From a virus: DNA of 64,000 nt. A model generated the notes under the pieces. That model was given only the letters and a program-made list of their open reading frames with translations, did no database searches and was not told the DNA's origin. Positions 1-64,000 of this stretch are shown piece by piece. The stretch lies in the IMG/VR virus record IMGVR_UViG_3300029812_000193. The stretch is one strand, 5' to 3'. The position numbers and the translations under genes are program-made. Positions within the stretch are counted from its first letter, which is position 1. The number at the start of each line of letters is the position of its first letter.

Positions 1-2
1 TT

Positions 3-212
3 CTTGCCGACGCTGGGGCAATCCTGCTGGTCGCCGTCCCAGCCGAGGCTCTGGGATACTACGTATTTGACCTATGGGAGTACGCCCCACCAGAACCGCT
101 ATCAACTCCGTTTATCAAGGTCATCATCGGGTGGGTGATGGTAGGCACCGTTCTGTTGACGTTCATCGACAGGTACGACGAGGAGATTGAAAGGCTTTTT
201 GGAGGGACATGA
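3..212 (+). CDS. 3' part of a membrane protein truncated by the window edge
   Basis: Open frame from position 3 to TGA at 210-212, hydrophobic segments, ATGA overlap with the next gene. Confidence 0.5.
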
Positions 213-1069
213 ACAGGAAATCACTGCTCTTGGTCATAGCATGTATCCTGATTGTGTCGGTGCTCGCATTGAGTTTTGTCTTAGTGACACCAGCAGAGGA
301 GATTACCAAGCTAGACGGGACCAAGATACGCGTCGTGGGTCGTGCAAAGATAGGAGAGACTGCCTACGGGGACGAAGTATGGGAACTCATATGGTCCGAC
401 GGCTCTACCACAACCGAAATAACCACGCCGCTAATCAGGCGACTGTTTCCGATTGCTCCAGGTGAAACGAGGATTTTTTACTTGAACGCTGGTGACACGC
501 TCTACGTCAGTAACTACAGCATGAATTACGAGGCTAGGAACCTGCTAAGATACGATTCTGATGGTTCAGGTGATTGGGTGCAGTGGACGGAAAACTTCGA
601 CAAGTTCCCTGTATATAAGGACGGCGAGTTCATATACGACGGTCACGGTGCATTCCAGCCGTGGGTGGTTTTCTGCTCTGAAACTGGCAGATACTCGGCT
701 CCAAGGACGCCAGCCGACGCAGACGAAAACTGGGGATTCACATGCGATGATGGAAAATTAGTGGTGAAGATAAAGGCGATAAGTCAATATCACTACGAAT
801 ACGACCTTGGTGATGGATGGAGTAGGTGGGAAACAGACCAAATCAAACTTGAAGTGACGTACCCATCTCCTACGCCTACTCCTACACCAACTCCAACACC
901 TACTCCAACGCCAACACCAACTCCAACGCCAACTGTGACACCTACACCGACCCCAACGCCAACTCCAACACCGACCGTGACGCCGAAACCGCCTGGGTTC
1001 GAGGCAGTCTACGCAGTCATCGGATTGCTGGCTGTAGCGTATCTTGTATCAAGGAGAGAAAGGAGTTAA
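209..1069 (+). CDS. Surface protein with PGF-CTERM sorting signal
   Basis: N-terminal signal peptide, long Pro-Thr linker, C-terminal [26 protein letters not shown] (PGF, TM helix, basic tail). Confidence 0.87.
863..985 (+). repeat. Coding (Pro-Thr)n low-complexity linker
   Basis: Repeated CCN-ACN codons encoding PTPTPT. Confidence 0.9.
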
Positions 1070-1073
1070 AATA

Positions 1074-1436
1074 ATGAATGAGAGCACAGATGCAAAAATC
1101 CTAGAGGTCCTTATCGGATTGACGATTTTCGTGTTGCTGATGCCGATTGTCGGCTTCGAGGCTTTGGCGATATGGTTCCAGCGGAACATCATATCAGCAC
1201 TGATTTCGGTTATGTTTTTATCCCCTCTACTCTATGCCATTATAAATAGGGAGATGCCAAAGGAGATTATACTTTTCGTTGTAGCTGGCATTGCACTGTT
1301 CGCATTTCAGATTGCTCTTGGGATGGGCGTTCTGGATACCATCGTGATGATAATGAAGTGGTTCATAGGTGCAACTATCATAGTAGCCGCCTCCAATTTC
1401 GTTAATGGTGTACTGGCAAGGCTGGTGCCACCGTAG
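1074..1436 (+). CDS. Multi-pass membrane protein
   Basis: About 4 hydrophobic helices; ATG at 1074 follows GGAG. Confidence 0.6.
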   Translation: MNESTDAKILEVLIGLTIFVLLMPIVGFEALAIWFQRNIISALISVMFLSPLLYAIINREMPKEIILFVVAGIALFAFQIALGMGVLDTIVMIMKWFIGATIIVAASNFVNGVLARLVPP

Positions 1437-1444
1437 GAGGTTCA

Positions 1445-1969
1445 ATGAGAAAATTCATCATAGCAATTCTCATCTTGCTACTGATAGTCGGCATATCCAC
1501 GCCGTCAATAATCCAATACAATGCGTTAGGTCCAGAACTCTACTCAGACATCTCTGAAAATCCTGATTTATACTTTGCCACGACAGGTAATGGAGAGTCT
1601 ATGAGTCCTTTTATCAAAGATGGAGATACTATAATCGTCATGCTCTGGACGCATCCAGACTTCTCGGTTGACGTTGGCGATGTTGTAGTTTACTCTGCAC
1701 CAACATATCCTACATACCCATATGCTGAATATCTTAGGGAACGGGCACTGGTCGCACATCGTGTAGTATCCAAGGCGACCGTTGCAGGGCATACTAGATA
1801 CATGATTAGGGGTGATGCGGTACCGCAGGCTGACCCTTGGTCCATCTACGACGAGTGTATCGTGGGCAAGGTCGTGAAAGTCATACCGAGGGAAGACAGG
1901 ATGTCTGTCTATATGGTATCTAAGATGATGGAACGTAACCACCTTTCATTGCCCAACCACGGGAGATGA
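1445..1969 (+). CDS. Signal peptidase I (S26 family, archaeal/SipW-like Ser-His type)
   Basis: N-terminal TM; GESMSPFIKDGDTIIV catalytic Ser box; AHRVV His box; IRGDA and IVGKVV boxes. Confidence 0.82.
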   Translation: MRKFIIAILILLLIVGISTPSIIQYNALGPELYSDISENPDLYFATTGNGESMSPFIKDGDTIIVMLWTHPDFSVDVGDVVVYSAPTYPTYPYAEYLRERALVAHRVVSKATVAGHTRYMIRGDAVPQADPWSIYDECIVGKVVKVIPREDRMSVYMVSKMMERNHLSLPNHGR

Positions 1970-1973
1970 TATT

Positions 1974-2414
1974 ATGGTCTGGATATTTCTACTGTTGATA
2001 ACCCTGCTCGCTTTTCTGTTTCTCAAAAAAGAGGAACATTTAGCAGAAGCCATGTATGGAGGATTTATATTAGCCGTTGTTGACGTTGTGTTCCAGTCCA
2101 TTGGGGAGATATTAGGACTCTGGACCAGCACTGGGTCCATCCTGAAGATTTTTGGAGCTCCGCTTGAGGTTTTACTTATAGCTTTTTTCGGTGCCATTAT
2201 CTTCTTGCAGTACCTGCCAGATGGCTTAGGCGAGAAACTCCTATATGTTTTGATTGTATCGCTTATCTGCACGGTCATAGAAATTGGGCTGATACGGGTT
2301 GATGTGCTTAGCTACGCTGAGGGGTGGAATTCGTTCTTCTGTATGGTATCATATATAGCCGTGCTAAGCGGGATTGTTTTTATATATGAGAGACTAATTC
2401 TTCCAAAGGTGTAA
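1974..2414 (+). CDS. Multi-pass membrane protein
   Basis: About 5 hydrophobic segments, in operon with neighbours. Confidence 0.6.
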   Translation: MVWIFLLLITLLAFLFLKKEEHLAEAMYGGFILAVVDVVFQSIGEILGLWTSTGSILKIFGAPLEVLLIAFFGAIIFLQYLPDGLGEKLLYVLIVSLICTVIEIGLIRVDVLSYAEGWNSFFCMVSYIAVLSGIVFIYERLILPKV

Positions 2415-2417
2415 TCA

Positions 2418-3296
2418 ATGCCTTCAGGCAGGCTCAAATTTCTACTGTCCGCCATACTGGGCTTCCAGCTTTCTAGCTATGCGAACGTCTTACCGCACGA
2501 ATCTGGACATTCCATTTTCATTCACATATTCTCGGCTGGTGCAACTACCCCCACCTTTTATAACTGGTGGAACATTTTCATATCCCCTTGGACTATGTTT
2601 GCGAAGATGCCCTACGTTGCCTACAACGTTTTCGAGTTCGTTCTCTACCAAGCAGAGCTTCAACCAGTTGATGTTGGATGGTTCGGGGGCGTCTCGTTTT
2701 CTGGTGCGGAGATGACGCAGTTACAGATTACTGTATGTTATCTAGGCGGGATATTATTCCAGACGGCTCTGTTCATTCTCATAGCGTACATAGGGCTTAG
2801 GACCATCTCTCCGACTGTCGCTGGCCTATGTTCAGGGTTGCTGTTCGGGAGCTCCATATTTATATGGGCGTGCTACACTGACATGAGATATGTGTACGGT
2901 CACGGACTCGGCTGGATGGGGGAGGTCGAAGGAACGATAGTACCCACGCAGAATGCCAATATGATGGCGGCGTACACGCTGGCACTCATATGCCTGATGC
3001 TGCTCGTGTCTGCTTACTTAATCACCAAGGAGGCTGGCGAGATTGTTGAGCAGGAGATAGATTACCGCTATTCTTATATCCCAAGCGAGTTGCCAGTCAT
3101 CGTCATCGGAGTTGTGGTAGGGGCGGTCGCTCTTGCCCTGTTTGCAGTGGACATGTCACACTACTCTGGTCTGCTGATTCTAGGGTTCATACTCGCGTTC
3201 TGCGTCGATAAAATTCGCGAGATGTGGATAGTTCTTTTCGTCATCATCACGATGATTCCAGCGATAGTGTACGCTTTGTATGTGGCGGTAGTCTGA
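2418..3296 (+). CDS. Membrane metalloprotease, M50-like
   Basis: HESGH (HExxH) within an N-terminal hydrophobic region, many TM helices, later TD motif. Confidence 0.6.
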   Translation: MPSGRLKFLLSAILGFQLSSYANVLPHESGHSIFIHIFSAGATTPTFYNWWNIFISPWTMFAKMPYVAYNVFEFVLYQAELQPVDVGWFGGVSFSGAEMTQLQITVCYLGGILFQTALFILIAYIGLRTISPTVAGLCSGLLFGSSIFIWACYTDMRYVYGHGLGWMGEVEGTIVPTQNANMMAAYTLALICLMLLVSAYLITKEAGEIVEQEIDYRYSYIPSELPVIVIGVVVGAVALALFAVDMSHYSGLLILGFILAFCVDKIREMWIVLFVIITMIPAIVYALYVAVV

Positions 3297-3349
3297 GTGG
3301 GTATAAACTATATGATTCAAACACACGCTACAATCTACAATCCCCTGAT

Positions 3350-3483
3350 TTCACCCACCTGTGATAATTTTTTCTGTGGAGGGTGCACATAGCACACGCC
3401 CATTTTCACCCACGTGTGAGAAAAACAATTGCAATTTTTGGAGGATTTAACGATAGGTTTAAATTCCTTCACCCACGTGTGAG
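3350..3483 (+). repeat. Three copies of the 17-bp box TTCRCCCAYSTGTGAKA
   Basis: Copies start at 3350, 3405 and 3468 in a convergent intergenic region. Confidence 0.95.
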
Positions 3484-3549
3484 AATTTGGAGATTTGGGT
3501 AGTGTTTTTTTGGGGCTTTTAGCATCTTCTAGAAGGGGGTTGTGGATAA

Positions 3550-4077
3550 CTACTCCCAATCGAGCTCGTAGGATGCTTTATTCGTCAAAAGGAACGGCTC
3601 AACAAGCTGGTGCAGGAGGACGATTCCCAGCACAAACGTCACTGTGAACGACAGCCAGAATGGGATGCCCATCAAATCAAGCAACTCAAAATCTCCAACG
3701 ATTTGGTCATTATAGGTAAGCTGATAAAGAATATGGATGAGTGGAAAAACGGCGAAATATCCTGCACAGGAACTTACGAACATCTTTTTGTACCTGTCAT
3801 CTTCGAGACGTGCCAAGGCGGTTAGTAAAATAGCAAATATATAGGTCATAATAGTTCCAGCCCAGATGCAGAAAATCATGGCGTTGTTGGATAACGGCTC
3901 CCCTATGTACGTGGTGGATATGGCGGACAACCATCCTTCAGATATTATAAAATCGGTTACCACTTCTTTCCCACAGAGCGTGTATGCGATGATATGCCCC
4001 CCCTCGTGCACGATGGGCATGAGAAGGTCTGCCAGCAGAATCCCACTGAATGCTATGAGTATATCTCTCTTTTGCAT
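3550..4077 (-). CDS. Membrane metalloprotease, M50-like
   Basis: VHEGGH motif after a TM helix, GDF motif later, several TM helices. Confidence 0.6.
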   Translation of the reverse strand: MQKRDILIAFSGILLADLLMPIVHEGGHIIAYTLCGKEVVTDFIISEGWLSAISTTYIGEPLSNNAMIFCIWAGTIMTYIFAILLTALARLEDDRYKKMFVSSCAGYFAVFPLIHILYQLTYNDQIVGDFELLDLMGIPFWLSFTVTFVLGIVLLHQLVEPFLLTNKASYELDWE

Positions 4078-5433
4078 TTTTACACCCTATGCCTCTGTGT
4101 GCATCAGTCCAAGGGGACATCCAGAGGGGGAAGAACTCTCAGGCTGGTGCAATCCGCGACTCCTTTTTTTCCGATGCTATTTCAAATGTTGCCATGTTAT
4201 CATCCTTTACACTTCTCCTCCTAAATATCATAGGCGAGGACAAAAATCCACAAGACTGCCACGAGGACTTTGCTGATGAGCAATGCTGGTAGCATGAGTA
4301 TGAATGCCAAGTGGTCTGGCTTTGAGAAGTGCTTGAGCAGTTGTTTTATGTTCATATTCTATCGCCTCCTAACTACTTCGGTCATTCGCATCTCACAACA
4401 TCTTGCCAGTAAGGAAGTCCTTGAGTGCCCTCCACGGCTCCGTAATCGGTGCGAAGAAGCTCGGAGAGTACGTCAAATCTCTCGCCCTCTTGAGCATCTC
4501 CTTGTGAACCCTCGGTTTCGGTACTTTTACTCTTGTCAACGTCTTTCACCTCCCTATCATTCCTCTCGCAATCCTGGCCGTCGCGTCCCACAAACTCGGA
4601 TAAAGCAGGCACATGAACAGCCAGCATCCTAGAATGGCGACCAACCATCTGAACGGTTGCCCCCTGTAAGCCGTAGCAAAAGCACGTTCTGGGTCAACGC
4701 CCGCCGAGACGAGGGCGTTGTAGCTTTTCATCGGCAGAACCGTTATCGTACAGAACGTAACGGTTGCGATTCCGACTGTTGCAATGATTGCCTTCACGAG
4801 CTGGTACATTATTTTGCTCTCCTTACCTTTCTAACTACTATATTCTCCTATCATTGCACCCCAGAAGTATCAAAGTCGGAACGCACAGGGACACGAAGCC
4901 AGCCACGACCAGGTCCACCCTGTCCAGAACGCTCCCACCAATCACTATGCCGTACGCGATGGCGAACATCAGCAGGACGGGGGCTGCCCCCGCACTGTTT
5001 ATCCGTGCCTCGAGCATTTCGAGCTCGTTCATTTCCACACCATCTTGATTATCGCGATTAGCGTAATCAGGAGCACCGCCAGTAGGATGGCTAGGCTAAT
5101 CCAGTCCTCTGGTTTGATTTCTCTTTTCTCCATTTTCATCACCGACTTGCAGGCACCTTTTTTACCCCGAATGCCCGTCTGCTTGACATGGTTTTTTTAA
5201 AACCACGGACACAAGAGATGTAGGAAGGCCCTATCTGCTCGGCTTCTACGGCTCTGGATTTGCCTTTGACATTATCTTATTGTAGCAGGGCACACAGACG
5301 TGGTACTTCTCGACATCGTGCCCCTCTGGGGGGCTGAGCAAAATCGCACCCATGTGCTTCAGCTCGCTTCGCAGTTCTTTACCAGTTTCATGTCGCATAT
5401 TGGTTTTATTGCCATATTCTACCTCCTTTTATT

Positions 5434-6696
5434 TTATAATCTTGACATCCTCGCACCCAGATGCTGCATATCATCAACAAAGCCTGGGTAGGACTTGGAT
5501 ATATGCTCCCTGCCCTCAACTGTTAATTCACCCGCCTTCAGTCCTATCAATGATAATGCCATCGCTATTCTGTGGTCTCCGTGTGAATTTACCGTTACGC
5601 CTGTTCTCGGCTTTGAGTTTTTGACTATAATCTCGTCTATCTTAGACTCAACGTCCACGTCCAACTTACGGAGTTCGTTGGTTAGAGTGTAGATTCTATC
5701 GCTTTCCTTGTATCTAAGGTGGGCGATATCGTAAATCCTAGTCGTACCCTTTGCGAACGCACCCAGCACAGCCAATACTGGGACCAAGTCGGGAGTTTCA
5801 CGACAGTTGACTTCTATACCCTCCAATTCAAACGGTCCACTGATGTGCACAGCATCCCCTGTCTTTTCGATGTCCGCCCCCATCGACCTCAATATGTCAA
5901 TTATCTTCTTATCACCCTGTTTATCGTCAACTAGGTCCGTTATAGTCACGTCAGACTCGACCAGACACGCTGCCGCCATTAAAAATGCCGCCGATGAATA
6001 GTCTCCGTGGATTGCATAGTCTAGACTCTTGAACTTCTGCTGACCCTGAACGAAAAATAGATTCTCACTATGACCTATGGTTATTCCCGCTTTTTCGAGA
6101 ACGTCCAGAGTCATCTCCACATACGGTTTTGAGACAAGCTCTCCCCTTACCTTGATTATGCTGTCATTTTTAGCACTAGGACAGGTCATCAATAAGGATG
6201 AAATGAATTGAGAGCTAATTGAACCGTCAACTGTAGTTGTTCCCCCTCTAAGCATGCCCCACGTTGTTATCGATGACACAGTATATGGACAAAATGACGC
6301 ACCCCCACCCAAATCTCTGATTGCTCTTATCAACGGACTGACAGGGCGCTCTCGTAGCGCGTCCCCGATGAGGATAACGTTACCCCCAGTCAAACACACC
6401 AACGGCAGTGCGAATCGTAACGAAGCCCCAGATTCACCAAGATTGATTTCATCGGATGGTGCTTTTGGTCTGCCCCTAAAGCCGTCAATGTTCAGAGTGT
6501 CGCCGTCTCTCATCGTAGCACCCAGCATCTCACAGGCCCTTATAGTCATTCTGGCATCGTCGCAATTAGATACGTTTGAGATTTGAGAATTTCCATTCAT
6601 GCTCGCAACAATCACTGCCCTGTGGGTATATGACTTGGACGGCGGGGCTCTTATCTTTCCTTCTAGCCTTTTCGTTCTTTTTATGAGTAACTTCAT
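5434..6696 (-). CDS. aroA: 3-phosphoshikimate 1-carboxyvinyltransferase (EPSP synthase)
   Basis: Motifs PPSKSYTHRA, LGESGASLRF, LRERP, SSQFISSLL, SKPYVEMT, GDYSSAAF, PDLVP, LRYKESDR, HGDHRIAM, KSYPGF; start revised to ATG 6696 (ATGA overlap). Confidence 0.93.
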   Translation of the reverse strand: MKLLIKRTKRLEGKIRAPPSKSYTHRAVIVASMNGNSQISNVSNCDDARMTIRACEMLGATMRDGDTLNIDGFRGRPKAPSDEINLGESGASLRFALPLVCLTGGNVILIGDALRERPVSPLIRAIRDLGGGASFCPYTVSSITTWGMLRGGTTTVDGSISSQFISSLLMTCPSAKNDSIIKVRGELVSKPYVEMTLDVLEKAGITIGHSENLFFVQGQQKFKSLDYAIHGDYSSAAFLMAAACLVESDVTITDLVDDKQGDKKIIDILRSMGADIEKTGDAVHISGPFELEGIEVNCRETPDLVPVLAVLGAFAKGTTRIYDIAHLRYKESDRIYTLTNELRKLDVDVESKIDEIIVKNSKPRTGVTVNSHGDHRIAMALSLIGLKAGELTVEGREHISKSYPGFVDDMQHLGARMSRL

Positions 6697-7349
6697 TCTA
6701 TCATATCCTTGATTTCCTCCCAATACACGTTCCTCCATATTCTCTTAATCAAGTTCATCCTACTGATAGCGTCATCGCTGTTCGAGTGCGGCAGCAGCAT
6801 ATCGGCCAGCTTAACGCACCCGTGCTTAGTGCACACATTCAGCACCAGCACGTCCCTGGTCAGCTTGTTCGAGAACAGGGGGTAATTCTCCTTGTGATGC
6901 ACCCTCATTCTTGCGTTGATGCCCATCGTGGCTAGGGCTTCCTGAGCCTGTTTCAATATCTCGTCCTTGTTCGAGAAGACCTGCCACCAGCACTGGAAGT
7001 GTATATTATCGCTGTGTTTCATGACAAACCACGTTCTATGTCTGTCGCAGAAGCCAGCCAGAAACGACATAAAGTAGCCGTCGTGGTCGCATATCCACTG
7101 CGGTATGTTATCGAGTGGTTTCAATAGGAATCCGAAGGGGCGGTCTAAGTATGTGTATATGAAAGGTTCGCTTACGTCCCTTGTGCCGTGCCTGCACTCG
7201 CCGTACATCTCGAAGACCTTTTTGAACAGCGCCTCGTCCGAGCCGTTCGTGATGCCCATCTCTACCCTGATTCTCCCACTTCTGCATACGCCCAGGTGGG
7301 CCGCCCTCATGCCCAGCAGGTACGCCTTTTCGCGTCCAGACAGTTTCAT
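6693..7349 (-). CDS. Degenerate LAGLIDADG homing endonuclease-like protein
   Basis: KAYLLGMRAAHLG and FLAGFCDRH resemble the two LAGLIDADG helices, with catalytic residues altered. Confidence 0.55.
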   Translation of the reverse strand: MKLSGREKAYLLGMRAAHLGVCRSGRIRVEMGITNGSDEALFKKVFEMYGECRHGTRDVSEPFIYTYLDRPFGFLLKPLDNIPQWICDHDGYFMSFLAGFCDRHRTWFVMKHSDNIHFQCWWQVFSNKDEILKQAQEALATMGINARMRVHHKENYPLFSNKLTRDVLVLNVCTKHGCVKLADMLLPHSNSDDAISRMNLIKRIWRNVYWEEIKDMIE

Positions 7350-7798
7350 CCATACCTCGTATGTAATTGTTTATGCGTAAAATGCAGAGCATTCCTTATC
7401 TCTACCATAGATGCACCACAATCTCTCAACTTGTTGGCTAAATCCGTGATGCTTGTAACTCCAATAACTCCAATCTCCTTTTCATTAGGCAGGATTTTTA
7501 CATCCGTCTTGCCAGTGTCCTTGTCCCGTAGCACGTATATGCGGAGCCCTTTTTTAACCTCGTAATACCTCGTTCTTAATATGTGGTCCACAAATACCAG
7601 GGCCTTTTTTATCTCTTCTATAGATACACCGTAACTTCTTAATTTATTGATTAATTCTGTCGTGCTTCTAACTGAAATCGCCTTTTCATCAGAGGGTAGG
7701 ATTATTATGTCCGTTTCGCCAGAGTTCTTGTTTAGCATCACGCATATGTCGAGTCCTTTTTTAACCTCATAGTATGGCTCTTCCTTCATTTGGTTCAT
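7346..7798 (-). CDS. Hypothetical protein made of two tandem copies of a roughly 70-aa domain
   Basis: YYEVKKGL...L.NKLR..G.S..EI..AL occurs twice. Confidence 0.65.
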   Translation of the reverse strand: MNQMKEEPYYEVKKGLDICVMLNKNSGETDIIILPSDEKAISVRSTTELINKLRSYGVSIEEIKKALVFVDHILRTRYYEVKKGLRIYVLRDKDTGKTDVKILPNEKEIGVIGVTSITDLANKLRDCGASMVEIRNALHFTHKQLHTRYG

Positions 7799-7992
7799 GC
7801 CTTTTCACGTCCTGATAATTTCATCTGCCCTCCTGCATTCCACCTCAACCGTTCCGTCGGGGAACGCCGTAGCCCTAATCAAATCTGGGCACGTCTTTCT
7901 CTGCCTAACAATAGAGCCCATGCAGTGCCAGATTGGGACGTGCTCGCCCTCTTTAGGGCACAATACCTTCCACTTCTCAGGGTGTTTTGGCT

Positions 7993-9174
7993 TCATAACT
8001 CCCTCAGCACCTGGCTTTCTAAGATGCCCTGGTGCGCCACGACCGTCGGATGAACAATCTTTACGTACCTGCTTCTACCGAAGCGCCCCAGAGATGATAT
8101 CTTCGCATAGATTAGATTCAGACCGTCAAGCTCCGCTATGAGTTCCGTCACCCTCCTAATCGTCAGCGTGTGGGCGCCGTAGCGCTTCGTGGCGTTTTTA
8201 TACGTGGCGTAGATTTCTCCTGTAGATATCTGTCTAGGTTTTTCGCCTGACTGGAGTATTTGTATGCATGACAGCAGGACTATCTTAGTCTGCGTAGGCA
8301 GCGTCTCCACAGCCTGCACCACTATGTCACGCTGCACCTCCATATACGCCCTCTGCGCTTGCGCCCCGTCTATGTAGGAGTTGCCGTCCCTCCACGCCAT
8401 CTCGGCTGCTTTTTTGAGCACCTTTTTAGCCATCCTTATATCTCCGCTGTACTCGCCTATGTGCTCTGATATTAAGCGGAGGGCATCATCACTGTAGGTC
8501 CCGCTCTTGAGCGCCCTTTCTGCAATCATCCTGATAATCTCGAAGGTTTCACCTGACGTGTATGGAGGGAAATATACATCCTCCAGCGCCAGACTGGACA
8601 GCGCCCTGGGGTCTAAATAATCCGTGAAGTTCAGGTCGTTGGACACAATCCAGACGGCCATCTTGGCCTTCTTCAGTTCCGTGTTCAGCCTAGATAGCGT
8701 GTAAAGCGTGGTATTGGCGTAGTTATGTGGTTTTCTAATCAATCCGTCAATCTCGTCCAGAACTATTAATGACGTGTGCCTTTTTTCATCGAGCGCTTTG
8801 ACGAGCTCGCTTCGCAGATAATCCACTGGAAACCCAGTGATTGCTACGTTTCTATTATATGCGCCCAGAATGTGATAATATACCCTGTAGTCCGTATTCG
8901 CCCACTTGCAGTTCACGTAGACGAGCTTGGAGCGCGGCGTCTCTCTCTCCCACAGGTCGCCGAGCCTTCTGATAATCAGGCTCTTGCCAGTGCCTGGCTT
9001 GCCCTGTCCAGCCACGTTGTTGGGCGGGTTGGAGCAGAGATGATAGACTAGTTCCTCCTGCTGGCGGTCTCTGAACAGGGGCTCGCTATTGTAGTCGTCC
9101 TGAAGTAGCACGCTCTTGTCTTTGAATAGTGTTTCAGTTTGTCTCAGTTGGTTTAACAGCTTATCGTACTTCAT
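7993..9174 (-). CDS. cdc6: Orc1/Cdc6 replication initiator (copy 1)
   Basis: Walker A GKPGTGKS, Walker B LIVLDEID, VSND sensor, FPPYT, DIR, C-terminal wHTH with RRVTELIAEL and GRFGRSR. Confidence 0.93.
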   Translation of the reverse strand: MKYDKLLNQLRQTETLFKDKSVLLQDDYNSEPLFRDRQQEELVYHLCSNPPNNVAGQGKPGTGKSLIIRRLGDLWERETPRSKLVYVNCKWANTDYRVYYHILGAYNRNVAITGFPVDYLRSELVKALDEKRHTSLIVLDEIDGLIRKPHNYANTTLYTLSRLNTELKKAKMAVWIVSNDLNFTDYLDPRALSSLALEDVYFPPYTSGETFEIIRMIAERALKSGTYSDDALRLISEHIGEYSGDIRMAKKVLKKAAEMAWRDGNSYIDGAQAQRAYMEVQRDIVVQAVETLPTQTKIVLLSCIQILQSGEKPRQISTGEIYATYKNATKRYGAHTLTIRRVTELIAELDGLNLIYAKISSLGRFGRSRYVKIVHPTVVAHQGILESQVLREL

Positions 9175-9400
9175 TCAACCTCCTTATATCCCCTCTCAAG
9201 GACAGCTTGATGCTCTTCCTCTCCCGTCTCAACTCCCTATCTTCCTCCATCAGACTATGTTCACGCATCGCCCGTCTATATGGAGTTGTGTTGGGGGTAT
9301 GCAGACGGTCCACGTAGATTTTAAATATTTTCTCATCCAGTTCGATGATTTTAAGCAACTTTTCAATGATAGTCGGCATCATTTCTTCAGTTCTCATCAC
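9161..9400 (-). CDS. Small coiled-coil hypothetical protein
   Basis: Coupled by overlap to flanking genes. Confidence 0.5.
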   Translation of the reverse strand: MMRTEEMMPTIIEKLLKIIELDEKIFKIYVDRLHTPNTTPYRRAMREHSLMEEDRELRRERKSIKLSLRGDIRRLNEVR

Positions 9401-9675
9401 TGCCTACGCTCCTTGATTACATACTCAATTTGCTGCATAACAAAATCTTTGCGATAATCGCTACAATATCGTAGATATGCACAAAACATTGCTGTAATGT
9501 CGGCCGCAGTTGTTGTGATTATAGTCTGACCTTTACCATTATCAAAATCTACTTTGATGTATCCATCATCCTTATCATCAAGGTCTAATGAAATACAATC
9601 ATACTTCCTCCTTGACCACGCTTTTAAATTCAGGGGTCTTCCCTTGTTTATTATTTCACTCATCACACCACTCAC
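9397..9675 (-). CDS. Hypothetical protein
   Basis: Operonic, ATGA-type overlap. Confidence 0.5.
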   Translation of the reverse strand: MSGVMSEIINKGRPLNLKAWSRRKYDCISLDLDDKDDGYIKVDFDNGKGQTIITTTAADITAMFCAYLRYCSDYRKDFVMQQIEYVIKERRQ

Positions 9676-9687
9676 CCTTTTTCCTTT

Positions 9688-12525
9688 TCATAACATTTCG
9701 GCTAAGATATGATTATACACCTGCTCCCTTTCCTGCTCTGAAGCGTTGTGAGTTCCCAGTAGCTCATCTATCCTGCTTTTCAGATGCGGATAGACTACAG
9801 AGTTTTTATCCATTCTGATGAGTTCTAAATTAGCCATGCCTCTACATTTTTGTGATATCCTTTGTCTTGTTCCCCCACTTGTTGCCGAAAGGAACAGGCA
9901 CTTGGATATAATATGCGTTTGATTGCATCCCTTGCTTTGCGTCTCCACGAACTTCAAAATTTTCTTCTGCTCATCGTCCAGCGTCGATACATCGCTCAGA
10001 ATCTTCTGCTTGGTTTCCTCCAAAAAGTCCTTCTGTATTTTCTCAAGAGGCGGGACCTCGTAGGTCACCGCACCAGCAACCGTAGGGACTCTGGCTAAGA
10101 CCTCGTTGATTATCTCTTCTTTATTAATCATTGGAGTAGTTGAGGTAGGCATTTTTTGTAGGACCTTGCCCACGACCTCATCTATGTCTATTTCCTGCTC
10201 TCTTGTCTTCAGATTGAACACGTCAGAAGATATCTTGTTCACGTGCGTCGTGACATCCTGTATTTTCTTGAAGAAGTCAATTCTCAATTCGTTGATATCC
10301 TTTTTTATTGAAGTCAGGTCGACTGCACCCACTTGCACTTGCATAGGTGTGGGTGTTGATATTGTGAAGGGTGTCAAACTCTCAGGTGGTTTCACCTCAC
10401 TCACGTCCTTCCTGCCAAGTGCTATCTCCCTTGCTGTCTTCTCATCCAACCAAGAGGGTATAATATAGGCCTTTTTAGTGAACTGGGAGGTTGCCACGTA
10501 GAAGTGACCCACTCGGAGTGAGGCTATCTCGTCCGTTGTCGGCTTTTGTTTTTTAGGAATCGGCAGCTGGTCTAACGTCCTTTTTATCTCGTTTATCTCT
10601 CTCTGGTAGCCTAAAATCCAAGTGCTGATTTGTTTCAGGGGGGACTTATCAACACCCGTAATATCCTGCGAATCCAAGAATAGATAATTGTTATTTGTAG
10701 CACCCTGCCTGATAAAAGCCTCCGCATCTCTCTTTATGGGGTTTCCTCTTCCTTCAGGTAAGTACTTCCAGCATTCGGGAATGACCACAACAGTATTCCT
10801 GTGTTTTTTAAGAATCTCTTCTAAAACGCTCCCAATAACAAGGCTCTGTATCTCCTCGCTGAACCTCTCCAAATCCATGATGTTGATTCCATCTTTTAAA
10901 TCCAAGGTTTTTGAGAAAGTGGCGTACTCCAACTGGGGGATGACAATTTCCAAGTATGCTTCAAGGGTCGTCAACACGCTTCTTGTAAGCGAGCTCTTAG
11001 TCTCTGCCTTCTTCTCTCTGACATTTTTCAGTACTCCTAACAGGGAGCCTGATGGGTTGTTCTTTGTCACGTCAATTATCCAGCTTCTTTCAAATTTTAA
11101 TTTCTCTCTTAGGGTCGCTTCCAGCAGTTGACTGACAAATTGCCAATCTGAATTATGCGTTACAAAGGGTAAACCATAAGTATGAGTTTCCGTTTCAATA
11201 TTGTAGACTAATCCAGAGTATGGCACTCTTTCGATTTTTCGGACAGGATAGTAAAGATAATTAGAATCAATTTTTACGGCTCTTCTTGAGCGAACTCTTT
11301 CTCTAGGGTTGGGGAAGCCAAAATCCACAGCATAGTCACCTAAAATTTCAACAATCCATCTGCTTTTTGGATTTTTACCAAATCCTGTTTTCGGAGGGCG
11401 AGACAGAGATATATAGATAGGAATACCAATCTTGGCACCTAGAGTTACCAAACCGTAGGCTATTTGAGTGCTTGTTGTCAATCCGCTGAATCTATCAAAT
11501 GGATGGTTCTCTTTTGCCCTTACGATGCATCCATCCCCCTTTAGCCATCCTTGAATGAATCCTTTAATCTGTTCATTTGGCAATTTATACACAAAAGAGG
11601 GTATTCTCTTTATTCTTGCAGATGCCCCAAAGTTATCCTTGAAAAAACGAGCCAAAATTGGCGAGCGGATATTAACCACGATGGTTCTATCTCTCTCTTT
11701 TATTTTTGCTCTTAATTTAAATTTCCTTTCTAACATCTCCTTAATTTTTTCTGCAAGAGCCATTTCGTGATATCCTAAATTCCATACTACAGAAGAGCAG
11801 TACATATTTTTCCTTTTACTTACCCAAGAACAACCTTCTGCCAAATAAATACCAAATAGCCATGCAAGTTCGTTATCTATCTGGAGGTCTAATGGTATCT
11901 TAATTCCCGTCTTTTTTATTCCTCTTTTCCCACTTTTTATATATCCTCTAAAGTCTAGTGTTATTATCTGTTGCTCTTTTATCCTAGGAACAAGTAGATA
12001 ACATCTTTTCTGGAGTTTATCAGCCAATATCCATCTTGATTCACCAATCCCATAATGACCCTCAAAAGCTCTCCATTTTCGATGTATACGTTCGGATATT
12101 AGAATTGGATGATTTGGAGTCATTCTCACAGGAGGCATCCCCAATGGTTTGACTTCTATTAAATCACCATCATATTCATTTTGAAAGGTATGTGTGATTC
12201 TAGTGAACTCTCCCTCACTATCAAGAACTTTATCACCCACATTTAAATCCTCAATAGATTTCAGCTCAGGATTGCATATGACCAATGTTTTTGGAGGTAA
12301 ACATCGTTCTTTGAAATATGGTGGTATGAGGGTCCCCTCGGTAATCCCTTTTTCACCAATCTTTGTTCTGAATATGACGGCTTTGAACCCCCCTCTTTTG
12401 ATTAATGCCTGTAGTGTTGTTGTCTTTCCGCTCTCCTGAGTGATTCCAGTGACGATTAAATGTGTTGGGGTAATTTCCACGCTCTCCCCCGTTCCAACTT
12501 CATAACCCAATAAAACTCTTTTCAT
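9688..12525 (-). CDS. HerA/FtsK-like P-loop ATPase interrupted by an intein, with C-terminal coiled-coil/wHTH region
   Basis: Walker A GITQESGKTT, Walker B VVVIPECW, DSQDITGVDK and ILGYQ motifs. Confidence 0.82.
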   Translation of the reverse strand: MKRVLLGYEVGTGESVEITPTHLIVTGITQESGKTTTLQALIKRGGFKAVIFRTKIGEKGITEGTLIPPYFKERCLPPKTLVICNPELKSIEDLNVGDKVLDSEGEFTRITHTFQNEYDGDLIEVKPLGMPPVRMTPNHPILISERIHRKWRAFEGHYGIGESRWILADKLQKRCYLLVPRIKEQQIITLDFRGYIKSGKRGIKKTGIKIPLDLQIDNELAWLFGIYLAEGCSWVSKRKNMYCSSVVWNLGYHEMALAEKIKEMLERKFKLRAKIKERDRTIVVNIRSPILARFFKDNFGASARIKRIPSFVYKLPNEQIKGFIQGWLKGDGCIVRAKENHPFDRFSGLTTSTQIAYGLVTLGAKIGIPIYISLSRPPKTGFGKNPKSRWIVEILGDYAVDFGFPNPRERVRSRRAVKIDSNYLYYPVRKIERVPYSGLVYNIETETHTYGLPFVTHNSDWQFVSQLLEATLREKLKFERSWIIDVTKNNPSGSLLGVLKNVREKKAETKSSLTRSVLTTLEAYLEIVIPQLEYATFSKTLDLKDGINIMDLERFSEEIQSLVIGSVLEEILKKHRNTVVVIPECWKYLPEGRGNPIKRDAEAFIRQGATNNNYLFLDSQDITGVDKSPLKQISTWILGYQREINEIKRTLDQLPIPKKQKPTTDEIASLRVGHFYVATSQFTKKAYIIPSWLDEKTAREIALGRKDVSEVKPPESLTPFTISTPTPMQVQVGAVDLTSIKKDINELRIDFFKKIQDVTTHVNKISSDVFNLKTREQEIDIDEVVGKVLQKMPTSTTPMINKEEIINEVLARVPTVAGAVTYEVPPLEKIQKDFLEETKQKILSDVSTLDDEQKKILKFVETQSKGCNQTHIISKCLFLSATSGGTRQRISQKCRGMANLELIRMDKNSVVYPHLKSRIDELLGTHNASEQEREQVYNHILAEML
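11152..12303 (-). mobile_element. Intein (384 aa) with LAGLIDADG endonuclease
   Basis: Begins CLPPKT at residue 75, ends VYNIETETHTY...VTHN followed by Ser; internal LFGIYLAEG and FIQGWLKGDG. Confidence 0.92.
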
Positions 12526-12879
12526 GTTGACCTCTACCTTTCCAATAATGCTCCGTGCACGAATACGTATCTTTTATCTCTCCTGCGTTCCTTCTCGGTA
12601 TTGCTACCTTTCTGTCGAGGGTTTTTTCGCTTCATCGTGACCGTTCTCTCAATCACAATGTCGCCCTCTTCGGGCTTGAGTTCTGCGACTATGGCTCGCT
12701 TAGGTATTCTTCTCCTCTCCTCAACTGACCTGCCTTTGCCCTTCAATATGTACGTTACCATTTTTTATTCCTCACTTTTCACGAATCTCGCTGGCTGCGT
12801 GGTTATAGGATGAGTTTTATCCGTTCTGGATTTTCTGCGAGACATCCTCAAATCCATTCACAGCCTTTAACGTCCGTGA

Positions 12880-12951
12880 TGGCTGCCGTAGGATTTGAAC
12901 CCACATTAGCGGTTTTGGAGACCGCCGTGCTTGCCGTTGCACCAAACAGCC
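12880..12951 (-). tRNA. tRNA-Trp (CCA), intronless
   Basis: Acceptor GGCTGTT/GGCAGCC; anticodon arm GCGGT-CTCCAAA-ACCGC; T arm GTGGG-TTCAAAT-CCTAC; CCA end not encoded. Confidence 0.9.
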
Positions 12952-13188
12952 AGTTGCAGGGCAACCCGTGCCGAGGGGATAGTCAAGGCACGGGTCACCC
13001 AAGTTTAGACGTCCACGTCCCCAATCATCATTATGTTTCATCATCGTCAAATTTCCCGTATCAGTCATGGCCCCACCACCGTTATCTCCACTCCAAGCTT
13101 TTTCGCCAGTTTTTTCAATGCTATCTTGCTCCCAGGGTGTCTGTCGAAGCACTCGTCTGGACAGACCGTCTTCGTGCACGTTTCACAA

Positions 13189-13377
13189 TCACGATTGGTC
13201 ATGTTTTGGCTCCCGAGGACGTACTTCTGCTGGTACTATTTTCCAACTTGTGTCCTCCAATCGTGCAATAACATAATCCCCTACATCTATGCCCAGTTTT
13301 TTCCGAACCTCGCTTGGTATGGTAATCCTGTATCCATCTAAAACCTTCAGAACATGTGCACCATGGATAGTCTTCAT
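13189..13377 (-). CDS. AbrB/MazE/SpoVT-type DNA-binding protein
   Basis: GYRITIPSEVRKKLGIDVGDYV. Confidence 0.78.
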   Translation of the reverse strand: MKTIHGAHVLKVLDGYRITIPSEVRKKLGIDVGDYVIARLEDTSWKIVPAEVRPREPKHDQS

Positions 13378-14159
13378 GTTTTCGGCTCCTTGAATGCTCC
13401 GATTGTAGTCGAACCTGCTATACCAAAGTGATAAGTTATCTTGTTGTCTCTGCTTGGAATCTCTCTAAAAATAAAAACACCAAGTTTTCCGAGTTGTTCC
13501 TGCTCCTCACGACTAAGCTCAGCACAAGTTATCCTGAAATCACTGAACTGCGAGAATGTTGAGAAACTGAAATCGTGTCTTATTCTATTTAAGTTTTCAA
13601 GCAAGACATCAACCCTCATCTCTTCGGCTCCTTTTTCCACTCTACTTTTCCTTGTTTATACCCATGTGCCATGGCTAACACAAGAGCATCTGCTTCAAAA
13701 TCCAGAAAATTATCCAGACTCTCGCCATCAAGGTACTCTCTACTTCCGTCTTCGAATTCTCTTATTACTTTTACTATCTTTAATTTCTTCATCTTCACCA
13801 ACCCTACTCCTTTCCTATCACGACTTTCCGCTCATCAGAGAAGTTATCGCCACATATAGGACAGCCCTCCGCTTCATCGCTAAGACTGGTCATCGGGAAT
13901 CGGCAATCCTCACACAGATAGAATTCAGTTTCGCCTATCGAAACGGACTCCGCCACTAAGAATCCAGGGTCGTGCGTCACTAGCGTACTTGCAGGCTCTG
14001 GAAGTTCGTAGAGTAACACGTCTATAAATTTGGGACTGACATCGGACCACGCATGTATCTGTGCAACCACTCGCATAGTCTCAGCAGGGTCATGTCCGAG
14101 ACCGCTTTTTCTGATTTCGTTCCGTAGTTGTCTCATCCTTTTTTTGAACTCTTCTTTTT

Positions 14160-14834
14160 TCATCTTATCCGTGCCCCTAACTCACCATTTAAAGGATACT
14201 CTTTTATCTCCTCGTTCCAATCCAGATTGTCCTTCAGGAAGACGGCTATGTCCAGCTCCCTTGCCCGCTCGATGAGGTGTTCGACCCACTCACACTCTGG
14301 TTGTACGTTTGGTCTACTCTGTGCTCCGATGACAAGCCAGTTAATTCCTGTGATGTCGTTGATTGGTTCGTACAAAGGCTCGCAGGAGGCGAACTTGACT
14401 TTGGCGTTGCTCTCCCTGAGTTTGGTGATTCGCCAGACATCGTCATGCGTGTTGACCGTGACACCGAGCCAGACGTTGGGGGGCCAGTCGAACTTGGGAA
14501 TATTTTGAGCCTGTTTTGTCAGGCAGATGAACGTATGCCAGTGTGCTCTCCTCATAACGTCAAGAACGGCCAGGGTCATCCACCTCGGAACACCCAAAAT
14601 ATCCGCCATAAAGCACGTGCATATTCTTGCAGACTTTTTGCGTTTCAGGGGAGCATCAAGCCTCTCTGGATGCAGGTGCGGGATGAAGTCGTAGCACAGG
14701 TTGCACCTGTGCTTCTGGCGTTTGGCCTGCCCCATCGCCCAGCACACGCCCCGTGCCCTCACCTTGCAACCGTAACCGTAACAGCCGACTATCGGATTCC
14801 AATTAGGCGGGTTGCAGTACTCTATTTTTCCCAT
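14160..14834 (-). CDS. DUF5131 (phage Gp37/Gp68-like) family protein
   Basis: WNPIVGC, FMADI, HTFICLTKQ, NVWLGVTV, KFASCEPL, INWLVIGAQS, VFLKDNL. Confidence 0.85.
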   Translation of the reverse strand: MGKIEYCNPPNWNPIVGCYGYGCKVRARGVCWAMGQAKRQKHRCNLCYDFIPHLHPERLDAPLKRKKSARICTCFMADILGVPRWMTLAVLDVMRRAHWHTFICLTKQAQNIPKFDWPPNVWLGVTVNTHDDVWRITKLRESNAKVKFASCEPLYEPINDITGINWLVIGAQSRPNVQPECEWVEHLIERARELDIAVFLKDNLDWNEEIKEYPLNGELGARIR

Positions 14835-15828
14835 TCTATCCTCTCTTTATTTCCGTCCAAGCATCATTATTCTGCTCTCACTGTCTAACATGCCTTTACC
14901 GCAAGCGATAAGACCCAATGCTAAGCCCATTACCCACGTGCAGTTAACACAACGGTCATCTTCGTATCCCTGACCGCACTTGCCCTTTTTATATAAATCC
15001 TTCTTCTCCGTCATCTCAGCCTCCCTCTACTGTCGCTTTGTGTTCTTTAGCACGCCTACACTCATTACGGTCGTCATGACGATAATCACAGGCAACCCCC
15101 GTAAGTGTACACATATCACGTGTTCCGTGGCGATGGCGATGTAGATGGATGCATTTGGCCTTCACGATATCTCTCATAATTTGTTCCGACTGCTTGCACG
15201 TATGCATGAACGCCCCTTCCCATGCTGCCTTCTTGGTCATGCCTCTGTCAATATAGATATCATAACCAACACGGCTCCAACCAACGGCCCCCCGCTTCTT
15301 GATTTCCTCTCTGGTTGGGGGTATGTTGTATGTCTTGCTCATCTCAGCCCCTCCCCAGTTGCTGTGATGAAATGGTAGTCGCAACGTTTACAATACATGA
15401 GATGTACCTCGATTATGCGAGCCTCCTTCCAGAACCAACGATTAAAATACATGTAGAACATGTCCGTGTACACATGCTTTGAAAAGTCCCCACACAAGGG
15501 GCAGTGGGCTTTCATGGTTTCACCTTCTCCTCGACCTTTACCTTTTCACGTCTTTTAAATTCATCACATCCGCGGGCAACAGCACTCCGCCTCGATGACT
15601 TATGCGGACACGAACCATCGAACAATCTTCCACAACTCCAGCATATGTTTTCGGTCTCGCAAGGGACTTCCACCCCCGCTACTCCATCAAATAATGGGCA
15701 ATCGTGCTGTCGGTTTGGCGGAAACGCTAAAAGACATGCTCCCTTCTTTGCGCGTGGGCAACCATACGTACCGTCTGGTTCAAGAAAGGCGTTTCTGCAA
15801 GTATTGTACCACTGGTTTGATTTAAGCA

Positions 15829-15996
15829 CTATACCACTCGCTCGCTCTTCTTTATGACGATTCTGTCTCGTTCAGCAGACACTTCGACATAGTCACCAGG
15901 CTTAAAGCCAGCAGTTGCTAATTCGTCCCGACTGAATGTTAATTGTGCTCCAGCAGTCTGAGCTCTTCTCATCAACTTTTTTCTTCTCCAAGTCAT
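15829..15996 (-). CDS. AbrB-like small protein (not in the ORF track)
   Basis: MTWRRKKLMRRAQTAGAQLTFSRDELATAGFKPGDYVEVSAERDRIVIKK. Confidence 0.5.
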   Translation of the reverse strand: MTWRRKKLMRRAQTAGAQLTFSRDELATAGFKPGDYVEVSAERDRIVIKKSERVV

Positions 15997-16873
15997 CTGT
16001 ATATCACTCCTATTTCATTCAAATAACATATGGATTGTAGGCATATATAATCTTTTCGTATGTTTTGTGGGTGTTTTGTAATTGCCATACAAAAAACATC
16101 TATACAACATCTATTAGAGAGGGTGTAAAATCATCTAGAACTTGAAACATCAATCTGACTGGTTAATGAATGACCGATGTTAATAGTTACAACATCTAAC
16201 TAGGATGCACTTGTATGTTAAATGAATGGCTGAAAAATCATAGGCAGCTTAAAAAGTGAAAAAATATTCCACACTCATACAGAATAAGTGGGCCAATACG
16301 TGTAAACCCCTTCTTGAAGGCATATGTTGTCCTGAAGAACAACATTTTGAACGAAAAGCAGGGAGTTTGACCTAACAAAATGGCACAAACGACATTTTGT
16401 GTCATATCTTTGGAAAAAATTGTGGATACATTTCCAAGGAATAAAAAAGAAGAACAAAAACAGAGATAAATACCATTAGTACCTTTGCAGGATTGTATGC
16501 TATGATAAGCATAAAAAGGCTAGCTATAACCCATATAACTAATACATAAAGTATGCCCTTCTTTGTGTTTTCTTCCATGGTCCTCTTGTTAAAACAAGTG
16601 TGCCTTTTATTTAATAAAGCTTTTCGCTATTAAAATTTCCCTTAATAAGCCAGAGAAATGGTCGTGGGGCTTTCCACAAAGAACGTTGCCATATGCCGCT
16701 CTCTATGTAGTTCGACCCACCGTACACAATAGCAAGCCTACAGTCCTGTGCGGACTTGCCCCGCTCCATCACTGCTATGGCTATATTTAAAACTTTCCAC
16801 GATTTGTTTGCTTAAAGGATTTGCTTTAACGATTTCCTTAACGCCCTTCTTTAAACCATTTCTTTAATGTTTT

Positions 16874-17106
16874 CTCACACATGGGTGAAGGCCATCTCAT
16901 ACTCAGAATACCACCACGTATTTCCACCAATTTCTCACAGGTGGGCGAATGAATCTTCTTGGAGCCGTCGAATAAAACACGTAGCATCGACCTTGCTGAA
17001 GACAGTTAAAATATAGGGACCTAGGTATGAACTACAACCCTCATCTATTGGTTCGCCTGATGAAGTTAAAAAACTAGTTAGGTAATCCTTATCACACGTG
17101 GGCGAA
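16874..17106 (-). repeat. Three copies of the 17-bp box in reverse orientation
   Basis: At 16874, 16934 and 17091. Confidence 0.95.
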
Positions 17107-17220
17107 ATCTGGGGTTTTTCTTTTTTGTTTTTGCGTGTTTTTGCATAGCTCCGCTTCACCTGTATTTTTGATAAAATTCACTAAAAGGAAAACGAAAAGT
17201 CGCAGAATAGTATCATTGCA

Positions 17221-17700
17221 TTAATACAATAGTGTTATGGAGCTGTCGAGAATCGAACTCGAAGCCTTCTCGTTTCTTGACTGCCTTTTTTTGGGGGTTA
17301 TTTGCTCCCAAGACAATCCCATAAATTTCATACACCAATGAACACTTTTGTGGCACTTGTAACAGAGTCGCACATATTTGTCCGAATTTTGTTCTAATTC
17401 AGATATGAGATTTCTTTTGGGTAAGTTCGGCAGTGATGAGTGTTTCTTTCCATCTTTTCTGTGTGCTTGTAATCTAATCACACAACCACAGAAGAAACAA
17501 TCACTGCCAATTTTTTTACCTATAATATCTCGTTTCCTTTGTCTTATGAGTCTATTCTGTATTTTTTTAAGCCTTTGTGTTCGTTCATATTTTTCTTTTG
17601 GTGTAAGTACGGGTTTCGTCTTGGTCTCTAACCCCGCTTTCTTTCGGAGATACCAGTTGTGTTGGTATTCCTTTTGAACCCGTTTATCTTTAAATACCAC
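17221..17700 (-). CDS. HNH-like endonuclease
   Basis: CFFCG...LQAHR...VRLCYKCHKSVH. Confidence 0.5.
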   Translation of the reverse strand: MVFKDKRVQKEYQHNWYLRKKAGLETKTKPVLTPKEKYERTQRLKKIQNRLIRQRKRDIIGKKIGSDCFFCGCVIRLQAHRKDGKKHSSLPNLPKRNLISELEQNSDKYVRLCYKCHKSVHWCMKFMGLSWEQITPKKRQSRNEKASSSILDSSITLLY

Positions 17701-18889
17701 ATATTAAAGATGTTGTTGGTTCTATTTAATGATTTGGTTTGCATGCAAGCGAGATGTTCTACCATTGGCACTACAGCCCCTCTTCCCACTCACTCCAAGC
17801 TTTGCATCTATATTTTTTTCCTCCGAGCTTAAAATCGTATTTACGCCCTCTCGAAACTGTTATACGAGCCAGTTCTTCTTCTGTGACAGGATGGCAAATT
17901 CCTAGTTCTGCCTGAAGTTCCCTGCTCTGACGCAGTGCAACCCTGTCCCTGTATATGGGGGATTCAATATCCTCAAGGCTAGTGGTTGCATCGATGAAGG
18001 CATCTATAAAGTCGTATTTGTATTCCCTGTCAACTCCAAGTTTCCAGTCAATCTCTTCCCGTAATTGTGGTCTTGTCTTCAGTAGAGTTTCAATTTTTTC
18101 GATGGCGTCCTGCCTTTTCATCTTACGCTCCTTTCCTTGGCACAGTTCAACGTCTTACCATCTACGGAACATGTTACTGGTTCAACGAAGATATAGGTAT
18201 ACCTGCCGTGAAGACCTAACTCTCCCCGCAAACTGAAGTCCGCCTCATATCTGCCATTAGCATCTATCCTAATGCTTGAAATATCCTTTGGCGATAGAGT
18301 GACTACATTTATTACTTCACGTTCTCCGATGCCCAAATTGATGTGTGGCCTCTCTGGCTCTGGCTCGGTTATTATGGTTACCGTCCTGACGTTTTTATAG
18401 TTTTCACACATTTCCTAAATCCCGCTTTCAATTGCACCACAATGGCAAAGGAGTGGGCGTGGATTTCCACCATATCAACTTTCGGGGGAACGGGAACTAC
18501 CTACGTTGACACGGATACGCCCGATACCGTGCTGGTGCAGGATTCGGCGAGTTACGATAGACCCCAGTTTCATGCCATCGCTCATGTCCTTAATCCCTTT
18601 CCGATGATGGTGATGGTTGGGCTGGACTAATCACCCTTCTCTTTTTTCCAGCCGTCTATATCGCAAACCATCACACTGATGCCTTCACGGTCCTCCATAT
18701 TACAATGTCTAACCCAAAAGCCAATTAATTCTGGTGATACGTCCTCATAGTCATGTGGGTCGTCCACATTCCTTATTTGGCTTAGTCGTTCGTCTATAAA
18801 ATATTCCTTTCCATCTATCTTCAATCTTTTTAATGCTATGGCCATGCACAGCCACCTCTTTTTTCAATTATGCACCCTTCAGATGGCGA

Positions 18890-19300
18890 TGGTTGGGCTG
18901 GACACGTTTTTATTTTTGTCGATATTCTTTCGGAGGAAAGAATACGGAATTTGGTGTGCCCAGCCCGAAGCCCCGTCCCCAGCCTATAGAGGGGATGAGA
19001 TTAAACGGGGCTGGAGCGACGCGTTCTCATTCTACTCGGTTATTTCACACCCTTTATCCTTGTACCGCAACCCTTTAGGCTGGGTCACCGCCTACGGATT
19101 AGCTCGTCAGCGACACCGAGTGGCGAGGAGATTTTAACTCCTTCTTTCCCCTTGAGCAAGGTTTATTACGATGCTTTTACCCTTTCGAGCTCCAACCCCT
19201 ATCTTGGGTGGGATTTTAAGTGTTGGGGTGCTAGGCCAACCTCCGATGAGAGATTGGCCCGTGTGGCATAGCCTCTGCCCTAATCAAGCTCTCGCCAAGA
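18890..19300 (-). ncRNA. Candidate large structured ncRNA of unknown family
   Basis: About ten helices, several perfect 7-9 bp long-range pairings, one crossing pair (pseudoknot), G-U pairs favouring the minus strand. Confidence 0.55.
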
Positions 19301-20383
19301 TTATGTAAGGTTACGGGTTCTTAAGCTTTTCGGCTCGCACCTCGCACTCCACATATAACCGATTTGTCCACAACCAGCGAATTGATTATATCGTTGAAAT
19401 AATCCAATATATTGCCCTGAATCGGGTCTACACCGATAACCCTGAATGGTGAAGCACCGTAAACAATCTTAGCGTATCCTCTGTAATTGAACGTTTCTGG
19501 CAGCTCTTCAAGCTTCCCTAGAACTTCTTGCTGTGCGACAGGAGATAGTTCAGATACCTTTTTAATCTTGATTTCATAAATTCCTTCTTCACTCATACTC
19601 AACCCCCTCAATCGGGATGAAACCTCGACATGGTATGAGTGCCATTCCAAGAGTAAGTCGAAGTGCACGGTCCATGAAACCATCGGGACTTTTTGCATAA
19701 CACTCCATCTTCCCACACGTCAGACACGACTTCTTGACGGTCATGTTCTCGGCTGCCAGACCCCTCTCGTCTTCTTTCTTTTTTTGTTTTAATCTCTGTC
19801 TCGTCTTTTCACTAAGGTATCTCATCTGCTCACGGCTCCTGTTCTAACAATCTGACGGGTTCCAGAATCTTTATGAGTCTCTCTGCTACTATCACCTTCA
19901 ATTCAATTGGAGTTATGACACCACCCATAAAACCTTCTTTTAGGGCTTGGTATTGTTGGTCATCCCAATCACATACTAACTTGGCACACTGCAAAACCGT
20001 ATTTCCTCTTTCTACTTCATCCCATCCATCGTCTGCCATCACCCTCACCCCCCCTCTTTTAAAACAAACTCACTAAAATTCACACAACCGTCTTCATAGT
20101 CTGCTAATTCGTCAATCAACGCACATCGCCCCTCAACTTGTATCTTCGCAAGTGGACGGTATCCAAGAGGAACATACCAAGCACATTTCTTGCATTTTTC
20201 GGGCATTGATGATGTCATCTCAGCCTCTCCTCTTCGAGTTTTGAGATGCTGTCTTTAAATGGACAATCAGGACATCCAAGATTTCCATTCTCACAATCCT
20301 CTGCTTCATCACCATTAAAACCCCATTTTTCCGCAGTTGTAAGACAAAGAAGAAAATTTGCGTCTTCCTCTTTTCCAATATCA

Positions 20384-21056
20384 TCCGCCATCATCTATGC
20401 CCCCTTGGTGTGGTCTTTAATATATTTCTGATACCATTTCTTATACTCCTTAGGAAAAAACCAACTTCCTATGGGGTCGTTTTTCCATTGCCTTGCCTCT
20501 TTGTTTCCACAATTCTCGCATTCCCAATAAATCCCCCTTGCCTTTAACAACCCATTGCAACATTTTGGACAAATCGGCTTATGTTGGTGCATTCTCTCAA
20601 ATTTGTTCAACTTCTCGTCCGCCATCATCTATGCCTCCTTGATATATTCTGCCCATTCATCTTCATCCATTAAATCGTCATTCGTCTTGGCTGTGCAATC
20701 CTCTGGTTTCATACCAATTTCAGGATACATCGCCTCAATTATGCAATGCCCTTCTAATTGACATTCACAGTCCAGATTGCACTCTTTTAAGATATCCGCC
20801 ATCATCTAGCTCCCTTGGACTTCTCCAAATCTTCCAAATACGCACAAATACATAGTGGGCTGTCACAAGTTATCCGTGCAGTTTCTCTATGATTAATCGG
20901 TGGCATTATCCCACAAGTTTTATAATCAACTTTTTCCGCACAATAGTAACACTGCATATTATCCAATGAAATGTCCAATGCTTTTAATAGCAATTTTCGC
21001 TCTTCATGCCCTAAAGTTTGAACCTCAATCTCCGCCATCATCTAACGCCCCCTTGG
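20384..21056 (-). repeat. Four copies of a roughly 25-bp gene-junction repeat (minus-strand consensus CCAAGGGGGCATAGATGATGGCGGA)
   Basis: Copies at 20384-20408, 20618-20641, 20795-20818 and 21031-21056, each combining RBS, stop and ATGATGGCGGA start. Confidence 0.85.
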
Positions 21057-21663
21057 ATGCCACTTCCAACGTGTCATACATCAAGCAGATGTACGTTCTT
21101 TGTTCACTGCCCGTCAATCTATTCCACCACGCCGTTGCCTCAACTATGTCCGCCATCTCACGCCCTACCTTCGAGTTTTGCGTCTTTATAGAGTTCTGGA
21201 TAATTGGCCCTTCTGACTGCCTCTCTTAAGCTTATCCCGCCTCTCATTTTCAAATCTTCAATACGTCTTTTACGTCTCTCCTCTTGAACCTTGAGTATAT
21301 TTTCTATTTCGTCAGCCATCTACTTCACCTTCCAGTTCCTGTTTTTACAGCTTGGACACTCCTTCGGGTTGCCCTTGCGAGAATCCCATGAATATCCACA
21401 TTTTTTGCATTTCTGCTTCATAGTAATCATAATCATAATAGTCGCAACCCAATATAAATGTTTGGAATGGGGAACTGGTTGTACATGGCTTGTTCTCTAT
21501 TCACCCACGTGTGAGAAATCGGCTAATACACAACCAAACAATTGCAACGATGTCCCTTCCTGTGGCCACGCCTAACGTTGAAGCAGCGGCCCTTGTGTTT
21601 GTTGTGAATCTCGTCCAGAGTAAGCGTTTTCTGATACTTCCTGCAGTAGAATGTCATGATGGC

Positions 21664-22077
21664 TCACTCCAGCTTTTTAACTAGCTCAATCATCTTTCTC
21701 CAGTAATCCTGCTTAGTCCTGTACCACTCCGCATCCACTTCCTCCCACGTAATCTTGCCTTCGTTCTTCAATTTCATCAGTTCATCCCATTTTTCGGTGC
21801 ACGCAGAAGCCAACTCCTCCGCCTCTGGTTGATTGCCAACTTTGCTGTGTGCCACTAAAAAATCACCGTACAGCTTGGCCTTCTCCCTTTCCTTTGTTAC
21901 TTTTTCAAGCTCCCTTTTTGGTAGCATCGCATCTGACTTGCTACTTATCAGCTCAAGCACCAGCATCATGCTCTTTGTTTTCTCTCTAATCCTGTGCCTC
22001 AAGACACGCTGGTAGTTCTCGCTGAACTTGCTCGGCTCGTTAAGGAACTCCCACTCTCTGCGTGATAGGATTTTCAT
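21664..22077 (-). CDS. Hypothetical protein
   Basis: 137-aa charged helical ORF preceded by TTTATA and GAGG. Confidence 0.5.
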   Translation of the reverse strand: MKILSRREWEFLNEPSKFSENYQRVLRHRIREKTKSMMLVLELISSKSDAMLPKRELEKVTKEREKAKLYGDFLVAHSKVGNQPEAEELASACTEKWDELMKLKNEGKITWEEVDAEWYRTKQDYWRKMIELVKKLE

Positions 22078-22167
22078 GATATCCTCTTTCTAAGAGGACA
22101 GTATAAATGTTACGAAAAAGTTGTAATATTTAAGAGATAGGGGTCGTAGGAAAAGACATCTCTTGAG

Positions 22168-22800
22168 CTATGGGATTAATTTGTCCGCCCCAACATGTTC
22201 AGCCGCTTCGTTATAGACATCTATTGGGTCAAGCTTCTTTTTTAATTTATTATAGAGTTCCATGTCTTGCGGCATAACACAATAATAATCATATATTGAG
22301 CTCAATCTCGTTATTTTTTCACCCAGTTCTTTATCTGCATACGAATGAGAACGGGACGTGAAATCTACTACATCGCTTGTATCTTTATCACATGCACGCA
22401 ACTCTCGTTTATTATAATTGGTCTCTATGACTCGTGCAGTTATTTCCTCAAGGTGCCTGTCTGTTACGATGTTTGATATATTCTGCTTATATTTTTCTTC
22501 TCCAAGGGTGTCCCATAGTCTGCGACCCCTCTCGTCAAAGAAAGCGTGCACACCTTCGTGGATAGCATATTTAGGCTCTGTTAGATAGCATATTATTTCC
22601 TCTTCACTACTGGTATCACACGTACTGTTAAGTAATTCTGGGTCTACAACAAATTTGGTTTTCTTCAATCCCAGCAGACGTTTAACATCATCAAAGTCTT
22701 TTACGACACACTCTCCAGTATCCAGTAATCTGCCTCCAATCTTCTCGCAGGTTTCTGCGTCAATATATATCCCGTCTTCGCCAACTTGCCCCATCGTCAC
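22168..22800 (-). CDS. Zincin-like (HExxH) protein with an N-terminal two-Cys microdomain
   Basis: AIHEGVHAF plus downstream EEITAR; N-terminal DAETCEKIGGRLLDTGEC. Confidence 0.55.
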   Translation of the reverse strand: MTMGQVGEDGIYIDAETCEKIGGRLLDTGECVVKDFDDVKRLLGLKKTKFVVDPELLNSTCDTSSEEEIICYLTEPKYAIHEGVHAFFDERGRRLWDTLGEEKYKQNISNIVTDRHLEEITARVIETNYNKRELRACDKDTSDVVDFTSRSHSYADKELGEKITRLSSIYDYYCVMPQDMELYNKLKKKLDPIDVYNEAAEHVGADKLIP

Positions 22801-22957
22801 ATCCCTATAAAGACATCTTTATTATCGTATTTAAGCGTATCACGAAAAAACGCCAAATTTACAGCATAACCCTCTCAGTTACGACAAAGCCGTTTGAAAG
22901 AAGCCAGCAGGATGCTCTATTCGGGCTGTAAGAGGCATAATTTGAGCGTGTAGCACC

Positions 22958-23107
22958 TTACGAACGTTGCTCAAGAATAAAGAAAAAAACGGATGCTATC
23001 GCAGTACCAATAAGGGCACCGAGACCTCCGAGTCCTCCTATTACATCACCTAAAAGAAATCCAAGAGACGCTCCTGAAACTACACCTATCACATCCTCTG
23101 CTTTCAT
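22958..23107 (-). CDS. Glycine-zipper membrane peptide, 49 aa (not in the ORF track)
   Basis: MKAEDVIGVVSGASLGFLLGDVIGGLGGLGALIGTAIASVFFFILEQRS; GxxxG repeats; preceded by GGAGG. Confidence 0.5.
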   Translation of the reverse strand: MKAEDVIGVVSGASLGFLLGDVIGGLGGLGALIGTAIASVFFFILEQRS

Positions 23108-23450
23108 AATCCCTCCTACACTTAATCAATATACCTACTAGCCCTTGTTGACTTATTATCAACTTTTCTCACCCTTTATTTGTATCACTCACTTCTTCTT
23201 ATAATTATCCTTCACCCACGTGTGACATGTCATCTTCCGATGTACTTTTTCCTTATCTTAGACTCCTGACGGCTGAAGTAGCCCATGCTGATGAGAAGGC
23301 ACCCAATGCCACCCAGCAGTGCGATGCTGCACCAGAAGGATGGAAACAGCAGGATGACCGAAATGGCGATTGCTACTGCAATCGTCATCGTGCTTATGGT
23401 GTTCCTCCTGTCGTTTTCCTCAAACTCTTTTTCATACCGTTCCTTCAGCG

Positions 23451-23660
23451 TCATAATGTCTCCTTGGCACGCCCATACCGATAATATACCGCTCCACGAC
23501 TGACACGCATGATTTCTCCAATCTCTTTGAAACTTTTTTTCTCCTCGTCCTTTAGCTTCAAAGTCTCCCGTAATATACTCGTCGGTATTCTACAAGCGTT
23601 CTTTTTATGGCCAGGATGTACGTATTCCCTGAACGGTACGCCGTTGATTTTTATGACCAT
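23451..23660 (-). CDS. Small HTH protein (sigma region-4-like), paralog of 28545-28757
   Basis: KSFKEIGEIMRVSRGAVYYRYGRAK; shared N-terminus I.ING.P.REYV. Confidence 0.62.
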   Translation of the reverse strand: MVIKINGVPFREYVHPGHKKNACRIPTSILRETLKLKDEEKKSFKEIGEIMRVSRGAVYYRYGRAKETL

Positions 23661-24227
23661 CCTATCGCCTTGTCATCTGACTTCCGCATTTCGGGCAGGT
23701 CCGATTGTAACATGGGTTGCCACGTTTGTGTTTGACTTTGTACCCACAGTTCGGGCAGACGCAGTAGCCACCTGGACCCAGACCAAAACCACCCATTTTT
23801 CCTTGTCTGACCATTTTATCACCTCATCTGCGTTGGGACTGGGGAAAAGAGAACATCGTTCACAAGACGTTTCTTTAATCCAACCCCGAATCCGCTAAGG
23901 TTATCTAAGTCGGTCAGGACATGCAAAATCATCGCACCAAGCACATATCCTCTTGCACCCCAATCTCCTATTCGCCATTTCACACCTCCAAGGGACAATT
24001 AAGACATCCAAGACTGCTATTTTCACAATTATACGCTTCTTTTTTAGTGTGACCATTCAATTTAGCAGTTGTAACGCAGGCTTCTATCCGCTCTCTCACT
24101 TTCTCGGCGAGTTTTTCTATAAAGTCCTCGTCGTTTACCAGTTTAGGTGTAAAGAACTTTCCTATCCAATCCTTCAACATCTTGGCACATTTGTCGAACA
24201 TATCCTACCTACACTGTGTTTATATTA

Positions 24228-24364
24228 GGCGGTAGGGGGGATTTGAACCCCCGACATTACGGTCTGCCTTAGTCGGTTCATGACTCCGACCTTGCGAACT
24301 TTACATCTAGCTGAATGCTGCACGACCCATTTTTCGTGCTTGCTCGCACCTGACCTACTACCGC
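24228..24364 (-). ncRNA. Enlarged tRNA-like RNA (137 nt), possibly intron-containing or non-canonical
   Basis: Perfect acceptor stem GCGGTAG/CTACCGC, T arm GGGGG-TTCAAAT-CCCCC, TA at positions 8-9, internal hairpins. Confidence 0.55.
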
Positions 24365-24874
24365 TTCAACTACCTTTTCTCGATTTTCTTCTCCCACTGC
24401 TTTTCGCACTTCTCGGAGCAGTAGCCAGCCGCAACGTCTCCAAACTCTTCGGTGTACTTCACACCGCACCACACGCAACGCATTTTATTCCTTCTGAATC
24501 TCTACTTTCACTCGCTTTTCTTTTAGCTTCCTTGGTAAATGTGGCAGGTTTATCCTGAGAATGCCCTTTGGGAAGACTGTTTTGATGTCGGAAGTATCCT
24601 CTGCAACCAATCTTTGATATTCTTCTTTAGATATTGGCTCTCCCTTTGGTCGCCTGAGTGCCCCTACGTTCATTTCTTTTTCCTCGTTGATTCTAACGAC
24701 TCTATTCTTTTCTCCACCTTGGCTAAATAGTTTACGAGCTTATCCGTGTCAAGTTTGTCAATGCCGAAGGTGTACATGTTGGCTTTCATGATTTCTAATT
24801 TGATTCTCTTGTGTCTTTCCGTTTCCATCATTTATCACCTCGTTTCCTTCATTTCACCTTTACTTAGTTAGGTT

Positions 24875-25333
24875 TTACTTAGTTAGGTATATCTCTCCAA
24901 GAATCCTTCTGACGGTGGCCTCGTGCAACCCCGTTCTCTTCACTACCTCCGCTGGTTCGCGGTATCCTTCTTTAATCGCCTCTCTAACTTTGGATACGTT
25001 ATTCCTGTGCCGTTTCTTGCTGGCTTGCCTCACCTCGATTGGTACATTCCTTAGCAGTTCGTAGTGCATCTTGACGGCTTCATCCAAGTGTTGGGGCAGA
25101 TACAAGACTCCACTCCTAGCCCTCTCTGATTTAGACGGGCACTCCTTAAGCAGTATATTTCGCCTTCTGATTAACACCCCCAGCACGTCTCCAGCCGCAT
25201 GTCTGGTAATATCGTACTCCTCCACGACCTGATTGTGGATTGTCCCGTAAGGTATAGGGCCTGCTGATAGCTGTCGCTGTATATTCACAGCCAGCTCGTT
25301 CAGCAGCTCTTCATCCTTTATTGTCGACTTCAT
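24875..25333 (-). CDS. Winged-helix/HTH DNA-binding protein
   Basis: C-terminal EPAEVVKRTGLHEATVRRIL; start revised to ATG 25333. Confidence 0.55.
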   Translation of the reverse strand: MKSTIKDEELLNELAVNIQRQLSAGPIPYGTIHNQVVEEYDITRHAAGDVLGVLIRRRNILLKECPSKSERARSGVLYLPQHLDEAVKMHYELLRNVPIEVRQASKKRHRNNVSKVREAIKEGYREPAEVVKRTGLHEATVRRILGEIYLTK

Positions 25334-25998
25334 TTCTTTTCCTTGAACAAGTACGCCACCGCAAGCAGGCACACAACCGCAAGCGTAGCCCCGAACCCTG
25401 GCATCCTTCTAATGGACTCGATGAGCGACACTGGTGTAGGAGTTGGTGTAACTGTTGGTACAACTGTTGGTGTAACTGTCGGAGTCACGGTCGGTGTAAC
25501 AGTTGGCGTAGGAGTCGGACTCGGCGTGGGCGTTGGTGCAGCCCTGCGGCCTCCCCCGACTGACAGTGCCCGATAGACCATGACCTTCGACGACCATATC
25601 TCCACCGTGATGTCATATGTATCTGGCAAGATATTAGGTAAAGATGATACGCTTATCCTGAGGTCGTGCTCTCCCGCCTCGATTTGACATTCGTCTATGC
25701 TGAAATTGCCCGCACTGACTTCGGGGCAGTTGATTTTGTCGCCGTCCAGCGTTACGCTGACGAACCACTCACTCTCGTTAATTTGGGAGTGTATGATGCT
25801 TAAGTTTGCCTGTATTGGAACACTATGTGTACTACTGAATGTGTAATGTGCTTCATACGTTGAACCAGCGACCATCGAGAATGATTCTGGAAATCCATCC
25901 GTATCATTAAAGTTCTGTATCGCCCAGACCTCTGCGGACGCGGCAACCCCGCTCAGCAGCAACAGTGATACGATTCCAATTATGAGTGTGTTCTTCAT
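25330..25998 (-). CDS. Secreted surface protein with PGF-CTERM anchor
   Basis: Signal peptide, beta-rich domain, PT linker, MPGFGATLAVVCLLAVAYLFKEKK. Confidence 0.82.
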   Translation of the reverse strand: MKNTLIIGIVSLLLLSGVAASAEVWAIQNFNDTDGFPESFSMVAGSTYEAHYTFSSTHSVPIQANLSIIHSQINESEWFVSVTLDGDKINCPEVSAGNFSIDECQIEAGEHDLRISVSSLPNILPDTYDITVEIWSSKVMVYRALSVGGGRRAAPTPTPSPTPTPTVTPTVTPTVTPTVVPTVTPTPTPVSLIESIRRMPGFGATLAVVCLLAVAYLFKEKK

Positions 25999-26229
25999 TT
26001 TTATTCCTCAATCTCCTTTTTTATTTGCTTAATCGCTTCGAGTGGGTCGAGGCGATGAAACTTCCACTCATCAACTATTTTCTCTATGCGAGACATCTTT
26101 AATGTGTGCTTTTCCCATAGTTCCTTAAACTTTGTTTTTTCTTCCATCTTTTACCTCTGCCCCCTCTTGGATTTCAACCGAGCAGGGGACAAATAAAATG
26201 GGAAGGGGCGTAAGCCCCTCCTTGTTTGT

Positions 26230-27078
26230 TTATACTACTGGTTCTACTGTCGTGGTGATTGTGCACTCAGCTGGTGTCAAAGCAACATTGAAGTCGGTCA
26301 CGATGTTGAAGCCCAAAGTCTGCCCTGGGTACACCGTTATTATACCATCTTTGTTGTACTGAATCAGCGCTGTTTCAAAGTAGAACTCGCTTGCTCGACC
26401 CCAGTCAATGTTTCCATCCTGGATTGCACTCTCTGGTATATACCATAGTTTTGCTCCGTGAGGAGTCACATACTCATTAGAGTAGTCGTTCGCTCCGCCT
26501 TCTGCGTTCTCATCGTCTGAGTATGGCAGGTTACCATCTACTTCGCTCACAGGGATTCCCTTTGAATAGTTGTTGAATCTGTCAACATCGTCAGCATAGT
26601 AGATTAGTGTATATCCGACTATTGGCTCTTTGACTTCTGCTGAAAACACGTCACCTACGATGGTGTAGCTTACTGTCACGTTCTCTGCATTTTCTGGAAT
26701 AACCCATGGTGCACTTCCGAAGACAACTGTCTTCTGTGTTAGTGTAAGTTCTCCCACATAGGTAGTTGTGATTCCTTCCCCATCGGGTGAATATGTCGTG
26801 TTTAACCTCACCGTCGCTGGAACCTCTGCTCGATTTTTCAATGTATGTGCACTTATGACTGAACTCCCTGCTACTATTGTGTTGTTATAGACTGTCTCTT
26901 GTGTATAGTTTTTTCCGTCAACCAGCACCGATTGTGCCACATCAACGGTTCCTGTTATCTTCCCGTAGTAGTTCAGCAACGCTGCTCCCGCAATCCCTGC
27001 CGTGAGCACCATCAGGATGATGGCTATCACTGGAATTGACTTGCCGAATGCGTTTATTTTCTTCTCTCTTAGTTTCAC
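26230..27078 (-). CDS. Secreted beta-rich protein, possibly a TasA/CalY/bundling-pilin-like fibre subunit
   Basis: Basic N-region plus hydrophobic signal, then a long N-terminal beta strand (ALLNYYGKITGTVDV) and C-terminal strand ITTTVEPV; fibre role is inferred. Confidence 0.5.
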   Translation of the reverse strand: MKLREKKINAFGKSIPVIAIILMVLTAGIAGAALLNYYGKITGTVDVAQSVLVDGKNYTQETVYNNTIVAGSSVISAHTLKNRAEVPATVRLNTTYSPDGEGITTTYVGELTLTQKTVVFGSAPWVIPENAENVTVSYTIVGDVFSAEVKEPIVGYTLIYYADDVDRFNNYSKGIPVSEVDGNLPYSDDENAEGGANDYSNEYVTPHGAKLWYIPESAIQDGNIDWGRASEFYFETALIQYNKDGIITVYPGQTLGFNIVTDFNVALTPAECTITTTVEPVV

Positions 27079-27099
27079 TATTTATCCTCCGTTTTGTTT

Positions 27100-27240
27100 A
27101 CTCCGTCCCACATAGGACGGGCAATGCCCCTGTAGGTTTGGCCCATGCAGGAGCTGTCCCCTTTCACGGACGCTGGGGGGAAAAGCAGAATGGTAAGTAA
27201 AACTGCCCCGCTCGTGCAATAAGCGCCCAGCGTCCATCGT
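27100..27240 (-). ncRNA. Structured intergenic or leader RNA candidate
   Basis: Three consecutive stems including a perfect 10-bp GGACGCTGGG/CCCAGCGTCC. Confidence 0.45.
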
Positions 27241-27245
27241 GGGGG

Positions 27246-27575
27246 TCATTCCTTGACAGTCGTATTGTCCTCGACTGTCGCGTTACCACCGTGATGCTGC
27301 CCGCGGTGCTGCCACGTGATATGCACGTCGATGCTGGTGTGGCACGCTACGCACGCCTCGTTGCCGCCCTCCAGCAGGTCTGATGCCTCCGCGCTTTCTA
27401 TGAAATTCCCGTGCTTTTTGTGGATGTTGCAGGTGCATCCACAGCACTTATCATGGCACTTGCCGCACTCCACATCTGTATAGCGGTGCATTCCAGATAT
27501 TAGCGGGTACGCGTCTGGCAGGGCGAACAGCCCTATCGCCAGCACCGCGAACGCCAACACTATTGCCCTTTTCAT
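27246..27575 (-). CDS. Shortened multiheme cytochrome c paralog (2 intact CxxCH)
   Basis: Signal peptide; CGKCH and CVACH; C-terminus NEACVACHTSIDVHITW matches the neighbour. Confidence 0.72.
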   Translation of the reverse strand: MKRAIVLAFAVLAIGLFALPDAYPLISGMHRYTDVECGKCHDKCCGCTCNIHKKHGNFIESAEASDLLEGGNEACVACHTSIDVHITWQHRGQHHGGNATVEDNTTVKE

Positions 27576-27597
27576 CTCTCTGTCAACTACCTGATTC

Positions 27598-28155
27598 TTA
27601 TGGGTACGTCGCGTAGGTCACGTTCTCGCCCTCGAGGGTGAAGTCGTCGACGATGGCGTCGCTCCTGTGGTCCCAGGTGAAGGCCATGCCCTCTGCCCTG
27701 AACCACGTGATGTTCACGCCAGCGTGAGTGTGGCATGCAATGCAGGCCTCGTTGGCTTCCTCGTGCAATGTGCCGTTGGTTGCCGCCTCGGCGAACTCCG
27801 TGTGTGCTTCATGCTCGCTGCCCAGCTCTCCTATGATAGTGGAGTGACAGAATGTACATGGAAGCGTCACCGCCGCGTGCCCTTCCTCTCCTTCTGGAGT
27901 GTGTTCCTTGTCATGGCAGTTCTTGCACGCATCGTTTGCTGTGTTTCCCCATGCGCTTGGCAACGTCCCTCCGATGTTGTGGTGGTACGTCGATGATGCC
28001 AGTTCGTCCGCCTCAGCTGGGTGGCACTTGACGCACATCGTGTCCTCCGTTTCAATGAACGCGTGCTGCCCCGCGATTATCGAAACCACCGACGGCATCA
28101 CGAACAATCCTATCGCCAGCACTGCAACCACCAACGCGATTGTCTTATTTTTCAT
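27598..28155 (-). CDS. Secreted tetraheme cytochrome c
   Basis: Signal peptide; CVKCH, CKNCH, CTFCH, CIACH plus extra His residues; start ATG 28155 after GGAGGTGA. Confidence 0.9.
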   Translation of the reverse strand: MKNKTIALVVAVLAIGLFVMPSVVSIIAGQHAFIETEDTMCVKCHPAEADELASSTYHHNIGGTLPSAWGNTANDACKNCHDKEHTPEGEEGHAAVTLPCTFCHSTIIGELGSEHEAHTEFAEAATNGTLHEEANEACIACHTHAGVNITWFRAEGMAFTWDHRSDAIVDDFTLEGENVTYATYP

Positions 28156-28163
28156 TTTGCTTC

Positions 28164-28298
28164 TCACCTCCCTTTACTTTTTATCTCTTCTCTGATAAGC
28201 TTTCTGACCCATTTATTTAACTCCAGCTCCTCCCTATCTGCTATCAAAACAGCTTCCCTATGTTCTTTATCCGACAGATAAATGCTAATTGAAGGCAT
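28164..28298 (-). CDS. Ribbon-helix-helix (CopG-like) protein
   Basis: MPSISIYLSDKEHREAVLIADREELELNKWVRKLIREEI. Confidence 0.68.
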   Translation of the reverse strand: MPSISIYLSDKEHREAVLIADREELELNKWVRKLIREEIKSKGR

Positions 28299-28544
28299 AT
28301 AGTTCAACATATTATTATGTTGAAACATAAACTTTGTGGTCAGAAGTGATTTACTTCGCCACCCCAACCATCAGTGGCACTATCGGCGGTGCATCCGCCT
28401 TCACGTACCCTGTTCTCCTGAGCGTCTTAAATATTTCCTTCGTCGTGGTCAGTTGCCTGTCTTGGTCGTCGTAGAAGTGCACGCCCGCATCTAATGCCTG
28501 CTGGTACATCAGGTTCAGCAGTATCGCCCCGTCGATTTTGTCTT

Positions 28545-28757
28545 TCATCGGCACCCCAGCACCCTTCTCGCCCTGTACAACCTGCTCGCTGCACCCTCTT
28601 TTGTGAGCCCCCACATTCTCGCCATCTCCGAGAGGCTGTGCGTTTCCTTCAGCCGCAGAGCATCCTCGTAAACCCCTTTTGGTAATTTGTTATGACTTCG
28701 CCAATTCCCTCTTTTGACGTATTCCCTGATGGGTTTTCCGTTAATAATTATGGTCAT
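28545..28757 (-). CDS. Small HTH protein, paralog of 23451-23660
   Basis: HSLSEMARMWGLTKEGAASRLYRAR. Confidence 0.62.
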   Translation of the reverse strand: MTIIINGKPIREYVKRGNWRSHNKLPKGVYEDALRLKETHSLSEMARMWGLTKEGAASRLYRARRVLGCR

Positions 28758-28899
28758 CTTCGTATCACCCTGCTAACCATCGTAAAGTCTTCAATTTCTC
28801 CGCACACTGGGCAGAACGCCATGATGACTGGCTCTATGACGTTTTCTGAACACTCGAACTCCTGTCTGGTTCCGCACCCCGTGCAAATGTAGAGTCGTT

Positions 28900-29145
28900 T
28901 CAATCCAGCCACCTGTACCGCATCACTTTCCACATAGCGTCCAGTACTTCCTGTATTGACATATCGTTAAGTTCGCATAGCGTATCCAACAACTCATCCC
29001 GCGGGCTCTGCCCTTCAAATCCGTCAAATCCATCATCTACGGCAATCTGGTCCGTAAAGTCCCGTCCGTACATTCTGGCAATCATTTTAATCGTGACCTG
29101 TCCTAGTGGTTTTCTCTTTTTAGACCTCGGCTTCCACCATGCGTT
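28900..29145 (-). pseudogene. C-terminal fragment of an ASCH-like protein, truncated by the TnpB element
   Basis: WWKPRSKKRKPLGQVTI...DDGFDG resembles the ASCH C-terminal half; the frame runs into the IS right end. Confidence 0.45.
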
Positions 29146-30283
29146 CTGACGTACTCCCACGACTGAAGTTCGTGGGGTTCTGAGGTTAGCAGGGGGTTCA
29201 TGCCAGTGCCTCTCTGGGAGCATCAGTGCTACCCTTTGCCAAATCTCTGTCTTTGACAAATCGAGATATGCCGTTTTGGTACGCAAACGCTATGTTAAAC
29301 CCTGCGTTCACGTCGGCATTCTCAACTTTTCCACATTGTTTGCAGTGGAAAAGTTTTCCGTTTCTGTTTGCTGGTTCTATATGACCACACACACAGCATC
29401 GTTGGCTGGTGTACTGTGGTTCGATGTAGAACACGGGTATCCCCTGCTTTTTGGCTTTGTATTCTATCATCTGCTTGAGTTGATAGAAACTCCAAGAGTT
29501 CAGGGAGTACCTCTGCTGTTTCCTTGACTTTGCCGTTTTAGGTATGTCCTTCAATCCCTCAAGGACAATACCCGCCTTTTGCTTCACGCACTCCTCTATG
29601 AGCTTTTTGCTACAATGGTGGTTCAGGTTTTTGATTATCCTGCTTTCCCTGTTTTTTATCCGCTTCACCAAACCATACTTGCCCTGTTTTTGCAGTTTCT
29701 TCCTGATATGCTTGTATTTCTGGTGAATGTGATGTGCTGACTTTCCGAGTTTCAGCACTTTTCCAGTGGTTGGGTTTGATGCAACAAGACAATGCCCTTT
29801 GGTGTTGCGGTCAACGCCATATACTGAGGTTGGACTGATTGTGGGTGGCTCATCATAGCTCACTGATATGTAGGCGAACTCCTTGCCTATCTCTACTTGG
29901 TTGATTTTCTTGAAACCCTCTGGGAAGTAGATTGGTAGTTGGAGTTTAAGGCAGGCGATACGCACCTGGTTGTCTTTGACCTTGATGCTTTGAGACGGTA
30001 CTGTCAGCTTGATAGATTTTGCCTTTTTGACTGTCTTGCTTGATGAATACTTTTTGAGAATCTGGTTGCTGATGGCTGATTTCAAGCCGATGTGTTTGAC
30101 ATCGGCACTGCTTCTGGATTTAGTCTTGACTGCATATTCGGCTACCTTTTTGGCGAGCTTCAATTCATGGCTGAAATCCTGCCCGTGCCTGATTTTGTAG
30201 GTTAGTATCATCGTCCCTTTTGCTCCTCGATGTACTTCTTGATTGTGTCCTCTGATATGTGCCCTACGCTCTCGCAGTACAGA
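29146..30283 (-). mobile_element. Left-truncated IS200/IS605-type element (tnpA remnant, tnpB, right end)
   Basis: Right-end hairpin CCCCACGAACTTCAGTCGTGGG followed by AGTACGTCAG; tnpA tail YCESVGHISEDTIKKYIEEQK overlaps the tnpB start. Confidence 0.8.
29198..30211 (-). CDS. tnpB: TnpB RNA-guided endonuclease (337 aa)
   Basis: RuvC GVDRN, IVLEGL, NADVNAGFNI; Zn finger CCVCG/CKQCG; start revised to ATG 30211. Confidence 0.92.
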   Translation of the reverse strand: MILTYKIRHGQDFSHELKLAKKVAEYAVKTKSRSSADVKHIGLKSAISNQILKKYSSSKTVKKAKSIKLTVPSQSIKVKDNQVRIACLKLQLPIYFPEGFKKINQVEIGKEFAYISVSYDEPPTISPTSVYGVDRNTKGHCLVASNPTTGKVLKLGKSAHHIHQKYKHIRKKLQKQGKYGLVKRIKNRESRIIKNLNHHCSKKLIEECVKQKAGIVLEGLKDIPKTAKSRKQQRYSLNSWSFYQLKQMIEYKAKKQGIPVFYIEPQYTSQRCCVCGHIEPANRNGKLFHCKQCGKVENADVNAGFNIAFAYQNGISRFVKDRDLAKGSTDAPREALA

Positions 30284-30348
30284 GCGTTCTCTCCCTTGTT
30301 TTTTATTTCGTTTCCGCACTCACCACACACTCTTACCAAGATGGTCAT
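30208..30348 (-). pseudogene. 46-aa fusion ORF: CxxC N-terminus plus the C-terminal tail of a Y1 TnpA
   Basis: MTILVRVCGECGNEIKNKGENALYCESVGHISEDTIKKYIEEQKGR; ATGA overlaps on both sides. Confidence 0.7.
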
Positions 30349-30635
30349 TCATCCCCAAGCACCAAAAGGTGAGCAATTTCCTCACCCTCTTCTATGGTCG
30401 CCACACCCTCGAACGCCGTGAGCTTGATGACCAGCTTGCCCATGAACTTCGGGTGGACTAGGCCAGCACTCGCCTCGATGCCTTTTTTTATCAGTCCATG
30501 CTTACCGAGGATGATTCCTACCTCGTTCTCCTTAAGAGTTATCCATTCCTTGGTTTCTATGTACGCCCGCCTGTCGTACTCGAACCCGCCGATGGTCTTT
30601 TTCTCACTAGCGTGCAGGTCGATTATTTTAAACAT
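30345..30635 (-). CDS. Short dUTPase/dCTP-deaminase-fold protein
   Basis: TKEWITL, GLIKKGI, AGLVHPKFMGKLVIKL, EGEEIAHL; lacks the C-terminal motif. Confidence 0.6.
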   Translation of the reverse strand: MFKIIDLHASEKKTIGGFEYDRRAYIETKEWITLKENEVGIILGKHGLIKKGIEASAGLVHPKFMGKLVIKLTAFEGVATIEEGEEIAHLLVLGDE

Positions 30636-30986
30636 GCTTTCCCTCCTTAGTCCCTCTTAATTCGCTTGAATGTGTACACTCTACATCAATTGTCACTATT
30701 GTGCCTATGTCACTCAGCGTCAACAATTCTTCAATGGTGTTTCTGGTGTAAAGTACCTTCTTGTTTGGGAAATTCTCTCTTAACTTTTCAACAATGTCCT
30801 TTTTTAGCAACACAACTTTAACACCATCTTTACTATCGCAACCGTAACACTTTCCAAGTCCTCTGCCATAAACACTCTGTATCGCTCTAAATGCACTGAG
30901 AGGATACTCTAATCTGATATCCTTGAAATCGCAATTTGGACACGATACCATACACCCAATATCACCTTTTATGGCATACATCTCAT

Positions 30987-31607
30987 TCATACCCCCTTCT
31001 TGGAGCAATCCTTGCAGTATATGTGTCCCGTCTTCCCGTATATGAATCCCCTAACACCGATGGGCACAAACTTGCCGCAGTCCTCGCACTTATCTGGGAG
31101 TTCGTCTAGAGTTGGCAGGTGCTTCTCCACTATCTTCGGTGCGGGCTCTGCTACTGTCTCATTCTCTTGCTCTGAAATCAACGTTTTTTGTACGACCTTC
31201 TCATGTTTCTCAGGCTTGGCTTCGGTGGGGAGTTTTACTATCGGCCCCTTGTCCACTTCTTTCTCAATCCTTTTCTCAGCCTCTTCTACCTTCCGCCTCG
31301 CTCTCTCTATATCTCCAATGTGTCCCTCGCCCCCCTTTCCGCAGAACACGTGACCGTACTTCTTCAGCGACTCTTTCTTGGTTTCTCCACTTACGTAAAC
31401 CATACATCCTTTAGCTTCACAAATGCCATCCTTCTTTCCACTTTCGAGTTCAAATGGGAACTCCAACTCAGGCTTTTTTGGTATCAGCCCAGCCATCTTG
31501 GTTGCAAGCTCTATCTGGCCTGTTTTTTCTAACGAGTCAATGATTTGCTCGACATGCTCCTTCTTTAGGATAAGTTGGATTGTATCGTCCACTTCTTTGA
31601 GATTCAT
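30987..31607 (-). CDS. Hypothetical protein with Cys clusters
   Basis: CEAKGC and CEDCG...YCKDC motifs. Confidence 0.55.
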   Translation of the reverse strand: MNLKEVDDTIQLILKKEHVEQIIDSLEKTGQIELATKMAGLIPKKPELEFPFELESGKKDGICEAKGCMVYVSGETKKESLKKYGHVFCGKGGEGHIGDIERARRKVEEAEKRIEKEVDKGPIVKLPTEAKPEKHEKVVQKTLISEQENETVAEPAPKIVEKHLPTLDELPDKCEDCGKFVPIGVRGFIYGKTGHIYCKDCSKKGV

Positions 31608-31614
31608 ATTCGGC

Positions 31615-32034
31615 TCACCACACGTTCATATCGTAGACAATGGTCAACCCCTCATCTATCAGTCCCTGCATCAGCACGTCGTACTCAGACCTCGCCCCGT
31701 AATACCTGAGATACTGCCTCGTGTCGTTTATATTATACACCACCACGCCAGCAACAACGTCCCGCCCCTCCTTCAGGTAGAAGGTCACGTTGGTCTGGAA
31801 GAACGTATCTGTATATGTCGTGTTCGCTTCATAACCACAGTTAGTAAGGACACTGTGCACCTGCTCCTGCGTTCCGTACACCTCGACGTAGGCCGCTTTC
31901 CACGCCATCGGTACAACGCAGAGGGTATAGATAGCAAGGGTGCCAGCCACGAGAATTATGCCGATAACAACCGCTACCGCAATTCTCCTATTGCTCCATT
32001 CTCTGGGTTTACCCCCCTCTGGTTTGTCTGGCAT
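31615..32034 (-). CDS. Single-pass membrane protein
   Basis: One N-terminal TM helix. Confidence 0.55.
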   Translation of the reverse strand: MPDKPEGGKPREWSNRRIAVAVVIGIILVAGTLAIYTLCVVPMAWKAAYVEVYGTQEQVHSVLTNCGYEANTTYTDTFFQTNVTFYLKEGRDVVAGVVVYNINDTRQYLRYYGARSEYDVLMQGLIDEGLTIVYDMNVW

Positions 32035-32174
32035 TATTCTCCCCTCTTTGATTTCTTAACGTCAACCTCAATGGTATCCCCCACTTTGATGTCGAGCAAG
32101 TCCACCACTTCCCTCGGGATGGTGATGCCAAATGATGTGCCCATCCGTCTAACTCTTTTTACAAATGTAGTCAT
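32034..32174 (-). CDS. AbrB/MazE/SpoVT-type protein (not in the ORF track)
   Basis: KRVRRMGTSFGITIPREVVDLLDIKVGDTIEV. Confidence 0.8.
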   Translation of the reverse strand: MTTFVKRVRRMGTSFGITIPREVVDLLDIKVGDTIEVDVKKSKRGE

Positions 32175-32307
32175 AATATTCCCAATAACAAAATGCATAT
32201 AAAGTATAAAAATATAACGCTTTAGAAGGATAAATTTATATAGTGCAACGTAATACCATAGAGTAGACCGAAAAATCGGTTACATACGCCGAAAAGGAGG
32301 TGGGACT

Positions 32308-32631
32308 TTGGCGAAGAGAGAAAAGAGAAACTTTACGCTCGTAGAGATAGTCAGCGGAACGCCTACTGTGACAGGACTGTACACTGGGTACCAGCCACGC
32401 GATGCCGCTCTGAAGTGTGCAGGCAGAGGAAGGACTAAAATAGTGCTCAGGGAATCTGGAACCAAGAAACTGCATTTCTTTAATGGTACGAGAGAGCAGG
32501 TCGACAAACCAGAAGGAGCACCAGACTGGCTATTAGATAAGGTCTGGGCATCCAACGTCGAGAAGGTTGGCACCAGACAACTGAAGTGGAACGAGCTGGC
32601 GAGGAATCCGAACGAACTGTTCGAGTTCTGA
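32308..32631 (+). CDS. Non-histone chromosomal protein MC1 homolog
   Basis: RNFTL, YTGYQPRDAALK, IVLRESGTKKLHFF, PEGAPDWL and NVEK match MC1 signature blocks. Confidence 0.85.
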   Translation: MAKREKRNFTLVEIVSGTPTVTGLYTGYQPRDAALKCAGRGRTKIVLRESGTKKLHFFNGTREQVDKPEGAPDWLLDKVWASNVEKVGTRQLKWNELARNPNELFEF

Positions 32632-32694
32632 TTCCTTTCCACTTCTTTTTATTTTTTTATATTCATCCAATTAAGAGAAGGGAGGTGACAGAAA

Positions 32695-33021
32695 ATGGCA
32701 GAACCGAAGAAAGCTCCGATTGCACTGGTCTCAACACCAAGCACGGTAAAACCGCTGTTCGCTGACGAGGTAATGCTCGGAACCATGGTGAAGTCGATAA
32801 AAGGCAAGGACGGAGTTAAAAAGGATGGTATGGTAAAGCTCTGCTTTATCGATATGATTAGGAAACAGATACTGGTCGAAGTCGTCATAACGCCGATTAC
32901 CGCCGAGGCACTTTCAAACTTGCTGAACGATAAGCTCAAAGAGCTGGACAAGGAGCTAAAGAGCAAGAAGATGCCCGAAAAACCTATAGTAAAGAAGGAG
33001 GAGGTAACAGGGTATATTTGA
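32695..33021 (+). CDS. Hypothetical protein (DUF3467-like topology)
   Basis: PLFAD...VKLCFID...VVITPITAEALSNLL. Confidence 0.5.
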   Translation: MAEPKKAPIALVSTPSTVKPLFADEVMLGTMVKSIKGKDGVKKDGMVKLCFIDMIRKQILVEVVITPITAEALSNLLNDKLKELDKELKSKKMPEKPIVKKEEVTGYI

Positions 33022-33067
33022 TGCTTCACCCATACCCACAATTTTTTATCGTAGAAGTTAATTAGAC

Positions 33068-34090
33068 TTGATGATAAAGAAATTGACCACTCTGTTGATT
33101 GTGTTTTTTCTGTTCATGATTAACATCCCGATAGCCAGTGCCGTCCCTACATCCATAGACCTCTGGAACACCGACACGGAAGTAACACACTACGAGGATG
33201 TTGTTTTCGCAGCCACGCTGGTCGGCGGCAAGTACAAGGACTTGGTAACGTTTAACGTCACGAGAAACAACGACAGTCTTGTAGTATTCAGCGGAACCGA
33301 CCTTACCGATAAGCACGGGGTTGCACTGGTGCAACACACAGTCTACTCAGGCCTTGTGGCGACTAACTACACCCTGACGACATACCCGACTGATTACCCG
33401 TACATCAACGATAGCGTGAACATAACCATCTCACCGACAGACCCAGACTACATACCATCCATCAGGTTAAGTCCATACGCTGTGATGGGATACGACTACT
33501 GTGCGGTTTTTATAGTTCATAGCGAGACTAAACCAGAGGATAACGTCCCTATAAACGTCTCAATCATAGACCCCTACACAAATGAGACAGTATGTAATAG
33601 AATAGTATACACCGACGAGTTTGGAACCACTACAGAGTGCCATTACATCGACCCAGCGATATTCGAGGTGGATAAACACTACATCTGCGATATGGAGATA
33701 CTCAATAAGAGCGATTTGTCAGACGTGATAGCACATGAATATCATGGTTTTCTCATCGTACCCAGCCACGACGTGACCGAGTATGTGACATCCTACGTGC
33801 CTGCCAAGACCATCTTCAGGGTGAAGCCGATTACCGAAATCTCCGTTAAGGACGGTAACATAGTGATAGACAACAACCAAGACGTGCAAATAGAAATCTA
33901 CAAGAACGGCATAATAAAACGTGTCATAGATACGAGCACTGACGAGCTATTCAGTCCAGATAAGCCGTACTTGAGTAGCGACACGTACCTTGTCAGGGCA
34001 CTCCGCAACGGCTTGTTGGTCGACGAGGAGTACGTCGTTGTCAGGAGCCGCTTGGACGATTTTTTCAACTTCATCTTCGGTAGGTCTTAG
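33068..34090 (+). CDS. Secreted Ig-like beta-rich protein
   Basis: Signal peptide ending PIASA; repeated TD..G strands. Confidence 0.62.
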   Translation: MMIKKLTTLLIVFFLFMINIPIASAVPTSIDLWNTDTEVTHYEDVVFAATLVGGKYKDLVTFNVTRNNDSLVVFSGTDLTDKHGVALVQHTVYSGLVATNYTLTTYPTDYPYINDSVNITISPTDPDYIPSIRLSPYAVMGYDYCAVFIVHSETKPEDNVPINVSIIDPYTNETVCNRIVYTDEFGTTTECHYIDPAIFEVDKHYICDMEILNKSDLSDVIAHEYHGFLIVPSHDVTEYVTSYVPAKTIFRVKPITEISVKDGNIVIDNNQDVQIEIYKNGIIKRVIDTSTDELFSPDKPYLSSDTYLVRALRNGLLVDEEYVVVRSRLDDFFNFIFGRS

Positions 34091-34398
34091 AGGATTTCGC
34101 CAGTAGCCTTGTCTATCTTGTACTGACCAGCGTCCTCGGTCACGGTCTCGTTTGTGAACATCTCGGTGATTTTTACAGTTACCAGCCAGTGGTCTCCCTT
34201 ATCCTCTGCGGTAGCGATTGCCCTATTCTCAGGAATCATTACCCTGTCCTTCCACCATTCCTTGAGTGCTATCTCCTTCGCCTCGTCCTCCGTGATGTCA
34301 CTCAATCCGTTCCCCCCTCCTTCACACTCCTTGTATATGCAGGCGGATGCCAGAACGATGAGCAGTATCAGGCACGCCACCTGAAACGCCCTTTTCAT
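34087..34398 (-). CDS. Putative lipoprotein
   Basis: LLIVLASAC lipobox-like signal; PepSY-like ITEDEAKEIA...YKIDKATGEI. Confidence 0.5.
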   Translation of the reverse strand: MKRAFQVACLILLIVLASACIYKECEGGGNGLSDITEDEAKEIALKEWWKDRVMIPENRAIATAEDKGDHWLVTVKITEMFTNETVTEDAGQYKIDKATGEIL

Positions 34399-34630
34399 GA
34401 TGTATTTTTACTCCCCTTTGCTCTTTGCCAGTGCGATAAACTCAGCATGGCACTTCTCTTTTATCTTCTCGTATTCCTCTGGGGTTATCTCCAGTGTTCT
34501 CAGCACGAAGTCCCTTGTTGGGCACTTCTTCGCAAGTCCGCAACAGTATGAAAGGTTAAAGCAAGTCAACCCCTCTATCTGTTCAATTGTCAATTTCTTC
34601 ATCAATTCCTCCTCCAAAATATATCTTCCC

Positions 34631-35183
34631 TTCGCCCATGTGTGAGAATCGGCTAAGGAGATTTGGTTTTCTTTGCCTTTTTCTTTGGCTTATCTGATTC
34701 TACTTTCTTCAACGTTTTCTGGTAGCGTTCCCTCATCTCCTTCTCGTGCTCTTTCCAATGCTTGGCACCGATTTCGACAAGCATCGGCGATAGGCAGGTG
34801 ACTGGGATGTCCGTTTTATAATGTATCAATCTTACGGCTCTATGTAGTTCAGACGATATAACAGTACGCAAGAACCCCATTTTTATCACCAAGTAAACAT
34901 GTGTTTTATTGGTATTAAATGTTTCTGCTGTTTTTGTTGTAGGACGAGAAATCCAGCTCCGTCGGAGCCGATAGTTCACCCACGTGTGAGAAAGAACTGA
35001 AAAAAGCTGAGCTAAAGAAGAGTACTTCCGCTTCTTCTTGAAAAAACCCAATAGCAGTGAGGGTGTCAAGATAAGGAGGAGAGATACACGTTCTCCCCGC
35101 TTACTATTCGCCCACCTGTGAGAAACAAGAGAAGGACGAAGAAGATAGCGACCCTGTTTCCCAGTTTTTCACCCACGTGTCCT
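34631..35183 (+). repeat. 17-bp boxes at 34631, 34975 and 35107, plus a degenerate copy at 35168
   Basis: Direct sequence match. Confidence 0.9.
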
Positions 35184-35539
35184 ATTGGGAAAAGGATAAA
35201 TAGATGTAGTCGATAGTTAAAAATCATGGGGAAAATATATCCGCCCATTGCTCATAGCATCGTAGACCTCAAAGACGTGATAAGGGGAGAAGACCTCAGC
35301 GTTGACTTTTTTGCGAATGAAGCGACGGCGATTGCTATGGAATTGGGGAAAGAGTATTCTGACTTTGGCTACATCAACGAGAAGATACGTCACCTATCAG
35401 AGCTAAGGGTATTAGCGTGTCGGGCAAGCATCAAGGGGAAGAGGAGTATGAAAGTCGGGTTCCCCTCGTATGACGACCCCGAAGTTAAAGACTGCATCAG
35501 AAAACTTGAATAAAGGTAAGTGGAAGTGGAGTAAAAATC

Positions 35540-35974
35540 ATGGGCAAAATTGGAGGCTCAACTGAATTCGCCTACACAGAGAATGAATGTAAAGAGGTCG
35601 GAGGGGCATTCAACCCAGTGACATGCGTGTGCAGATTCCCGTCAGATATGAAGCGGTTGCAGGCAAATATATATCGTCTCCTTTACTTTGAACGCCCAGA
35701 AAGGACAGACCCAGAACTGCTCACCGTTGTAATAAGAAAAGACAAGGCGGGCTTGTTCGACTTTATGAAGGCGTACACAGAGTGGGACTCCGTTGGAAAA
35801 TGGGAGGAGTTAAAGGAGGGCAACGTCTCCATAGAAGTGCAGTTCAATGATACACCAGAAGAAGACATAGGCGAAGAACTGATGGAACAATTAGAAAAAT
35901 ACAATGAGAAGGTTGTTGGCGAGGAACTGCTATATGCAAGAACCGTCTCGATAGAAGAGACGACTCTAAAATAA
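35540..35974 (+). CDS. Hypothetical protein with an N-terminal two-Cys microdomain
   Basis: TENECKEVGGAFNPVTCVC. Confidence 0.55.
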   Translation: MGKIGGSTEFAYTENECKEVGGAFNPVTCVCRFPSDMKRLQANIYRLLYFERPERTDPELLTVVIRKDKAGLFDFMKAYTEWDSVGKWEELKEGNVSIEVQFNDTPEEDIGEELMEQLEKYNEKVVGEELLYARTVSIEETTLK

Positions 35975-36000
35975 CTTCATATCTTCCATTCAGCCTTTTT

Positions 36001-36699
36001 TCAAGATTGGCTCATTTTCTCTACTTGTTTCTTTAATTTGAGCATTGCCTTCAGGTCGAACTCTCTCGGCTTGGATACTGGATATTCGTCGTCCATGTAG
36101 GTCACATTTAGTGGTTTTAGGAGGTCGTAGAAGAACTTGTCACACCACGGCGGAGTCCACGCCCCAGACCTTGCGATGTACGTAAGGAGTACTTGCGTGT
36201 CTTCGATGTAATTCGATAGTTCAGAATATGGAACTTTTTTGAATCTTTTACGTGGACATTTACCAAAATGCTCGCCCCACTCTGGGTACACCCAGATGAA
36301 GTTCCATGTAGTCTTTACTCGATATAGGCACTTCAACCAATTCTGTGCTACGATATCTCTACCATCCCAACAATCGCTATGGGTGTCGAAATTAACCACG
36401 GTGATGTCCTTTGCTTTTATGATGTCGAAGATATTATAAGCAAATATGTGCGATTCACCCACGTATGCGTGATGTGGTTTTAGTCCAATTTCATTCAATT
36501 CGTTCCAGAAGCTCTTATATAGTGGTACTGGTCTGATGTCCAGCAAATCGTGACGGAGCATCCAGAGTTCCTCTATGAAGAACTTGTTTTCCTTATGTCC
36601 GATGTCCGCCAAAGTAAGTTTATTATCGAAGAAGAAGTCCCAGTCCACCGTCAACAGAACATCCATCGTTTCTTGCCCCCCTATCTTTTCTCTTTCCAA
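36001..36699 (-). CDS. UPF0489/arginase-fold-like protein
   Basis: LTVDWDFF, ESH, VNFDTHSDCW, ARSGAWTPPWCD. Confidence 0.58.
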   Translation of the reverse strand: MEREKIGGQETMDVLLTVDWDFFFDNKLTLADIGHKENKFFIEELWMLRHDLLDIRPVPLYKSFWNELNEIGLKPHHAYVGESHIFAYNIFDIIKAKDITVVNFDTHSDCWDGRDIVAQNWLKCLYRVKTTWNFIWVYPEWGEHFGKCPRKRFKKVPYSELSNYIEDTQVLLTYIARSGAWTPPWCDKFFYDLLKPLNVTYMDDEYPVSKPREFDLKAMLKLKKQVEKMSQS

Positions 36700-37611
36700 C
36701 GAAATTCCAAACCGTGTGTCTTTGCCATTTTGATTATCTCATTGAGTATGTTCTCGCTGTCTGGTCTGTAGCCTGTATCGATGACGATTTCATATCTTGT
36801 CATTTCTTTTTTCACTCCCTTCACAGATTCCATCCATGAAATCGGACACCTCGTTGGCGAACCTTATCGCATCGTCCAACTGCTCAAATGTCTCGGCATC
36901 CTGCACCGTTATCCCGAATGCATCCCCTATCGCACCTTCGAGGTCGCAATCACAGTCAGCTTCTGCCTGCAAGATGTGTTTGGACAGGCGTACCTCGTAT
37001 TTTTTGCCGACCTTTTCAACAATCGTGAGTGGGCACTTCACCTTTGGGTAGTTTGCTATCTCCGTCATATCCCTTCTCTTCACTTTATCCCACGTTCCTT
37101 TTTCAATTTTTCTACATCTATTGCCAAGTCTCTTTGCCATTCAAGGATTTTGATTATTTTATTAATTTTAGTTAAGAAATTTGTTAAGTCTGCATCGATA
37201 CCTGCTGTTAAGGTTTTTATTACCTTATGTTGTCTTTCAACCTCGCCTTTCACTGCTTTAGGCGTTCCATCTAAACTGTCCGCAAGAGAATAAACTCCAC
37301 AATTTGAACAGTTCAATAGAATGATACCGCCTTTACAAGTTGGTTCTCGTATTACGTCAGCGTTCTTGCCACATTTTTCGCATTTCAATTTCTTCATCAA
37401 TTTCGCCCCCGTCTGTAAATCTTTCTTCGCCCATGTGTGAGAAATTGGCTGAATCACAGGCAGTTTCATCTCCTCGTGGAAGCATGGGCTGTCCCGAAGG
37501 ACAACTTATGCAGAACATTTCAAGAGGTGAAAAGCCACGAGGACTGGATGCCACCTGCGATTAGCCTATTTTGTCGCTCCTTTTAACGCCCTCCATTTGA
37601 TTCTACTATTG

Positions 37612-38223
37612 TTATACAAATTTTCCTGCAACTTTATCTAAATAGTCGGATAGTTCCCTATTGAATGCCCTGAAGTCTTCGGTATCTTTTTCTTTGTATT
37701 CATTCGTATCCCAATCATATGTAAATCCCGCACAAATTAGTATATCTCTGTGAAGCTTTACTCTCATGCGTTCCAATTCTAATACAGACTCTGGCGATTG
37801 AACTGCTAATACAGAAACAACTCCCCCTCTCATAATGTTTCTCAATCTCTTCACAATATGTCCTGCATAATTATCAACGAGTTCTTTTGGAACTTGCCTA
37901 CCAGCAAAGACCATATAGGTTGATTCTTTCCACTTCTGATATTCATCCAACGTTCCTTTCCACCCCTTATCTTCTTGGTAAATCAACGTTACAGTCTTCC
38001 CTCCATCTTCAGTTATCAGTGTTGCATCGCCTTTCAAAACGGACATCTTTTGTTCCTCAGTTATGCCCGACATACAGCCAAGCGTTTCTAATGCCCATTC
38101 TTTCCTGTCTTCCATCCAATATGCCTGACGGACTAAATCTACAATTCCTTCAGGTTCGATTCTAAAGTGCAATGTTCCTGTCTCTACTATTGCCATCCAT
38201 CTCACCCCTTCTTCTTCGAGCAC
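37612..38223 (-). CDS. Hypothetical protein
   Basis: 203-aa ORF in a minus-strand operon. Confidence 0.55.
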   Translation of the reverse strand: MLEEEGVRWMAIVETGTLHFRIEPEGIVDLVRQAYWMEDRKEWALETLGCMSGITEEQKMSVLKGDATLITEDGGKTVTLIYQEDKGWKGTLDEYQKWKESTYMVFAGRQVPKELVDNYAGHIVKRLRNIMRGGVVSVLAVQSPESVLELERMRVKLHRDILICAGFTYDWDTNEYKEKDTEDFRAFNRELSDYLDKVAGKFV

Positions 38224-38647
38224 TCACACAACTCGCCACGCTCTCTCATCGCCTTCCTGTTGTACGGAACTACCGTTATCGCAAGAACCTTGCCACACTT
38301 GTCGCAACGCCCCTTCGTGTATGAGTTGATTGCCTTCCACATGGCTTTCTCTATCACCTTGCCGAACACGTCCTCGACGGTGAAGCCGTATTTCTCGATT
38401 TTCTTGACTAATGCATCGTCCAGTTTGATTTCGTTTATTTTTACTTTTTTTGTCATTACTATCACCATTTCCTCACGATGCTCTCTCATATGCCTCCTCG
38501 ACAACGAGGGTGAACTCTCCACATTTCTCGCATTTATAGGAGTGGAACACACCCTGCGGTATGTTCGCTACCCCTATATATTCCAAGTCCATGCAACCAC
38601 ACTTGTGGCACTTCATTGTTTCAATCTCCTAAGTCATCCGCTATCGG

Positions 38648-39253
38648 TCAATCAGCACTGAACACGTGCCAGTATCCGATTGTCATGGCAGTTCCGCAGG
38701 TCTCGTGTCCGCCGTTGCACTCGTCCCACTTCTTACGAGAACCGCAACCGCACATGTCGAAGCCGTATCCGTTGACGCAGGCATCACAGTTCACCAAATT
38801 TGGCTCTGGTATGGTTATGCCAGCCTTCTCGCTCAGCAGTTCCTTCGGTATAGGAGTGGGTATGTCCCTGACCTTGACGTATCCACACTCGCACACGTCC
38901 TCGATGTCGTCTGCGGTTATCGGCTCAAGTCCGACCTTTCTTCTGAACTCTGGCGTTAACGCCTCCACCTGCTCTTCGTATTGTCTTCTCGCCTCTTCTG
39001 GCGTTATCTCTGGGACTTTCGGGAGATAAGCCCCCCCTTCCCTCATATCTACTGGTCTCATTCTACTCGTGTCACCTCTTGGTATCTTGTCAAATTTCGC
39101 ATCGCACTCCGCACAGATGAAATCTCCTTCTGGATACGGTTTGCCCTGACGCTTACGCTCCTCGACGGTATTTGCGTCAGGTATGCGGTTCACGAACCTG
39201 CCACTGCCCCAAGCGACAGATTTACCACACTCGTTGCAGATTTCACACATCAT
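38648..39253 (-). CDS. Cys-rich hypothetical protein
   Basis: Start revised to ATG 39253 behind the promoter cassette; CNECG, CAEC and further Cys clusters. Confidence 0.55.
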   Translation of the reverse strand: MMCEICNECGKSVAWGSGRFVNRIPDANTVEERKRQGKPYPEGDFICAECDAKFDKIPRGDTSRMRPVDMREGGAYLPKVPEITPEEARRQYEEQVEALTPEFRRKVGLEPITADDIEDVCECGYVKVRDIPTPIPKELLSEKAGITIPEPNLVNCDACVNGYGFDMCGCGSRKKWDECNGGHETCGTAMTIGYWHVFSAD

Positions 39254-39263
39254 TTCCACCTCT

Positions 39264-39299
39264 ATGTTTAATATGTTTCTTATGTTTATAAAGTTTATG
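39264..39299 (-). promoter_or_regulatory. Promoter cassette copy 1 (TATA box TTTATA)
   Basis: 36 bp identical to the copies at 41667 and 44080; minus strand CATAAACTTTATAAACATAAGAAACATATTAAACAT then GAGGTG and ATG. Confidence 0.85.
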
Positions 39300-39339
39300 C
39301 TATGAGAACGGTGGCGTGAACCATCAACTGCAACTATAT

Positions 39340-39551
39340 TTCGCCCACGTGTGATAGATTGTGCCAATAGGAATTTATTATTCTTAGGGGGAATAAGGTG
39401 AACCTCACCCACGTGTGAGAAAAACTGGTATTTGATTCAAAAGTAAATCGGATTTAATTTGAAGTTAAATCCTGCACAAAAATACACTACAAGGTTGATA
39501 CTACCTGTTTTATTCGACGGGTGTAAGAAGACTTCTTCGCCCACGTGTGAG
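39340..39551 (+). repeat. Three 17-bp boxes upstream of promoter cassette 1
   Basis: At 39340, 39404 and 39536. Confidence 0.93.
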
Positions 39552-39796
39552 AAATTGGGCGATGTTTACGCCCACTTAAGCCCTAATTTGTCTATCGTAA
39601 AGGACTTTTCACAATTCTCGCACACAACCGTTTTCTCAATACTGGACACATCATCCCAGTTAAGATTTGAGATTGTGTTTCCCTTTACTTCAGCAGAGCC
39701 AGAACCGTATGTTACGCCACTAACTCTTACTCCACCTTCTATCTCGTTTCCGCAGTTCGGACATTTGACCACTTCTATCACCTCCCCTTCCTGCTT

Positions 39797-40219
39797 TTAT
39801 TTCTTAGATACTTCCTTTTTCAGGCTACGCATGGCATCAAGTATGGGGTGGCTAATATCACCACCACGCTTGCTGTATATATCATTCCTTAAGTGTTCGA
39901 GTTCCCTGCTCTCATCCGCACTCAATCCACGCTCCAGTTTCTCCGCCAGAAAGTCGGGCAGTTCCTGTCCTACCCTCTTCATCAGTTTCGCTGTTAGGTA
40001 GAAGTAAATACCCATATCCTCGCTTGACATCGGTGCAGTCAGGCTCGCTGTGTAAAGATACACGCAAACTTCAGCATCGCCGACCTTTTCACAGTCTGGA
40101 CTTATCAAGTCACCAAGCCCCAGAGTAAGCCTCTCGGCTCTCACCTCGTCCAGAAGCCACTCAGGAATCTGTTCAGCCCATCCACTATCCGCAACTACCA
40201 GCCTGTTCTCTTTCTTCAT
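39797..40219 (-). CDS. Hypothetical protein
   Basis: 140-aa ORF with GAGGTGA RBS. Confidence 0.55.
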   Translation of the reverse strand: MKKENRLVVADSGWAEQIPEWLLDEVRAERLTLGLGDLISPDCEKVGDAEVCVYLYTASLTAPMSSEDMGIYFYLTAKLMKRVGQELPDFLAEKLERGLSADESRELEHLRNDIYSKRGGDISHPILDAMRSLKKEVSKK

Positions 40220-41307
40220 TTCATTTCACCTCTAATTTCTCTTTGAGATATTCGATGATTTCTACCCGCATATCAACCCCCTCCTCTTTTTGGAGGTCTA
40301 ATATTTGGTTTGAAAGCCCGTAAGCAGTGCCATTTATATCATCGATTCTTTTTCGTATTTTATCATTCATTTCATTTCACCTCGCTCAACCAAGTTCCAT
40401 GATTATATCTAATAACGTGCATCTGTCTATCTGCTTAACTACACGCTCAGCCAAATATGGTGACCACTTGTATTTTTGCACCAATATCTTCCCTGCCCTT
40501 TCTTCATGTTCCTTTGTCGTTCCTTTGTTCATCCTTTCCACTTCCACCTATTTTTAGATGGACGACTGGGCTTTAACACCTCAGTCGTCTTCTTCGTCTT
40601 CTTCTGGCTTGGGTATCACGGCGACGGGGATGGTGTCGTAGTTGCCCTCTTCGGCACTCTCCAGCCCCAAGAACTTCAGAACTTCCTTCTGCACGTCTTC
40701 TTTCAGGTCATGTATGAATATCCCATATACATGCACGTAAATCACCTCCTTTCAAGCGGTCTGAGTGGGTTGATTATATCAAACCCCTTCCTCGCCAGTT
40801 TTCTTATCTCGTCCTCTGTGAGCCATTTTAGAGCAACCGCACCGTTATCGACTATGCAACAGTGGTGCTTGTCGCCGACCTTCGTGGCTACGTGGACTAT
40901 CCTCTTCGATTGAATTTCTTCCAACGTTACCGCTTCGCACATTTCATCTCTTGCATGGGAGTTCTCGAATAGACACATACGATTGAAGTGCATTTGTGTG
41001 CAACAATTCTCTTTGCAATATTTTTCGTCAACCGTTGCTCTAAACAATTTTACCTTCATGACCGCTCACGCTCCTCAGCGGTGCGTTTTTCGAGTTTCTT
41101 GTGTGCATCCCTAATCATATCTTCAATCGAATACATCACCCGCTCACCCATCATCTCGATGTTGATTGTTTTTGCTCCCTTCGTAACTGTATAAGGCACG
41201 CCTCCTATCTCTCCATCACACAAGAACTCTCTAAATCTCAACGTTCTTGCATCGTCCAATTTCCCTTTAATCGCCATTTACTTCACCCCTTATTTCTCAG
41301 TCCTTTC

Positions 41308-41652
41308 TCATGGGCTGTATTCGAGTTCCTTCTCAGGGTAGTTAATGAACTTGTTATAGTCTTTCACCAAGCCCCTGCTGATTTCCTTGTAGGACTGCTT
41401 TGCTTTGTCGTATAAACCGCTCTCATCGTAGTCCCCGACCAAGACAACCCTATTGCCAGCCCATCGACCTGCATACTTGCTTTCAAAATGTATGTCTCCG
41501 CCACCGCCCTCAGAACTCTTCCTGAGCAGGAACGGTAGTATCCCAGCCTGCCTGTTCACACACCACTCCCAGAATTTTGCGACTCCGCCAATTCTATGAG
41601 GGTGCACATACTCTCTTTTGTCCAAATTGACCAGTATAAAATACTGCCCCAT
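41308..41652 (-). CDS. Hypothetical protein of a type common in mobile elements
   Basis: MGQYFILVNLDKREY...GRWAGNRVVLVGDY; start revised to 41652. Confidence 0.6.
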   Translation of the reverse strand: MGQYFILVNLDKREYVHPHRIGGVAKFWEWCVNRQAGILPFLLRKSSEGGGGDIHFESKYAGRWAGNRVVLVGDYDESGLYDKAKQSYKEISRGLVKDYNKFINYPEKELEYSP

Positions 41653-41657
41653 TCTTC

Positions 41658-41706
41658 TCACCTCTAATGTTTAATATGTTTCTTATGTTTATAAAGTTTA
41701 TGGTCA
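41658..41706 (-). promoter_or_regulatory. Promoter cassette copy 2
   Basis: 49 bp identical to 44071-44119. Confidence 0.87.
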
Positions 41707-41753
41707 ATACGCACCTTTCTGTGACACCAGATACGGTCTTCTCCCGCCGTTTA

Positions 41754-41864
41754 TTCGCCCACGTGTGAGATGCACTACGGCAAAATCAATATTTCACCCA
41801 TGTGTGATATAAATCCTTCAAAATGCCACCCCCGCCGATATGCGATATTTCACCCATGTGTGAT
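41754..41864 (+). repeat. Three 17-bp boxes upstream of promoter cassette 2
   Basis: At 41754, 41793 and 41849. Confidence 0.93.
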
Positions 41865-42053
41865 AAACCATAGATTTTAGCCAGTCAGCATCACCTTATT
41901 AGTCCATCGAAAAATCGGTCAATAACGCCCCTCGTTGGTCTAATAGAGCGTCCTGCTGGCTTTTCCAGAAAGATTGCATCAAAACCTAAGAGTGAAGGCA
42001 TAAAAAATAGAAAAAAAAGAGAGTGGCACGTTTACAACCACACATCCACTCGC

Positions 42054-42689
42054 TTAACTAAACCTTGTGGCATCTTTTACGTCCTTTTTCCTGACATACT
42101 TGCCTTTGTTCATTACCAGAGTTCCGCCAGTTTTCTCAGCCATCTTGGTTAGAACAGAGCCGACTGCACCTATGAGTGCCAGATTTTCGTTGAGTGCGTT
42201 TGCCAATACGTTGACGTTCCTTGTGTTCCAATATTCGCCCTCGTCATATACCTCTTTGAGTATCCCATATTCGTTGTTCAGTGTGTCGAGCAGTGCGATA
42301 ACTCGCAAGTGTGCCACAAGAGGTTTGTCTGCAAACTGTGTTTTGGTGAAATTCCATCCCTCCCACACGTTTGAGCCTTTCTTTCTTGTCATGGCGATTG
42401 TGAAGTACTCGCACCCTCGCATGATTGGAACGTCCAAGATAAACCCCTCTCCGTTGCTCACGTTTCTATCGTGGTGTGCCATCTGGTAGTTAAAGCCCAA
42501 CTCGTTCTTCAAGCATCTTTCAAAGTCGAAACTGCCATATCCCGCAACCGCCTCAAGTTCGTCAAAGAACTTCAAGACTGGTTTGTTGCCTATTATCTGT
42601 TCTACATCCGAGCGAAAGCGTCCAAGTTTCTGTAGTAACGCCTCTCTGGTGTCCTTGCTCTCAAATTTATAGTGTATTGTTACACCCAT
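42054..42689 (-). CDS. Hypothetical protein of a type common in mobile elements
   Basis: MGVTIHY...FTKTQFA...HLRVIALLD...VYDEGEYW; start revised to 42689. Confidence 0.6.
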   Translation of the reverse strand: MGVTIHYKFESKDTREALLQKLGRFRSDVEQIIGNKPVLKFFDELEAVAGYGSFDFERCLKNELGFNYQMAHHDRNVSNGEGFILDVPIMRGCEYFTIAMTRKKGSNVWEGWNFTKTQFADKPLVAHLRVIALLDTLNNEYGILKEVYDEGEYWNTRNVNVLANALNENLALIGAVGSVLTKMAEKTGGTLVMNKGKYVRKKDVKDATRFS

Positions 42690-42703
42690 TCTTTTCACCT
42701 CGA

Positions 42704-43126
42704 TTACGCCGACACGATTACCGTGCCCTTTATCTCGTTGAGTTTCTCGGCGAATGTCAGCAGTTCCTTGCACCAGTCGATGTATGCATCCGCATCCTTC
42801 TTGTTCAGTTTGATTGCCTTGCGTTGTGGGTATCCAACATACGTGGTCTTGCCCCTGAGTTTCTTCGCCTCTTCATACCACTGCCTTGCTGTCTCCAGCA
42901 AGTCCTTTCGCCATTTCGCTGTGTTGATGTCCTTCCTCTCCGTGAATATCGCCAAGCCCCAACTACCTCTCGCATTTTTGACGATGTTCCTCGACAGCCA
43001 GTTGGCAAGGCTGTAGTCGTTGTAGCAGTCCCTGAAGTAGCCGACTTCACCCTTCGCTATGAAGCCAGTGTATTGTGCTTCCCTGTCCATTTCTTTTATA
43101 TATACATCTAATCCCATTCTTCTCAC
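42704..43126 (-). CDS. Hypothetical protein (MGLDV N-terminus)
   Basis: MGLDVY...GYFR; the MGLD start is typical of small phage proteins. Confidence 0.55.
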   Translation of the reverse strand: MRRMGLDVYIKEMDREAQYTGFIAKGEVGYFRDCYNDYSLANWLSRNIVKNARGSWGLAIFTERKDINTAKWRKDLLETARQWYEEAKKLRGKTTYVGYPQRKAIKLNKKDADAYIDWCKELLTFAEKLNEIKGTVIVSA

Positions 43127-43387
43127 CTCGTTTCTTTCGGGGCAGAGCGTTAACTCACGCCCCTATGAAAGAAATAAATATCACTCCATCACACAATCGT
43201 CCACAAAACTTTGCACGTCTTGAAATACCGTTTCGTAGTCTGGCAGTTTGCCCCTCTCTTCAAGTCCAATTAGTATCTCCGCAACATCGTCATCACTGGT
43301 AAGTGATGTTATATTTAGTTCTATCATCACTTCTCTTATTGCCTTTTTTGTTCGTTTATTTAAATGTCTTACCAATTTTATCCCCCC

Positions 43388-44065
43388 TCAACAGTAGATA
43401 ATCGGCTTTTTTGTCTTGATTGATGTCCTGCACGCCTTCTGGAGAACTCTTGTCACATGCCCAAACACTTTTGCACTGTTCACTTGCCCTACCACGTATT
43501 CATCTGCCCTATTTGAAAACCACCTGAGCACTCTCTCTAATTCGTATTCTATGATACGTGTCCTGCCATCTTGGTATGTTCCGACGTAATGCCTGCCAGC
43601 GTTCTTGATAGATGTGAAGTAGCCGATATATGGCTTATCTCCTGTGTAACGTTGGCGTATGCCATCTGTAGGGAGTTCTAATTTCTTTTCCCCCTCAATC
43701 TGGTACAATTCAAAGAAAACCCCATCTGGACACACGCCGAGAGAGACACTCCAGCCACTCATAAACGTATCGTGCCCATACGATTCCCTTTGCCTGATTA
43801 ATCTTCCATTCTTCAGTGCCATTAGCGTTGGATAACTTGTTCTTTTTAGCCCCCTTTTGATTTCGATGAGTTCTTTCAGCAATCGCCCTGCCTCTTCAGG
43901 GGTATGTTCTCCGCTTAGAGGGAGATTGGTCTGGATAAACGGATACCTGCTACCAGAATCGCCACCCTCTAATTTATCTCCAATCTCCACCAGAAAGGCA
44001 CCGCACCAGCCATAACTTCCAACCTTGCCGATGTATTCATCTCCAACCGATACATCCAATCCCAT
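43388..44065 (-). CDS. Hypothetical protein (MGLDV N-terminus)
   Basis: First gene behind promoter cassette 3; start revised to 44065. Confidence 0.55.
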   Translation of the reverse strand: MGLDVSVGDEYIGKVGSYGWCGAFLVEIGDKLEGGDSGSRYPFIQTNLPLSGEHTPEEAGRLLKELIEIKRGLKRTSYPTLMALKNGRLIRQRESYGHDTFMSGWSVSLGVCPDGVFFELYQIEGEKKLELPTDGIRQRYTGDKPYIGYFTSIKNAGRHYVGTYQDGRTRIIEYELERVLRWFSNRADEYVVGQVNSAKVFGHVTRVLQKACRTSIKTKKPIIYC

Positions 44066-44070
44066 GCTTT

Positions 44071-44119
44071 TCACCTCTAATGTTTAATATGTTTCTTATG
44101 TTTATAAAGTTTATGGTCA
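44071..44119 (-). promoter_or_regulatory. Promoter cassette copy 3
   Basis: Identical to 41658-41706. Confidence 0.87.
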
Positions 44120-44172
44120 GTGGCACGTTTACATTTACAGCAAGAAAGTTTCCGAAGAGTCCCAGATTCGAT

Positions 44173-44619
44173 TTCGCCCACCTGTGAGATTTATACGAAA
44201 AATATGAAAAGTGCCATCCTCCCGCCGTCGAAAAAATACGCCAATCCAATAGATGCGAGGTGGTATTTTACATGAACGACGAACCAGCCAAGACGTTTTC
44301 GCCCACCTGTGATAATTAAAAATTGCTTGGAATTTGAAAAGTTCTTAAAATCCCCCTCCGACGAATGGTTTTTCAAAACCTAAACGCAGAGATGTGAGGG
44401 TATGTTATCTTGCAAACGTCTGGTACCCATATAACTTTCGCCCACGTGTGATAGGTCGTTTGGTTGCCACTTAGTTACCAGTTAGTTACCAGTTAATCAC
44501 ATCGGTTTTTCACAAAAATCGCAGAGCGTAAATACTATCCGAGACTTGGGCACTCTGACAAATGTTCCTTCCATCTCCATCAAGCCTCCTCTCGTTCACC
44601 TAATTCGCCCATGTGTGAG
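44173..44619 (+). repeat. Four 17-bp boxes upstream of promoter cassette 3
   Basis: At 44173, 44298, 44437 and 44604. Confidence 0.93.
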
Positions 44620-44645
44620 AAGGGGGCAAGTCCACACGCTTGCCC

Positions 44646-45209
44646 CTATGCAACTTCCCACTTCATCGCTTTGGTTGACCTTCCGATTATCTGCTCGTGG
44701 TCTGCTATCTTTTCTTCCAGAATTTCTATGAAACTCTGTAGTTTGTCGGTGTTTACGTTGAACCTTCCGCAGTCGCCCTTTATCCAGTATATGTCATCGT
44801 TTGACTTCTTGAGCGTCAGGGGGCTTACCGTCCTGCCCTCTTTGTATGCCTTCTCGAAATCTTGTATCCTCTGGCTCAACAGCGTCATGAAGGACATTTC
44901 GAGCATTTCAGCCAAGTCCTTCTCGCTTCTCTCGTATTCAACCACGTCTATGAACGCCTTGTATCCGAGACGCTCATATTCTTCCTTGAACTCCTTTGCC
45001 ACTGCCTGTAGTGTTGGAATTTGGCTCTCGTCTGTTATCAGGTAAACGCTGTCGTCAACGTGGACGCAGTGCTCGGTGTATCGTACCCTGTAGTATAGTC
45101 TCTTTCTCAGGTTCTCAAGTTCCTTGTTGTGTGTGCCATTTCGCCTTTCGCTTGGAACGAGCCAAATAAACAGCCCTGTCTTTATTTTCATTCTTTTCAC
45201 CTCACCCAT
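44646..45209 (-). CDS. Hypothetical protein
   Basis: Operonic with the vWA gene. Confidence 0.55.
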   Translation of the reverse strand: MGEVKRMKIKTGLFIWLVPSERRNGTHNKELENLRKRLYYRVRYTEHCVHVDDSVYLITDESQIPTLQAVAKEFKEEYERLGYKAFIDVVEYERSEKDLAEMLEMSFMTLLSQRIQDFEKAYKEGRTVSPLTLKKSNDDIYWIKGDCGRFNVNTDKLQSFIEILEEKIADHEQIIGRSTKAMKWEVA

Positions 45210-47098
45210 GTTATTCTCTTATAAATCTGGACAAATTTATCTGCCAACTGGGATATGTCCTCAATCTCAGTGTGCGGAACGTTTGGCAGGTCTCTTGAAT
45301 ACCCCAACTTTATGTGTATCACTATTATGCCACTCCTCTTGGCGTTCAAAATCGCCTTCGGTATGTGTTCACGGTCTCCGATAGGCAACTCACACGTGTT
45401 ATGATGACCGTCTGAGACTATTATCATGACCTTCCGCTCAGCACTCGATTTAGATAGCCTGTATGCTGTCTTTTCAATCGAGCAACAGATGTTGGTGCAA
45501 CCACCGTGATAGCAGTTCCCAACCCTGCCCTTGACAACCCTGTCCACGTGCTCGTTGAGGTCTTTTACGAGGAAGTAGTTATCACTGAAGGATGCCAGTA
45601 GCAGTCTATCATCGCCGACAACATCCTTTCCGACTTCTGACAGAACGATGAACGCCTGTATCACTTCTTCCATATCGACTGAACCGCTCACGTCAACCAA
45701 GACTGCCCACGCAACGTCTCGCAGACTTCTCCTTCTCTCGAAGAATAATTTGTCGTCTCTTTGTAAATATTGATTAGCCCAACTGGGATTAAGCAACCCA
45801 CCGCTCTCTACAGTCCTGACCTTCTTTCTCAGTTTCGCTTCCTCAAGTTTTATCCTCTTGAGTTTGTTAATTTGTTCCTCAACCTGTGGTGTCCTGAACC
45901 TCGCATACTCCTCGTAATTTGACTCTGGCACTGTTATCCTGTGCTCGCCGAATTTTGAGAATATGGCATCACGCCTTGCCTTCTCCATAGCCTTGATGAA
46001 CTCCTCAGAGATGTCGATGCCGAACAGTTTCTTTATGTCTATCTTTTCGCCTTCTGTTGCCCCTTTTTCAGCACCGAACTCCGCTATCGCCTTTTGGAGT
46101 TCCTCAGCGTCAATCGAACCCTTGACAAGGATGCCTATAATACCAACATCTTCACCGTAACCGCTCTTTGGATAGTCGCCCTCTTTCGGTTTTGGCAGGT
46201 CGGTCTTATCATAGTCAGACCTGTCGATGTCCTTGAGGTCAGCACCAAGTCCAAGACCGCTTTGCCCACCCTGTCCACCTTGACCGTTGCCATCACCCTG
46301 ACCACTGGCAGACTTGCTATCGTTCTTCTTTCCGCCAGATGCACCACCTTTTCGCCCACGTGTGAGATTACCACGTGTCGGAATCATCTGTGGGTGGGCG
46401 AAGAAGGGTGCTACTATCTCGTATATCCTCTTAGCACGTCCAACGAGGACGTTGAAATCCCATATCAATTCGACTGGCATGTCCTTCGTACCAGTATGCT
46501 CTTTCGCCCCTGTATCAGCACCGTCCAAGATGTCCTTGACGAATAGCAGGCTTTTCTGTGCCCTCTTGGACAGCCTGCCCCAACTCTTGACCTTTCCGAG
46601 TATGGACGCTTGTACGAGGGCGTTCCTATACAGCGTTTCACTGTCCTTTTCGTCATAGGACTGAGAATAAACGTAACTGTATTTCGTCCTCTGTGCGAGG
46701 GCATACGCCTTGTATCGCCTCGTCACAGCGAACTCGACACGCCTGTCCTCTATGATGTTGCCTATCAGGTGCTTTAAGTTGCCCTCTCTTAATTCCTCGT
46801 ATCTATCACTGCCATTATACCAGCCATTCCAACTCTCGGCATCTGGCTTGGTGATGAAATTATGAGCACTCTCATGTGCCACCGTGCTCCTGAATATCCT
46901 GAGTGCGGTAACAGGCATGTCCTTCTCTATAATGCCCTCTATGAACGGTTTTTCCATATTGATAATCCTGAAATTAGTATAGGGATGCTCATCGCTAAGA
47001 ACGATAGGCAAAATATTGTGGGTGAAGAGGGATTGTATCCCCCTTCCCCTCTCTTTTAAAGCCAACTCGTTTATGGTCGCCTTACTCATCGACATCAC
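45197..47098 (-). CDS. vWA-domain protein, partner of the MoxR AAA
   Basis: HESAH, NIIEDRRVE, Gly-rich linker, MIDAS DVSGS, GGCTN, IIVSDG. Confidence 0.87.
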   Translation of the reverse strand: MMSMSKATINELALKERGRGIQSLFTHNILPIVLSDEHPYTNFRIINMEKPFIEGIIEKDMPVTALRIFRSTVAHESAHNFITKPDAESWNGWYNGSDRYEELREGNLKHLIGNIIEDRRVEFAVTRRYKAYALAQRTKYSYVYSQSYDEKDSETLYRNALVQASILGKVKSWGRLSKRAQKSLLFVKDILDGADTGAKEHTGTKDMPVELIWDFNVLVGRAKRIYEIVAPFFAHPQMIPTRGNLTRGRKGGASGGKKNDSKSASGQGDGNGQGGQGGQSGLGLGADLKDIDRSDYDKTDLPKPKEGDYPKSGYGEDVGIIGILVKGSIDAEELQKAIAEFGAEKGATEGEKIDIKKLFGIDISEEFIKAMEKARRDAIFSKFGEHRITVPESNYEEYARFRTPQVEEQINKLKRIKLEEAKLRKKVRTVESGGLLNPSWANQYLQRDDKLFFERRRSLRDVAWAVLVDVSGSVDMEEVIQAFIVLSEVGKDVVGDDRLLLASFSDNYFLVKDLNEHVDRVVKGRVGNCYHGGCTNICCSIEKTAYRLSKSSAERKVMIIVSDGHHNTCELPIGDREHIPKAILNAKRSGIIVIHIKLGYSRDLPNVPHTEIEDISQLADKFVQIYKRITWVR

Positions 47099-48164
47099 CC
47101 TCTATATCGCCTTTTGCGACTTCCACGAGTTCCCTCACAGCGTTCTTTTCATCGTTGAAGAACCTGTTGACTATGCATATCTCAAGAGACTTCTCAGCAC
47201 CCATACCGTTGTCAACGAGGTTTCTGACCAACTGCAACTGCCTCGTGCTCACCGTGTCGTGTATCTCGCCCCTCATGTATGCCTCACGTATCTTGTTTGC
47301 CACTCGTATCAGGTCTCTCGTTGAAGTCTTGCCTACCGAATTTTGAACGGTCAAATGAACGTCCTGTGTGCCATCCACTATCTTTGCCTCGTCCTCTGAG
47401 GGTGCGTAGTCCATGTAGAACACGCTGAACCTGTCCAAGAACGCTATGTTCAAGACCTCAACGCCCATGTATTCTGAGCGTGGTGGGTTGAACGTCAGTG
47501 CGAGGTAACTGTCCTTGCTTCGTGGGATTATTTCGCCCTTGTGTTCCTTCAACGCAAGGTGCTGTCGGAAGTCCAGAACCGCATGTGCCCTCAGCATGAT
47601 GCCACCCCTACACACGTTTGGCTCATCCCACACGAGAACGCCACCGTTCTTAGTCCACTCCGTCAGGATGCCATCTATCCATTCGGCGATTGTTCCTTCT
47701 TTCTCGCTTGGTGCATACTTGCCAACGAGGTCGTAACTGGTCAAGTCCTCAGAACTGGGTATCTCATAGTAGTGCATATTATAGAGTTTCGCTATCACTT
47801 CCATGACCTTGTTCTTGCCAACGCCCTTCTCTCCTACCAGTGCGGTCTGCCCCTGTATCCAGAACACCCTCAGCATTTCCTTGAGGTCGCCATTCCAGTC
47901 ATACCACTCCTTGAGAGCGTCAAGGTTAATGTCGCCTGCCTTGTCCGTGAGCGAAGGGAGAAATATATACTCTCCGTTCCCTATGAGCGTTCCCTTCACG
48001 TCTGCTATCTTTATGACCTTGACCTTTAGGTTTCCTGCCTTCGCTGTCTTGCCCTCTGAGAGTTTGCCAGTCTTGATTAGGTCGTAAACCCCCCTCTCGC
48101 TGTCGATGTCTATGAACGCCTTTGCACCGTCCTTCTTGTGCACTTGCACAAACACTATTTTCAT
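47082..48164 (-). CDS. MoxR/CbbQ-type AAA+ ATPase
   Basis: GEKGVGKN, DLVGK, WIDGIL, GVLVWDEPN, TFNP, AFLDRF, STRQL. Confidence 0.88.
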   Translation of the reverse strand: MKIVFVQVHKKDGAKAFIDIDSERGVYDLIKTGKLSEGKTAKAGNLKVKVIKIADVKGTLIGNGEYIFLPSLTDKAGDINLDALKEWYDWNGDLKEMLRVFWIQGQTALVGEKGVGKNKVMEVIAKLYNMHYYEIPSSEDLTSYDLVGKYAPSEKEGTIAEWIDGILTEWTKNGGVLVWDEPNVCRGGIMLRAHAVLDFRQHLALKEHKGEIIPRSKDSYLALTFNPPRSEYMGVEVLNIAFLDRFSVFYMDYAPSEDEAKIVDGTQDVHLTVQNSVGKTSTRDLIRVANKIREAYMRGEIHDTVSTRQLQLVRNLVDNGMGAEKSLEICIVNRFFNDEKNAVRELVEVAKGDIEGDVDE

Positions 48165-48422
48165 CTTTTCACCCCTTGTTTCTTTTGTTTTAGATGTTTC
48201 CTTTGTTTGTAAGATAGACCGCTGGGTATATATAACTTATCCCCTTGACGCTATGCGTTTAAGGTATTTTTGAGATGCAGACCAGATGTTGCTGGTCGCA
48301 ATTGCATCGCATGTCTTGGTTTTTTTGAACATCAATAGAGGAATGTATCTATTACACTATAAGGCTAACGCTCTTGGATTTTTGAATATGTCGTTTAGAT
48401 ATACGCTCCTGCGGAATTCTTG

Positions 48423-48632
48423 TTCACCCATGTGTGATATGCGTATCGTTTAAAGAGTTATTAAGTCAAAGTTTAAAAAAATCGGCATACTGCACACATA
48501 TAGAGCCATTTTTATGCCAATACCCTTAGGGTTTTGCCCCTGAAACACTTATATAATCAAGTCCGTATATAAATAATGGGCAATCTACGAAGGTATGACC
48601 TCTATGATAGCCGATTCTCACACGTGGGCGAA
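48423..48632. repeat. Two 17-bp boxes in opposite orientation in the divergent intergenic region
   Basis: 48423 forward, 48617 reverse. Confidence 0.92.
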
Positions 48633-48922
48633 GGAATTCGAGCCCAGACTCGTAAAAAGCCAAAAATTAGCACTTTTTTTAGGCTGTCAATATCGGCAAA
48701 AAAACTGGAGAAAAGCACAATTGAACGTTGACATTTCTTCTTCTCTCGCCAAAATTTCGCCGAAAATAGCCGACATTAGCCGAATTTAGATTTTAATGAT
48801 TTTTTTGAAGTTTTGAAGTAACGTGGTGCAACGCTTAATCGAAAAGATTTATATGGTTCAAAGTCGCTATTCCTTCCAATCAAACGTTCTCAAGAGAGCG
48901 CCAATCCTTAAAGTGGCTTAGA

Positions 48923-49201
48923 GTGGCTCTGTTAGAGGTCGATATGAAAGTCACAGCTAAACACAAAATCCTGCTTTTTCTCGACAACCACGAGGTTGCA
49001 AATATGGTGGCTATTGCCAGCGAACTCGATTATGACAAGGATTGGGTGATACACGCGCTTTCACAACTAAATAAGAGTGGTTTCGTAAAAAGATTCAAAC
49101 GCGAGCACTCCACCATCAGGGGACGGCAGATTTATTACTACTACCTGACAGAAGCTGGAGAGAAGAAGGTCAAGTATCTCAAAAGGATGGGGGTATCTTG
49201 A
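48923..49201 (+). CDS. Winged-helix transcription regulator
   Basis: KILLFL...IASELDYDKDWVIHALSQLNKSGFV...YYYLTEAG. Confidence 0.78.
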   Translation: MALLEVDMKVTAKHKILLFLDNHEVANMVAIASELDYDKDWVIHALSQLNKSGFVKRFKREHSTIRGRQIYYYYLTEAGEKKVKYLKRMGVS

Positions 49202-49216
49202 TGGGGGTTTGTAGAT

Positions 49217-50077
49217 ATGGCTGTTGCTAAGGGCGGGGATAAGGAGCAGGCACCCGTTGGAGAGTATACGATAATCAAAAAACTTCTAGGACAGCTTACA
49301 AACGAGATAACCCAGCACAAGTTCTTCGATGCCGAGCTCACCGCAAGGGCGCTCTCTGGGAATTTGTCGGCATTTCTTGCGCCCAAGGGACTGGACGATG
49401 GTCGCTTCGACAGGAACTTCGAGAGTCTATACTACCGACTGCGCAAGGGCGTGGCGATACAATTCACGGACGCGAAAGCCAGAGAATGTAAAGATATGCT
49501 GAGAAGAATTGTGATGAAACTGACCGATGTGGGGCTGTATTTCGGTCAGGTTATTGAAACCGACACGCAGGACGTACCGCAACTGAAGATGAGGATAAAA
49601 AACCTTCTAAAAAGCATAGACTCAAGCTGTGATGGGTTGATTTCAAAGGGGACGGAGGATTGGGGAGAGAGGGTAAGAGGCGATTTATGGATGCTGGAAG
49701 ACTACGTCAACGCCGTGACAATCAAGCACGATGCTTCAAAAACCCTGAGAAAAGAGGTAATCAGCGCCATAGGCGACATGAAGTCGAGGCTCTCCACTAT
49801 CCTACGCGTTGGTAAAACACCACCAAGTGCCACCTCGATTATGGGGTTCACCAAGTCCAAATCGCAGATGTCCACTATTATAGAGGAGTTCTTATCCACT
49901 CTGGACGACGAGAAGCAGGCGAACGTATATGTCGCCAGATACGTGATGTCGAAAAAGGAAAAAGGCGAGCTGGGCGCAGAGGAGCTCACCACTATACTGT
50001 CGTTGCCAGAAGTGCAGGATGCAATCGGAGAGGCGGTAAAAAAGGAGCTGGATGCGAGAGGTGTCACGTCGCCCTGA
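49217..50077 (+). CDS. Helical hypothetical protein
   Basis: 286-aa ORF with an RBS-like upstream sequence. Confidence 0.6.
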   Translation: MAVAKGGDKEQAPVGEYTIIKKLLGQLTNEITQHKFFDAELTARALSGNLSAFLAPKGLDDGRFDRNFESLYYRLRKGVAIQFTDAKARECKDMLRRIVMKLTDVGLYFGQVIETDTQDVPQLKMRIKNLLKSIDSSCDGLISKGTEDWGERVRGDLWMLEDYVNAVTIKHDASKTLRKEVISAIGDMKSRLSTILRVGKTPPSATSIMGFTKSKSQMSTIIEEFLSTLDDEKQANVYVARYVMSKKEKGELGAEELTTILSLPEVQDAIGEAVKKELDARGVTSP

Positions 50078-50083
50078 TGGATA

Positions 50084-51049
50084 TCAGCACCCCACGACGT
50101 GTATGGAACGCAACATCTCCGACTTGACCTGCATCAACGATATGTCCAGTCCGAAGCGGTCTGAGAAGAACTCGTAGTCCCTGTTCGCACGCAGCGGGCA
50201 GCTTATATATGACGGATGTATCCTGCACGAACTCCTGCATTCGTACGCCCTGCTGCAGTGCAGGCACGGTTCCTTTATGTCTTTATATCTATCACAGTAT
50301 ATTTTTGCATTCTCCTCTATGAAGTCGAAGTCGTCATCTATCCTGCCCAGGGTGAAGCTGTCGAGCCACTGGCACGGCGCTACCGTCCCGTCAGACATGA
50401 CCGATAACCTCTCCCTTCCAGCTGGGCAGTGCGCCCTCTTCTTTCCAGCAAACTGATACCAGTTCGGCTGCAGGATGATTGCCTTATCATACTCCATGGC
50501 CGTGTTGAAAAGCGCCGACTGGTCGTTCATGCTGATTGGGGGCTTGTCGAAGCGCGGGGACAGCAACAGACCTACACCCATGTCTCGACAGATGTCCAGT
50601 ATCTTGGGCACCTGAGCAAGGTTCTCGTCGCAGTACGACATCCTCGCGAACACGTTGCCGTCCTCCCTGCGTTCCTTGAGGAGTTTAAGCGCTCCCATGG
50701 CCTTGCCGTAGTGGCCTATTCCTCTGATTTTGTTGTCGTAGTTGCCAGTGCCCTCGATAGAAACGCATACGTAGTCGATTTCATCCAGAACGTCCATGCT
50801 GTCCTTCACAAGTATACCGTTCGTGTAGAGGGTCTTAGGAATATCGAACATCTTCAGTATCTTTATCATGTCGTCCTTTTTGTACAGGAGCGGTTCGCCG
50901 CCCAGAAATGTCAGCGACTTGAGCGACCACGTGGTCAGGCGTTCTATTTGTTGAACGGTGAGGCGTTGTGGCTTCTGCTTGGGCAAATAACAATGGGTGC
51001 ACTTCAAATTGCAGGCGTTGTGCGGAAAAAGTATCAAATCACGTTGCAT
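50084..51049 (-). CDS. Radical SAM protein with SPASM domain
   Basis: CNLKCTHC, GGEPLL, TNG, VSIEG; SPASM CPAG...GTVAPC...CLHC...C...SCR. Confidence 0.9.
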   Translation of the reverse strand: MQRDLILFPHNACNLKCTHCYLPKQKPQRLTVQQIERLTTWSLKSLTFLGGEPLLYKKDDMIKILKMFDIPKTLYTNGILVKDSMDVLDEIDYVCVSIEGTGNYDNKIRGIGHYGKAMGALKLLKERREDGNVFARMSYCDENLAQVPKILDICRDMGVGLLLSPRFDKPPISMNDQSALFNTAMEYDKAIILQPNWYQFAGKKRAHCPAGRERLSVMSDGTVAPCQWLDSFTLGRIDDDFDFIEENAKIYCDRYKDIKEPCLHCSRAYECRSSCRIHPSYISCPLRANRDYEFFSDRFGLDISLMQVKSEMLRSIHVVGC

Positions 51050-51098
51050 AGGAGATAATATTAAGTATTACTTATATAAACTTGCTTAGGAGAATAAT

Positions 51099-51170
51099 AT
51101 GGCTAAAAAGAAGAAGAAACCTAAAGGGTGCAGAATAGATAAAACAGGGAAGGTGGTATGTGGTGAATGA
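51099..51170 (+). CDS. 23-aa Lys-rich, two-Cys peptide (not in the ORF track)
   Basis: MAKKKKKPKGCRIDKTGKVVCGE; TATA and AGGAG upstream. Confidence 0.45.
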   Translation: MAKKKKKPKGCRIDKTGKVVCGE

Positions 51171-51453
51171 CGTAGAGCCAGTGACGTGCACGCCAGAGGC
51201 GGTACGCAATGGGAGATGCGAGCTGACTCTTTATACATCCGAAACGTGCGAGCACTGCGGACCTGTCAGGGATGCTTTGAACGAGCTGGACATCCCGTAC
51301 ACGGAATTACCCGCGAGTCCAGAGGCTAAAGAAGAATACGAGCTGGCCGTGCTGCCCACAATCGTGGCAACATCCGAGAAGGGGTGTGTTAAGATTACTG
51401 GGTCGAAATCAAAAGAAGATATTCTATTAGAGCTCAAAAACCTAGAGGTCTGA
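51160..51453 (+). CDS. Glutaredoxin/thioredoxin-like protein
   Basis: LYTSETCEHC, LPTIV, ITGS. Confidence 0.78.
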   Translation: MVNDVEPVTCTPEAVRNGRCELTLYTSETCEHCGPVRDALNELDIPYTELPASPEAKEEYELAVLPTIVATSEKGCVKITGSKSKEDILLELKNLEV

Positions 51454-51475
51454 CCCTCGCTCTAGTGGGGCGGAT

Positions 51476-52333
51476 ATGGAACTACCTACAGCAACTATCG
51501 AAAGTATCATTAATTACCTATATCAGGTTGTAGCTGGCATATTCACCCTGGCATTTATTGGTTCGGCCATGGGCATCGTAGACACGTGGCTGACCGCCAA
51601 CCCCCCAGTCCAGGCTGCCGCGCCCTGGTACTGCGAGATATTCGCGTACGTCTGGGCATACTCTAATACGATTCTCGCCTTCCTGCTCGCCTTCCTCTTT
51701 TTGGGCTTGTTCATAAGGAATGTGCTACTTAGAGCTGGTGCGGCCCTGGTTCCCGCCCTGTTCTTCTTCCTGCTCCCAATACCGTCAACGCAGACCTACG
51801 ACATCGTGCTCGGGTCGGTGTCTGGTCTTCTGACGTACTTTACCCACGCCCCCGTAATCAACAGCCTCGCCACCCTGTTTCTGGTCATCTGCACCGTGAT
51901 ATTCCTCTGGTACGTGTTCAGGCCAGGCACGTCCGTAATCGGTCAGGCGCTCGCTCTCCTGCTCGCGTGCGCGTTCGCAGCCATCTACATAGACCACATC
52001 GCCCTGGAGCCGACGGTGGAGTCTGGAGCGGTGGTGGCCCTGGTGCTGATTGCCTTCACGCTAATTTATTTGATATTCTATATAATAGTCCAAGTAATAG
52101 CAAAGGCGTACGAGATTGCAACTATGAGAGAGCTCTACCAGTTTTCACTGTCTGCAGTAGCGCTCGTATTTGCTACAATCTATTGTATCTCCTATAGTAT
52201 ATACGGCCCAATCGGGACCGCAATCGCCCTCATTATGCTCGTCGTCTGGAGTGTGTTGAAGGCCAGGATGGGGGAGAAGGCGAAAGAGGTACGCGCAGCA
52301 GACCGCGTGATTCAAAAGATAAAGGGATTGTGA
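51476..52333 (+). CDS. Multi-pass membrane protein
   Basis: About 8 hydrophobic helices. Confidence 0.65.
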   Translation: MELPTATIESIINYLYQVVAGIFTLAFIGSAMGIVDTWLTANPPVQAAAPWYCEIFAYVWAYSNTILAFLLAFLFLGLFIRNVLLRAGAALVPALFFFLLPIPSTQTYDIVLGSVSGLLTYFTHAPVINSLATLFLVICTVIFLWYVFRPGTSVIGQALALLLACAFAAIYIDHIALEPTVESGAVVALVLIAFTLIYLIFYIIVQVIAKAYEIATMRELYQFSLSAVALVFATIYCISYSIYGPIGTAIALIMLVVWSVLKARMGEKAKEVRAADRVIQKIKGL

Positions 52334-52546
52334 CCCTTATGTTCTACGATTTGGTTGCTCCGATATGCATAATCAGTATAGTCATCCTCGTGGCGTACGG
52401 CCTGTATTGCATCCTCAAGAGGGGCAGGGCATAAGCACCGTATACGTTAAACTACGTTAAACTAAATCAGCGTATACGGAGAAGCACAAACTATTTTTAC
52501 TTAAATCTTATTAGTGTATACGGATAGTGTATACGGAGATGGTGAA

Positions 52547-53242
52547 ATGACTCGGTACAAATGTCCAAACTGTGGAAACTGGGTGAGACCCCTCTACTAC
52601 CGCGATTACAACGAGCGCAAGAAGAGCGGGGTGTTCAGATGGTCGGAATACGGCATATGCAACGAACATGGTGTCGTAATTCCAGAAATGAGAACCAAGT
52701 TAAATGAGTGTGAAAAGATAGCCAGGGAATGGTTATCTCAAAAATATGGCAGAGTCGAGAGGATAACCCAAGCAGGAATGCCTGACTTTCTTGCTGGCGG
52801 ACTGTACTTTGAGGTGAAAAGAAAATACGGAAACAATACGTTACACTTTACCAAGAAGCAGATGGAGATGTTTCGTGATTTAGACCCTAATATCATCGTT
52901 GTGTCTGATGGCGAAATTGAAAACAACATTAGGTTCTCTGATGTACCACGGTTGTATAACATATATGAAGCTGACGACTCTATGCAAGTAAAACTGAATG
53001 ACCGTTTAGTAGTGCCGCTCAAGGGAATGGTGGACGGCATCGAGTACGTAAATGTCGCGCAGATAGTGAACAAGGCCGTGGCAGAGTATGTCCAAAGGCG
53101 AGAGCAATCCAATAAATCTAAACAATCCACCGAAGACCCAGACTTAGAGCGCCGAATCGAAGAGAAACGCAGATATATACATGAAGCGAGGAAGCGAAAA
53201 CCAAAAGACCCGCTTGACAAGATAAAACCAACGCGCTGGTAG
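52547..53242 (+). CDS. PD-(D/E)XK nuclease-like protein with an N-terminal Zn finger
   Basis: CPNCG...CNEH; GMPDFLAGGLYFEVKRK; the stop codon lies inside the tRNA-Gly 5' end. Confidence 0.58.
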   Translation: MTRYKCPNCGNWVRPLYYRDYNERKKSGVFRWSEYGICNEHGVVIPEMRTKLNECEKIAREWLSQKYGRVERITQAGMPDFLAGGLYFEVKRKYGNNTLHFTKKQMEMFRDLDPNIIVVSDGEIENNIRFSDVPRLYNIYEADDSMQVKLNDRLVVPLKGMVDGIEYVNVAQIVNKAVAEYVQRREQSNKSKQSTEDPDLERRIEEKRRYIHEARKRKPKDPLDKIKPTRW

Positions 53243-53304
53243 TGTAGCGGTTATCACGGTGATTTGCCAGACCATAAACTCAGGTTCAAATCCTGACCAG
53301 CGCA
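53233..53304 (+). tRNA. tRNA-Gly (GCC)
   Basis: Acceptor GCGCTGG/CCAGCGC, D arm GTG/CAC, anticodon loop TTGCCAG, T arm TCAGG-TTCAAAT-CCTGA. Confidence 0.9.
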
Positions 53305-53305
53305 T

Positions 53306-54658
53306 GTAAACTACCCACTACTAAAGTAGTGGGCTTTCCATAGGAGTCGATTGAATATGTTGCGAACACTCAACCGAAACCGCATCTGGACGGACGGGAT
53401 AGTTTACGGTATCCCCACTCGCAGAATTCTGGACAGAAGAAGTTGGTGTACCGACTTGAGTCCGCTCTGCGAGCAATTTGGCGATGTTCACGCTTGCATT
53501 CCTATCTGCATTAACGGTGAACCCGCATTCACACTTGAAGATACTGCCGTTCCTCGAACCACGTTTACCACACCTAGAACAGTTTTTGGATGTGTGCCTT
53601 GGGCTGATTGCTTGGACATCGATGCCGTTCTGCCACGCAACGCTCTCAAGAGCGGTTCTGAAGACATGGTAGGGCATTCTCTTGACCTTCCTGTCGGACT
53701 TTCTCGAAAGCTTGGAGTTGTTGAGATGTTTGAGGTCTTCGATGGCAATCGTGCAATCGTGTTCCCTTGCGAGACTGACTATTTCGTGGGCGACTTGGTA
53801 GCATCTCGTCTTGGTAAAGTTGGTCTCATAACCCCTCAATCTATCCAGTGCTCGCCGAGCTTTGCTGGACTGCTTGGATTGGAGCTTAGACCTCCTTATA
53901 CCAATATCACGCTTGACCTGGGCAACGTCTCTACCAAAGTAGAGCTGCCTCAAGATGTGACCGTTAATCGGGTTATAGATGCTGATGGTAGCAAGGGTAG
54001 CGACTCCAACATCAACACCGAGAACATTTTTACCCCCAGAAACTTCAAATTCCTTCTTAAGAGTTACATGCACAACCCATTTGCCATGCTTCTTAAGAAG
54101 TTGGAACTGCGTAAAGCTGTAGCCCCCTTCAAGAAACGCATTAAATCGTTCATAGCCCCCATCCTGCTTAACGGGAAGCCCGACACGACCATCGAGAGTG
54201 GAAACAGAGATGATTGGGTTGCCTCGCTTGGATGTCTTAAAAGAGCCAGAACGGGGAACGTTATACGTAATTGGAACCTGCTTAAATCCATTGTTCTTAT
54301 GATTCCGTTTTGCCCAGACATCCCTGCGTGCATCTTGGATAAGCTGGGACTGAAGCTTGGATTTCGCTCGGATAGAAGCATAGGTGAGGTGATGTAGATT
54401 GATAGAAGATTTAGGCTTTCTGGATTTAAAAAATAAGAGAGTTTCATTGGCAACTGATAGGTACTCCTCAGACGTTTCAGAGAGCAAACGCTCTTTAACA
54501 TGCGTCAGAGGGAGCAGATTCAATCCAACGGTCTTAACTACAGTTCTCAATGCGGTACACCGTGTCTTATATTGGTTTAAGGACTTAAAAAGCTATCGGA
54601 GGTGGAAGTGCTAATTCCTCCCACGGCTAAAGCCGTGGGTTTCCTTAGCACAGTTATC
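53306..54658 (-). mobile_element. tnpB-only IS200/IS605-group (IS1341-like) element
   Basis: Left-end hairpin CCCACGGCTTTAGCCGTGGG within a GTGCTAA/TTAGCAC inverted repeat; right-end hairpin CCCACTACTTTAGTAGTGGG then TAGTTTAC; boundaries ambiguous within a CATG microrepeat. Confidence 0.85.
53321..54550 (-). CDS. tnpB: TnpB RNA-guided endonuclease
   Basis: GVDVG, IAIEDL, CSRCG/CECG, NADRNASVNI. Confidence 0.93.
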   Translation of the reverse strand: MRTVVKTVGLNLLPLTHVKERLLSETSEEYLSVANETLLFFKSRKPKSSINLHHLTYASIRAKSKLQSQLIQDARRDVWAKRNHKNNGFKQVPITYNVPRSGSFKTSKRGNPIISVSTLDGRVGLPVKQDGGYERFNAFLEGGYSFTQFQLLKKHGKWVVHVTLKKEFEVSGGKNVLGVDVGVATLATISIYNPINGHILRQLYFGRDVAQVKRDIGIRRSKLQSKQSSKARRALDRLRGYETNFTKTRCYQVAHEIVSLAREHDCTIAIEDLKHLNNSKLSRKSDRKVKRMPYHVFRTALESVAWQNGIDVQAISPRHTSKNCSRCGKRGSRNGSIFKCECGFTVNADRNASVNIAKLLAERTQVGTPTSSVQNSASGDTVNYPVRPDAVSVECSQHIQSTPMESPLL

Positions 54659-54826
54659 ATGAGTAAAATTAGTCATCGGAGAGTTCACACGTTCACGCGA
54701 GATGAGTTAATCGGACACGTAAAAGATGGCGATGAAGTTGGAGAGAAAATAACAGAAGTAGAGTTAGAGTTTCTGAGGTCGCTAAAAGAGGGTGTTTTTT
54801 ATGGTGAGCGCACATCAAGACTATGA
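54659..54826 (+). CDS. 55-aa hypothetical protein
   Basis: MSKISHRR...; ATG lies at the IS left boundary. Confidence 0.4.
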   Translation: MSKISHRRVHTFTRDELIGHVKDGDEVGEKITEVELEFLRSLKEGVFYGERTSRL

Positions 54827-55211
54827 GAAACACGTAGGCAAGGAATTTTCAAGGGCTGGCTGGAGTGTCAATAGTGATGTTAGATTAGGGAGACGGCAGA
54901 TAGACCACATCGCAGAGCGCCGCAGGTTATTCAGCAAAGATAAGAGGATGGTCGAGGCGAAGGACTACGCTAATAGAGTTGGAGTGCGAGATGTTGGAGC
55001 GGAGTTTTCAAAGTACCAGGATTTGAAGGATTCGCTGGGCGTCAAAGGTCTGGTTGTTGCATCGCCCGCTGGATTTACGAGGGGCGCAGTGGATTTCGCG
55101 AGGAAACACCCAGATGTCGAGCTGGTTATGGTGGAGCGCCCGAAAAGATGGTGGTGGGCGTGGGTTGCTGTTATGGTGCTCGTTTCCATTGCAATTCTTT
55201 TTTTGGTGTGA
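54792..55211 (+). CDS. Mrr-like restriction endonuclease domain with a C-terminal TM helix
   Basis: YEKHVG, QIDHIA, VEAKDY, VGVRDV, GFTRGA; WWWAWVAVMVLVSIAILFLV tail. Confidence 0.75.
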   Translation: MFFMVSAHQDYEKHVGKEFSRAGWSVNSDVRLGRRQIDHIAERRRLFSKDKRMVEAKDYANRVGVRDVGAEFSKYQDLKDSLGVKGLVVASPAGFTRGAVDFARKHPDVELVMVERPKRWWWAWVAVMVLVSIAILFLV

Positions 55212-55317
55212 GGGTTGCCAACCTAAATACTAGTTCGTCTATTCTTTAAATGCTCAAGAGTCCACCTCTAGAGTAGAGGAGTGGGTCGGCTGAATTGCTT
55301 ACCCTCTCCTCTCAATT

Positions 55318-55333
55318 GTCACAGGTGGGTGAA
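55318..55333 (-). repeat. 17-bp box in reverse orientation upstream of the origin-like region
   Basis: GTCACAGGTGGGTGAA. Confidence 0.9.
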
Positions 55334-55399
55334 ATATAGGGGCACTGCGAACATTGAAACTGCGAACATTGAAACGATGATTTTTTTCTAAACACGTAG

Positions 55400-56100
55400 A
55401 GGCGACTTGATAGTTCTGCATGAGAAGTGAAAGGAGCCCGTAGAGGGGAGATTTGCATGAGAAATCATGTGACAAATATGTCACAAAGGCAATGCTATAG
55501 CATGATGTTCACATTCACGCAACACACACACATGTGACTTCCTATGCAACTCGCGAGAGGGTGGGTATTATATTTTGTAAACCACTCAATAGTTTACAAT
55601 TGAGGAAAGCGATATATAAAGATTTGTTTTACTATATATACTTTTGATATTTATTATATATACTTTACGAAAAACTTATATACTATATACTATATATACT
55701 ATATATACTATATATACTATATATACTATACTATACTATACTATACTAATCATATATTATGTATACCAACCACTACTTTACTCTAGACCTACCCATACAT
55801 TTTCGTTCTGCATGCGAAACCACATGTGTGTGTGGTTGAAAAAGAAAAATCCCTTCGCTATCCTTTGATTACCTACATTTCCACTGGATTCTTAAAAAAT
55901 ATCAGAATGCTTTTATCACAAAACCCCATCGCCATCCTTTGATTTCACTTTTTGCGCATGCAACTTGCGACCCCACACATATGACTTCCTATGCAAAATT
56001 ACTTGAGTTTATGGGCTCGCATGTTGCCGATTTTTTAGTGATTTCTTGCATAGGAAATTTAAAGACCTCAATTCGCTCAATTTCATAAGGTATATATACC
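55400..56100. other. Putative replication origin next to cdc6
   Basis: AT-rich (TATATAC)n core at 55677-55747 flanked by a 14-bp inverted repeat (55523-55536/55821-55834); TGACTTCCTATGCAA boxes at 55535 and 55982, inverted partial copy at 56046. Confidence 0.65.
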
Positions 56101-56101
56101 T

Positions 56102-57331
56102 GTGCTTCCTATGGCTTCCTATGGGAACATGGAACAGACAGAAGACATCATAGAAAAAAGACTCGCATCTACGATTTTTCTGAATAAGAGGACTCTATAC
56201 CACACCTACGTTCCCGAAGTTCTACCGCACAGGCACCAGCAGATAAGCGACATTGTTGACATCCTCGTTGACATTCTCAGGGGGTACCCACCAGCCAACA
56301 TTATGATATACGGCAAACCAGGCACAGGAAAGACAGTCGTTGCCAAGCACGTCAGCGAAGAAATACGCATGGCCGCAAATAAGCGCAAAAAAGAGGCAAA
56401 TATTCACTACATATCATGCGCAGACGCCAACACGACGTTCAAGGTTCTCACGACCATAGCGCGCACGCTGGACATAGGAAAACTGCCCCACAGCACCAGC
56501 GACTACCGTACGACGATAAGGGATGCCGTGCACGAAAAGTCGATTGTAATGATGGTCATCTTGGACGAAGTCGACAAGCTAATCAAGAGGAGTGGCGACG
56601 ACGCCTTGTACTACCTGTCCAGACTCGAAGGCATCTCGCTTATGGGCATCACGAACGACATCAAGATTATGGACTCTTCTATGGTTGGCGCCGACACCAA
56701 AAGCTCACTACTGGAGCGGGAGATAATCTTTCCCCCTTATAATGCGGACCAGTTGAGAGACATACTTGAGCAGCGGGCAGAAATGGCGTTCAAGCAGGGC
56801 ACACTCGAACCATCAACCATTCCCCTGTGCGCGGCATTCGCTGCCAAGGAGCACGGGGACGCGAGAAAGGCACTCGACCTGCTGAGGGTTGCAGGCGAGA
56901 TTGCAGAAAACTCAGGGCACGCCACGGTTACCGAGGAGCACGTCAGGCAGGCAGAGGACAAAATCGAGATGGATAGAGTATCAGCAGTCGTGCGCGACCT
57001 GCCGTTGCACGCCAAGCTCGTCCTTTACGCCATCCTCTTGTGCGACGGTAAGGATACTACCACTGGAAACATATTCAAAATATACAAGCGCACGTGCAAA
57101 CAGATAGGCGAGCACAACCTGACACAGCGCAGTATAACGGACACAATCTCAGAACTCAACACGCTCGGCATCATCAGCGCGGATATGGTGTACAGGGGCA
57201 AGTACGGCAGGACCAGGGAGATTAAGAGCGAGGTTCCAGTTGAACAAACTAAATACAAGCTCCTTGAGGATGACGATTTGAAGCCATTGGCTGGACTGGC
57301 GTTTAACAAGCAGGCCAAGTTGGTAGTGTAG
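56102..57331 (+). CDS. cdc6: Orc1/Cdc6 replication initiator (copy 2)
   Basis: YVPEVLPHR, YGKPGTGKT, ILDEVDKL, GITND, FPPYN, HGDARKALDLL, wHTH GKYGRTREI; the true start may be a later Met. Confidence 0.95.
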   Translation: MLPMASYGNMEQTEDIIEKRLASTIFLNKRTLYHTYVPEVLPHRHQQISDIVDILVDILRGYPPANIMIYGKPGTGKTVVAKHVSEEIRMAANKRKKEANIHYISCADANTTFKVLTTIARTLDIGKLPHSTSDYRTTIRDAVHEKSIVMMVILDEVDKLIKRSGDDALYYLSRLEGISLMGITNDIKIMDSSMVGADTKSSLLEREIIFPPYNADQLRDILEQRAEMAFKQGTLEPSTIPLCAAFAAKEHGDARKALDLLRVAGEIAENSGHATVTEEHVRQAEDKIEMDRVSAVVRDLPLHAKLVLYAILLCDGKDTTTGNIFKIYKRTCKQIGEHNLTQRSITDTISELNTLGIISADMVYRGKYGRTREIKSEVPVEQTKYKLLEDDDLKPLAGLAFNKQAKLVV

Positions 57332-57347
57332 GTGTCATTGCAAAATT

Positions 57348-57363
57348 ATCACACGTGGGCGAA
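57348..57363 (-). repeat. 17-bp box in reverse orientation just after the cdc6 stop
   Basis: ATCACACGTGGGCGAA. Confidence 0.9.
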
Positions 57364-57509
57364 GAATACGTATAGGGATGTTTGGATGTTTAAATCATAC
57401 CGTTTTTACCACCCAGGAGGAGAGTGATTATAATGCCACCCCACATGACGCCCGACCTTAGAAAGTTCCTCCTCAAGTGCTGGGACTTCGCTGGCACCGA
57501 GACGTTCAC

Positions 57510-58836
57510 GACTCCTGTCGCAAAGGAAGCCCACGCCCTTCAGGGGTGGGAGGAATTTGCGACCATAAAGCATTTAAGTATTCGATGACATTATAAACAT
57601 AGGTGTTAGGATGGAAGTCATTAAATCTATAACGTTGAATCTGCTTGAGCCAACTATGGTCAAGCGTGAGAAGTTGGCAGAGCTTGAGCAAAGGTACAAA
57701 GATGCCCTCTCCTTCGTTGTTTCCCAGGATATTAAAGCCAGCAGAATCAAGCTCCAATCTAGATTTTATAAAGATGTCAGAGAGTTCGGGCTCCATAGCC
57801 AGATAGCCAACGACCTCTTCAAGGATGCTGTGGCAATTCTTAACAATGGTGGAAAAGTCAGGAGGGTTACGATACCCTACAACATCCCAAGGAGCGGGAA
57901 ATTCGCCACCACCAAGCATGGAAATCCTGTTATCTCCATCGCAACCCTCGATGGGAGGATAGTCATACCAGTCGCCATGGACGGTGCCTATGAGCGATAT
58001 GAAGGGCTGTTGAAGCAGGGGTATGAAACCACCTTCTTCAGACTTAATCATTCCAAAATTCATGTCACTCTCAAGAAAGACTTTGAGATAGGGGAGGACT
58101 ACGATGCCGTTCTCGGTGTTGATGTTGGAGTTAAAAGGCTGGCAGCTGTCTCCATAATCAATCGAGGGGGCAGAATTCTCAAGCAACTCTATCTCGGTCA
58201 AGACGTGGGCGACAGACAGAGAGACACAGACCTTAGAAGGAGCAAGCTCAGAGGGCACGCCGATAAAGGAAGCAGATACGCCAAGCAAGCCCTCAGAAGG
58301 CTCAGGAAAAGAGAGAGCAACTACACCACCACACGGTGCTGGCAGGTCGCACATGAAATCGTCGAGCTTGCCGAGAAATACAACGCCTTCATCGCCATCG
58401 AAGACCTCAAGCATCTCAAGGATGCCAAGGGCAACAGGAAAGGCAACCGCAAGAGCAAGAGGATGCCCTACCATAAATTTAGAGTGGCACTCGAATCCGT
58501 GGCTGGGCAGAACAACAGGCTCGTAGTTGCGGTATATCCCAGAGGAACATCGCACATCTGCTCCAGATGCGGAATGAAAGGCAGCAGGAACAAGGGGTAC
58601 TTCAGATGCCCAAATTGCGGGTATGAGGCAAATAGTGATAGAAACGCCTCCGTGAACGTCGCCATCAGGGCTGGCACAAGCCATCCTAACACCTTGGCTT
58701 TTTTCGCCAAGATTCCTGATGGAAACCTGTCGGTCAACGCAGGAGATTTTGTCCATGACGGGGTTGGTATAAGATGCTTGCAGCATTCGTATCATCTCCG
58801 AGACAAGCCCACATGCTTTAGCTGTGGGTAGTTGAC
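57510..58836 (+). mobile_element. tnpB-only IS200/IS605-group element
   Basis: Left-end hairpin CCCACGCCCTTCAGGGGTGGG within GTCGCAAA/TTTGCGAC; right end CCCACATGCTTTAGCTGTGGGTAGTTGAC; inserted after TTCAC. Confidence 0.88.
57611..58831 (+). CDS. tnpB: TnpB RNA-guided endonuclease
   Basis: GVDVG, IAIEDL, CSRCG/CPNCG, NSDRNASVNV. Confidence 0.93.
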   Translation: MEVIKSITLNLLEPTMVKREKLAELEQRYKDALSFVVSQDIKASRIKLQSRFYKDVREFGLHSQIANDLFKDAVAILNNGGKVRRVTIPYNIPRSGKFATTKHGNPVISIATLDGRIVIPVAMDGAYERYEGLLKQGYETTFFRLNHSKIHVTLKKDFEIGEDYDAVLGVDVGVKRLAAVSIINRGGRILKQLYLGQDVGDRQRDTDLRRSKLRGHADKGSRYAKQALRRLRKRESNYTTTRCWQVAHEIVELAEKYNAFIAIEDLKHLKDAKGNRKGNRKSKRMPYHKFRVALESVAGQNNRLVVAVYPRGTSHICSRCGMKGSRNKGYFRCPNCGYEANSDRNASVNVAIRAGTSHPNTLAFFAKIPDGNLSVNAGDFVHDGVGIRCLQHSYHLRDKPTCFSCG

Positions 58837-58982
58837 GTACGGCGACATCGACCCAGCTCCACGCAGGCACTGGAGGGTATTCCAGAAGGCATACACCGAT
58901 GGATGGATAGGGTGTGTTGGACGGCAGGGACATTTCAAGCGTCTGTGGAAGCTGACCCAGAGGACGATTCAGCAGATAGGAG

Positions 58983-59507
58983 TTGAGTGAGATGTTTAGA
59001 GCAACAGGTAAAGAATATTACAAAATCTATGATGTGAATTCAGTTCTGCAAACGATGCGAAAGTTCGCTTCACAACAAGGATATTATATATATCCTCATG
59101 AAATCTCCGTTTATTTTCATGGGTTTGCTGACCTTGCTTGTATGAATTATCATGAAAAGCTTTATGCATTCGAGATTAAAGAGAAGGGCGACAGCATCTC
59201 AACGGGAATCGAGCAATGCAAAGGTTATCAATCTTCTTTTGATTATGTCTATCTGGCTGGAACAGTAAAGCCACGAAAAGAGACGCTGATGAGGCTGGAA
59301 CGGCTTGGTATAGGTTATGTTCAGTGTGTCATAGATGATAGTGTAGCTACTATCCACTGTTTATGTAAGGCCCCTTTAAATCATCCGATTCCAAAACAAA
59401 GAGAGAGTGTCCTTCAAAGATTCAAAAAAATGCGTGATAAGATGGTAAAGGCCAGGGGCGAGAAAACTCAAAATTCTCTTTCTGATTTCGTGGAGGCGGT
59501 CCAATGA
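58983..59507 (+). CDS. PD-(D/E)XK nuclease-like protein
   Basis: HEI...ADL...YAFEIK...GIEQCKGYQSSFDYVYL. Confidence 0.6.
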   Translation: MSEMFRATGKEYYKIYDVNSVLQTMRKFASQQGYYIYPHEISVYFHGFADLACMNYHEKLYAFEIKEKGDSISTGIEQCKGYQSSFDYVYLAGTVKPRKETLMRLERLGIGYVQCVIDDSVATIHCLCKAPLNHPIPKQRESVLQRFKKMRDKMVKARGEKTQNSLSDFVEAVQ

Positions 59508-59520
59508 ACTACGCCAACGC

Positions 59521-60156
59521 ATGGCGATACGTGTGCCCAGGATGCGGAGGAAGGCAGTATCGGCACAGGACTACGAAGAAGCCCAGATACGTCTGCGATG
59601 GTTGTGGTGCAGAGTTCGACGTGCCGAGGGATTTGAAGGTGGAGGCATCACGATTATGACCGCATCCAATAAACCCATACCAAACAAGGGCAAGGATGGA
59701 AAATGCACCCTGTGTGGGGCTAGGCATCGGTCTGAGCGTACTTTTCGCTATTGTAAAGCAAAACATGAATTTCAAAGGAAAATAAAAAAGTTGGAAAATG
59801 CTAGTAAGAATGGCACAAGAGAAGAGTGGATTAAGGATTGGGACCTAATACGTGGTTGGTATTGGCCGCAATTAAAAGATGCTATTAAAGAGAGGGATGG
59901 GGGGAAATGTGTTAGATGTGGAAGTAATGGGACAGAAACAACGTATGGGGAAGATTGGACGTGGCTCCGTCTTGATGTTCATCACATAATCCCCCGTTCT
60001 CAGGGTGGTAGTGACCACCCTAAAAACCTCATGACACAATGTTTTGATTGCCACAAAGAAACGTTTGAGAACATTGATTCTAGGATTTTGGCTGGCTTGA
60101 ATTTATTGTTACCCATGGAAGATTTAAACCAAAGGACGCTTAGGGAGGGTTGGTAA
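59521..60156 (+). CDS. HNH endonuclease
   Basis: RDGGKCVRCG...LDVHHIIPRSQGGSDHPKNLMTQCFDCH. Confidence 0.87.
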   Translation: MAIRVPRMRRKAVSAQDYEEAQIRLRWLWCRVRRAEGFEGGGITIMTASNKPIPNKGKDGKCTLCGARHRSERTFRYCKAKHEFQRKIKKLENASKNGTREEWIKDWDLIRGWYWPQLKDAIKERDGGKCVRCGSNGTETTYGEDWTWLRLDVHHIIPRSQGGSDHPKNLMTQCFDCHKETFENIDSRILAGLNLLLPMEDLNQRTLREGW

Positions 60157-60470
60157 TGGATGGTGCCTATCGGGTAGGAGAGTGCACCAGATGCGGGGCG
60201 TGCTGCAACATGAAGGACATAATAAACGACCCAGAGATAATGCTGTGGATGGGTGCTGGCTTTCTGAAACTGGTCAACCAAGAGCTAGTTGACGGTGAGA
60301 CTGGCATGTGCAGGCACCTCAGGTTCATAGACGGAAAGGCCCACTGCGAAATCTACGAGACGCGACCCGAGTTCTGCAGGAAATTCCCAGGAACGCCGCG
60401 AGACCTCATCAACATTCCACAGTGTGGTTATAGATTTTACACTAGTTCTGGCAAGAGGGCGTTTGTCTAA
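60150..60470 (+). CDS. YkgJ/FliB-like Cys-cluster protein
   Basis: CTRCGACC...CRHL...CEIYETRPEFCRKFP. Confidence 0.8.
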   Translation: MVMDGAYRVGECTRCGACCNMKDIINDPEIMLWMGAGFLKLVNQELVDGETGMCRHLRFIDGKAHCEIYETRPEFCRKFPGTPRDLINIPQCGYRFYTSSGKRAFV

Positions 60471-60477
60471 TACCCCT

Positions 60478-61995
60478 TCACTTTGGCAGTTTCGGCTTCC
60501 TTAGCTCGCTCAGCCTCTCCATAATCTCGTCCTTCTTCTTGTACCCAGCTACGCACGCCGCGATTAGGACTATCACAATAAAGAACAGCCACGGACCTAT
60601 TGACGCACTTACGCACGTCACCGACTTGCTCGCGTCAGTGTAGTAGCCTATCGGTCTTATAGACAGCGTGTATATACCAGCTTCGGACGGCACCTTCCAG
60701 ATGCCCCTTCCGTCGCTCAGGGCTATGTCGACGCCGAAGCCAGTCATGGACTCCACTTCTATGGACCGTATCGCACCTATCCTGTCGCCAGACGAGTCGA
60801 TGACCTTCACATATATATCCTCGTTGGCGGTTACCGTGCTAACTTCCATGCCCTTGCTCTGGCTGTACAGCACGATGGTTGGCGTTTCGCACACGACGAC
60901 CTGGACGCCCCCGCTCGCGTAGTCCTTCTCAGCAGACACGGTGTACGTCCCAATCTGTGTTGGAACGAACGAAATCGTCCCAGTCGATGCAGTTTCTGTC
61001 CTCTCAATCCCTGGTCCAGATATGGTTACCGTGGAGCCGACTGGCACGCCGACGCTGACCTCGCTGCCGACCAGCGGCTCAGTAGTCAGCACGTTGACCG
61101 AAAGCGGCTCTGTGGTCGCCTTGACCTCGCATTCCGAGGTCTTATCGCCGACTGTCACAGAGAACTTCCACGGGCCCACCTGGTCAAGCTTGACCGATAC
61201 CTTTCCGTACCTGTCAGTCGTATCGTACGTCTTGGAGCCGTCTGGCTCTGTGATGCTTATCGTGCGGTACGAGAGCGGGGTGTCGCCCTGGTACAGCTTG
61301 ACCGCCACCGTCGTGCCAGCTGGAGCGGACGAGGGCGCGTCGAAATTCGGTGCCTCGGACGTTGGCGCATAACTCGATGAATCTATCGTGAAGCTCTTAT
61401 ATATTGGGTCAAACTCGCTTCCGACCACCCTGACCCACGCTGAACCACGCTCATCTACACCCAGGCTTGCCGTTCCGAAACCGTTCTCCATTTCAAACGT
61501 ATAGATGTTCCCACTATCCGAGCAGAACAGGAACCCACTACCGCTGAACAGTTTTAAGTTACCCGTCCCCTTCTCAAGCAGGTAGAAAGCGACATCCTTG
61601 CCAGCGACTGGTTTGGATGGGGACATCGCCAGTTCCAGCCCGTACATTTCAGGTTTTATCACTATTAACTGGTCCACGGTCTTTCCGTCATACTTATAGG
61701 TCAGTATTCCTATGGCATCATCCTTGATAACTAGGTGTAGATAGATTGCACTTTCCGTCTTTGATACGACTACTGGGTAGTTCTTCAGCGTGTCATCCAT
61801 CGACACCGTTATGTTCGCTGTGTCTGTGGCACTAATCGTAACCTGTTTATATGCCGTCTCTCCAGGCTTGCCAGTTACCTCGACTAGTGAGTCGACGCTC
61901 AATGTTGGTGCACCCACTGCTGGAACAGCGGTTGCCAGAAGCATCGCTGAGACCAGCAGGATAAATATGATTTTTCCTTGCTTGTTCATTTTCAT
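60478..61995 (-). CDS. Secreted Ig-like repeat protein with a C-terminal TM anchor
   Basis: Signal peptide AVPAVGA, TDRYG strands, TM WLFFIVIVLIAACVAGY followed by KKK. Confidence 0.72.
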   Translation of the reverse strand: MKMNKQGKIIFILLVSAMLLATAVPAVGAPTLSVDSLVEVTGKPGETAYKQVTISATDTANITVSMDDTLKNYPVVVSKTESAIYLHLVIKDDAIGILTYKYDGKTVDQLIVIKPEMYGLELAMSPSKPVAGKDVAFYLLEKGTGNLKLFSGSGFLFCSDSGNIYTFEMENGFGTASLGVDERGSAWVRVVGSEFDPIYKSFTIDSSSYAPTSEAPNFDAPSSAPAGTTVAVKLYQGDTPLSYRTISITEPDGSKTYDTTDRYGKVSVKLDQVGPWKFSVTVGDKTSECEVKATTEPLSVNVLTTEPLVGSEVSVGVPVGSTVTISGPGIERTETASTGTISFVPTQIGTYTVSAEKDYASGGVQVVVCETPTIVLYSQSKGMEVSTVTANEDIYVKVIDSSGDRIGAIRSIEVESMTGFGVDIALSDGRGIWKVPSEAGIYTLSIRPIGYYTDASKSVTCVSASIGPWLFFIVIVLIAACVAGYKKKDEIMERLSELRKPKLPK

Positions 61996-62207
61996 TCCTT
62001 CTCAAGCTTCTCGAATGCCCGCTCGACCACGAGCCTTCTTATCTTTATCGCATCCTCGCCCTCGTCCTGGTAGTCTATAAAGCACTTGTCAGCCTTGTCG
62101 TCGTAGTATCCGCCGAGGAAATTGCACGTCCTGGGGTCGAGCCCCTCCAGCGTAGCTATTCTCGTCGCCTTCTCTCTTGACAGCGGTATTATTCCCATAT
62201 TATTCAC
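61992..62207 (-). CDS. Two-Cys microprotein, paralog C
   Basis: LEGLDPRTCNFLGGYYDDKADKC. Confidence 0.65.
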   Translation of the reverse strand: MNNMGIIPLSREKATRIATLEGLDPRTCNFLGGYYDDKADKCFIDYQDEGEDAIKIRRLVVERAFEKLEKE

Positions 62208-62409
62208 TCCTCCTCCTTCTAACTGGTCTCTCTACTGGCATGTGTTTCAGCTCTATCTGGTCTGGAGATATCTCCTTCTTCAGCGTGGTGCACGTCCTGG
62301 CATCATTGTCCCAGTCGCCCTTCAGCTTGTCGCAGACCTCTGGGTCTATGCCCTCAAGGACCACTATTGATTCGTCATCCTTCTTCCTGTGCAGTGCTAA
62401 TTTTGCCAT
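62200..62409 (-). CDS. Two-Cys microprotein, paralog B
   Basis: LEGIDPEVCDKLKGDWDNDARTC. Confidence 0.65.
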   Translation of the reverse strand: MAKLALHRKKDDESIVVLEGIDPEVCDKLKGDWDNDARTCTTLKKEISPDQIELKHMPVERPVRRRRSE

Positions 62410-62412
62410 AAT

Positions 62413-62577
62413 TCACCTCTCTGGTTTTGTGACCCTAAGCTGGACTGAGTTTGGATTCTCATCATCTTCGACCAGCGTGACCAGGCAGTTGCCCGTCTTG
62501 TCTGGCGTTCCTAGCAGCCTCTTGCACGTTATCGGGTCCAGCGGCCCCAAGTTCACAAATTTTTCTACTACTCCCAT
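62413..62577 (-). CDS. Two-Cys microprotein, paralog A (not in the ORF track)
   Basis: MGVVEKFVNLGPLDPITCKRLLGTPDKTGNCLV...; GAGGT RBS. Confidence 0.62.
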   Translation of the reverse strand: MGVVEKFVNLGPLDPITCKRLLGTPDKTGNCLVTLVEDDENPNSVQLRVTKPER

Positions 62578-62589
62578 TTCTATCGACCT

Positions 62590-63306
62590 CTAATACGGTT
62601 CTATGTGCTTCTTAACACTATAATGCTCTGGGTCAACATTTTCAAGATACCCTTTCTCAAGCATGGCACCAATATATTCCCTGAGCTCGCTAACGCTCTC
62701 AACCCACCCAATCTTTTCAATCATATACTTGACCAGCTTATCCGTAGTGACCTTGCCGTTGTGCTCTGTGAACTCCCATATTTCTAGCATAGTTGGATTG
62801 TAGCCCACCTTGAGCGGAATCAGGCTGTTCCCAGTCGGCAGCTCCCTGCCGACCTTGTACTCGTCTCCAGACATGAGAATGAACGTGTTCCTGTGCATGT
62901 CCTTCACTATGTGCTCCACGAACCTCCTAGACTCCGCAATGTTCGGCAGGTGCCTGCCGTCCAGTATTACGTAGTCGCAAATCTCTGACATGGAGGCGTA
63001 CCTGACCGAGTGCACGTGCCTGCCGATGATTTGTTGAAACGGAGAACAGTTATCTGCTAAATATCCCTTTGGTACGGTCTTCTCGATTGAAATGGCTCTC
63101 CACCTGGCATGTAGAATTTCTGGCTCCATGACCTCTCTAGGAAGCTCGACATCGTACAGCCCCAGAGCCGCGTTCGTTACTGGGATAATCTCCTTCAGTA
63201 TGCCCCCCCTGAACCTGTGTATCTCTGCATTCTCGTGCGTGGCCTTCCTCTTCAAATCTTCAATCCCATATCCAGGCCTTGGAACGAGCACGTTTACGTA
63301 CGTCAC
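62590..63306 (-). CDS. Hypothetical protein with a C-terminal winged-helix-like region
   Basis: Operonic; ELREYIGAMLEKGYL. Confidence 0.55.
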   Translation of the reverse strand: MTYVNVLVPRPGYGIEDLKRKATHENAEIHRFRGGILKEIIPVTNAALGLYDVELPREVMEPEILHARWRAISIEKTVPKGYLADNCSPFQQIIGRHVHSVRYASMSEICDYVILDGRHLPNIAESRRFVEHIVKDMHRNTFILMSGDEYKVGRELPTGNSLIPLKVGYNPTMLEIWEFTEHNGKVTTDKLVKYMIEKIGWVESVSELREYIGAMLEKGYLENVDPEHYSVKKHIEPY

Positions 63307-63635
63307 GTCATCACCTTCAAGAACTCGTCTATCTGCTTTTTCGTGTTATCCATCTCAGCTTTAATCTTCTCCGTGACCTCTTTTTTGACCTTCTCGATGA
63401 CGAAGACGTGGTTTGGCAGGAATTTCACCAGCGGCGTCACATCCCTGCCGAACTGGCTGTTTGTGAAATTCTTCCACCAGGCGTACTCAGCCCCCCTGTC
63501 CACGTCGACATCTATGGTCCTGAGGTTTATCTTGCCGATGTATGCAAGGGGCTCCATCACAGTTACCTCGAACCGCTCGCAGACTGGACACTCGTACTCA
63601 ACAAACAGAATAGCCTCTGGCATGTTGTGTCTCAT
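63303..63635 (-). CDS. Thioredoxin-fold protein
   Basis: FVEYECPVC, IDVD, cis-Pro-like TP. Confidence 0.65.
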   Translation of the reverse strand: MRHNMPEAILFVEYECPVCERFEVTVMEPLAYIGKINLRTIDVDVDRGAEYAWWKNFTNSQFGRDVTPLVKFLPNHVFVIEKVKKEVTEKIKAEMDNTKKQIDEFLKVMT

Positions 63636-63636
63636 C

Positions 63637-63996
63637 TCACCCCTCCACCGTAATTTCTGGTTTCCCTTCCGTTTTTCCTTTTTGGGTTAATTCAGCGATT
63701 TTGCCCTCAAGTTCCTTGACCTTGTTCCTAAGGTCGACATCTGTGCTAGTTGAGCCAGGTGACATTGTGCCAAGTGTTTCTGTCAGCTCTTTCCCCTTCT
63801 TGGCTAATTCCATCAATTTCTCCATGTCAGTTATCCCAGCGAACTCACCCTTCTTCCAAGCTTCTTTTATTTCTTCCGAGGTTTTTCCCTTAAATATCAG
63901 TTCCATCACCCTTAGAGAGTCCCTGTCCACCTCTGCCTGCTTTCTCCTCCTCCTCTCGTCGATTAGGTCTTTCTGGAGCTTCTCGTTCTCATACAC
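63637..63996 (-). CDS. Coiled-coil hypothetical protein (5' end may lie outside the window)
   Basis: Charged heptad-rich ORF. Confidence 0.5.
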   Translation of the reverse strand: MYENEKLQKDLIDERRRRKQAEVDRDSLRVMELIFKGKTSEEIKEAWKKGEFAGITDMEKLMELAKKGKELTETLGTMSPGSTSTDVDLRNKVKELEGKIAELTQKGKTEGKPEITVEG

Positions 63997-64000
63997 AAGA

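Follow-up and report, generated by a model that had tools for sequence, protein, structure and literature searches.

A polar, conserved box repeated across an uncultivated archaeal mobile element as a candidate transcriptional operator network

An uncultivated archaeal mobile element carries, spread across at least 54 kb, a short conserved box whose copies are oriented with transcription and placed at gene boundaries and promoters. Judging from the DNA sequence, we consider it probable (roughly 0.6–0.65) that the boxes constitute a protein operator network controlling transcription. The fuller form of this reading, in which a single DNA-binding protein of the element occupies them and acts mainly negatively within an element-wide polar operator network, falls a little short of even odds. 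The boxes and associated features are listed in Table 1.

Table 1. Boxes and associated features in the window (the whole 64,000-nt stretch analysed).
Feature	Coordinates	Strand	Remarks
Box	3350–3366	−	TATCACAGGTGGGTGAA on minus strand; last of three in convergent zone after gene 3550–4077 (−)
Box	3405–3421	−	Convergent zone
Box	3468–3484	−	65 nt past stop of gene 3550–4077 (−)
Box	16873–16889	+	Member of 16.9-kb cluster
Box	16933–16949	+	Member of 16.9-kb cluster
Box	17090–17106	+	T-rich run 17110–17145 (+) directly after
Box	21500–21516	−	6 nt past stop of ORF 21523–21657 (−); AGCCGAT 5′ extension; downstream, TATA-like sequence at ~42 nt, then small zinc-ribbon ORF
Box	23211–23227	−	2 nt past stop of gene 23230–23454 (−); 1 mismatch, K = C; downstream, TATA-like sequence at 3 nt, next start codon at 103 nt
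Box	34631–34647	−	5 nt past stop of gene 34653–34880 (−); AGCCGAT extension; adjoins TATA-like sequence; next ATG at 28 nt
Box	34975–34991	−	Divergent region; 94 nt upstream of gene 34653–34880 (−)
Box	35107–35123	−	Within divergent region 34881–35225
Degenerate box	35168–35184	−	2 mismatches
Degenerate box	36454–36470	−	3 mismatches; inside gene 36001–36561 (−); function doubtful
Box	37426–37442	−	Adjoins TATA-like sequence; 28 nt before ATG of zinc-ribbon gene 37080–37397 (−)
Box	39340–39356	−	Nearest to promoter cassette 39264–39296 (~43 nt); 86 nt from ATG 39253
Box	39404–39420	−	39.4-kb array; 1 mismatch, first base C
Box	39536–39552	−	13 nt past stop of ORF 39566–39772 (−)
Box	41754–41770	−	Nearest to promoter cassette 41667–41699
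Box	41793–41809	−	41.8-kb array; L129 orthologue identical
Box	41849–41865	−	First of 41.8-kb array; ~150 nt beyond hairpin + T8 terminator (42010–42049)
Box	44173–44189	−	Nearest to promoter cassette 44080–44112
Box	44298–44314	−	44-kb array
Box	44437–44453	−	44-kb array
Box	44604–44620	−	Directly 3′ of hairpin following gene 44646–45191 (−), 25 nt from its stop; extra half-site GGTGAAC follows
Box	46351–46367	−	Inside vWA gene 45197–47098 (−), same direction as gene
Box	48423–48439	−	Left box of divergent control region; 258 nt upstream of MoxR-type ATPase gene 47082–48164 (−)
Box	48616–48632	+	Right box of divergent control region; 311 nt upstream of winged-helix gene
Box	55317–55333	+	1 mismatch, K = C; 105 nt past Mrr-like gene 54801–55211 (+), before ori-like region
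Box	57347–57363	+	15 nt past stop of cdc6-2 56102–57331 (+); 69 nt before ORF 57433
Segment	16870–16995		Inverted copy of 39393–39558
Promoter cassette 1	39264–39296	−	AAACTTTATAAACATAAGAAACATATTAAACAT, then SD sequence and ATG; three identical copies
Promoter cassette 2	41667–41699	−	Identical to copies 1 and 3
Promoter cassette 3	44080–44112	−	Identical to copies 1 and 2
Winged-helix gene	48944–49201	+	85 aa; MarR/ArsR-like fold; leading candidate binder
Non-coding block	48529–48638	+	83% identical in L131; adjacent proteins only 35–45% identical

A pattern search with the motif TTCRCCCAYSTGTGAKA, allowing at most one mismatch, returned exactly 27 matches in the window, and none in any of 100 dinucleotide-preserving shuffles, so that the chance expectation is 0. 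An earlier sequence-only reading had counted at least 27 copies; its count, its exceptions to the consensus (K = C twice and a first base C) and its two further degenerate copies, which bring the total to about 29, were all recovered. Its starts also stood for the forward-strand copies, but those of the six reverse copies each lie one base lower (16873, 16933, 17090, 48616, 55317 and 57347). Written in gene direction, the consensus is (T)TMTCACAS|RTGGGYGAA, with the additional 5′ T beside the 17-bp motif in 19 of the 27 copies, sharp edges, and 13 of 17 positions invariant in every copy. The resulting 18 bp are imperfectly palindromic, with symmetry at 7 of 9 pairs (P = 0.0013), and the dyad centre coincides exactly with positions 8 and 9, two of the four that are degenerate, as would be expected for dimer contacts. 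The asymmetry of the box is fixed, which would make a protein-DNA complex directional. The site is an 18-bp pseudo-palindrome, TTCTCACAC|GTGGGCGAA with the half-site TTC-N-C-M-CAC; a dimer, or a single protein having two DNA-binding domains, would bind it.

The orientation of the boxes follows that of the genes. All 17 boxes at the 10 loci between co-oriented genes point with transcription; at the three loci in divergent regions (the 34975–35168 cluster, 48423 and 48616) each is directed at the gene ahead of it, and the same rule holds in four related metagenome contigs (L127, L129, L130 and L131). As had been described, orientation is uniform across 21.5–48.4 kb and flips between 48423 and 48616, at a divergent promoter region and not at the putative origin; boxes form clusters of three or four, three lie in the convergent zone at 3350–3484, and the ori/cdc6 unit has boxes on both sides (55317 and 57347). 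Most are intergenic, the vWA copy at 46351 being the only strict one within a well-supported gene and the degenerate copy 36454 being also genic. At six loci a co-oriented gene ends just ahead of the first box, with 2, 5, 6, 13, 15 or 25 nt between its stop codon and the box (23211, 34631, 21500, 39536, 57347 and 44604, respectively); some boxes abut TATA-like sequences, and boxes are also found where transcription units converge (3350–3484 and L130:1547). Because all sites meet an oncoming RNA polymerase in the same way, the bound protein would be mainly negative. The earlier reading remarked, fairly, that a simple promoter operator fails for the convergent-zone boxes; a polar operator/roadblock ("stoperator"-like) model resolves them.

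Of the functions proposed in that reading, a master regulator fits best, given the polarity with transcription, the gene-boundary and promoter placement and the flip at the divergent promoter region, whereas it is highly improbable that the boxes serve segregation, condensation or packaging as a centromere, as parS-like sites or as genome organisers. The boxes are multi-copy and element-specific, their high-information palindromic core CAC|GTG is that of parS, and the weak Pfam matches of the winged-helix protein discussed below include PadR and Replic_Relax. The resemblance to parS is nevertheless weak, being confined to these 6 bp; fixed asymmetry and transcription polarity are unexpected for a centromere, the sites lie unclustered at gene boundaries over at least 54 kb, and a Pfam scan of about 90 ORFs detected no ParA- or ParB-like domain.

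Since every box lies in the sense of the local transcript, the motif could also function at the RNA level, where a small RNA, a ribonuclease or an RNA-binding protein would recognise it between cistrons or in a 5′ or 3′ UTR. Co-orientation without exception (provided that promoters lie upstream), the intercistronic position of many boxes and the transitions (G/A and C/U) at two of the four degenerate positions are consistent with this, but we regard it as very unlikely: a significant dyad whose centre is degenerate typifies DNA recognition by dimers, and the palindrome is unable to form a useful hairpin because no loop is left. Furthermore, the 41.8-kb array is probably little transcribed, since a hairpin and T8 terminator precedes it by about 150 nt and the next promoter comes only after it. 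Neither a conserved RNA structure around box 48616 (−6.5 kcal/mol) nor a matching Rfam family was found.

The sign of regulation within a protein operator network is less clearly indicated, and the specific repressor/roadblock version is held only tentatively. Arrays of three or four boxes sit upstream, not downstream, of all three identical strong promoter cassettes, the three strongest promoters, so a pure roadblock would not silence them and an activator also fits. Boxes 34975–35168 have no co-oriented unit upstream, and a roadblock at the 41.8-kb array would be redundant behind an apparently good intrinsic terminator. The same network might instead act positively, with the boxes as upstream activating sites of element promoters, or both ways, activating from upstream of BRE/TATA and repressing from downstream as TrmBL1 does at TGM sites; the TrmBL1 palindrome, TATCAC-N5-GTGATA, has half-sites resembling those of the box (PMC4706686). 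This is in keeping with the arrays 43–400 nt upstream of the cassettes, with boxes 34631, 37426, 23211 and 3468 lying 3–6 nt upstream of TATA-like sequences, and with boxes 34975–35168, which a gene follows and no co-oriented unit precedes. We consider it unlikely, however, as it leaves unexplained the convergent-zone boxes that no gene follows (3350–3484 and L130:1547) and the many boxes 2–25 nt past a preceding stop. In addition, the distance from box to cassette TATA is variable and unphased, and a symmetric activator does not need strict polarity.

The search for the motif in relatives that had been suggested found it at orthologous places in all four related contigs. Across 13 orthologous box pairs, changes occur at 2 of 169 invariant, 12 of 52 degenerate and 207 of 390 flanking positions (Fisher P = 8e-40 and 6e-7 for the contrasts), and judged by these changes the box is under strong purifying selection. 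L129 has 10 boxes at orthologous places and one extra, inside intergenic DNA that is 71–81% identical, and its orthologue of the vWA-gene box carries a change at an otherwise invariant position. In L127, box 57347 is kept within a 34-nt block of 94% identity; in L130, the orthologue of box 37426 is kept and the downstream gene is missing. When three public collections were scanned with the commonest variant (CACGTG core), no stretch matched more than once, and in the retrieved loci the degenerate motif (≤2 mismatches) occurred at most twice; the multi-copy box appears to occur only in this element lineage.

These comparisons also bear on the least probable reading, that the boxes are recombination sites or hot spots at which gene cassettes are shuffled, each marking a cassette boundary. 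The relatives differ mosaically in gene content, and the breaks fall at boxes or promoter cassettes: homology between L130 and the window restarts precisely at the border of the orthologue of box 37426, the gene that should follow being missing, L129 has a 130-nt insert with the extra box plus an extra gene behind a cassette, and one box-bearing segment at 16.9 kb is an inverted copy of another (Table 1). Yet ordinary homologous recombination between conserved 17–50-bp repeats gives such breakpoints too, orthologous boxes are positionally stable across L129, no recombinase gene was recognised near boxes, and neither the polarity nor the proximity to TATA-like sequences is accounted for.

A candidate for a co-conserved DNA-binding gene, also proposed as a check, was found in the small winged-helix gene, to which the box is linked even in the distant relative L131. 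There, one perfect box precedes the gene by 284 nt, against 311 nt in the window. In the non-coding block shared with L131, GAAACACTTATATAAT and CCGTATATAAAT are followed by AGCCGAT and then by the box at the 3′ edge, with box 48616 42–60 nt downstream of conserved BRE/TATA-like elements at 48542–48574 and the L131 orthologue differing by one change, at a degenerate position. True homologues of the protein number only two among 1.8 billion cluster representatives, and both examinable homologues adjoin a box. Together, the dyad symmetry, purifying selection, lineage restriction and winged-helix linkage indirectly support the dedicated protein binding site put forward earlier. The winged-helix protein itself is the most likely binder among the candidates, though still rather less likely than not. 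The window and L131 proteins are 45% identical, the conserved part being the wing only (KREHS...IY.YYLT), and the presumed recognition helix is poorly conserved although the box there is nearly unchanged, which weakens the protein as a reader of 17 bp.

Binding by one of the two element-encoded Orc1/Cdc6 proteins is decidedly unlikely, whether the boxes are taken as dispersed ORB-like replication sites or as promoter targets of a paralogue that is no initiator but regulates globally, in the manner of Sulfolobus Orc1-2. Global control of transcription by an Orc1 paralogue has a precedent (PMC9738581), cdc6-2 is flanked by boxes, of which the downstream one is conserved in L127, and CACACATG is common to the box and the ori-side inverted repeats. 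ORB elements, moreover, are bound in a polar manner and contain both a dyad and a G-rich stretch; the box reads TTC...GTGGG...GAA. It does not, however, match the euryarchaeal ORB consensus, GTTCCAGTGGAAAC-AAA----GGGGG (PMC1868953). The AT-rich ori-like region (55523–55998) is flanked by repeats of another kind, CACACAYATGTGACTTCCTATGCAA, neither cdc6 gene shows a concentration of boxes, and in L131 the box stands beside the winged-helix gene with no cdc6 gene in the 7.7 kb examined.

To our knowledge, a dispersed polar operator arrangement of the kind favoured here has been described so far only in some bacteriophages, and we know of no description of protein roadblock termination for archaeal RNA polymerase. 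Among known systems, the operators and stoperators of Cluster A mycobacteriophages come closest: 20–30 asymmetric repressor sites are distributed genome-wide and oriented with transcription, some serving as promoter operators and most as stoperators that block elongation (PMC6550527). In the favoured reading, boxes of the archaeal element that abut or follow BRE/TATA (34631, 37426, 23211 and 48616) would act as operators, and those between and at the ends of transcription units (2–25 nt past stops, in inter-operon arrays and in convergent zones) as polar roadblocks or insulators, while a winged-helix binder would also regulate its own gene.

Scanning the window with TTCRCCCAYSTGTGAKA at no more than one mismatch gave 27 sites, whereas none was found in any of 100 dinucleotide-preserving shuffles, bearing out the element-wide box described in the sequence-only reading. 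The forward coordinates of that reading hold as they stand, each of its six reverse copies starts one base lower, and the degenerate copies it had placed at 35168 and 36454 are present with two and three mismatches, respectively. Together, the 27 strict and 2 degenerate copies extend across 54 kb (3.3–57.4 kb). Alignment of the 27 copies and their flanks revealed a motif with sharp edges: 13 of the 17 positions are invariant, each of the remaining four takes essentially two alternatives, an additional 5' T is present in 19 copies, and the flanks past that are nearly random. In the sense of the genes the box reads (T)T-M-TCACA-S|R-TGGG-Y-GAA, which is an imperfect 18-bp palindrome about the S|R step (TTCTCACAC|GTGGGCGAA) with an information content of about 30 bits. 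Seven of the nine pairs of the dyad are symmetric (chance probability 0.0013), and its two central bases are the degenerate positions 8 and 9. Degeneracy at the dyad centre is what is usually seen when a dimeric or two-domain DNA-binding protein makes no contact there. The site is polar, because the two pairs that break the symmetry (positions 3/14 and 5/12) do not vary among the copies. An extra half-site, GGTGAAC, is located in direct orientation 3 nt downstream of box 44604 (boxes are named by their start coordinates) and of the box in the related contig L130, and an inverted one immediately follows box 39404. A REP/MITE-like element was rejected on the grounds that the conserved unit is only 17–19 bp, the flanks are random, and the stem would be too weak. 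The element-wide, conserved and polar box is real, and the observation is solid.

The boxes follow the transcription units closely. Between 3.5 and 48.2 kb nearly all genes are on the minus strand. At the 10 loci with co-oriented neighbour genes (17 boxes), 100% of the boxes point with transcription, and in the divergent regions (34.9–35.2 kb and 48.4/48.6 kb) the boxes aim at the gene that each one faces, so that all boxes in the 13 informative loci of the window are co-oriented with the genes; the same holds in the relatives. The orientation flips at the divergent promoter region at 48.4/48.6 kb, not at the ori-like region at 55.5–56.0 kb, indicating that box polarity tracks transcription and not replication. 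At six loci, a co-oriented gene ends shortly before the first box, and the distances from its stop codon are given in the table. TATA-like sequences are abutted by four boxes, boxes 34631 and 37426 are separated by 28 nt from the next ATG, and the 300–400-nt spacers before three identical promoter cassettes are occupied by arrays of three to four boxes. Two clusters are found at apparently converging transcription units, one of them being partly an inverted copy of 39393–39558. A single strict copy (1/27) is inside a well-supported gene: box 46351, which lies in the vWA gene and has the same direction.

Boxes, genes and other features of the window with their coordinates
Feature	Coordinates	Strand	Remark
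Box	23211		2 nt after stop codon
Box	34631		5 nt after stop codon
Box	21500		6 nt after stop codon
Box	39536		13 nt after stop codon
Box	57347		15 nt after stop codon
Box	44604		25 nt after stop codon, past a hairpin
Box clusters at converging units	3350–3484; 16873–17106		second cluster partly an inverted copy
Promoter cassettes	39264; 41667; 44080	-	identical
Small cysteine-rich/zinc-ribbon genes after boxes	21400–21436; 34408–34602; 37080–37397; 38648–39253	-	
Winged-helix gene	48944–49201	+	85-aa product
Sigma-70-region-4-like HTH paralogues (two)	23451–23660; 28545–28757		other candidate binders
AbrB/MazE-like protein	15829–15996		other candidate binder
Orc1/Cdc6, two genes			Pfam; both Cdc6 proteins other candidate binders
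EPSP synthase	5434–6738	-	Pfam
945-aa protein with intein	9688–12525	-	Pfam
DUF5131 protein			Pfam
TnpB, three genes			Pfam
MoxR-type ATPase and vWA partner			Pfam
Radical-SAM protein			Pfam
Mrr-like nuclease; HNH nuclease			Pfam
dUTPase-like protein			Pfam
Multihaem cytochrome; PGF-CTERM proteins			Pfam
TnpB element	57611–58831		
tRNA-like 3' fragment	17235–17320	-	T-arm and acceptor end
Second conserved non-coding element	41888–41986		partial copies at 22901–22942 (inverted) and 32262–32290
AGCCGA(T/A), three times	48755–48784		
Ori-like region	55523–55998		AT-rich tandem repeats at 55610–55760; third repeat copy at 55971–55998

Several boxes have T-runs 40–60 nt downstream, which may simply reflect the AT-rich composition of the spacers. 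The genes directly downstream of boxes mostly encode small cysteine-rich or zinc-ribbon proteins with CxxC pairs and no known family. The tRNA-like 3' fragment, which has a weak Rfam tmRNA match (E = 0.009), adjoins the inverted box cluster at 16.9 kb and an AT-rich gap at 16.0–16.6 kb; the fragment could represent a remnant of an att site or a boundary between modules, and the cluster beside it may mark such a boundary as well.

The window belongs to a metagenome contig of 72,451 bp. Scanning some 90 ORFs of the window against Pfam identified the families listed in the table, left most ORFs without a family, and detected no integrase, capsid, ParA or ParB domain. The closest named relatives of Cdc6-2, approximately 50% identical, are from Methanocellales and Methanoperedenaceae, and we treat the window as an uncultivated element, either extrachromosomal or integrated, of a Methanosarcinia/Methanocellia-like archaeon. 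Diverse elements carrying TnpB genes and cytochromes are known in Methanoperedens (bioRxiv 10.1101/2023.08.02.551345). The EPSP synthase has its best matches in the species genome collection among bacterial MAGs (46–48% identity) and is also present on the related elements L133 and L134 at 85–87% nucleotide identity, and the intein in the 945-aa protein carries a LAGLIDADG domain. In the ori-like region, which is located upstream of cdc6-2, inverted repeats (CACACACACATGTGACTTCCTATGCAA) surround 9-bp AT-rich tandem repeats; upstream of a 404-aa gene in L133 there is a comparable 16-nt AT-rich tandem repeat (L133:1100–1160).

We used the commonest box variant, TTCRCCCACGTGTGAKA, to scan one genome per species for 185,579 prokaryote species, IMG/VR, and 241 million JGI metagenome records. 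Matches were obtained in 44 stretches of the genome contigs, 1 of the viral contigs and 78 of the metagenome contigs, and no stretch in any of the three collections had more than one. Because only single matches per stretch were returned, no sequenced genome in the scanned collections is enriched in the box. Four of the matching loci (three archaeal MAG contigs and one viral contig) had no tblastx similarity to the window, searches of the genome and viral contigs with the EPSP synthase, Cdc6-2 and the vWA protein returned nothing close, and megablast of 24 kb of the window against phage and plasmid collections gave no match. Since the loci from the collection scan showed no similarity to the window, relatives were sought through exact-protein look-ups, which yielded five related contigs; protein clusters at 90% identity provided one more, L130. 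Looking up other proteins of one of these contigs, L131, returned only L131 itself.

L129 (8.7 kb) is syntenic with the window at 40.7–49.4 kb and has 11 boxes, 10 of which are orthologous in place and orientation while one is extra, within a 130-nt insertion. L127 retains the box downstream of cdc6 in a 34-nt island (94% identity) amid diverged flanks. The orthologue of box 37426 is retained in L130 though the downstream gene is missing; ahead of this box is the end of a converging gene, and the box edge is exactly where homology to the window restarts. L131 is a distant relative, with a winged-helix protein 45% identical to that of the window and a next protein about 35% identical. In its 7.7 kb there is exactly one box, which is perfect. 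This box precedes the winged-helix gene by 284 nt (compared with 311 nt in the window) and lies at the 3' edge of a non-coding block of about 110 nt that is 83% identical to the window's and contains two BRE/TATA-like elements. No boxes were found in L133 and L134, which are relatives of the 3.5–8 kb part of the window, a part that is also devoid of boxes. Across 13 orthologous box pairs, the 13 invariant positions have 2/169 changes, compared with 12/52 at the four degenerate positions (Fisher test against the invariant positions, P = 6e-7) and 207/390 in the ungapped 15-nt flanks (P = 8e-40), the last figure being inflated by indels. Despite this inflation, the comparison, as judged from the aligned pairs, shows strong purifying selection on precisely those box positions that are invariant in the window.

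Relatives that are 85–95% identical differ in mosaic gene content, with whole small genes present or absent, and the breakpoints are at a box edge or beside the identical promoter cassettes (window 35237–37425 compared with L130; window 41653 and 42705–43113 compared with L129). The position of these breakpoints suggests that recombination through short repeats (boxes and cassettes) lies behind the mosaic gene content. In L127, an HNH/Cdc6-winged-helix gene that is absent from the window is inserted between cdc6 and the box. Comparison of window 57433–58984 with L127:2059–2286 revealed that the TnpB element of the window appears inserted into a small gene (MPPHMTPDL...), which is intact (75 aa) in L127. 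The second conserved non-coding element (...AAGCCAGCAGGACGCTCTATTAGACC...GGCGTTATTGACCGATTTTTCGATGG...) has about 90% identity in L129 and 77% in the distant L131 (L131:359–436). The motif AGCCGA(T/A) is repeated in the L131-conserved block upstream of the winged-helix gene and is also located directly before three boxes (21500, 34631 and 48616), with a variant, AGCCAAT, before box 37426; in two boxes, the TAG that leads the motif serves as stop codon to the gene upstream. This motif may be a second protein site.

Among known systems, the closest in layout is that of the Cluster A mycobacteriophages (L5, Bxb1; repressor gp71), where 20–30 asymmetric repressor sites are distributed genome-wide and oriented with transcription, a few of them being operators in promoters and most of them elongation-blocking 'stoperators' (PMC6550527). 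In the window, as in these phages, tens of near-identical asymmetric sites are dispersed throughout the element, many in short intergenic spaces and a few in promoters, and the motif is lineage-specific; the 8.7 kb of L129 hold 11 copies. The Cluster A sites are 13 bp with no binding cooperativity reported (PMC6550527), whereas the box is 17–18 bp with clear dyad symmetry. Unlike the phage sites, the boxes are also found in arrays of three to four upstream of strong promoters, and the host is archaeal with a TBP/TFB-dependent RNA polymerase. The likeness lies in layout and polarity. No homology to the gp71 system came up among the matches of the winged-helix protein, which has only two true homologues and generic MarR/ArsR-like fold matches, and we therefore regard Cluster A as an analogy and not as a case of membership. 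A full-text literature search found no papers linking stoperators with archaea in substance. Systems of this kind are known in bacteriophages; an archaeal version with an 18-bp pseudo-palindrome and promoter-proximal arrays would be new.

The box also resembles the Thermococcales glycolytic motif (TGM), TATCAC-N5-GTGATA, which is bound by TrmBL1, a regulator that activates from upstream of BRE/TATA and represses from downstream (PMC4706686). TrmBL1 is an archaeal winged-helix regulator with a palindromic site of 17–19 bp, and the TGM half-sites TATCAC/GTGATA nearly equal the TATCAC...GTGA of the box. However, the TGM spacing is N5 whereas the box is TCAC-N6-GTGA with one half being TTCRCC, and polarity is not reported for TGM sites whereas the box is polar. 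TrmBL1 has a sugar-sensing domain and controls a chromosomal sugar regulon, in contrast to an 85-aa candidate and an element-wide network here. TGM identity was rejected because the box is TMTCAC-ASRTG-GGYGAA, with N6 instead of N5 and a different second half, and the TrmB match of the winged-helix protein, which has only 85 aa, is below threshold (PF01978; E = 0.002, 18.3 bits where the cut-off is 25.6).

The bacterial parS consensus is TGTTNCACGTGAAACA, and parS sites are symmetric and clustered near the origin. The box is likewise a multi-copy palindrome of about 16–18 bp with a CAC|GTG centre, but the outer half-site bases differ, and the box has a polarity and keeps to gene boundaries. 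No ParBc, ParA or CbiA domain was found by Pfam in about 90 ORFs of the window, which covers all but 8.4 kb of the contig. We rejected parS because only the CACGTG core is shared, the box is asymmetric and dispersed over 3.3–57.4 kb, and no ParA or ParB was detected in the scanned ORFs. The parS-like signal put forward in the sequence-only reading is not supported, and the dedicated binding site of a master regulator put forward with it is indirectly supported. The euryarchaeal ORB consensus, GTTCCAGTGGAAAC-AAA----GGGGG (PMC1868953), shares a dyad, polarity and a G-rich part with the box, and Orc1/Cdc6 genes are present. The sequences mismatch, however, and there is no concentration of boxes at an AT-rich unwinding element; the repeat used in the ori-like region is different from the box. 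ORB/mini-ORB was rejected after a scan with GTTCCAGTGGAAAC at ≤3 mismatches gave scattered weak matches, none at a box. The MsvR operators of methanogens, TTCGN7-9CGAA (PMC3729527), are inverted repeats with TTCG...CGAA ends that are recognized by a dimeric winged-helix regulator of methanogenic archaea. In the box, the spacing is TTCK-N10-CGAA with one arm being TTCT, and the highly conserved inner bases are not part of the MsvR motif. V4R and MsvR-like proteins were not found, and an MsvR operator was rejected on the sequence TTCT-N10-CGAA (TTCR-N10-AGAA on the other strand).

The leading candidate for the binder is the small winged-helix protein. Its Pfam matches (Replic_Relax, PadR, MarR and TrmB) are all sub-threshold, its fold matches are MarR/ArsR-like with TM of 0.81–0.86, and only two true homologues are found among 1.8 billion cluster representatives. 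Both homologues are encoded approximately 300 nt downstream of a box, and the gene is box-linked in three related elements. Between the window and L131, the presumed recognition helix is very different while the box is identical, and conservation is confined to the wing and the C-terminal part; as read from this alignment, the divergence counts against the winged-helix protein as the binder. A homodimer prediction scored 0.12 against a mark of 0.42 and was given no weight on the question of binding. For the 286-aa protein encoded beside the winged-helix gene, there is no usable family or fold match. The other candidates are included in the table.

Any explanation has to account for dimer-type symmetry with fixed asymmetry and selection on the invariant positions; for co-orientation with transcription and placement just past stop codons and where converging units end; for sites on or just after promoters and arrays in front of strong ones; and for the whole-element distribution and the linkage to a small DNA-binding gene. 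Given that Cluster A immunity shares most of these features, we propose a polar operator/roadblock network served by one element-encoded protein. At boxes that abut or follow BRE/TATA (34631, 37426, 23211 and 48616), the protein, once bound, would impede initiation or the early phase of elongation, and at boxes between operons and in convergent zones it would halt read-through. The weak point of this model is the box arrays upstream of the three cassette promoters, where, because of their upstream position, a roadblock would insulate the promoters from upstream transcription without silencing them. The main rival, suggested by analogy, is that the boxes activate or act both ways, like TrmBL1 at TGM sites, for which a dual role has been shown (PMC4706686), and such a role would fit the array-before-cassette geometry better than a roadblock does.

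The further alternatives, namely an RNA-level motif, Orc1/Cdc6 binding, a centromere, recombination sites and RNA-guided targets, each fail at least one tested feature. For an RNA-level motif, two tRNAs are the only matching Rfam families, and the region around box 48616 gave no convincing conserved RNA structure. That the boxes are targets of a TnpB/TldR-like RNA-guided protein is highly improbable, since the conserved block is unlike an RNA-guide scaffold and the box is absent from the 3' flanks of all three TnpB genes. Roadblock termination by Reb1/TTF-I in eukaryotes is a functional parallel to the proposed network, as are the gp71 stoperators of mycobacteriophages. We give a probability of roughly 0.3 to the reading that this is the first archaeal 'stoperator' system, in which one small winged-helix protein acting at about 30 polar 18-bp sites would silence or insulate all transcription units, the sites serving as both operators and protein roadblocks against a eukaryote-like RNA polymerase.

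To our knowledge, very little is known about gene control in archaeal plasmids, viruses and larger extrachromosomal elements. With a site of about 30 bits and only a few candidate binders, the whole regulatory programme of an element that is made almost wholly of genes without known function would become open to direct experiment. The box is a practical marker to recruit fragments of this element lineage from metagenomes, and box counts on host contigs, once these are known, would show whether the network is restricted to the element. If the sites do act as polar roadblocks, this would be the first case in Archaea of transcription blocking that is protein-mediated and depends on orientation, and the 18-bp site and the 85-aa protein would constitute a compact portable part for archaeal genetics.

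Follow-up and report, generated by a model that had tools for sequence, protein, structure and literature searches.

A candidate structured noncoding RNA with a tRNA-like arm in an intergenic gap of a putative archaeal mobile element

An intergenic gap of about 450-475 bp in the window (the whole stretch of DNA analyzed, 64 kb) most likely holds the gene of a folded noncoding RNA of about 414 bases, predicted to be transcribed from an archaeal promoter of its own, to carry a tRNA-like arm and to belong to an archaeal mobile element. We give about even chances to the more specific reading, drawn from the sequence, that this is a stand-alone structured RNA which heads a transcript ending in tRNA-Ala and would be handled through its tRNA-like arm. 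An earlier sequence-only reading of the same gap proposed an undescribed large structured RNA or ribozyme on the minus strand. The first part of this proposal is supported by the folding statistics, the rank of the region among windows of the contig, the promoter spacing, a blank Rfam search and the absence of a coding homolog, the fold itself being a prediction. The ribozyme part found no support: no catalytic core was detected, and nothing in the locus needs to be spliced out.

Genomic setting, promoter and transcript

Genes are densely packed on the archaeal contig that makes up the window; they include two Cdc6 genes, a MoxR-type ATPase and its vWA partner, aroA, TnpB-like genes and many small genes of no assigned function. 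We read the contig as an archaeal mobile element. Its Cdc6 is about 50% identical to those of many genomes, which does not fix the host lineage. The candidate RNA lies between two genes of the minus strand, encoding proteins of 91 and 72 amino acids (Table 1), and a gap of about 450 nt is of unusual size here, since the neighboring small genes abut. Among other features of the element, the end of a TnpB element (58666-58810) and positions 1-145 of a related metagenome contig are 98% identical, which makes a common host community of the two elements probable. A 9-bp tandem repeat with T/A-rich units (55669-55728, plus strand), located immediately after a TATA-like site, with a cdc6 gene about 400 bp further on, is a possible replication origin. 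In addition, a 945-aa HerA-like ATPase frame (9688-12525, minus strand) contains an intein that carries a LAGLIDADG domain.

Table 1. Features of the candidate RNA locus (coordinates of the window)
Feature	Position	Strand	Comment
Candidate structured ncRNA, about 414 nt	18884..19297	-	predicted ends: start 19297-19296, 3' boundary strand 18889-18884
Promoter-like site, archaeal (BRE 19333-19326, TATA box 19325-19318)	19318..19333	-	putative function
91-aa gene, upstream	19321..19596	-	family without a name, 36 representatives
5' domain, closed by helix 19297-91/19127-21	19121..19297	-	contains 12-bp hairpin 19260-19233, GAAA hairpin 19190-19179 and T-arm-like hairpin
T-arm-like hairpin and 5-bp acceptor-like helix with the RNA 5' end	19121..19142	-	stack of 10 bp, versus 12 in tRNA
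Middle domain	19034..19121	-	helix 19121-15/19040-34 around hairpin 19114-19084 and an A/G-rich loop
Long-range helix 19199-89/19017-07	19007..19199	-	11 bp, one G-U; strongest long-range helix
Candidate loop-loop (pseudoknot) helix 19084-76/18986-78	18978..19084	-	9 perfect bp
3' domain: 11-bp helix 18966-56/18905-895, capped by A-U-rich hairpin 18944-18923	18895..18966	-	pair probability ~1.0
22-bp direct repeat, copy 1	18882..18903		at the RNA 3' end
72-aa gene, between the repeat copies	18627..18845	-	function unassigned; homologs 60-85% identity
22-bp direct repeat, copy 2	18606..18627		just past the 72-aa gene
tRNA-Ala(UGC) gene with 470-nt intron	17238..17780	-	1.1 kb downstream of the RNA, same strand

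The promoter-like site reaches into the end of the 91-aa gene upstream, where it overlaps the stop codon, and is one of nine sites in the 64 kb that match a BRE-TATA pattern of our own definition. The distance from the start of the TATA box to the first helix of the RNA is 28-29 nt, and the same distance in four control SRP RNA genes is 28-31 nt. Shuffling the upstream 100 nt 20,000 times reproduced the pattern in 93 cases, a figure that, like that given below for the T-arm, overstates the significance, since both patterns were picked after the sequence had been seen.

No terminator was found at the RNA 3' end. Host RNA polymerase would start at about 19296 and read through four small genes to tRNA-Ala, because no stretch of at least five U lies in between. 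The tRNA-Ala gene, followed by a U-rich tract (17198-17183), is thus the probable end of a presumed common transcript of about 2.1 kb that the RNA would head. This tRNA gene is split at position 37/38 by an intron with a clean bulge-helix-bulge motif, its joined exons are recognized by ARAGORN as tRNA-Ala, and a 159-aa frame for an HNH endonuclease (17221-17700; PHROG match with E 5.9e-7) lies for the most part within the intron. Three further tRNA-type genes are present in the window, and the element encodes both tRNAs and tRNA-like RNAs. An oversized tRNA-like gene (24228-24364, minus strand) has a canonical T-arm and a bulge-helix-bulge-like motif in which 24347 pairs with 24294; this points to an intron of about 50 nt in the D-arm.

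Predicted fold and its significance

Comparison of the folding energy with shuffled sequences, named in the sequence-only reading as a way to refute it, gave a significant result: the minus strand of 19297-18884 has a z-score of -4.93, and none of 100 shuffles folds equally well. The same reading had noted that mismatches become G-U pairs only on the minus strand, and this asymmetry was borne out. The span 18880-19310 has a z-score of -4.43 on the minus strand versus -2.19 on the plus strand, 13 G-U pairs occur in the main minus-strand helices, and folding as DNA is weak and symmetric, about -2.6 for both strands. Among 306 windows of 414 nt from the contig the unit ranks third; the first two coincide in part with places in which one expects structured RNA, namely the 3' end of a tnpB-like gene and the intron of tRNA-Ala. 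The best-folding window of all (29234-29647, minus strand) is that at the tnpB-like gene, the expected place of a guide-RNA scaffold. Five helices of the unit stack at -20 kcal/mol or better, compared with a shuffle mean of 0.77, and one of 300 shuffles reaches five; the count of possible helices is inflated by a CCAGCC/GGCUGG motif common to many strands. A 70-nt module that seemed to be duplicated within the unit gave no significant result, with 225-984 of 1,000 shuffles scoring equally.

These values bear on the reading in which the structure arose by chance in a G+C-richer gap that acts only as a promoter and spacer for the downstream genes. The region was chosen by eye from 64 kb, the z-scores of the window have a spread of 1.2, and the middle third of the unit by itself is unremarkable in nested folding (z -0.6), as expected if crossing helices carry that part, or if it is unstructured. 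Against this stand the size of the gap among abutting genes and the coincidence of three separate signals, namely promoter spacing, closing helix and T-arm, at one 5' end, and we hold a chance structure to be very unlikely.

Five helices listed in the sequence-only reading (19121-27/19291-97, 19034-40/19115-21, 18959-65/19078-84, 18969-76/19005-12 and 18923-31/18936-44) are indeed perfect complements. The hairpin reported at 19234-59 is also present, and its 10 bp extend to 12 bp with one G-U pair on the minus strand; the GAAA-loop hairpin exists as well, with two G-U pairs. The earlier list, real as far as it went, omitted the strongest long-range helix, 19199-89/19017-07. This helix excludes the hairpin 19012-05/18976-69, and at 60-70 C nested folding favors the helix.

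The pseudoknot was originally drawn with a 7-bp crossing helix, 19084-78/18965-59. The complementarity exists, and the partner strand was probably chosen wrongly: the segment 18986-78 makes a longer perfect helix with 19084-76 and leaves the 11-bp helix of the 3' domain intact. If a crossing helix forms, it most likely uses this segment, which lies in the loop of the hairpin 19012-18969, so that the helix crosses both this hairpin and the middle-domain helix. Likewise, the pairing of a GGCTGGG strand with the repeat, taken before as the alternative state of a switch, was probably mis-assigned. The strands are complementary (at 18903-18895, one base away from the position claimed), and, with a pair probability of about 1.0, the helix 18966-56/18905-895 is dominant, that is, the ground state and not an alternative.

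Altogether, three long-range helices able to cross can be drawn from the sequence. Nested folding at 37 C favors local hairpins over the candidate pseudoknot helix, and since each long-range strand also has a local partner, two candidate conformers can be drawn. The RNA 5' strand, for its part, pairs with either 19127-21 or 18889-84, the latter of which would close the whole unit. The loop of the hairpin 19114-19084 contains the palindrome AGCU (within 19107-19094, minus strand), which is likely due to chance, being only four bases long; in OLE or GOLLD, AGCU serves in kissing loops between molecules (10.1101/2024.12.08.627333).

Neighboring genes and the direct repeat

Both flanking genes align full-length with their homologs. 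The RNA is absent at the three homolog loci of the 91-aa gene examined and at the loci of the 72-aa gene homologs, which occupy other gene contexts among other small genes; nor was such an RNA found on the contigs that carry genes of the two families. Since the flanking genes occur elsewhere without it, the RNA is not their obligatory leader and is tied to neither neighbor.

These data are relevant to the possibility that the RNA is a cis-acting 5' leader controlling translation of the 72-aa gene. Its tail (18887-81) would then pair either with the RNA 5' end or with the ribosome-binding site (18857-51), and folding of the tRNA-like 5' domain, perhaps with a bound ligand, would choose between the two partners. 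When the folded sequence is lengthened to 18820, the ribosome-binding site lies in a paired state, five of its six bases having an unpaired probability of at most 0.11, and closure of the 5' end onto the 3' end frees half of the site and the first base of the AUG at a cost of only 1.4 kcal/mol. Several mutually exclusive helices and the missing terminator fit a leader as well, and the hairpin 19114-19084, counted on the same side, resembles the c-di-AMP riboswitch in its junction sequences, with no match in Rfam. No aptamer model for c-di-AMP or cobalamin matched, and the 7-bp tail helix that can cover the ribosome-binding site spans a 23-nt loop and is near chance. Moreover, at six loci where the 72-aa gene has a close homolog (77-85% identity) the sequence directly upstream is another gene or unrelated, rather than such an RNA leader, and the gene resembles a later insertion between the repeats. 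On balance, control in cis, the strongest competing account, seems unlikely.

The existence of a 22-nt repeat that recurs after the 72-aa gene was noted correctly in the earlier reading, with coordinates one base off (18607-18628 instead of 18606-18627; the first copy is 18882-18903). Its copies are identical at 21 of 22 positions, and the sole difference (18611 in copy 2) disrupts the pairing with the RNA 5' end; with copy 2 in place of copy 1, the 3' helix keeps only 9 of its 11 bp. As the 72-aa gene behaves like a shuffled cassette, the stand-alone RNA reading explains the direct repeat as a presumed insertion scar: the cassette would have been inserted at the RNA 3' end, and the repeat would not be a working switch. 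The second gap (18405-18630) is unstructured (folding z +0.9), and thus the RNA stops short of continuing beyond the 72-aa gene. A small Cys-containing frame behind repeat copy 2 (18416-18585, minus strand) is broken by one TGA at 18477-18475, for which a pseudogene, a sequencing error or read-through are candidate causes.

tRNA-like arm and comparison with known RNAs

The hairpin 19142-19126 has a stem of five Watson-Crick pairs and a 7-nt loop, UUAAAAU, which is one base off the T-loops of the tRNAs of this element; U54 and A58 are present, and the one mismatch is C56 to A. The five bases that follow pair with the RNA 5' end. Such 5-bp hairpins occur six times in 128 kb (both strands), four of them in tRNA-type genes, and a T-arm-like hairpin on an acceptor-like helix is contained in 33 of 20,000 shuffles, again for a pattern selected after inspection. 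At the same time, the acceptor and T-stem stack reaches at most 10 bp (5+5 or 6+4), and a 12-bp stack with a discriminator was not found. The D-loop partner of the hairpin is weak, and we found neither an anticodon arm nor a bulge-helix-bulge intron whose removal would yield a tRNA. None of 2,065 single deletions passes the ARAGORN threshold, and deleted forms are called only below it; at least one such call occurs in 18 of 200 shuffles, and as many calls in 3 of 200. Judged by its sequence, then, the arm is tRNA-like and not a tRNA.

The Rfam search, another check suggested at the outset, returned no match at gathering scores, and a cutoff relaxed to E 10 added nothing but noise; this includes the covariance models of ROOL, GOLLD and OLE. 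The sequence-only reading had found no signatures of group I or II introns, RNase P, SRP, tmRNA or hammerhead, and Rfam together with pattern searches agrees. The Rfam group I model (RF00028) misses archaeal group I introns (PMC6125680), so the blank is weak for this class; we therefore searched 19400-18400 by pattern and found, inside the RNA, no P7 with a bulged base and a G-A-C / G-U-C guanosine site. A group I intron was rejected, as the RNA has no P7 signature and no host gene is interrupted. For the domain V hairpin of group II (AGC or CGC triad) there was neither a candidate by pattern nor an Rfam match. Of the hammerhead motifs, a lone CUGANGA occurs at 19110, with no GAAA after any stem II partner strand. 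The patterns of RNase P RNA conserved regions I and V and of the archaeal SRP helix 8 motif are absent, with Rfam blank; the tmRNA alanine acceptor (G3-U70, CCA) and tag frame are absent too, with ARAGORN and Rfam blank.

This bears most directly on a ribozyme or self-splicing element of an undescribed or highly diverged type, in which the strand 18966-58 would serve as a guide that binds either copy of the repeat and marks a cleavage or splice site. The size and the crossing helices fit a large ribozyme, the 9-bp helix, which includes one G-U, is the same with either copy of the repeat, and the silence of Rfam counts for little where archaeal introns are concerned. Nevertheless, P7, domain V, a full hammerhead, and RNase P or SRP motifs are all missing, no convincing bulge-helix-bulge was found at the RNA ends, and both flanking genes are whole, so that nothing needs splicing. 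We consider this explanation highly improbable.

The region does not appear to be coding: no ORF of 60 codons is present on the minus strand, and a search of 5.8 billion proteins of similar length gave no relative for the 99-aa frame of the plus strand. Viral and metagenome contigs yielded no homolog in exact-pattern searches, where the viral matches were coding sequence or an unrelated permuted tmRNA, or with the open plus-strand frames as degenerate probes. Blastn was negative for phages and plasmids, gave three short chance matches in 401 sampled genomes of the phylum of Halobacteria and no homolog in 15 more, and single-sequence covariance models found no homolog in sets of 14, 79 and 15 genomes and neighbor loci; these genomes are samples of incomplete assemblies, in which the RNA was not found rather than shown to be absent.

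The failure to find a homolog would also agree with a non-functional or DNA-level remnant, either a decayed tRNA-type gene or a non-autonomous mobile insert, whose short inverted motifs and 22-bp direct repeats would be scars of recombination or insertion. The imperfect tRNA geometry, the mobile-looking small gene flanked by direct repeats and the broken frame in the next gap point in the same direction. However, the folding is strand-specific and relies on G-U pairs, the promoter is intact and at the right distance, and the RNA is present in a single copy in the 64 kb, with no likeness to the ends of the tnpB elements of the window. Decay is accordingly a rather unlikely account of the gap.

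The candidate, a member of no tested family, is best filed with the large structured RNAs of mobile elements. By analogy, it most plausibly works like the ornate RNAs ROOL, GOLLD and OLE (10.1101/2024.12.08.627333), with which it shares a length of several hundred bases, many potential crossing or loop-loop helices and a setting in a mobile element near tRNA genes; ROOL and GOLLD are also located near phage tRNA genes. In contrast to them, it is archaeal, has about 414 nt versus 800 or more for many GOLLD RNAs, and does not match their Rfam models. In the stand-alone reading, the RNA would fold into an ornate shape stabilized by loop-loop contacts and present a tRNA-like elbow. Most likely, host tRNA-handling proteins would recognize this elbow, so that the RNA would be cut out of its transcript as in the t-elements of Haloferax; alternatively, the RNA may bind these proteins in the course of infection, as a decoy or a scaffold. 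A more elaborate version, a class of RNAs combining a tRNA mimic with kissing loops, in which the 5' end flips between partners and a host enzyme at the elbow switches the fold to release the RNA or open the ribosome-binding site, strikes us as improbable.

Large structured RNAs without a family are rare, and the catalogued ornate ones (ROOL, GOLLD and OLE) are bacterial. A promoter-driven RNA with a tRNA-like arm would, if true, extend the ornate class to archaeal mobile elements and make tRNA-processing enzymes a testable handle on the job of such RNAs; the value of the candidate is held back by its resting on a single sequence.

Three other known systems share some of these traits. The t-elements of Haloferax have a tRNA-like structure at which RNase P and tRNase Z cut (PMC4326828). 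They resemble the candidate in being archaeal, in the stacking of a T-arm on an acceptor-like helix and in their position within a longer transcript with further RNA after them, whereas in the candidate about 135 nt of additional structure lies between the tRNA-like ends and the stack has 10 bp. Archaeal group I introns (IB4 and IA3; PMC6125680) are similar in size and in a drawable pair of crossing helices, and differ by their P7 guanosine-site signature and the host gene they interrupt. Finally, tmRNA, including the permuted form (RF04321), combines a tRNA-like end with pseudoknot-capable sequence, but the candidate lacks the G3-U70 acceptor, the CCA end and a tag frame ending in alanines. 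Its T-arm and acceptor strand are identical at 20 of 21 positions to the T-arm end of a permuted tmRNA on a viral contig, a match that came from searching that very pattern and reflects likeness of T-arms, not descent. The permuted tmRNA gene itself, at 2577-2779 (plus strand) of that contig, scores above the Rfam gathering threshold.
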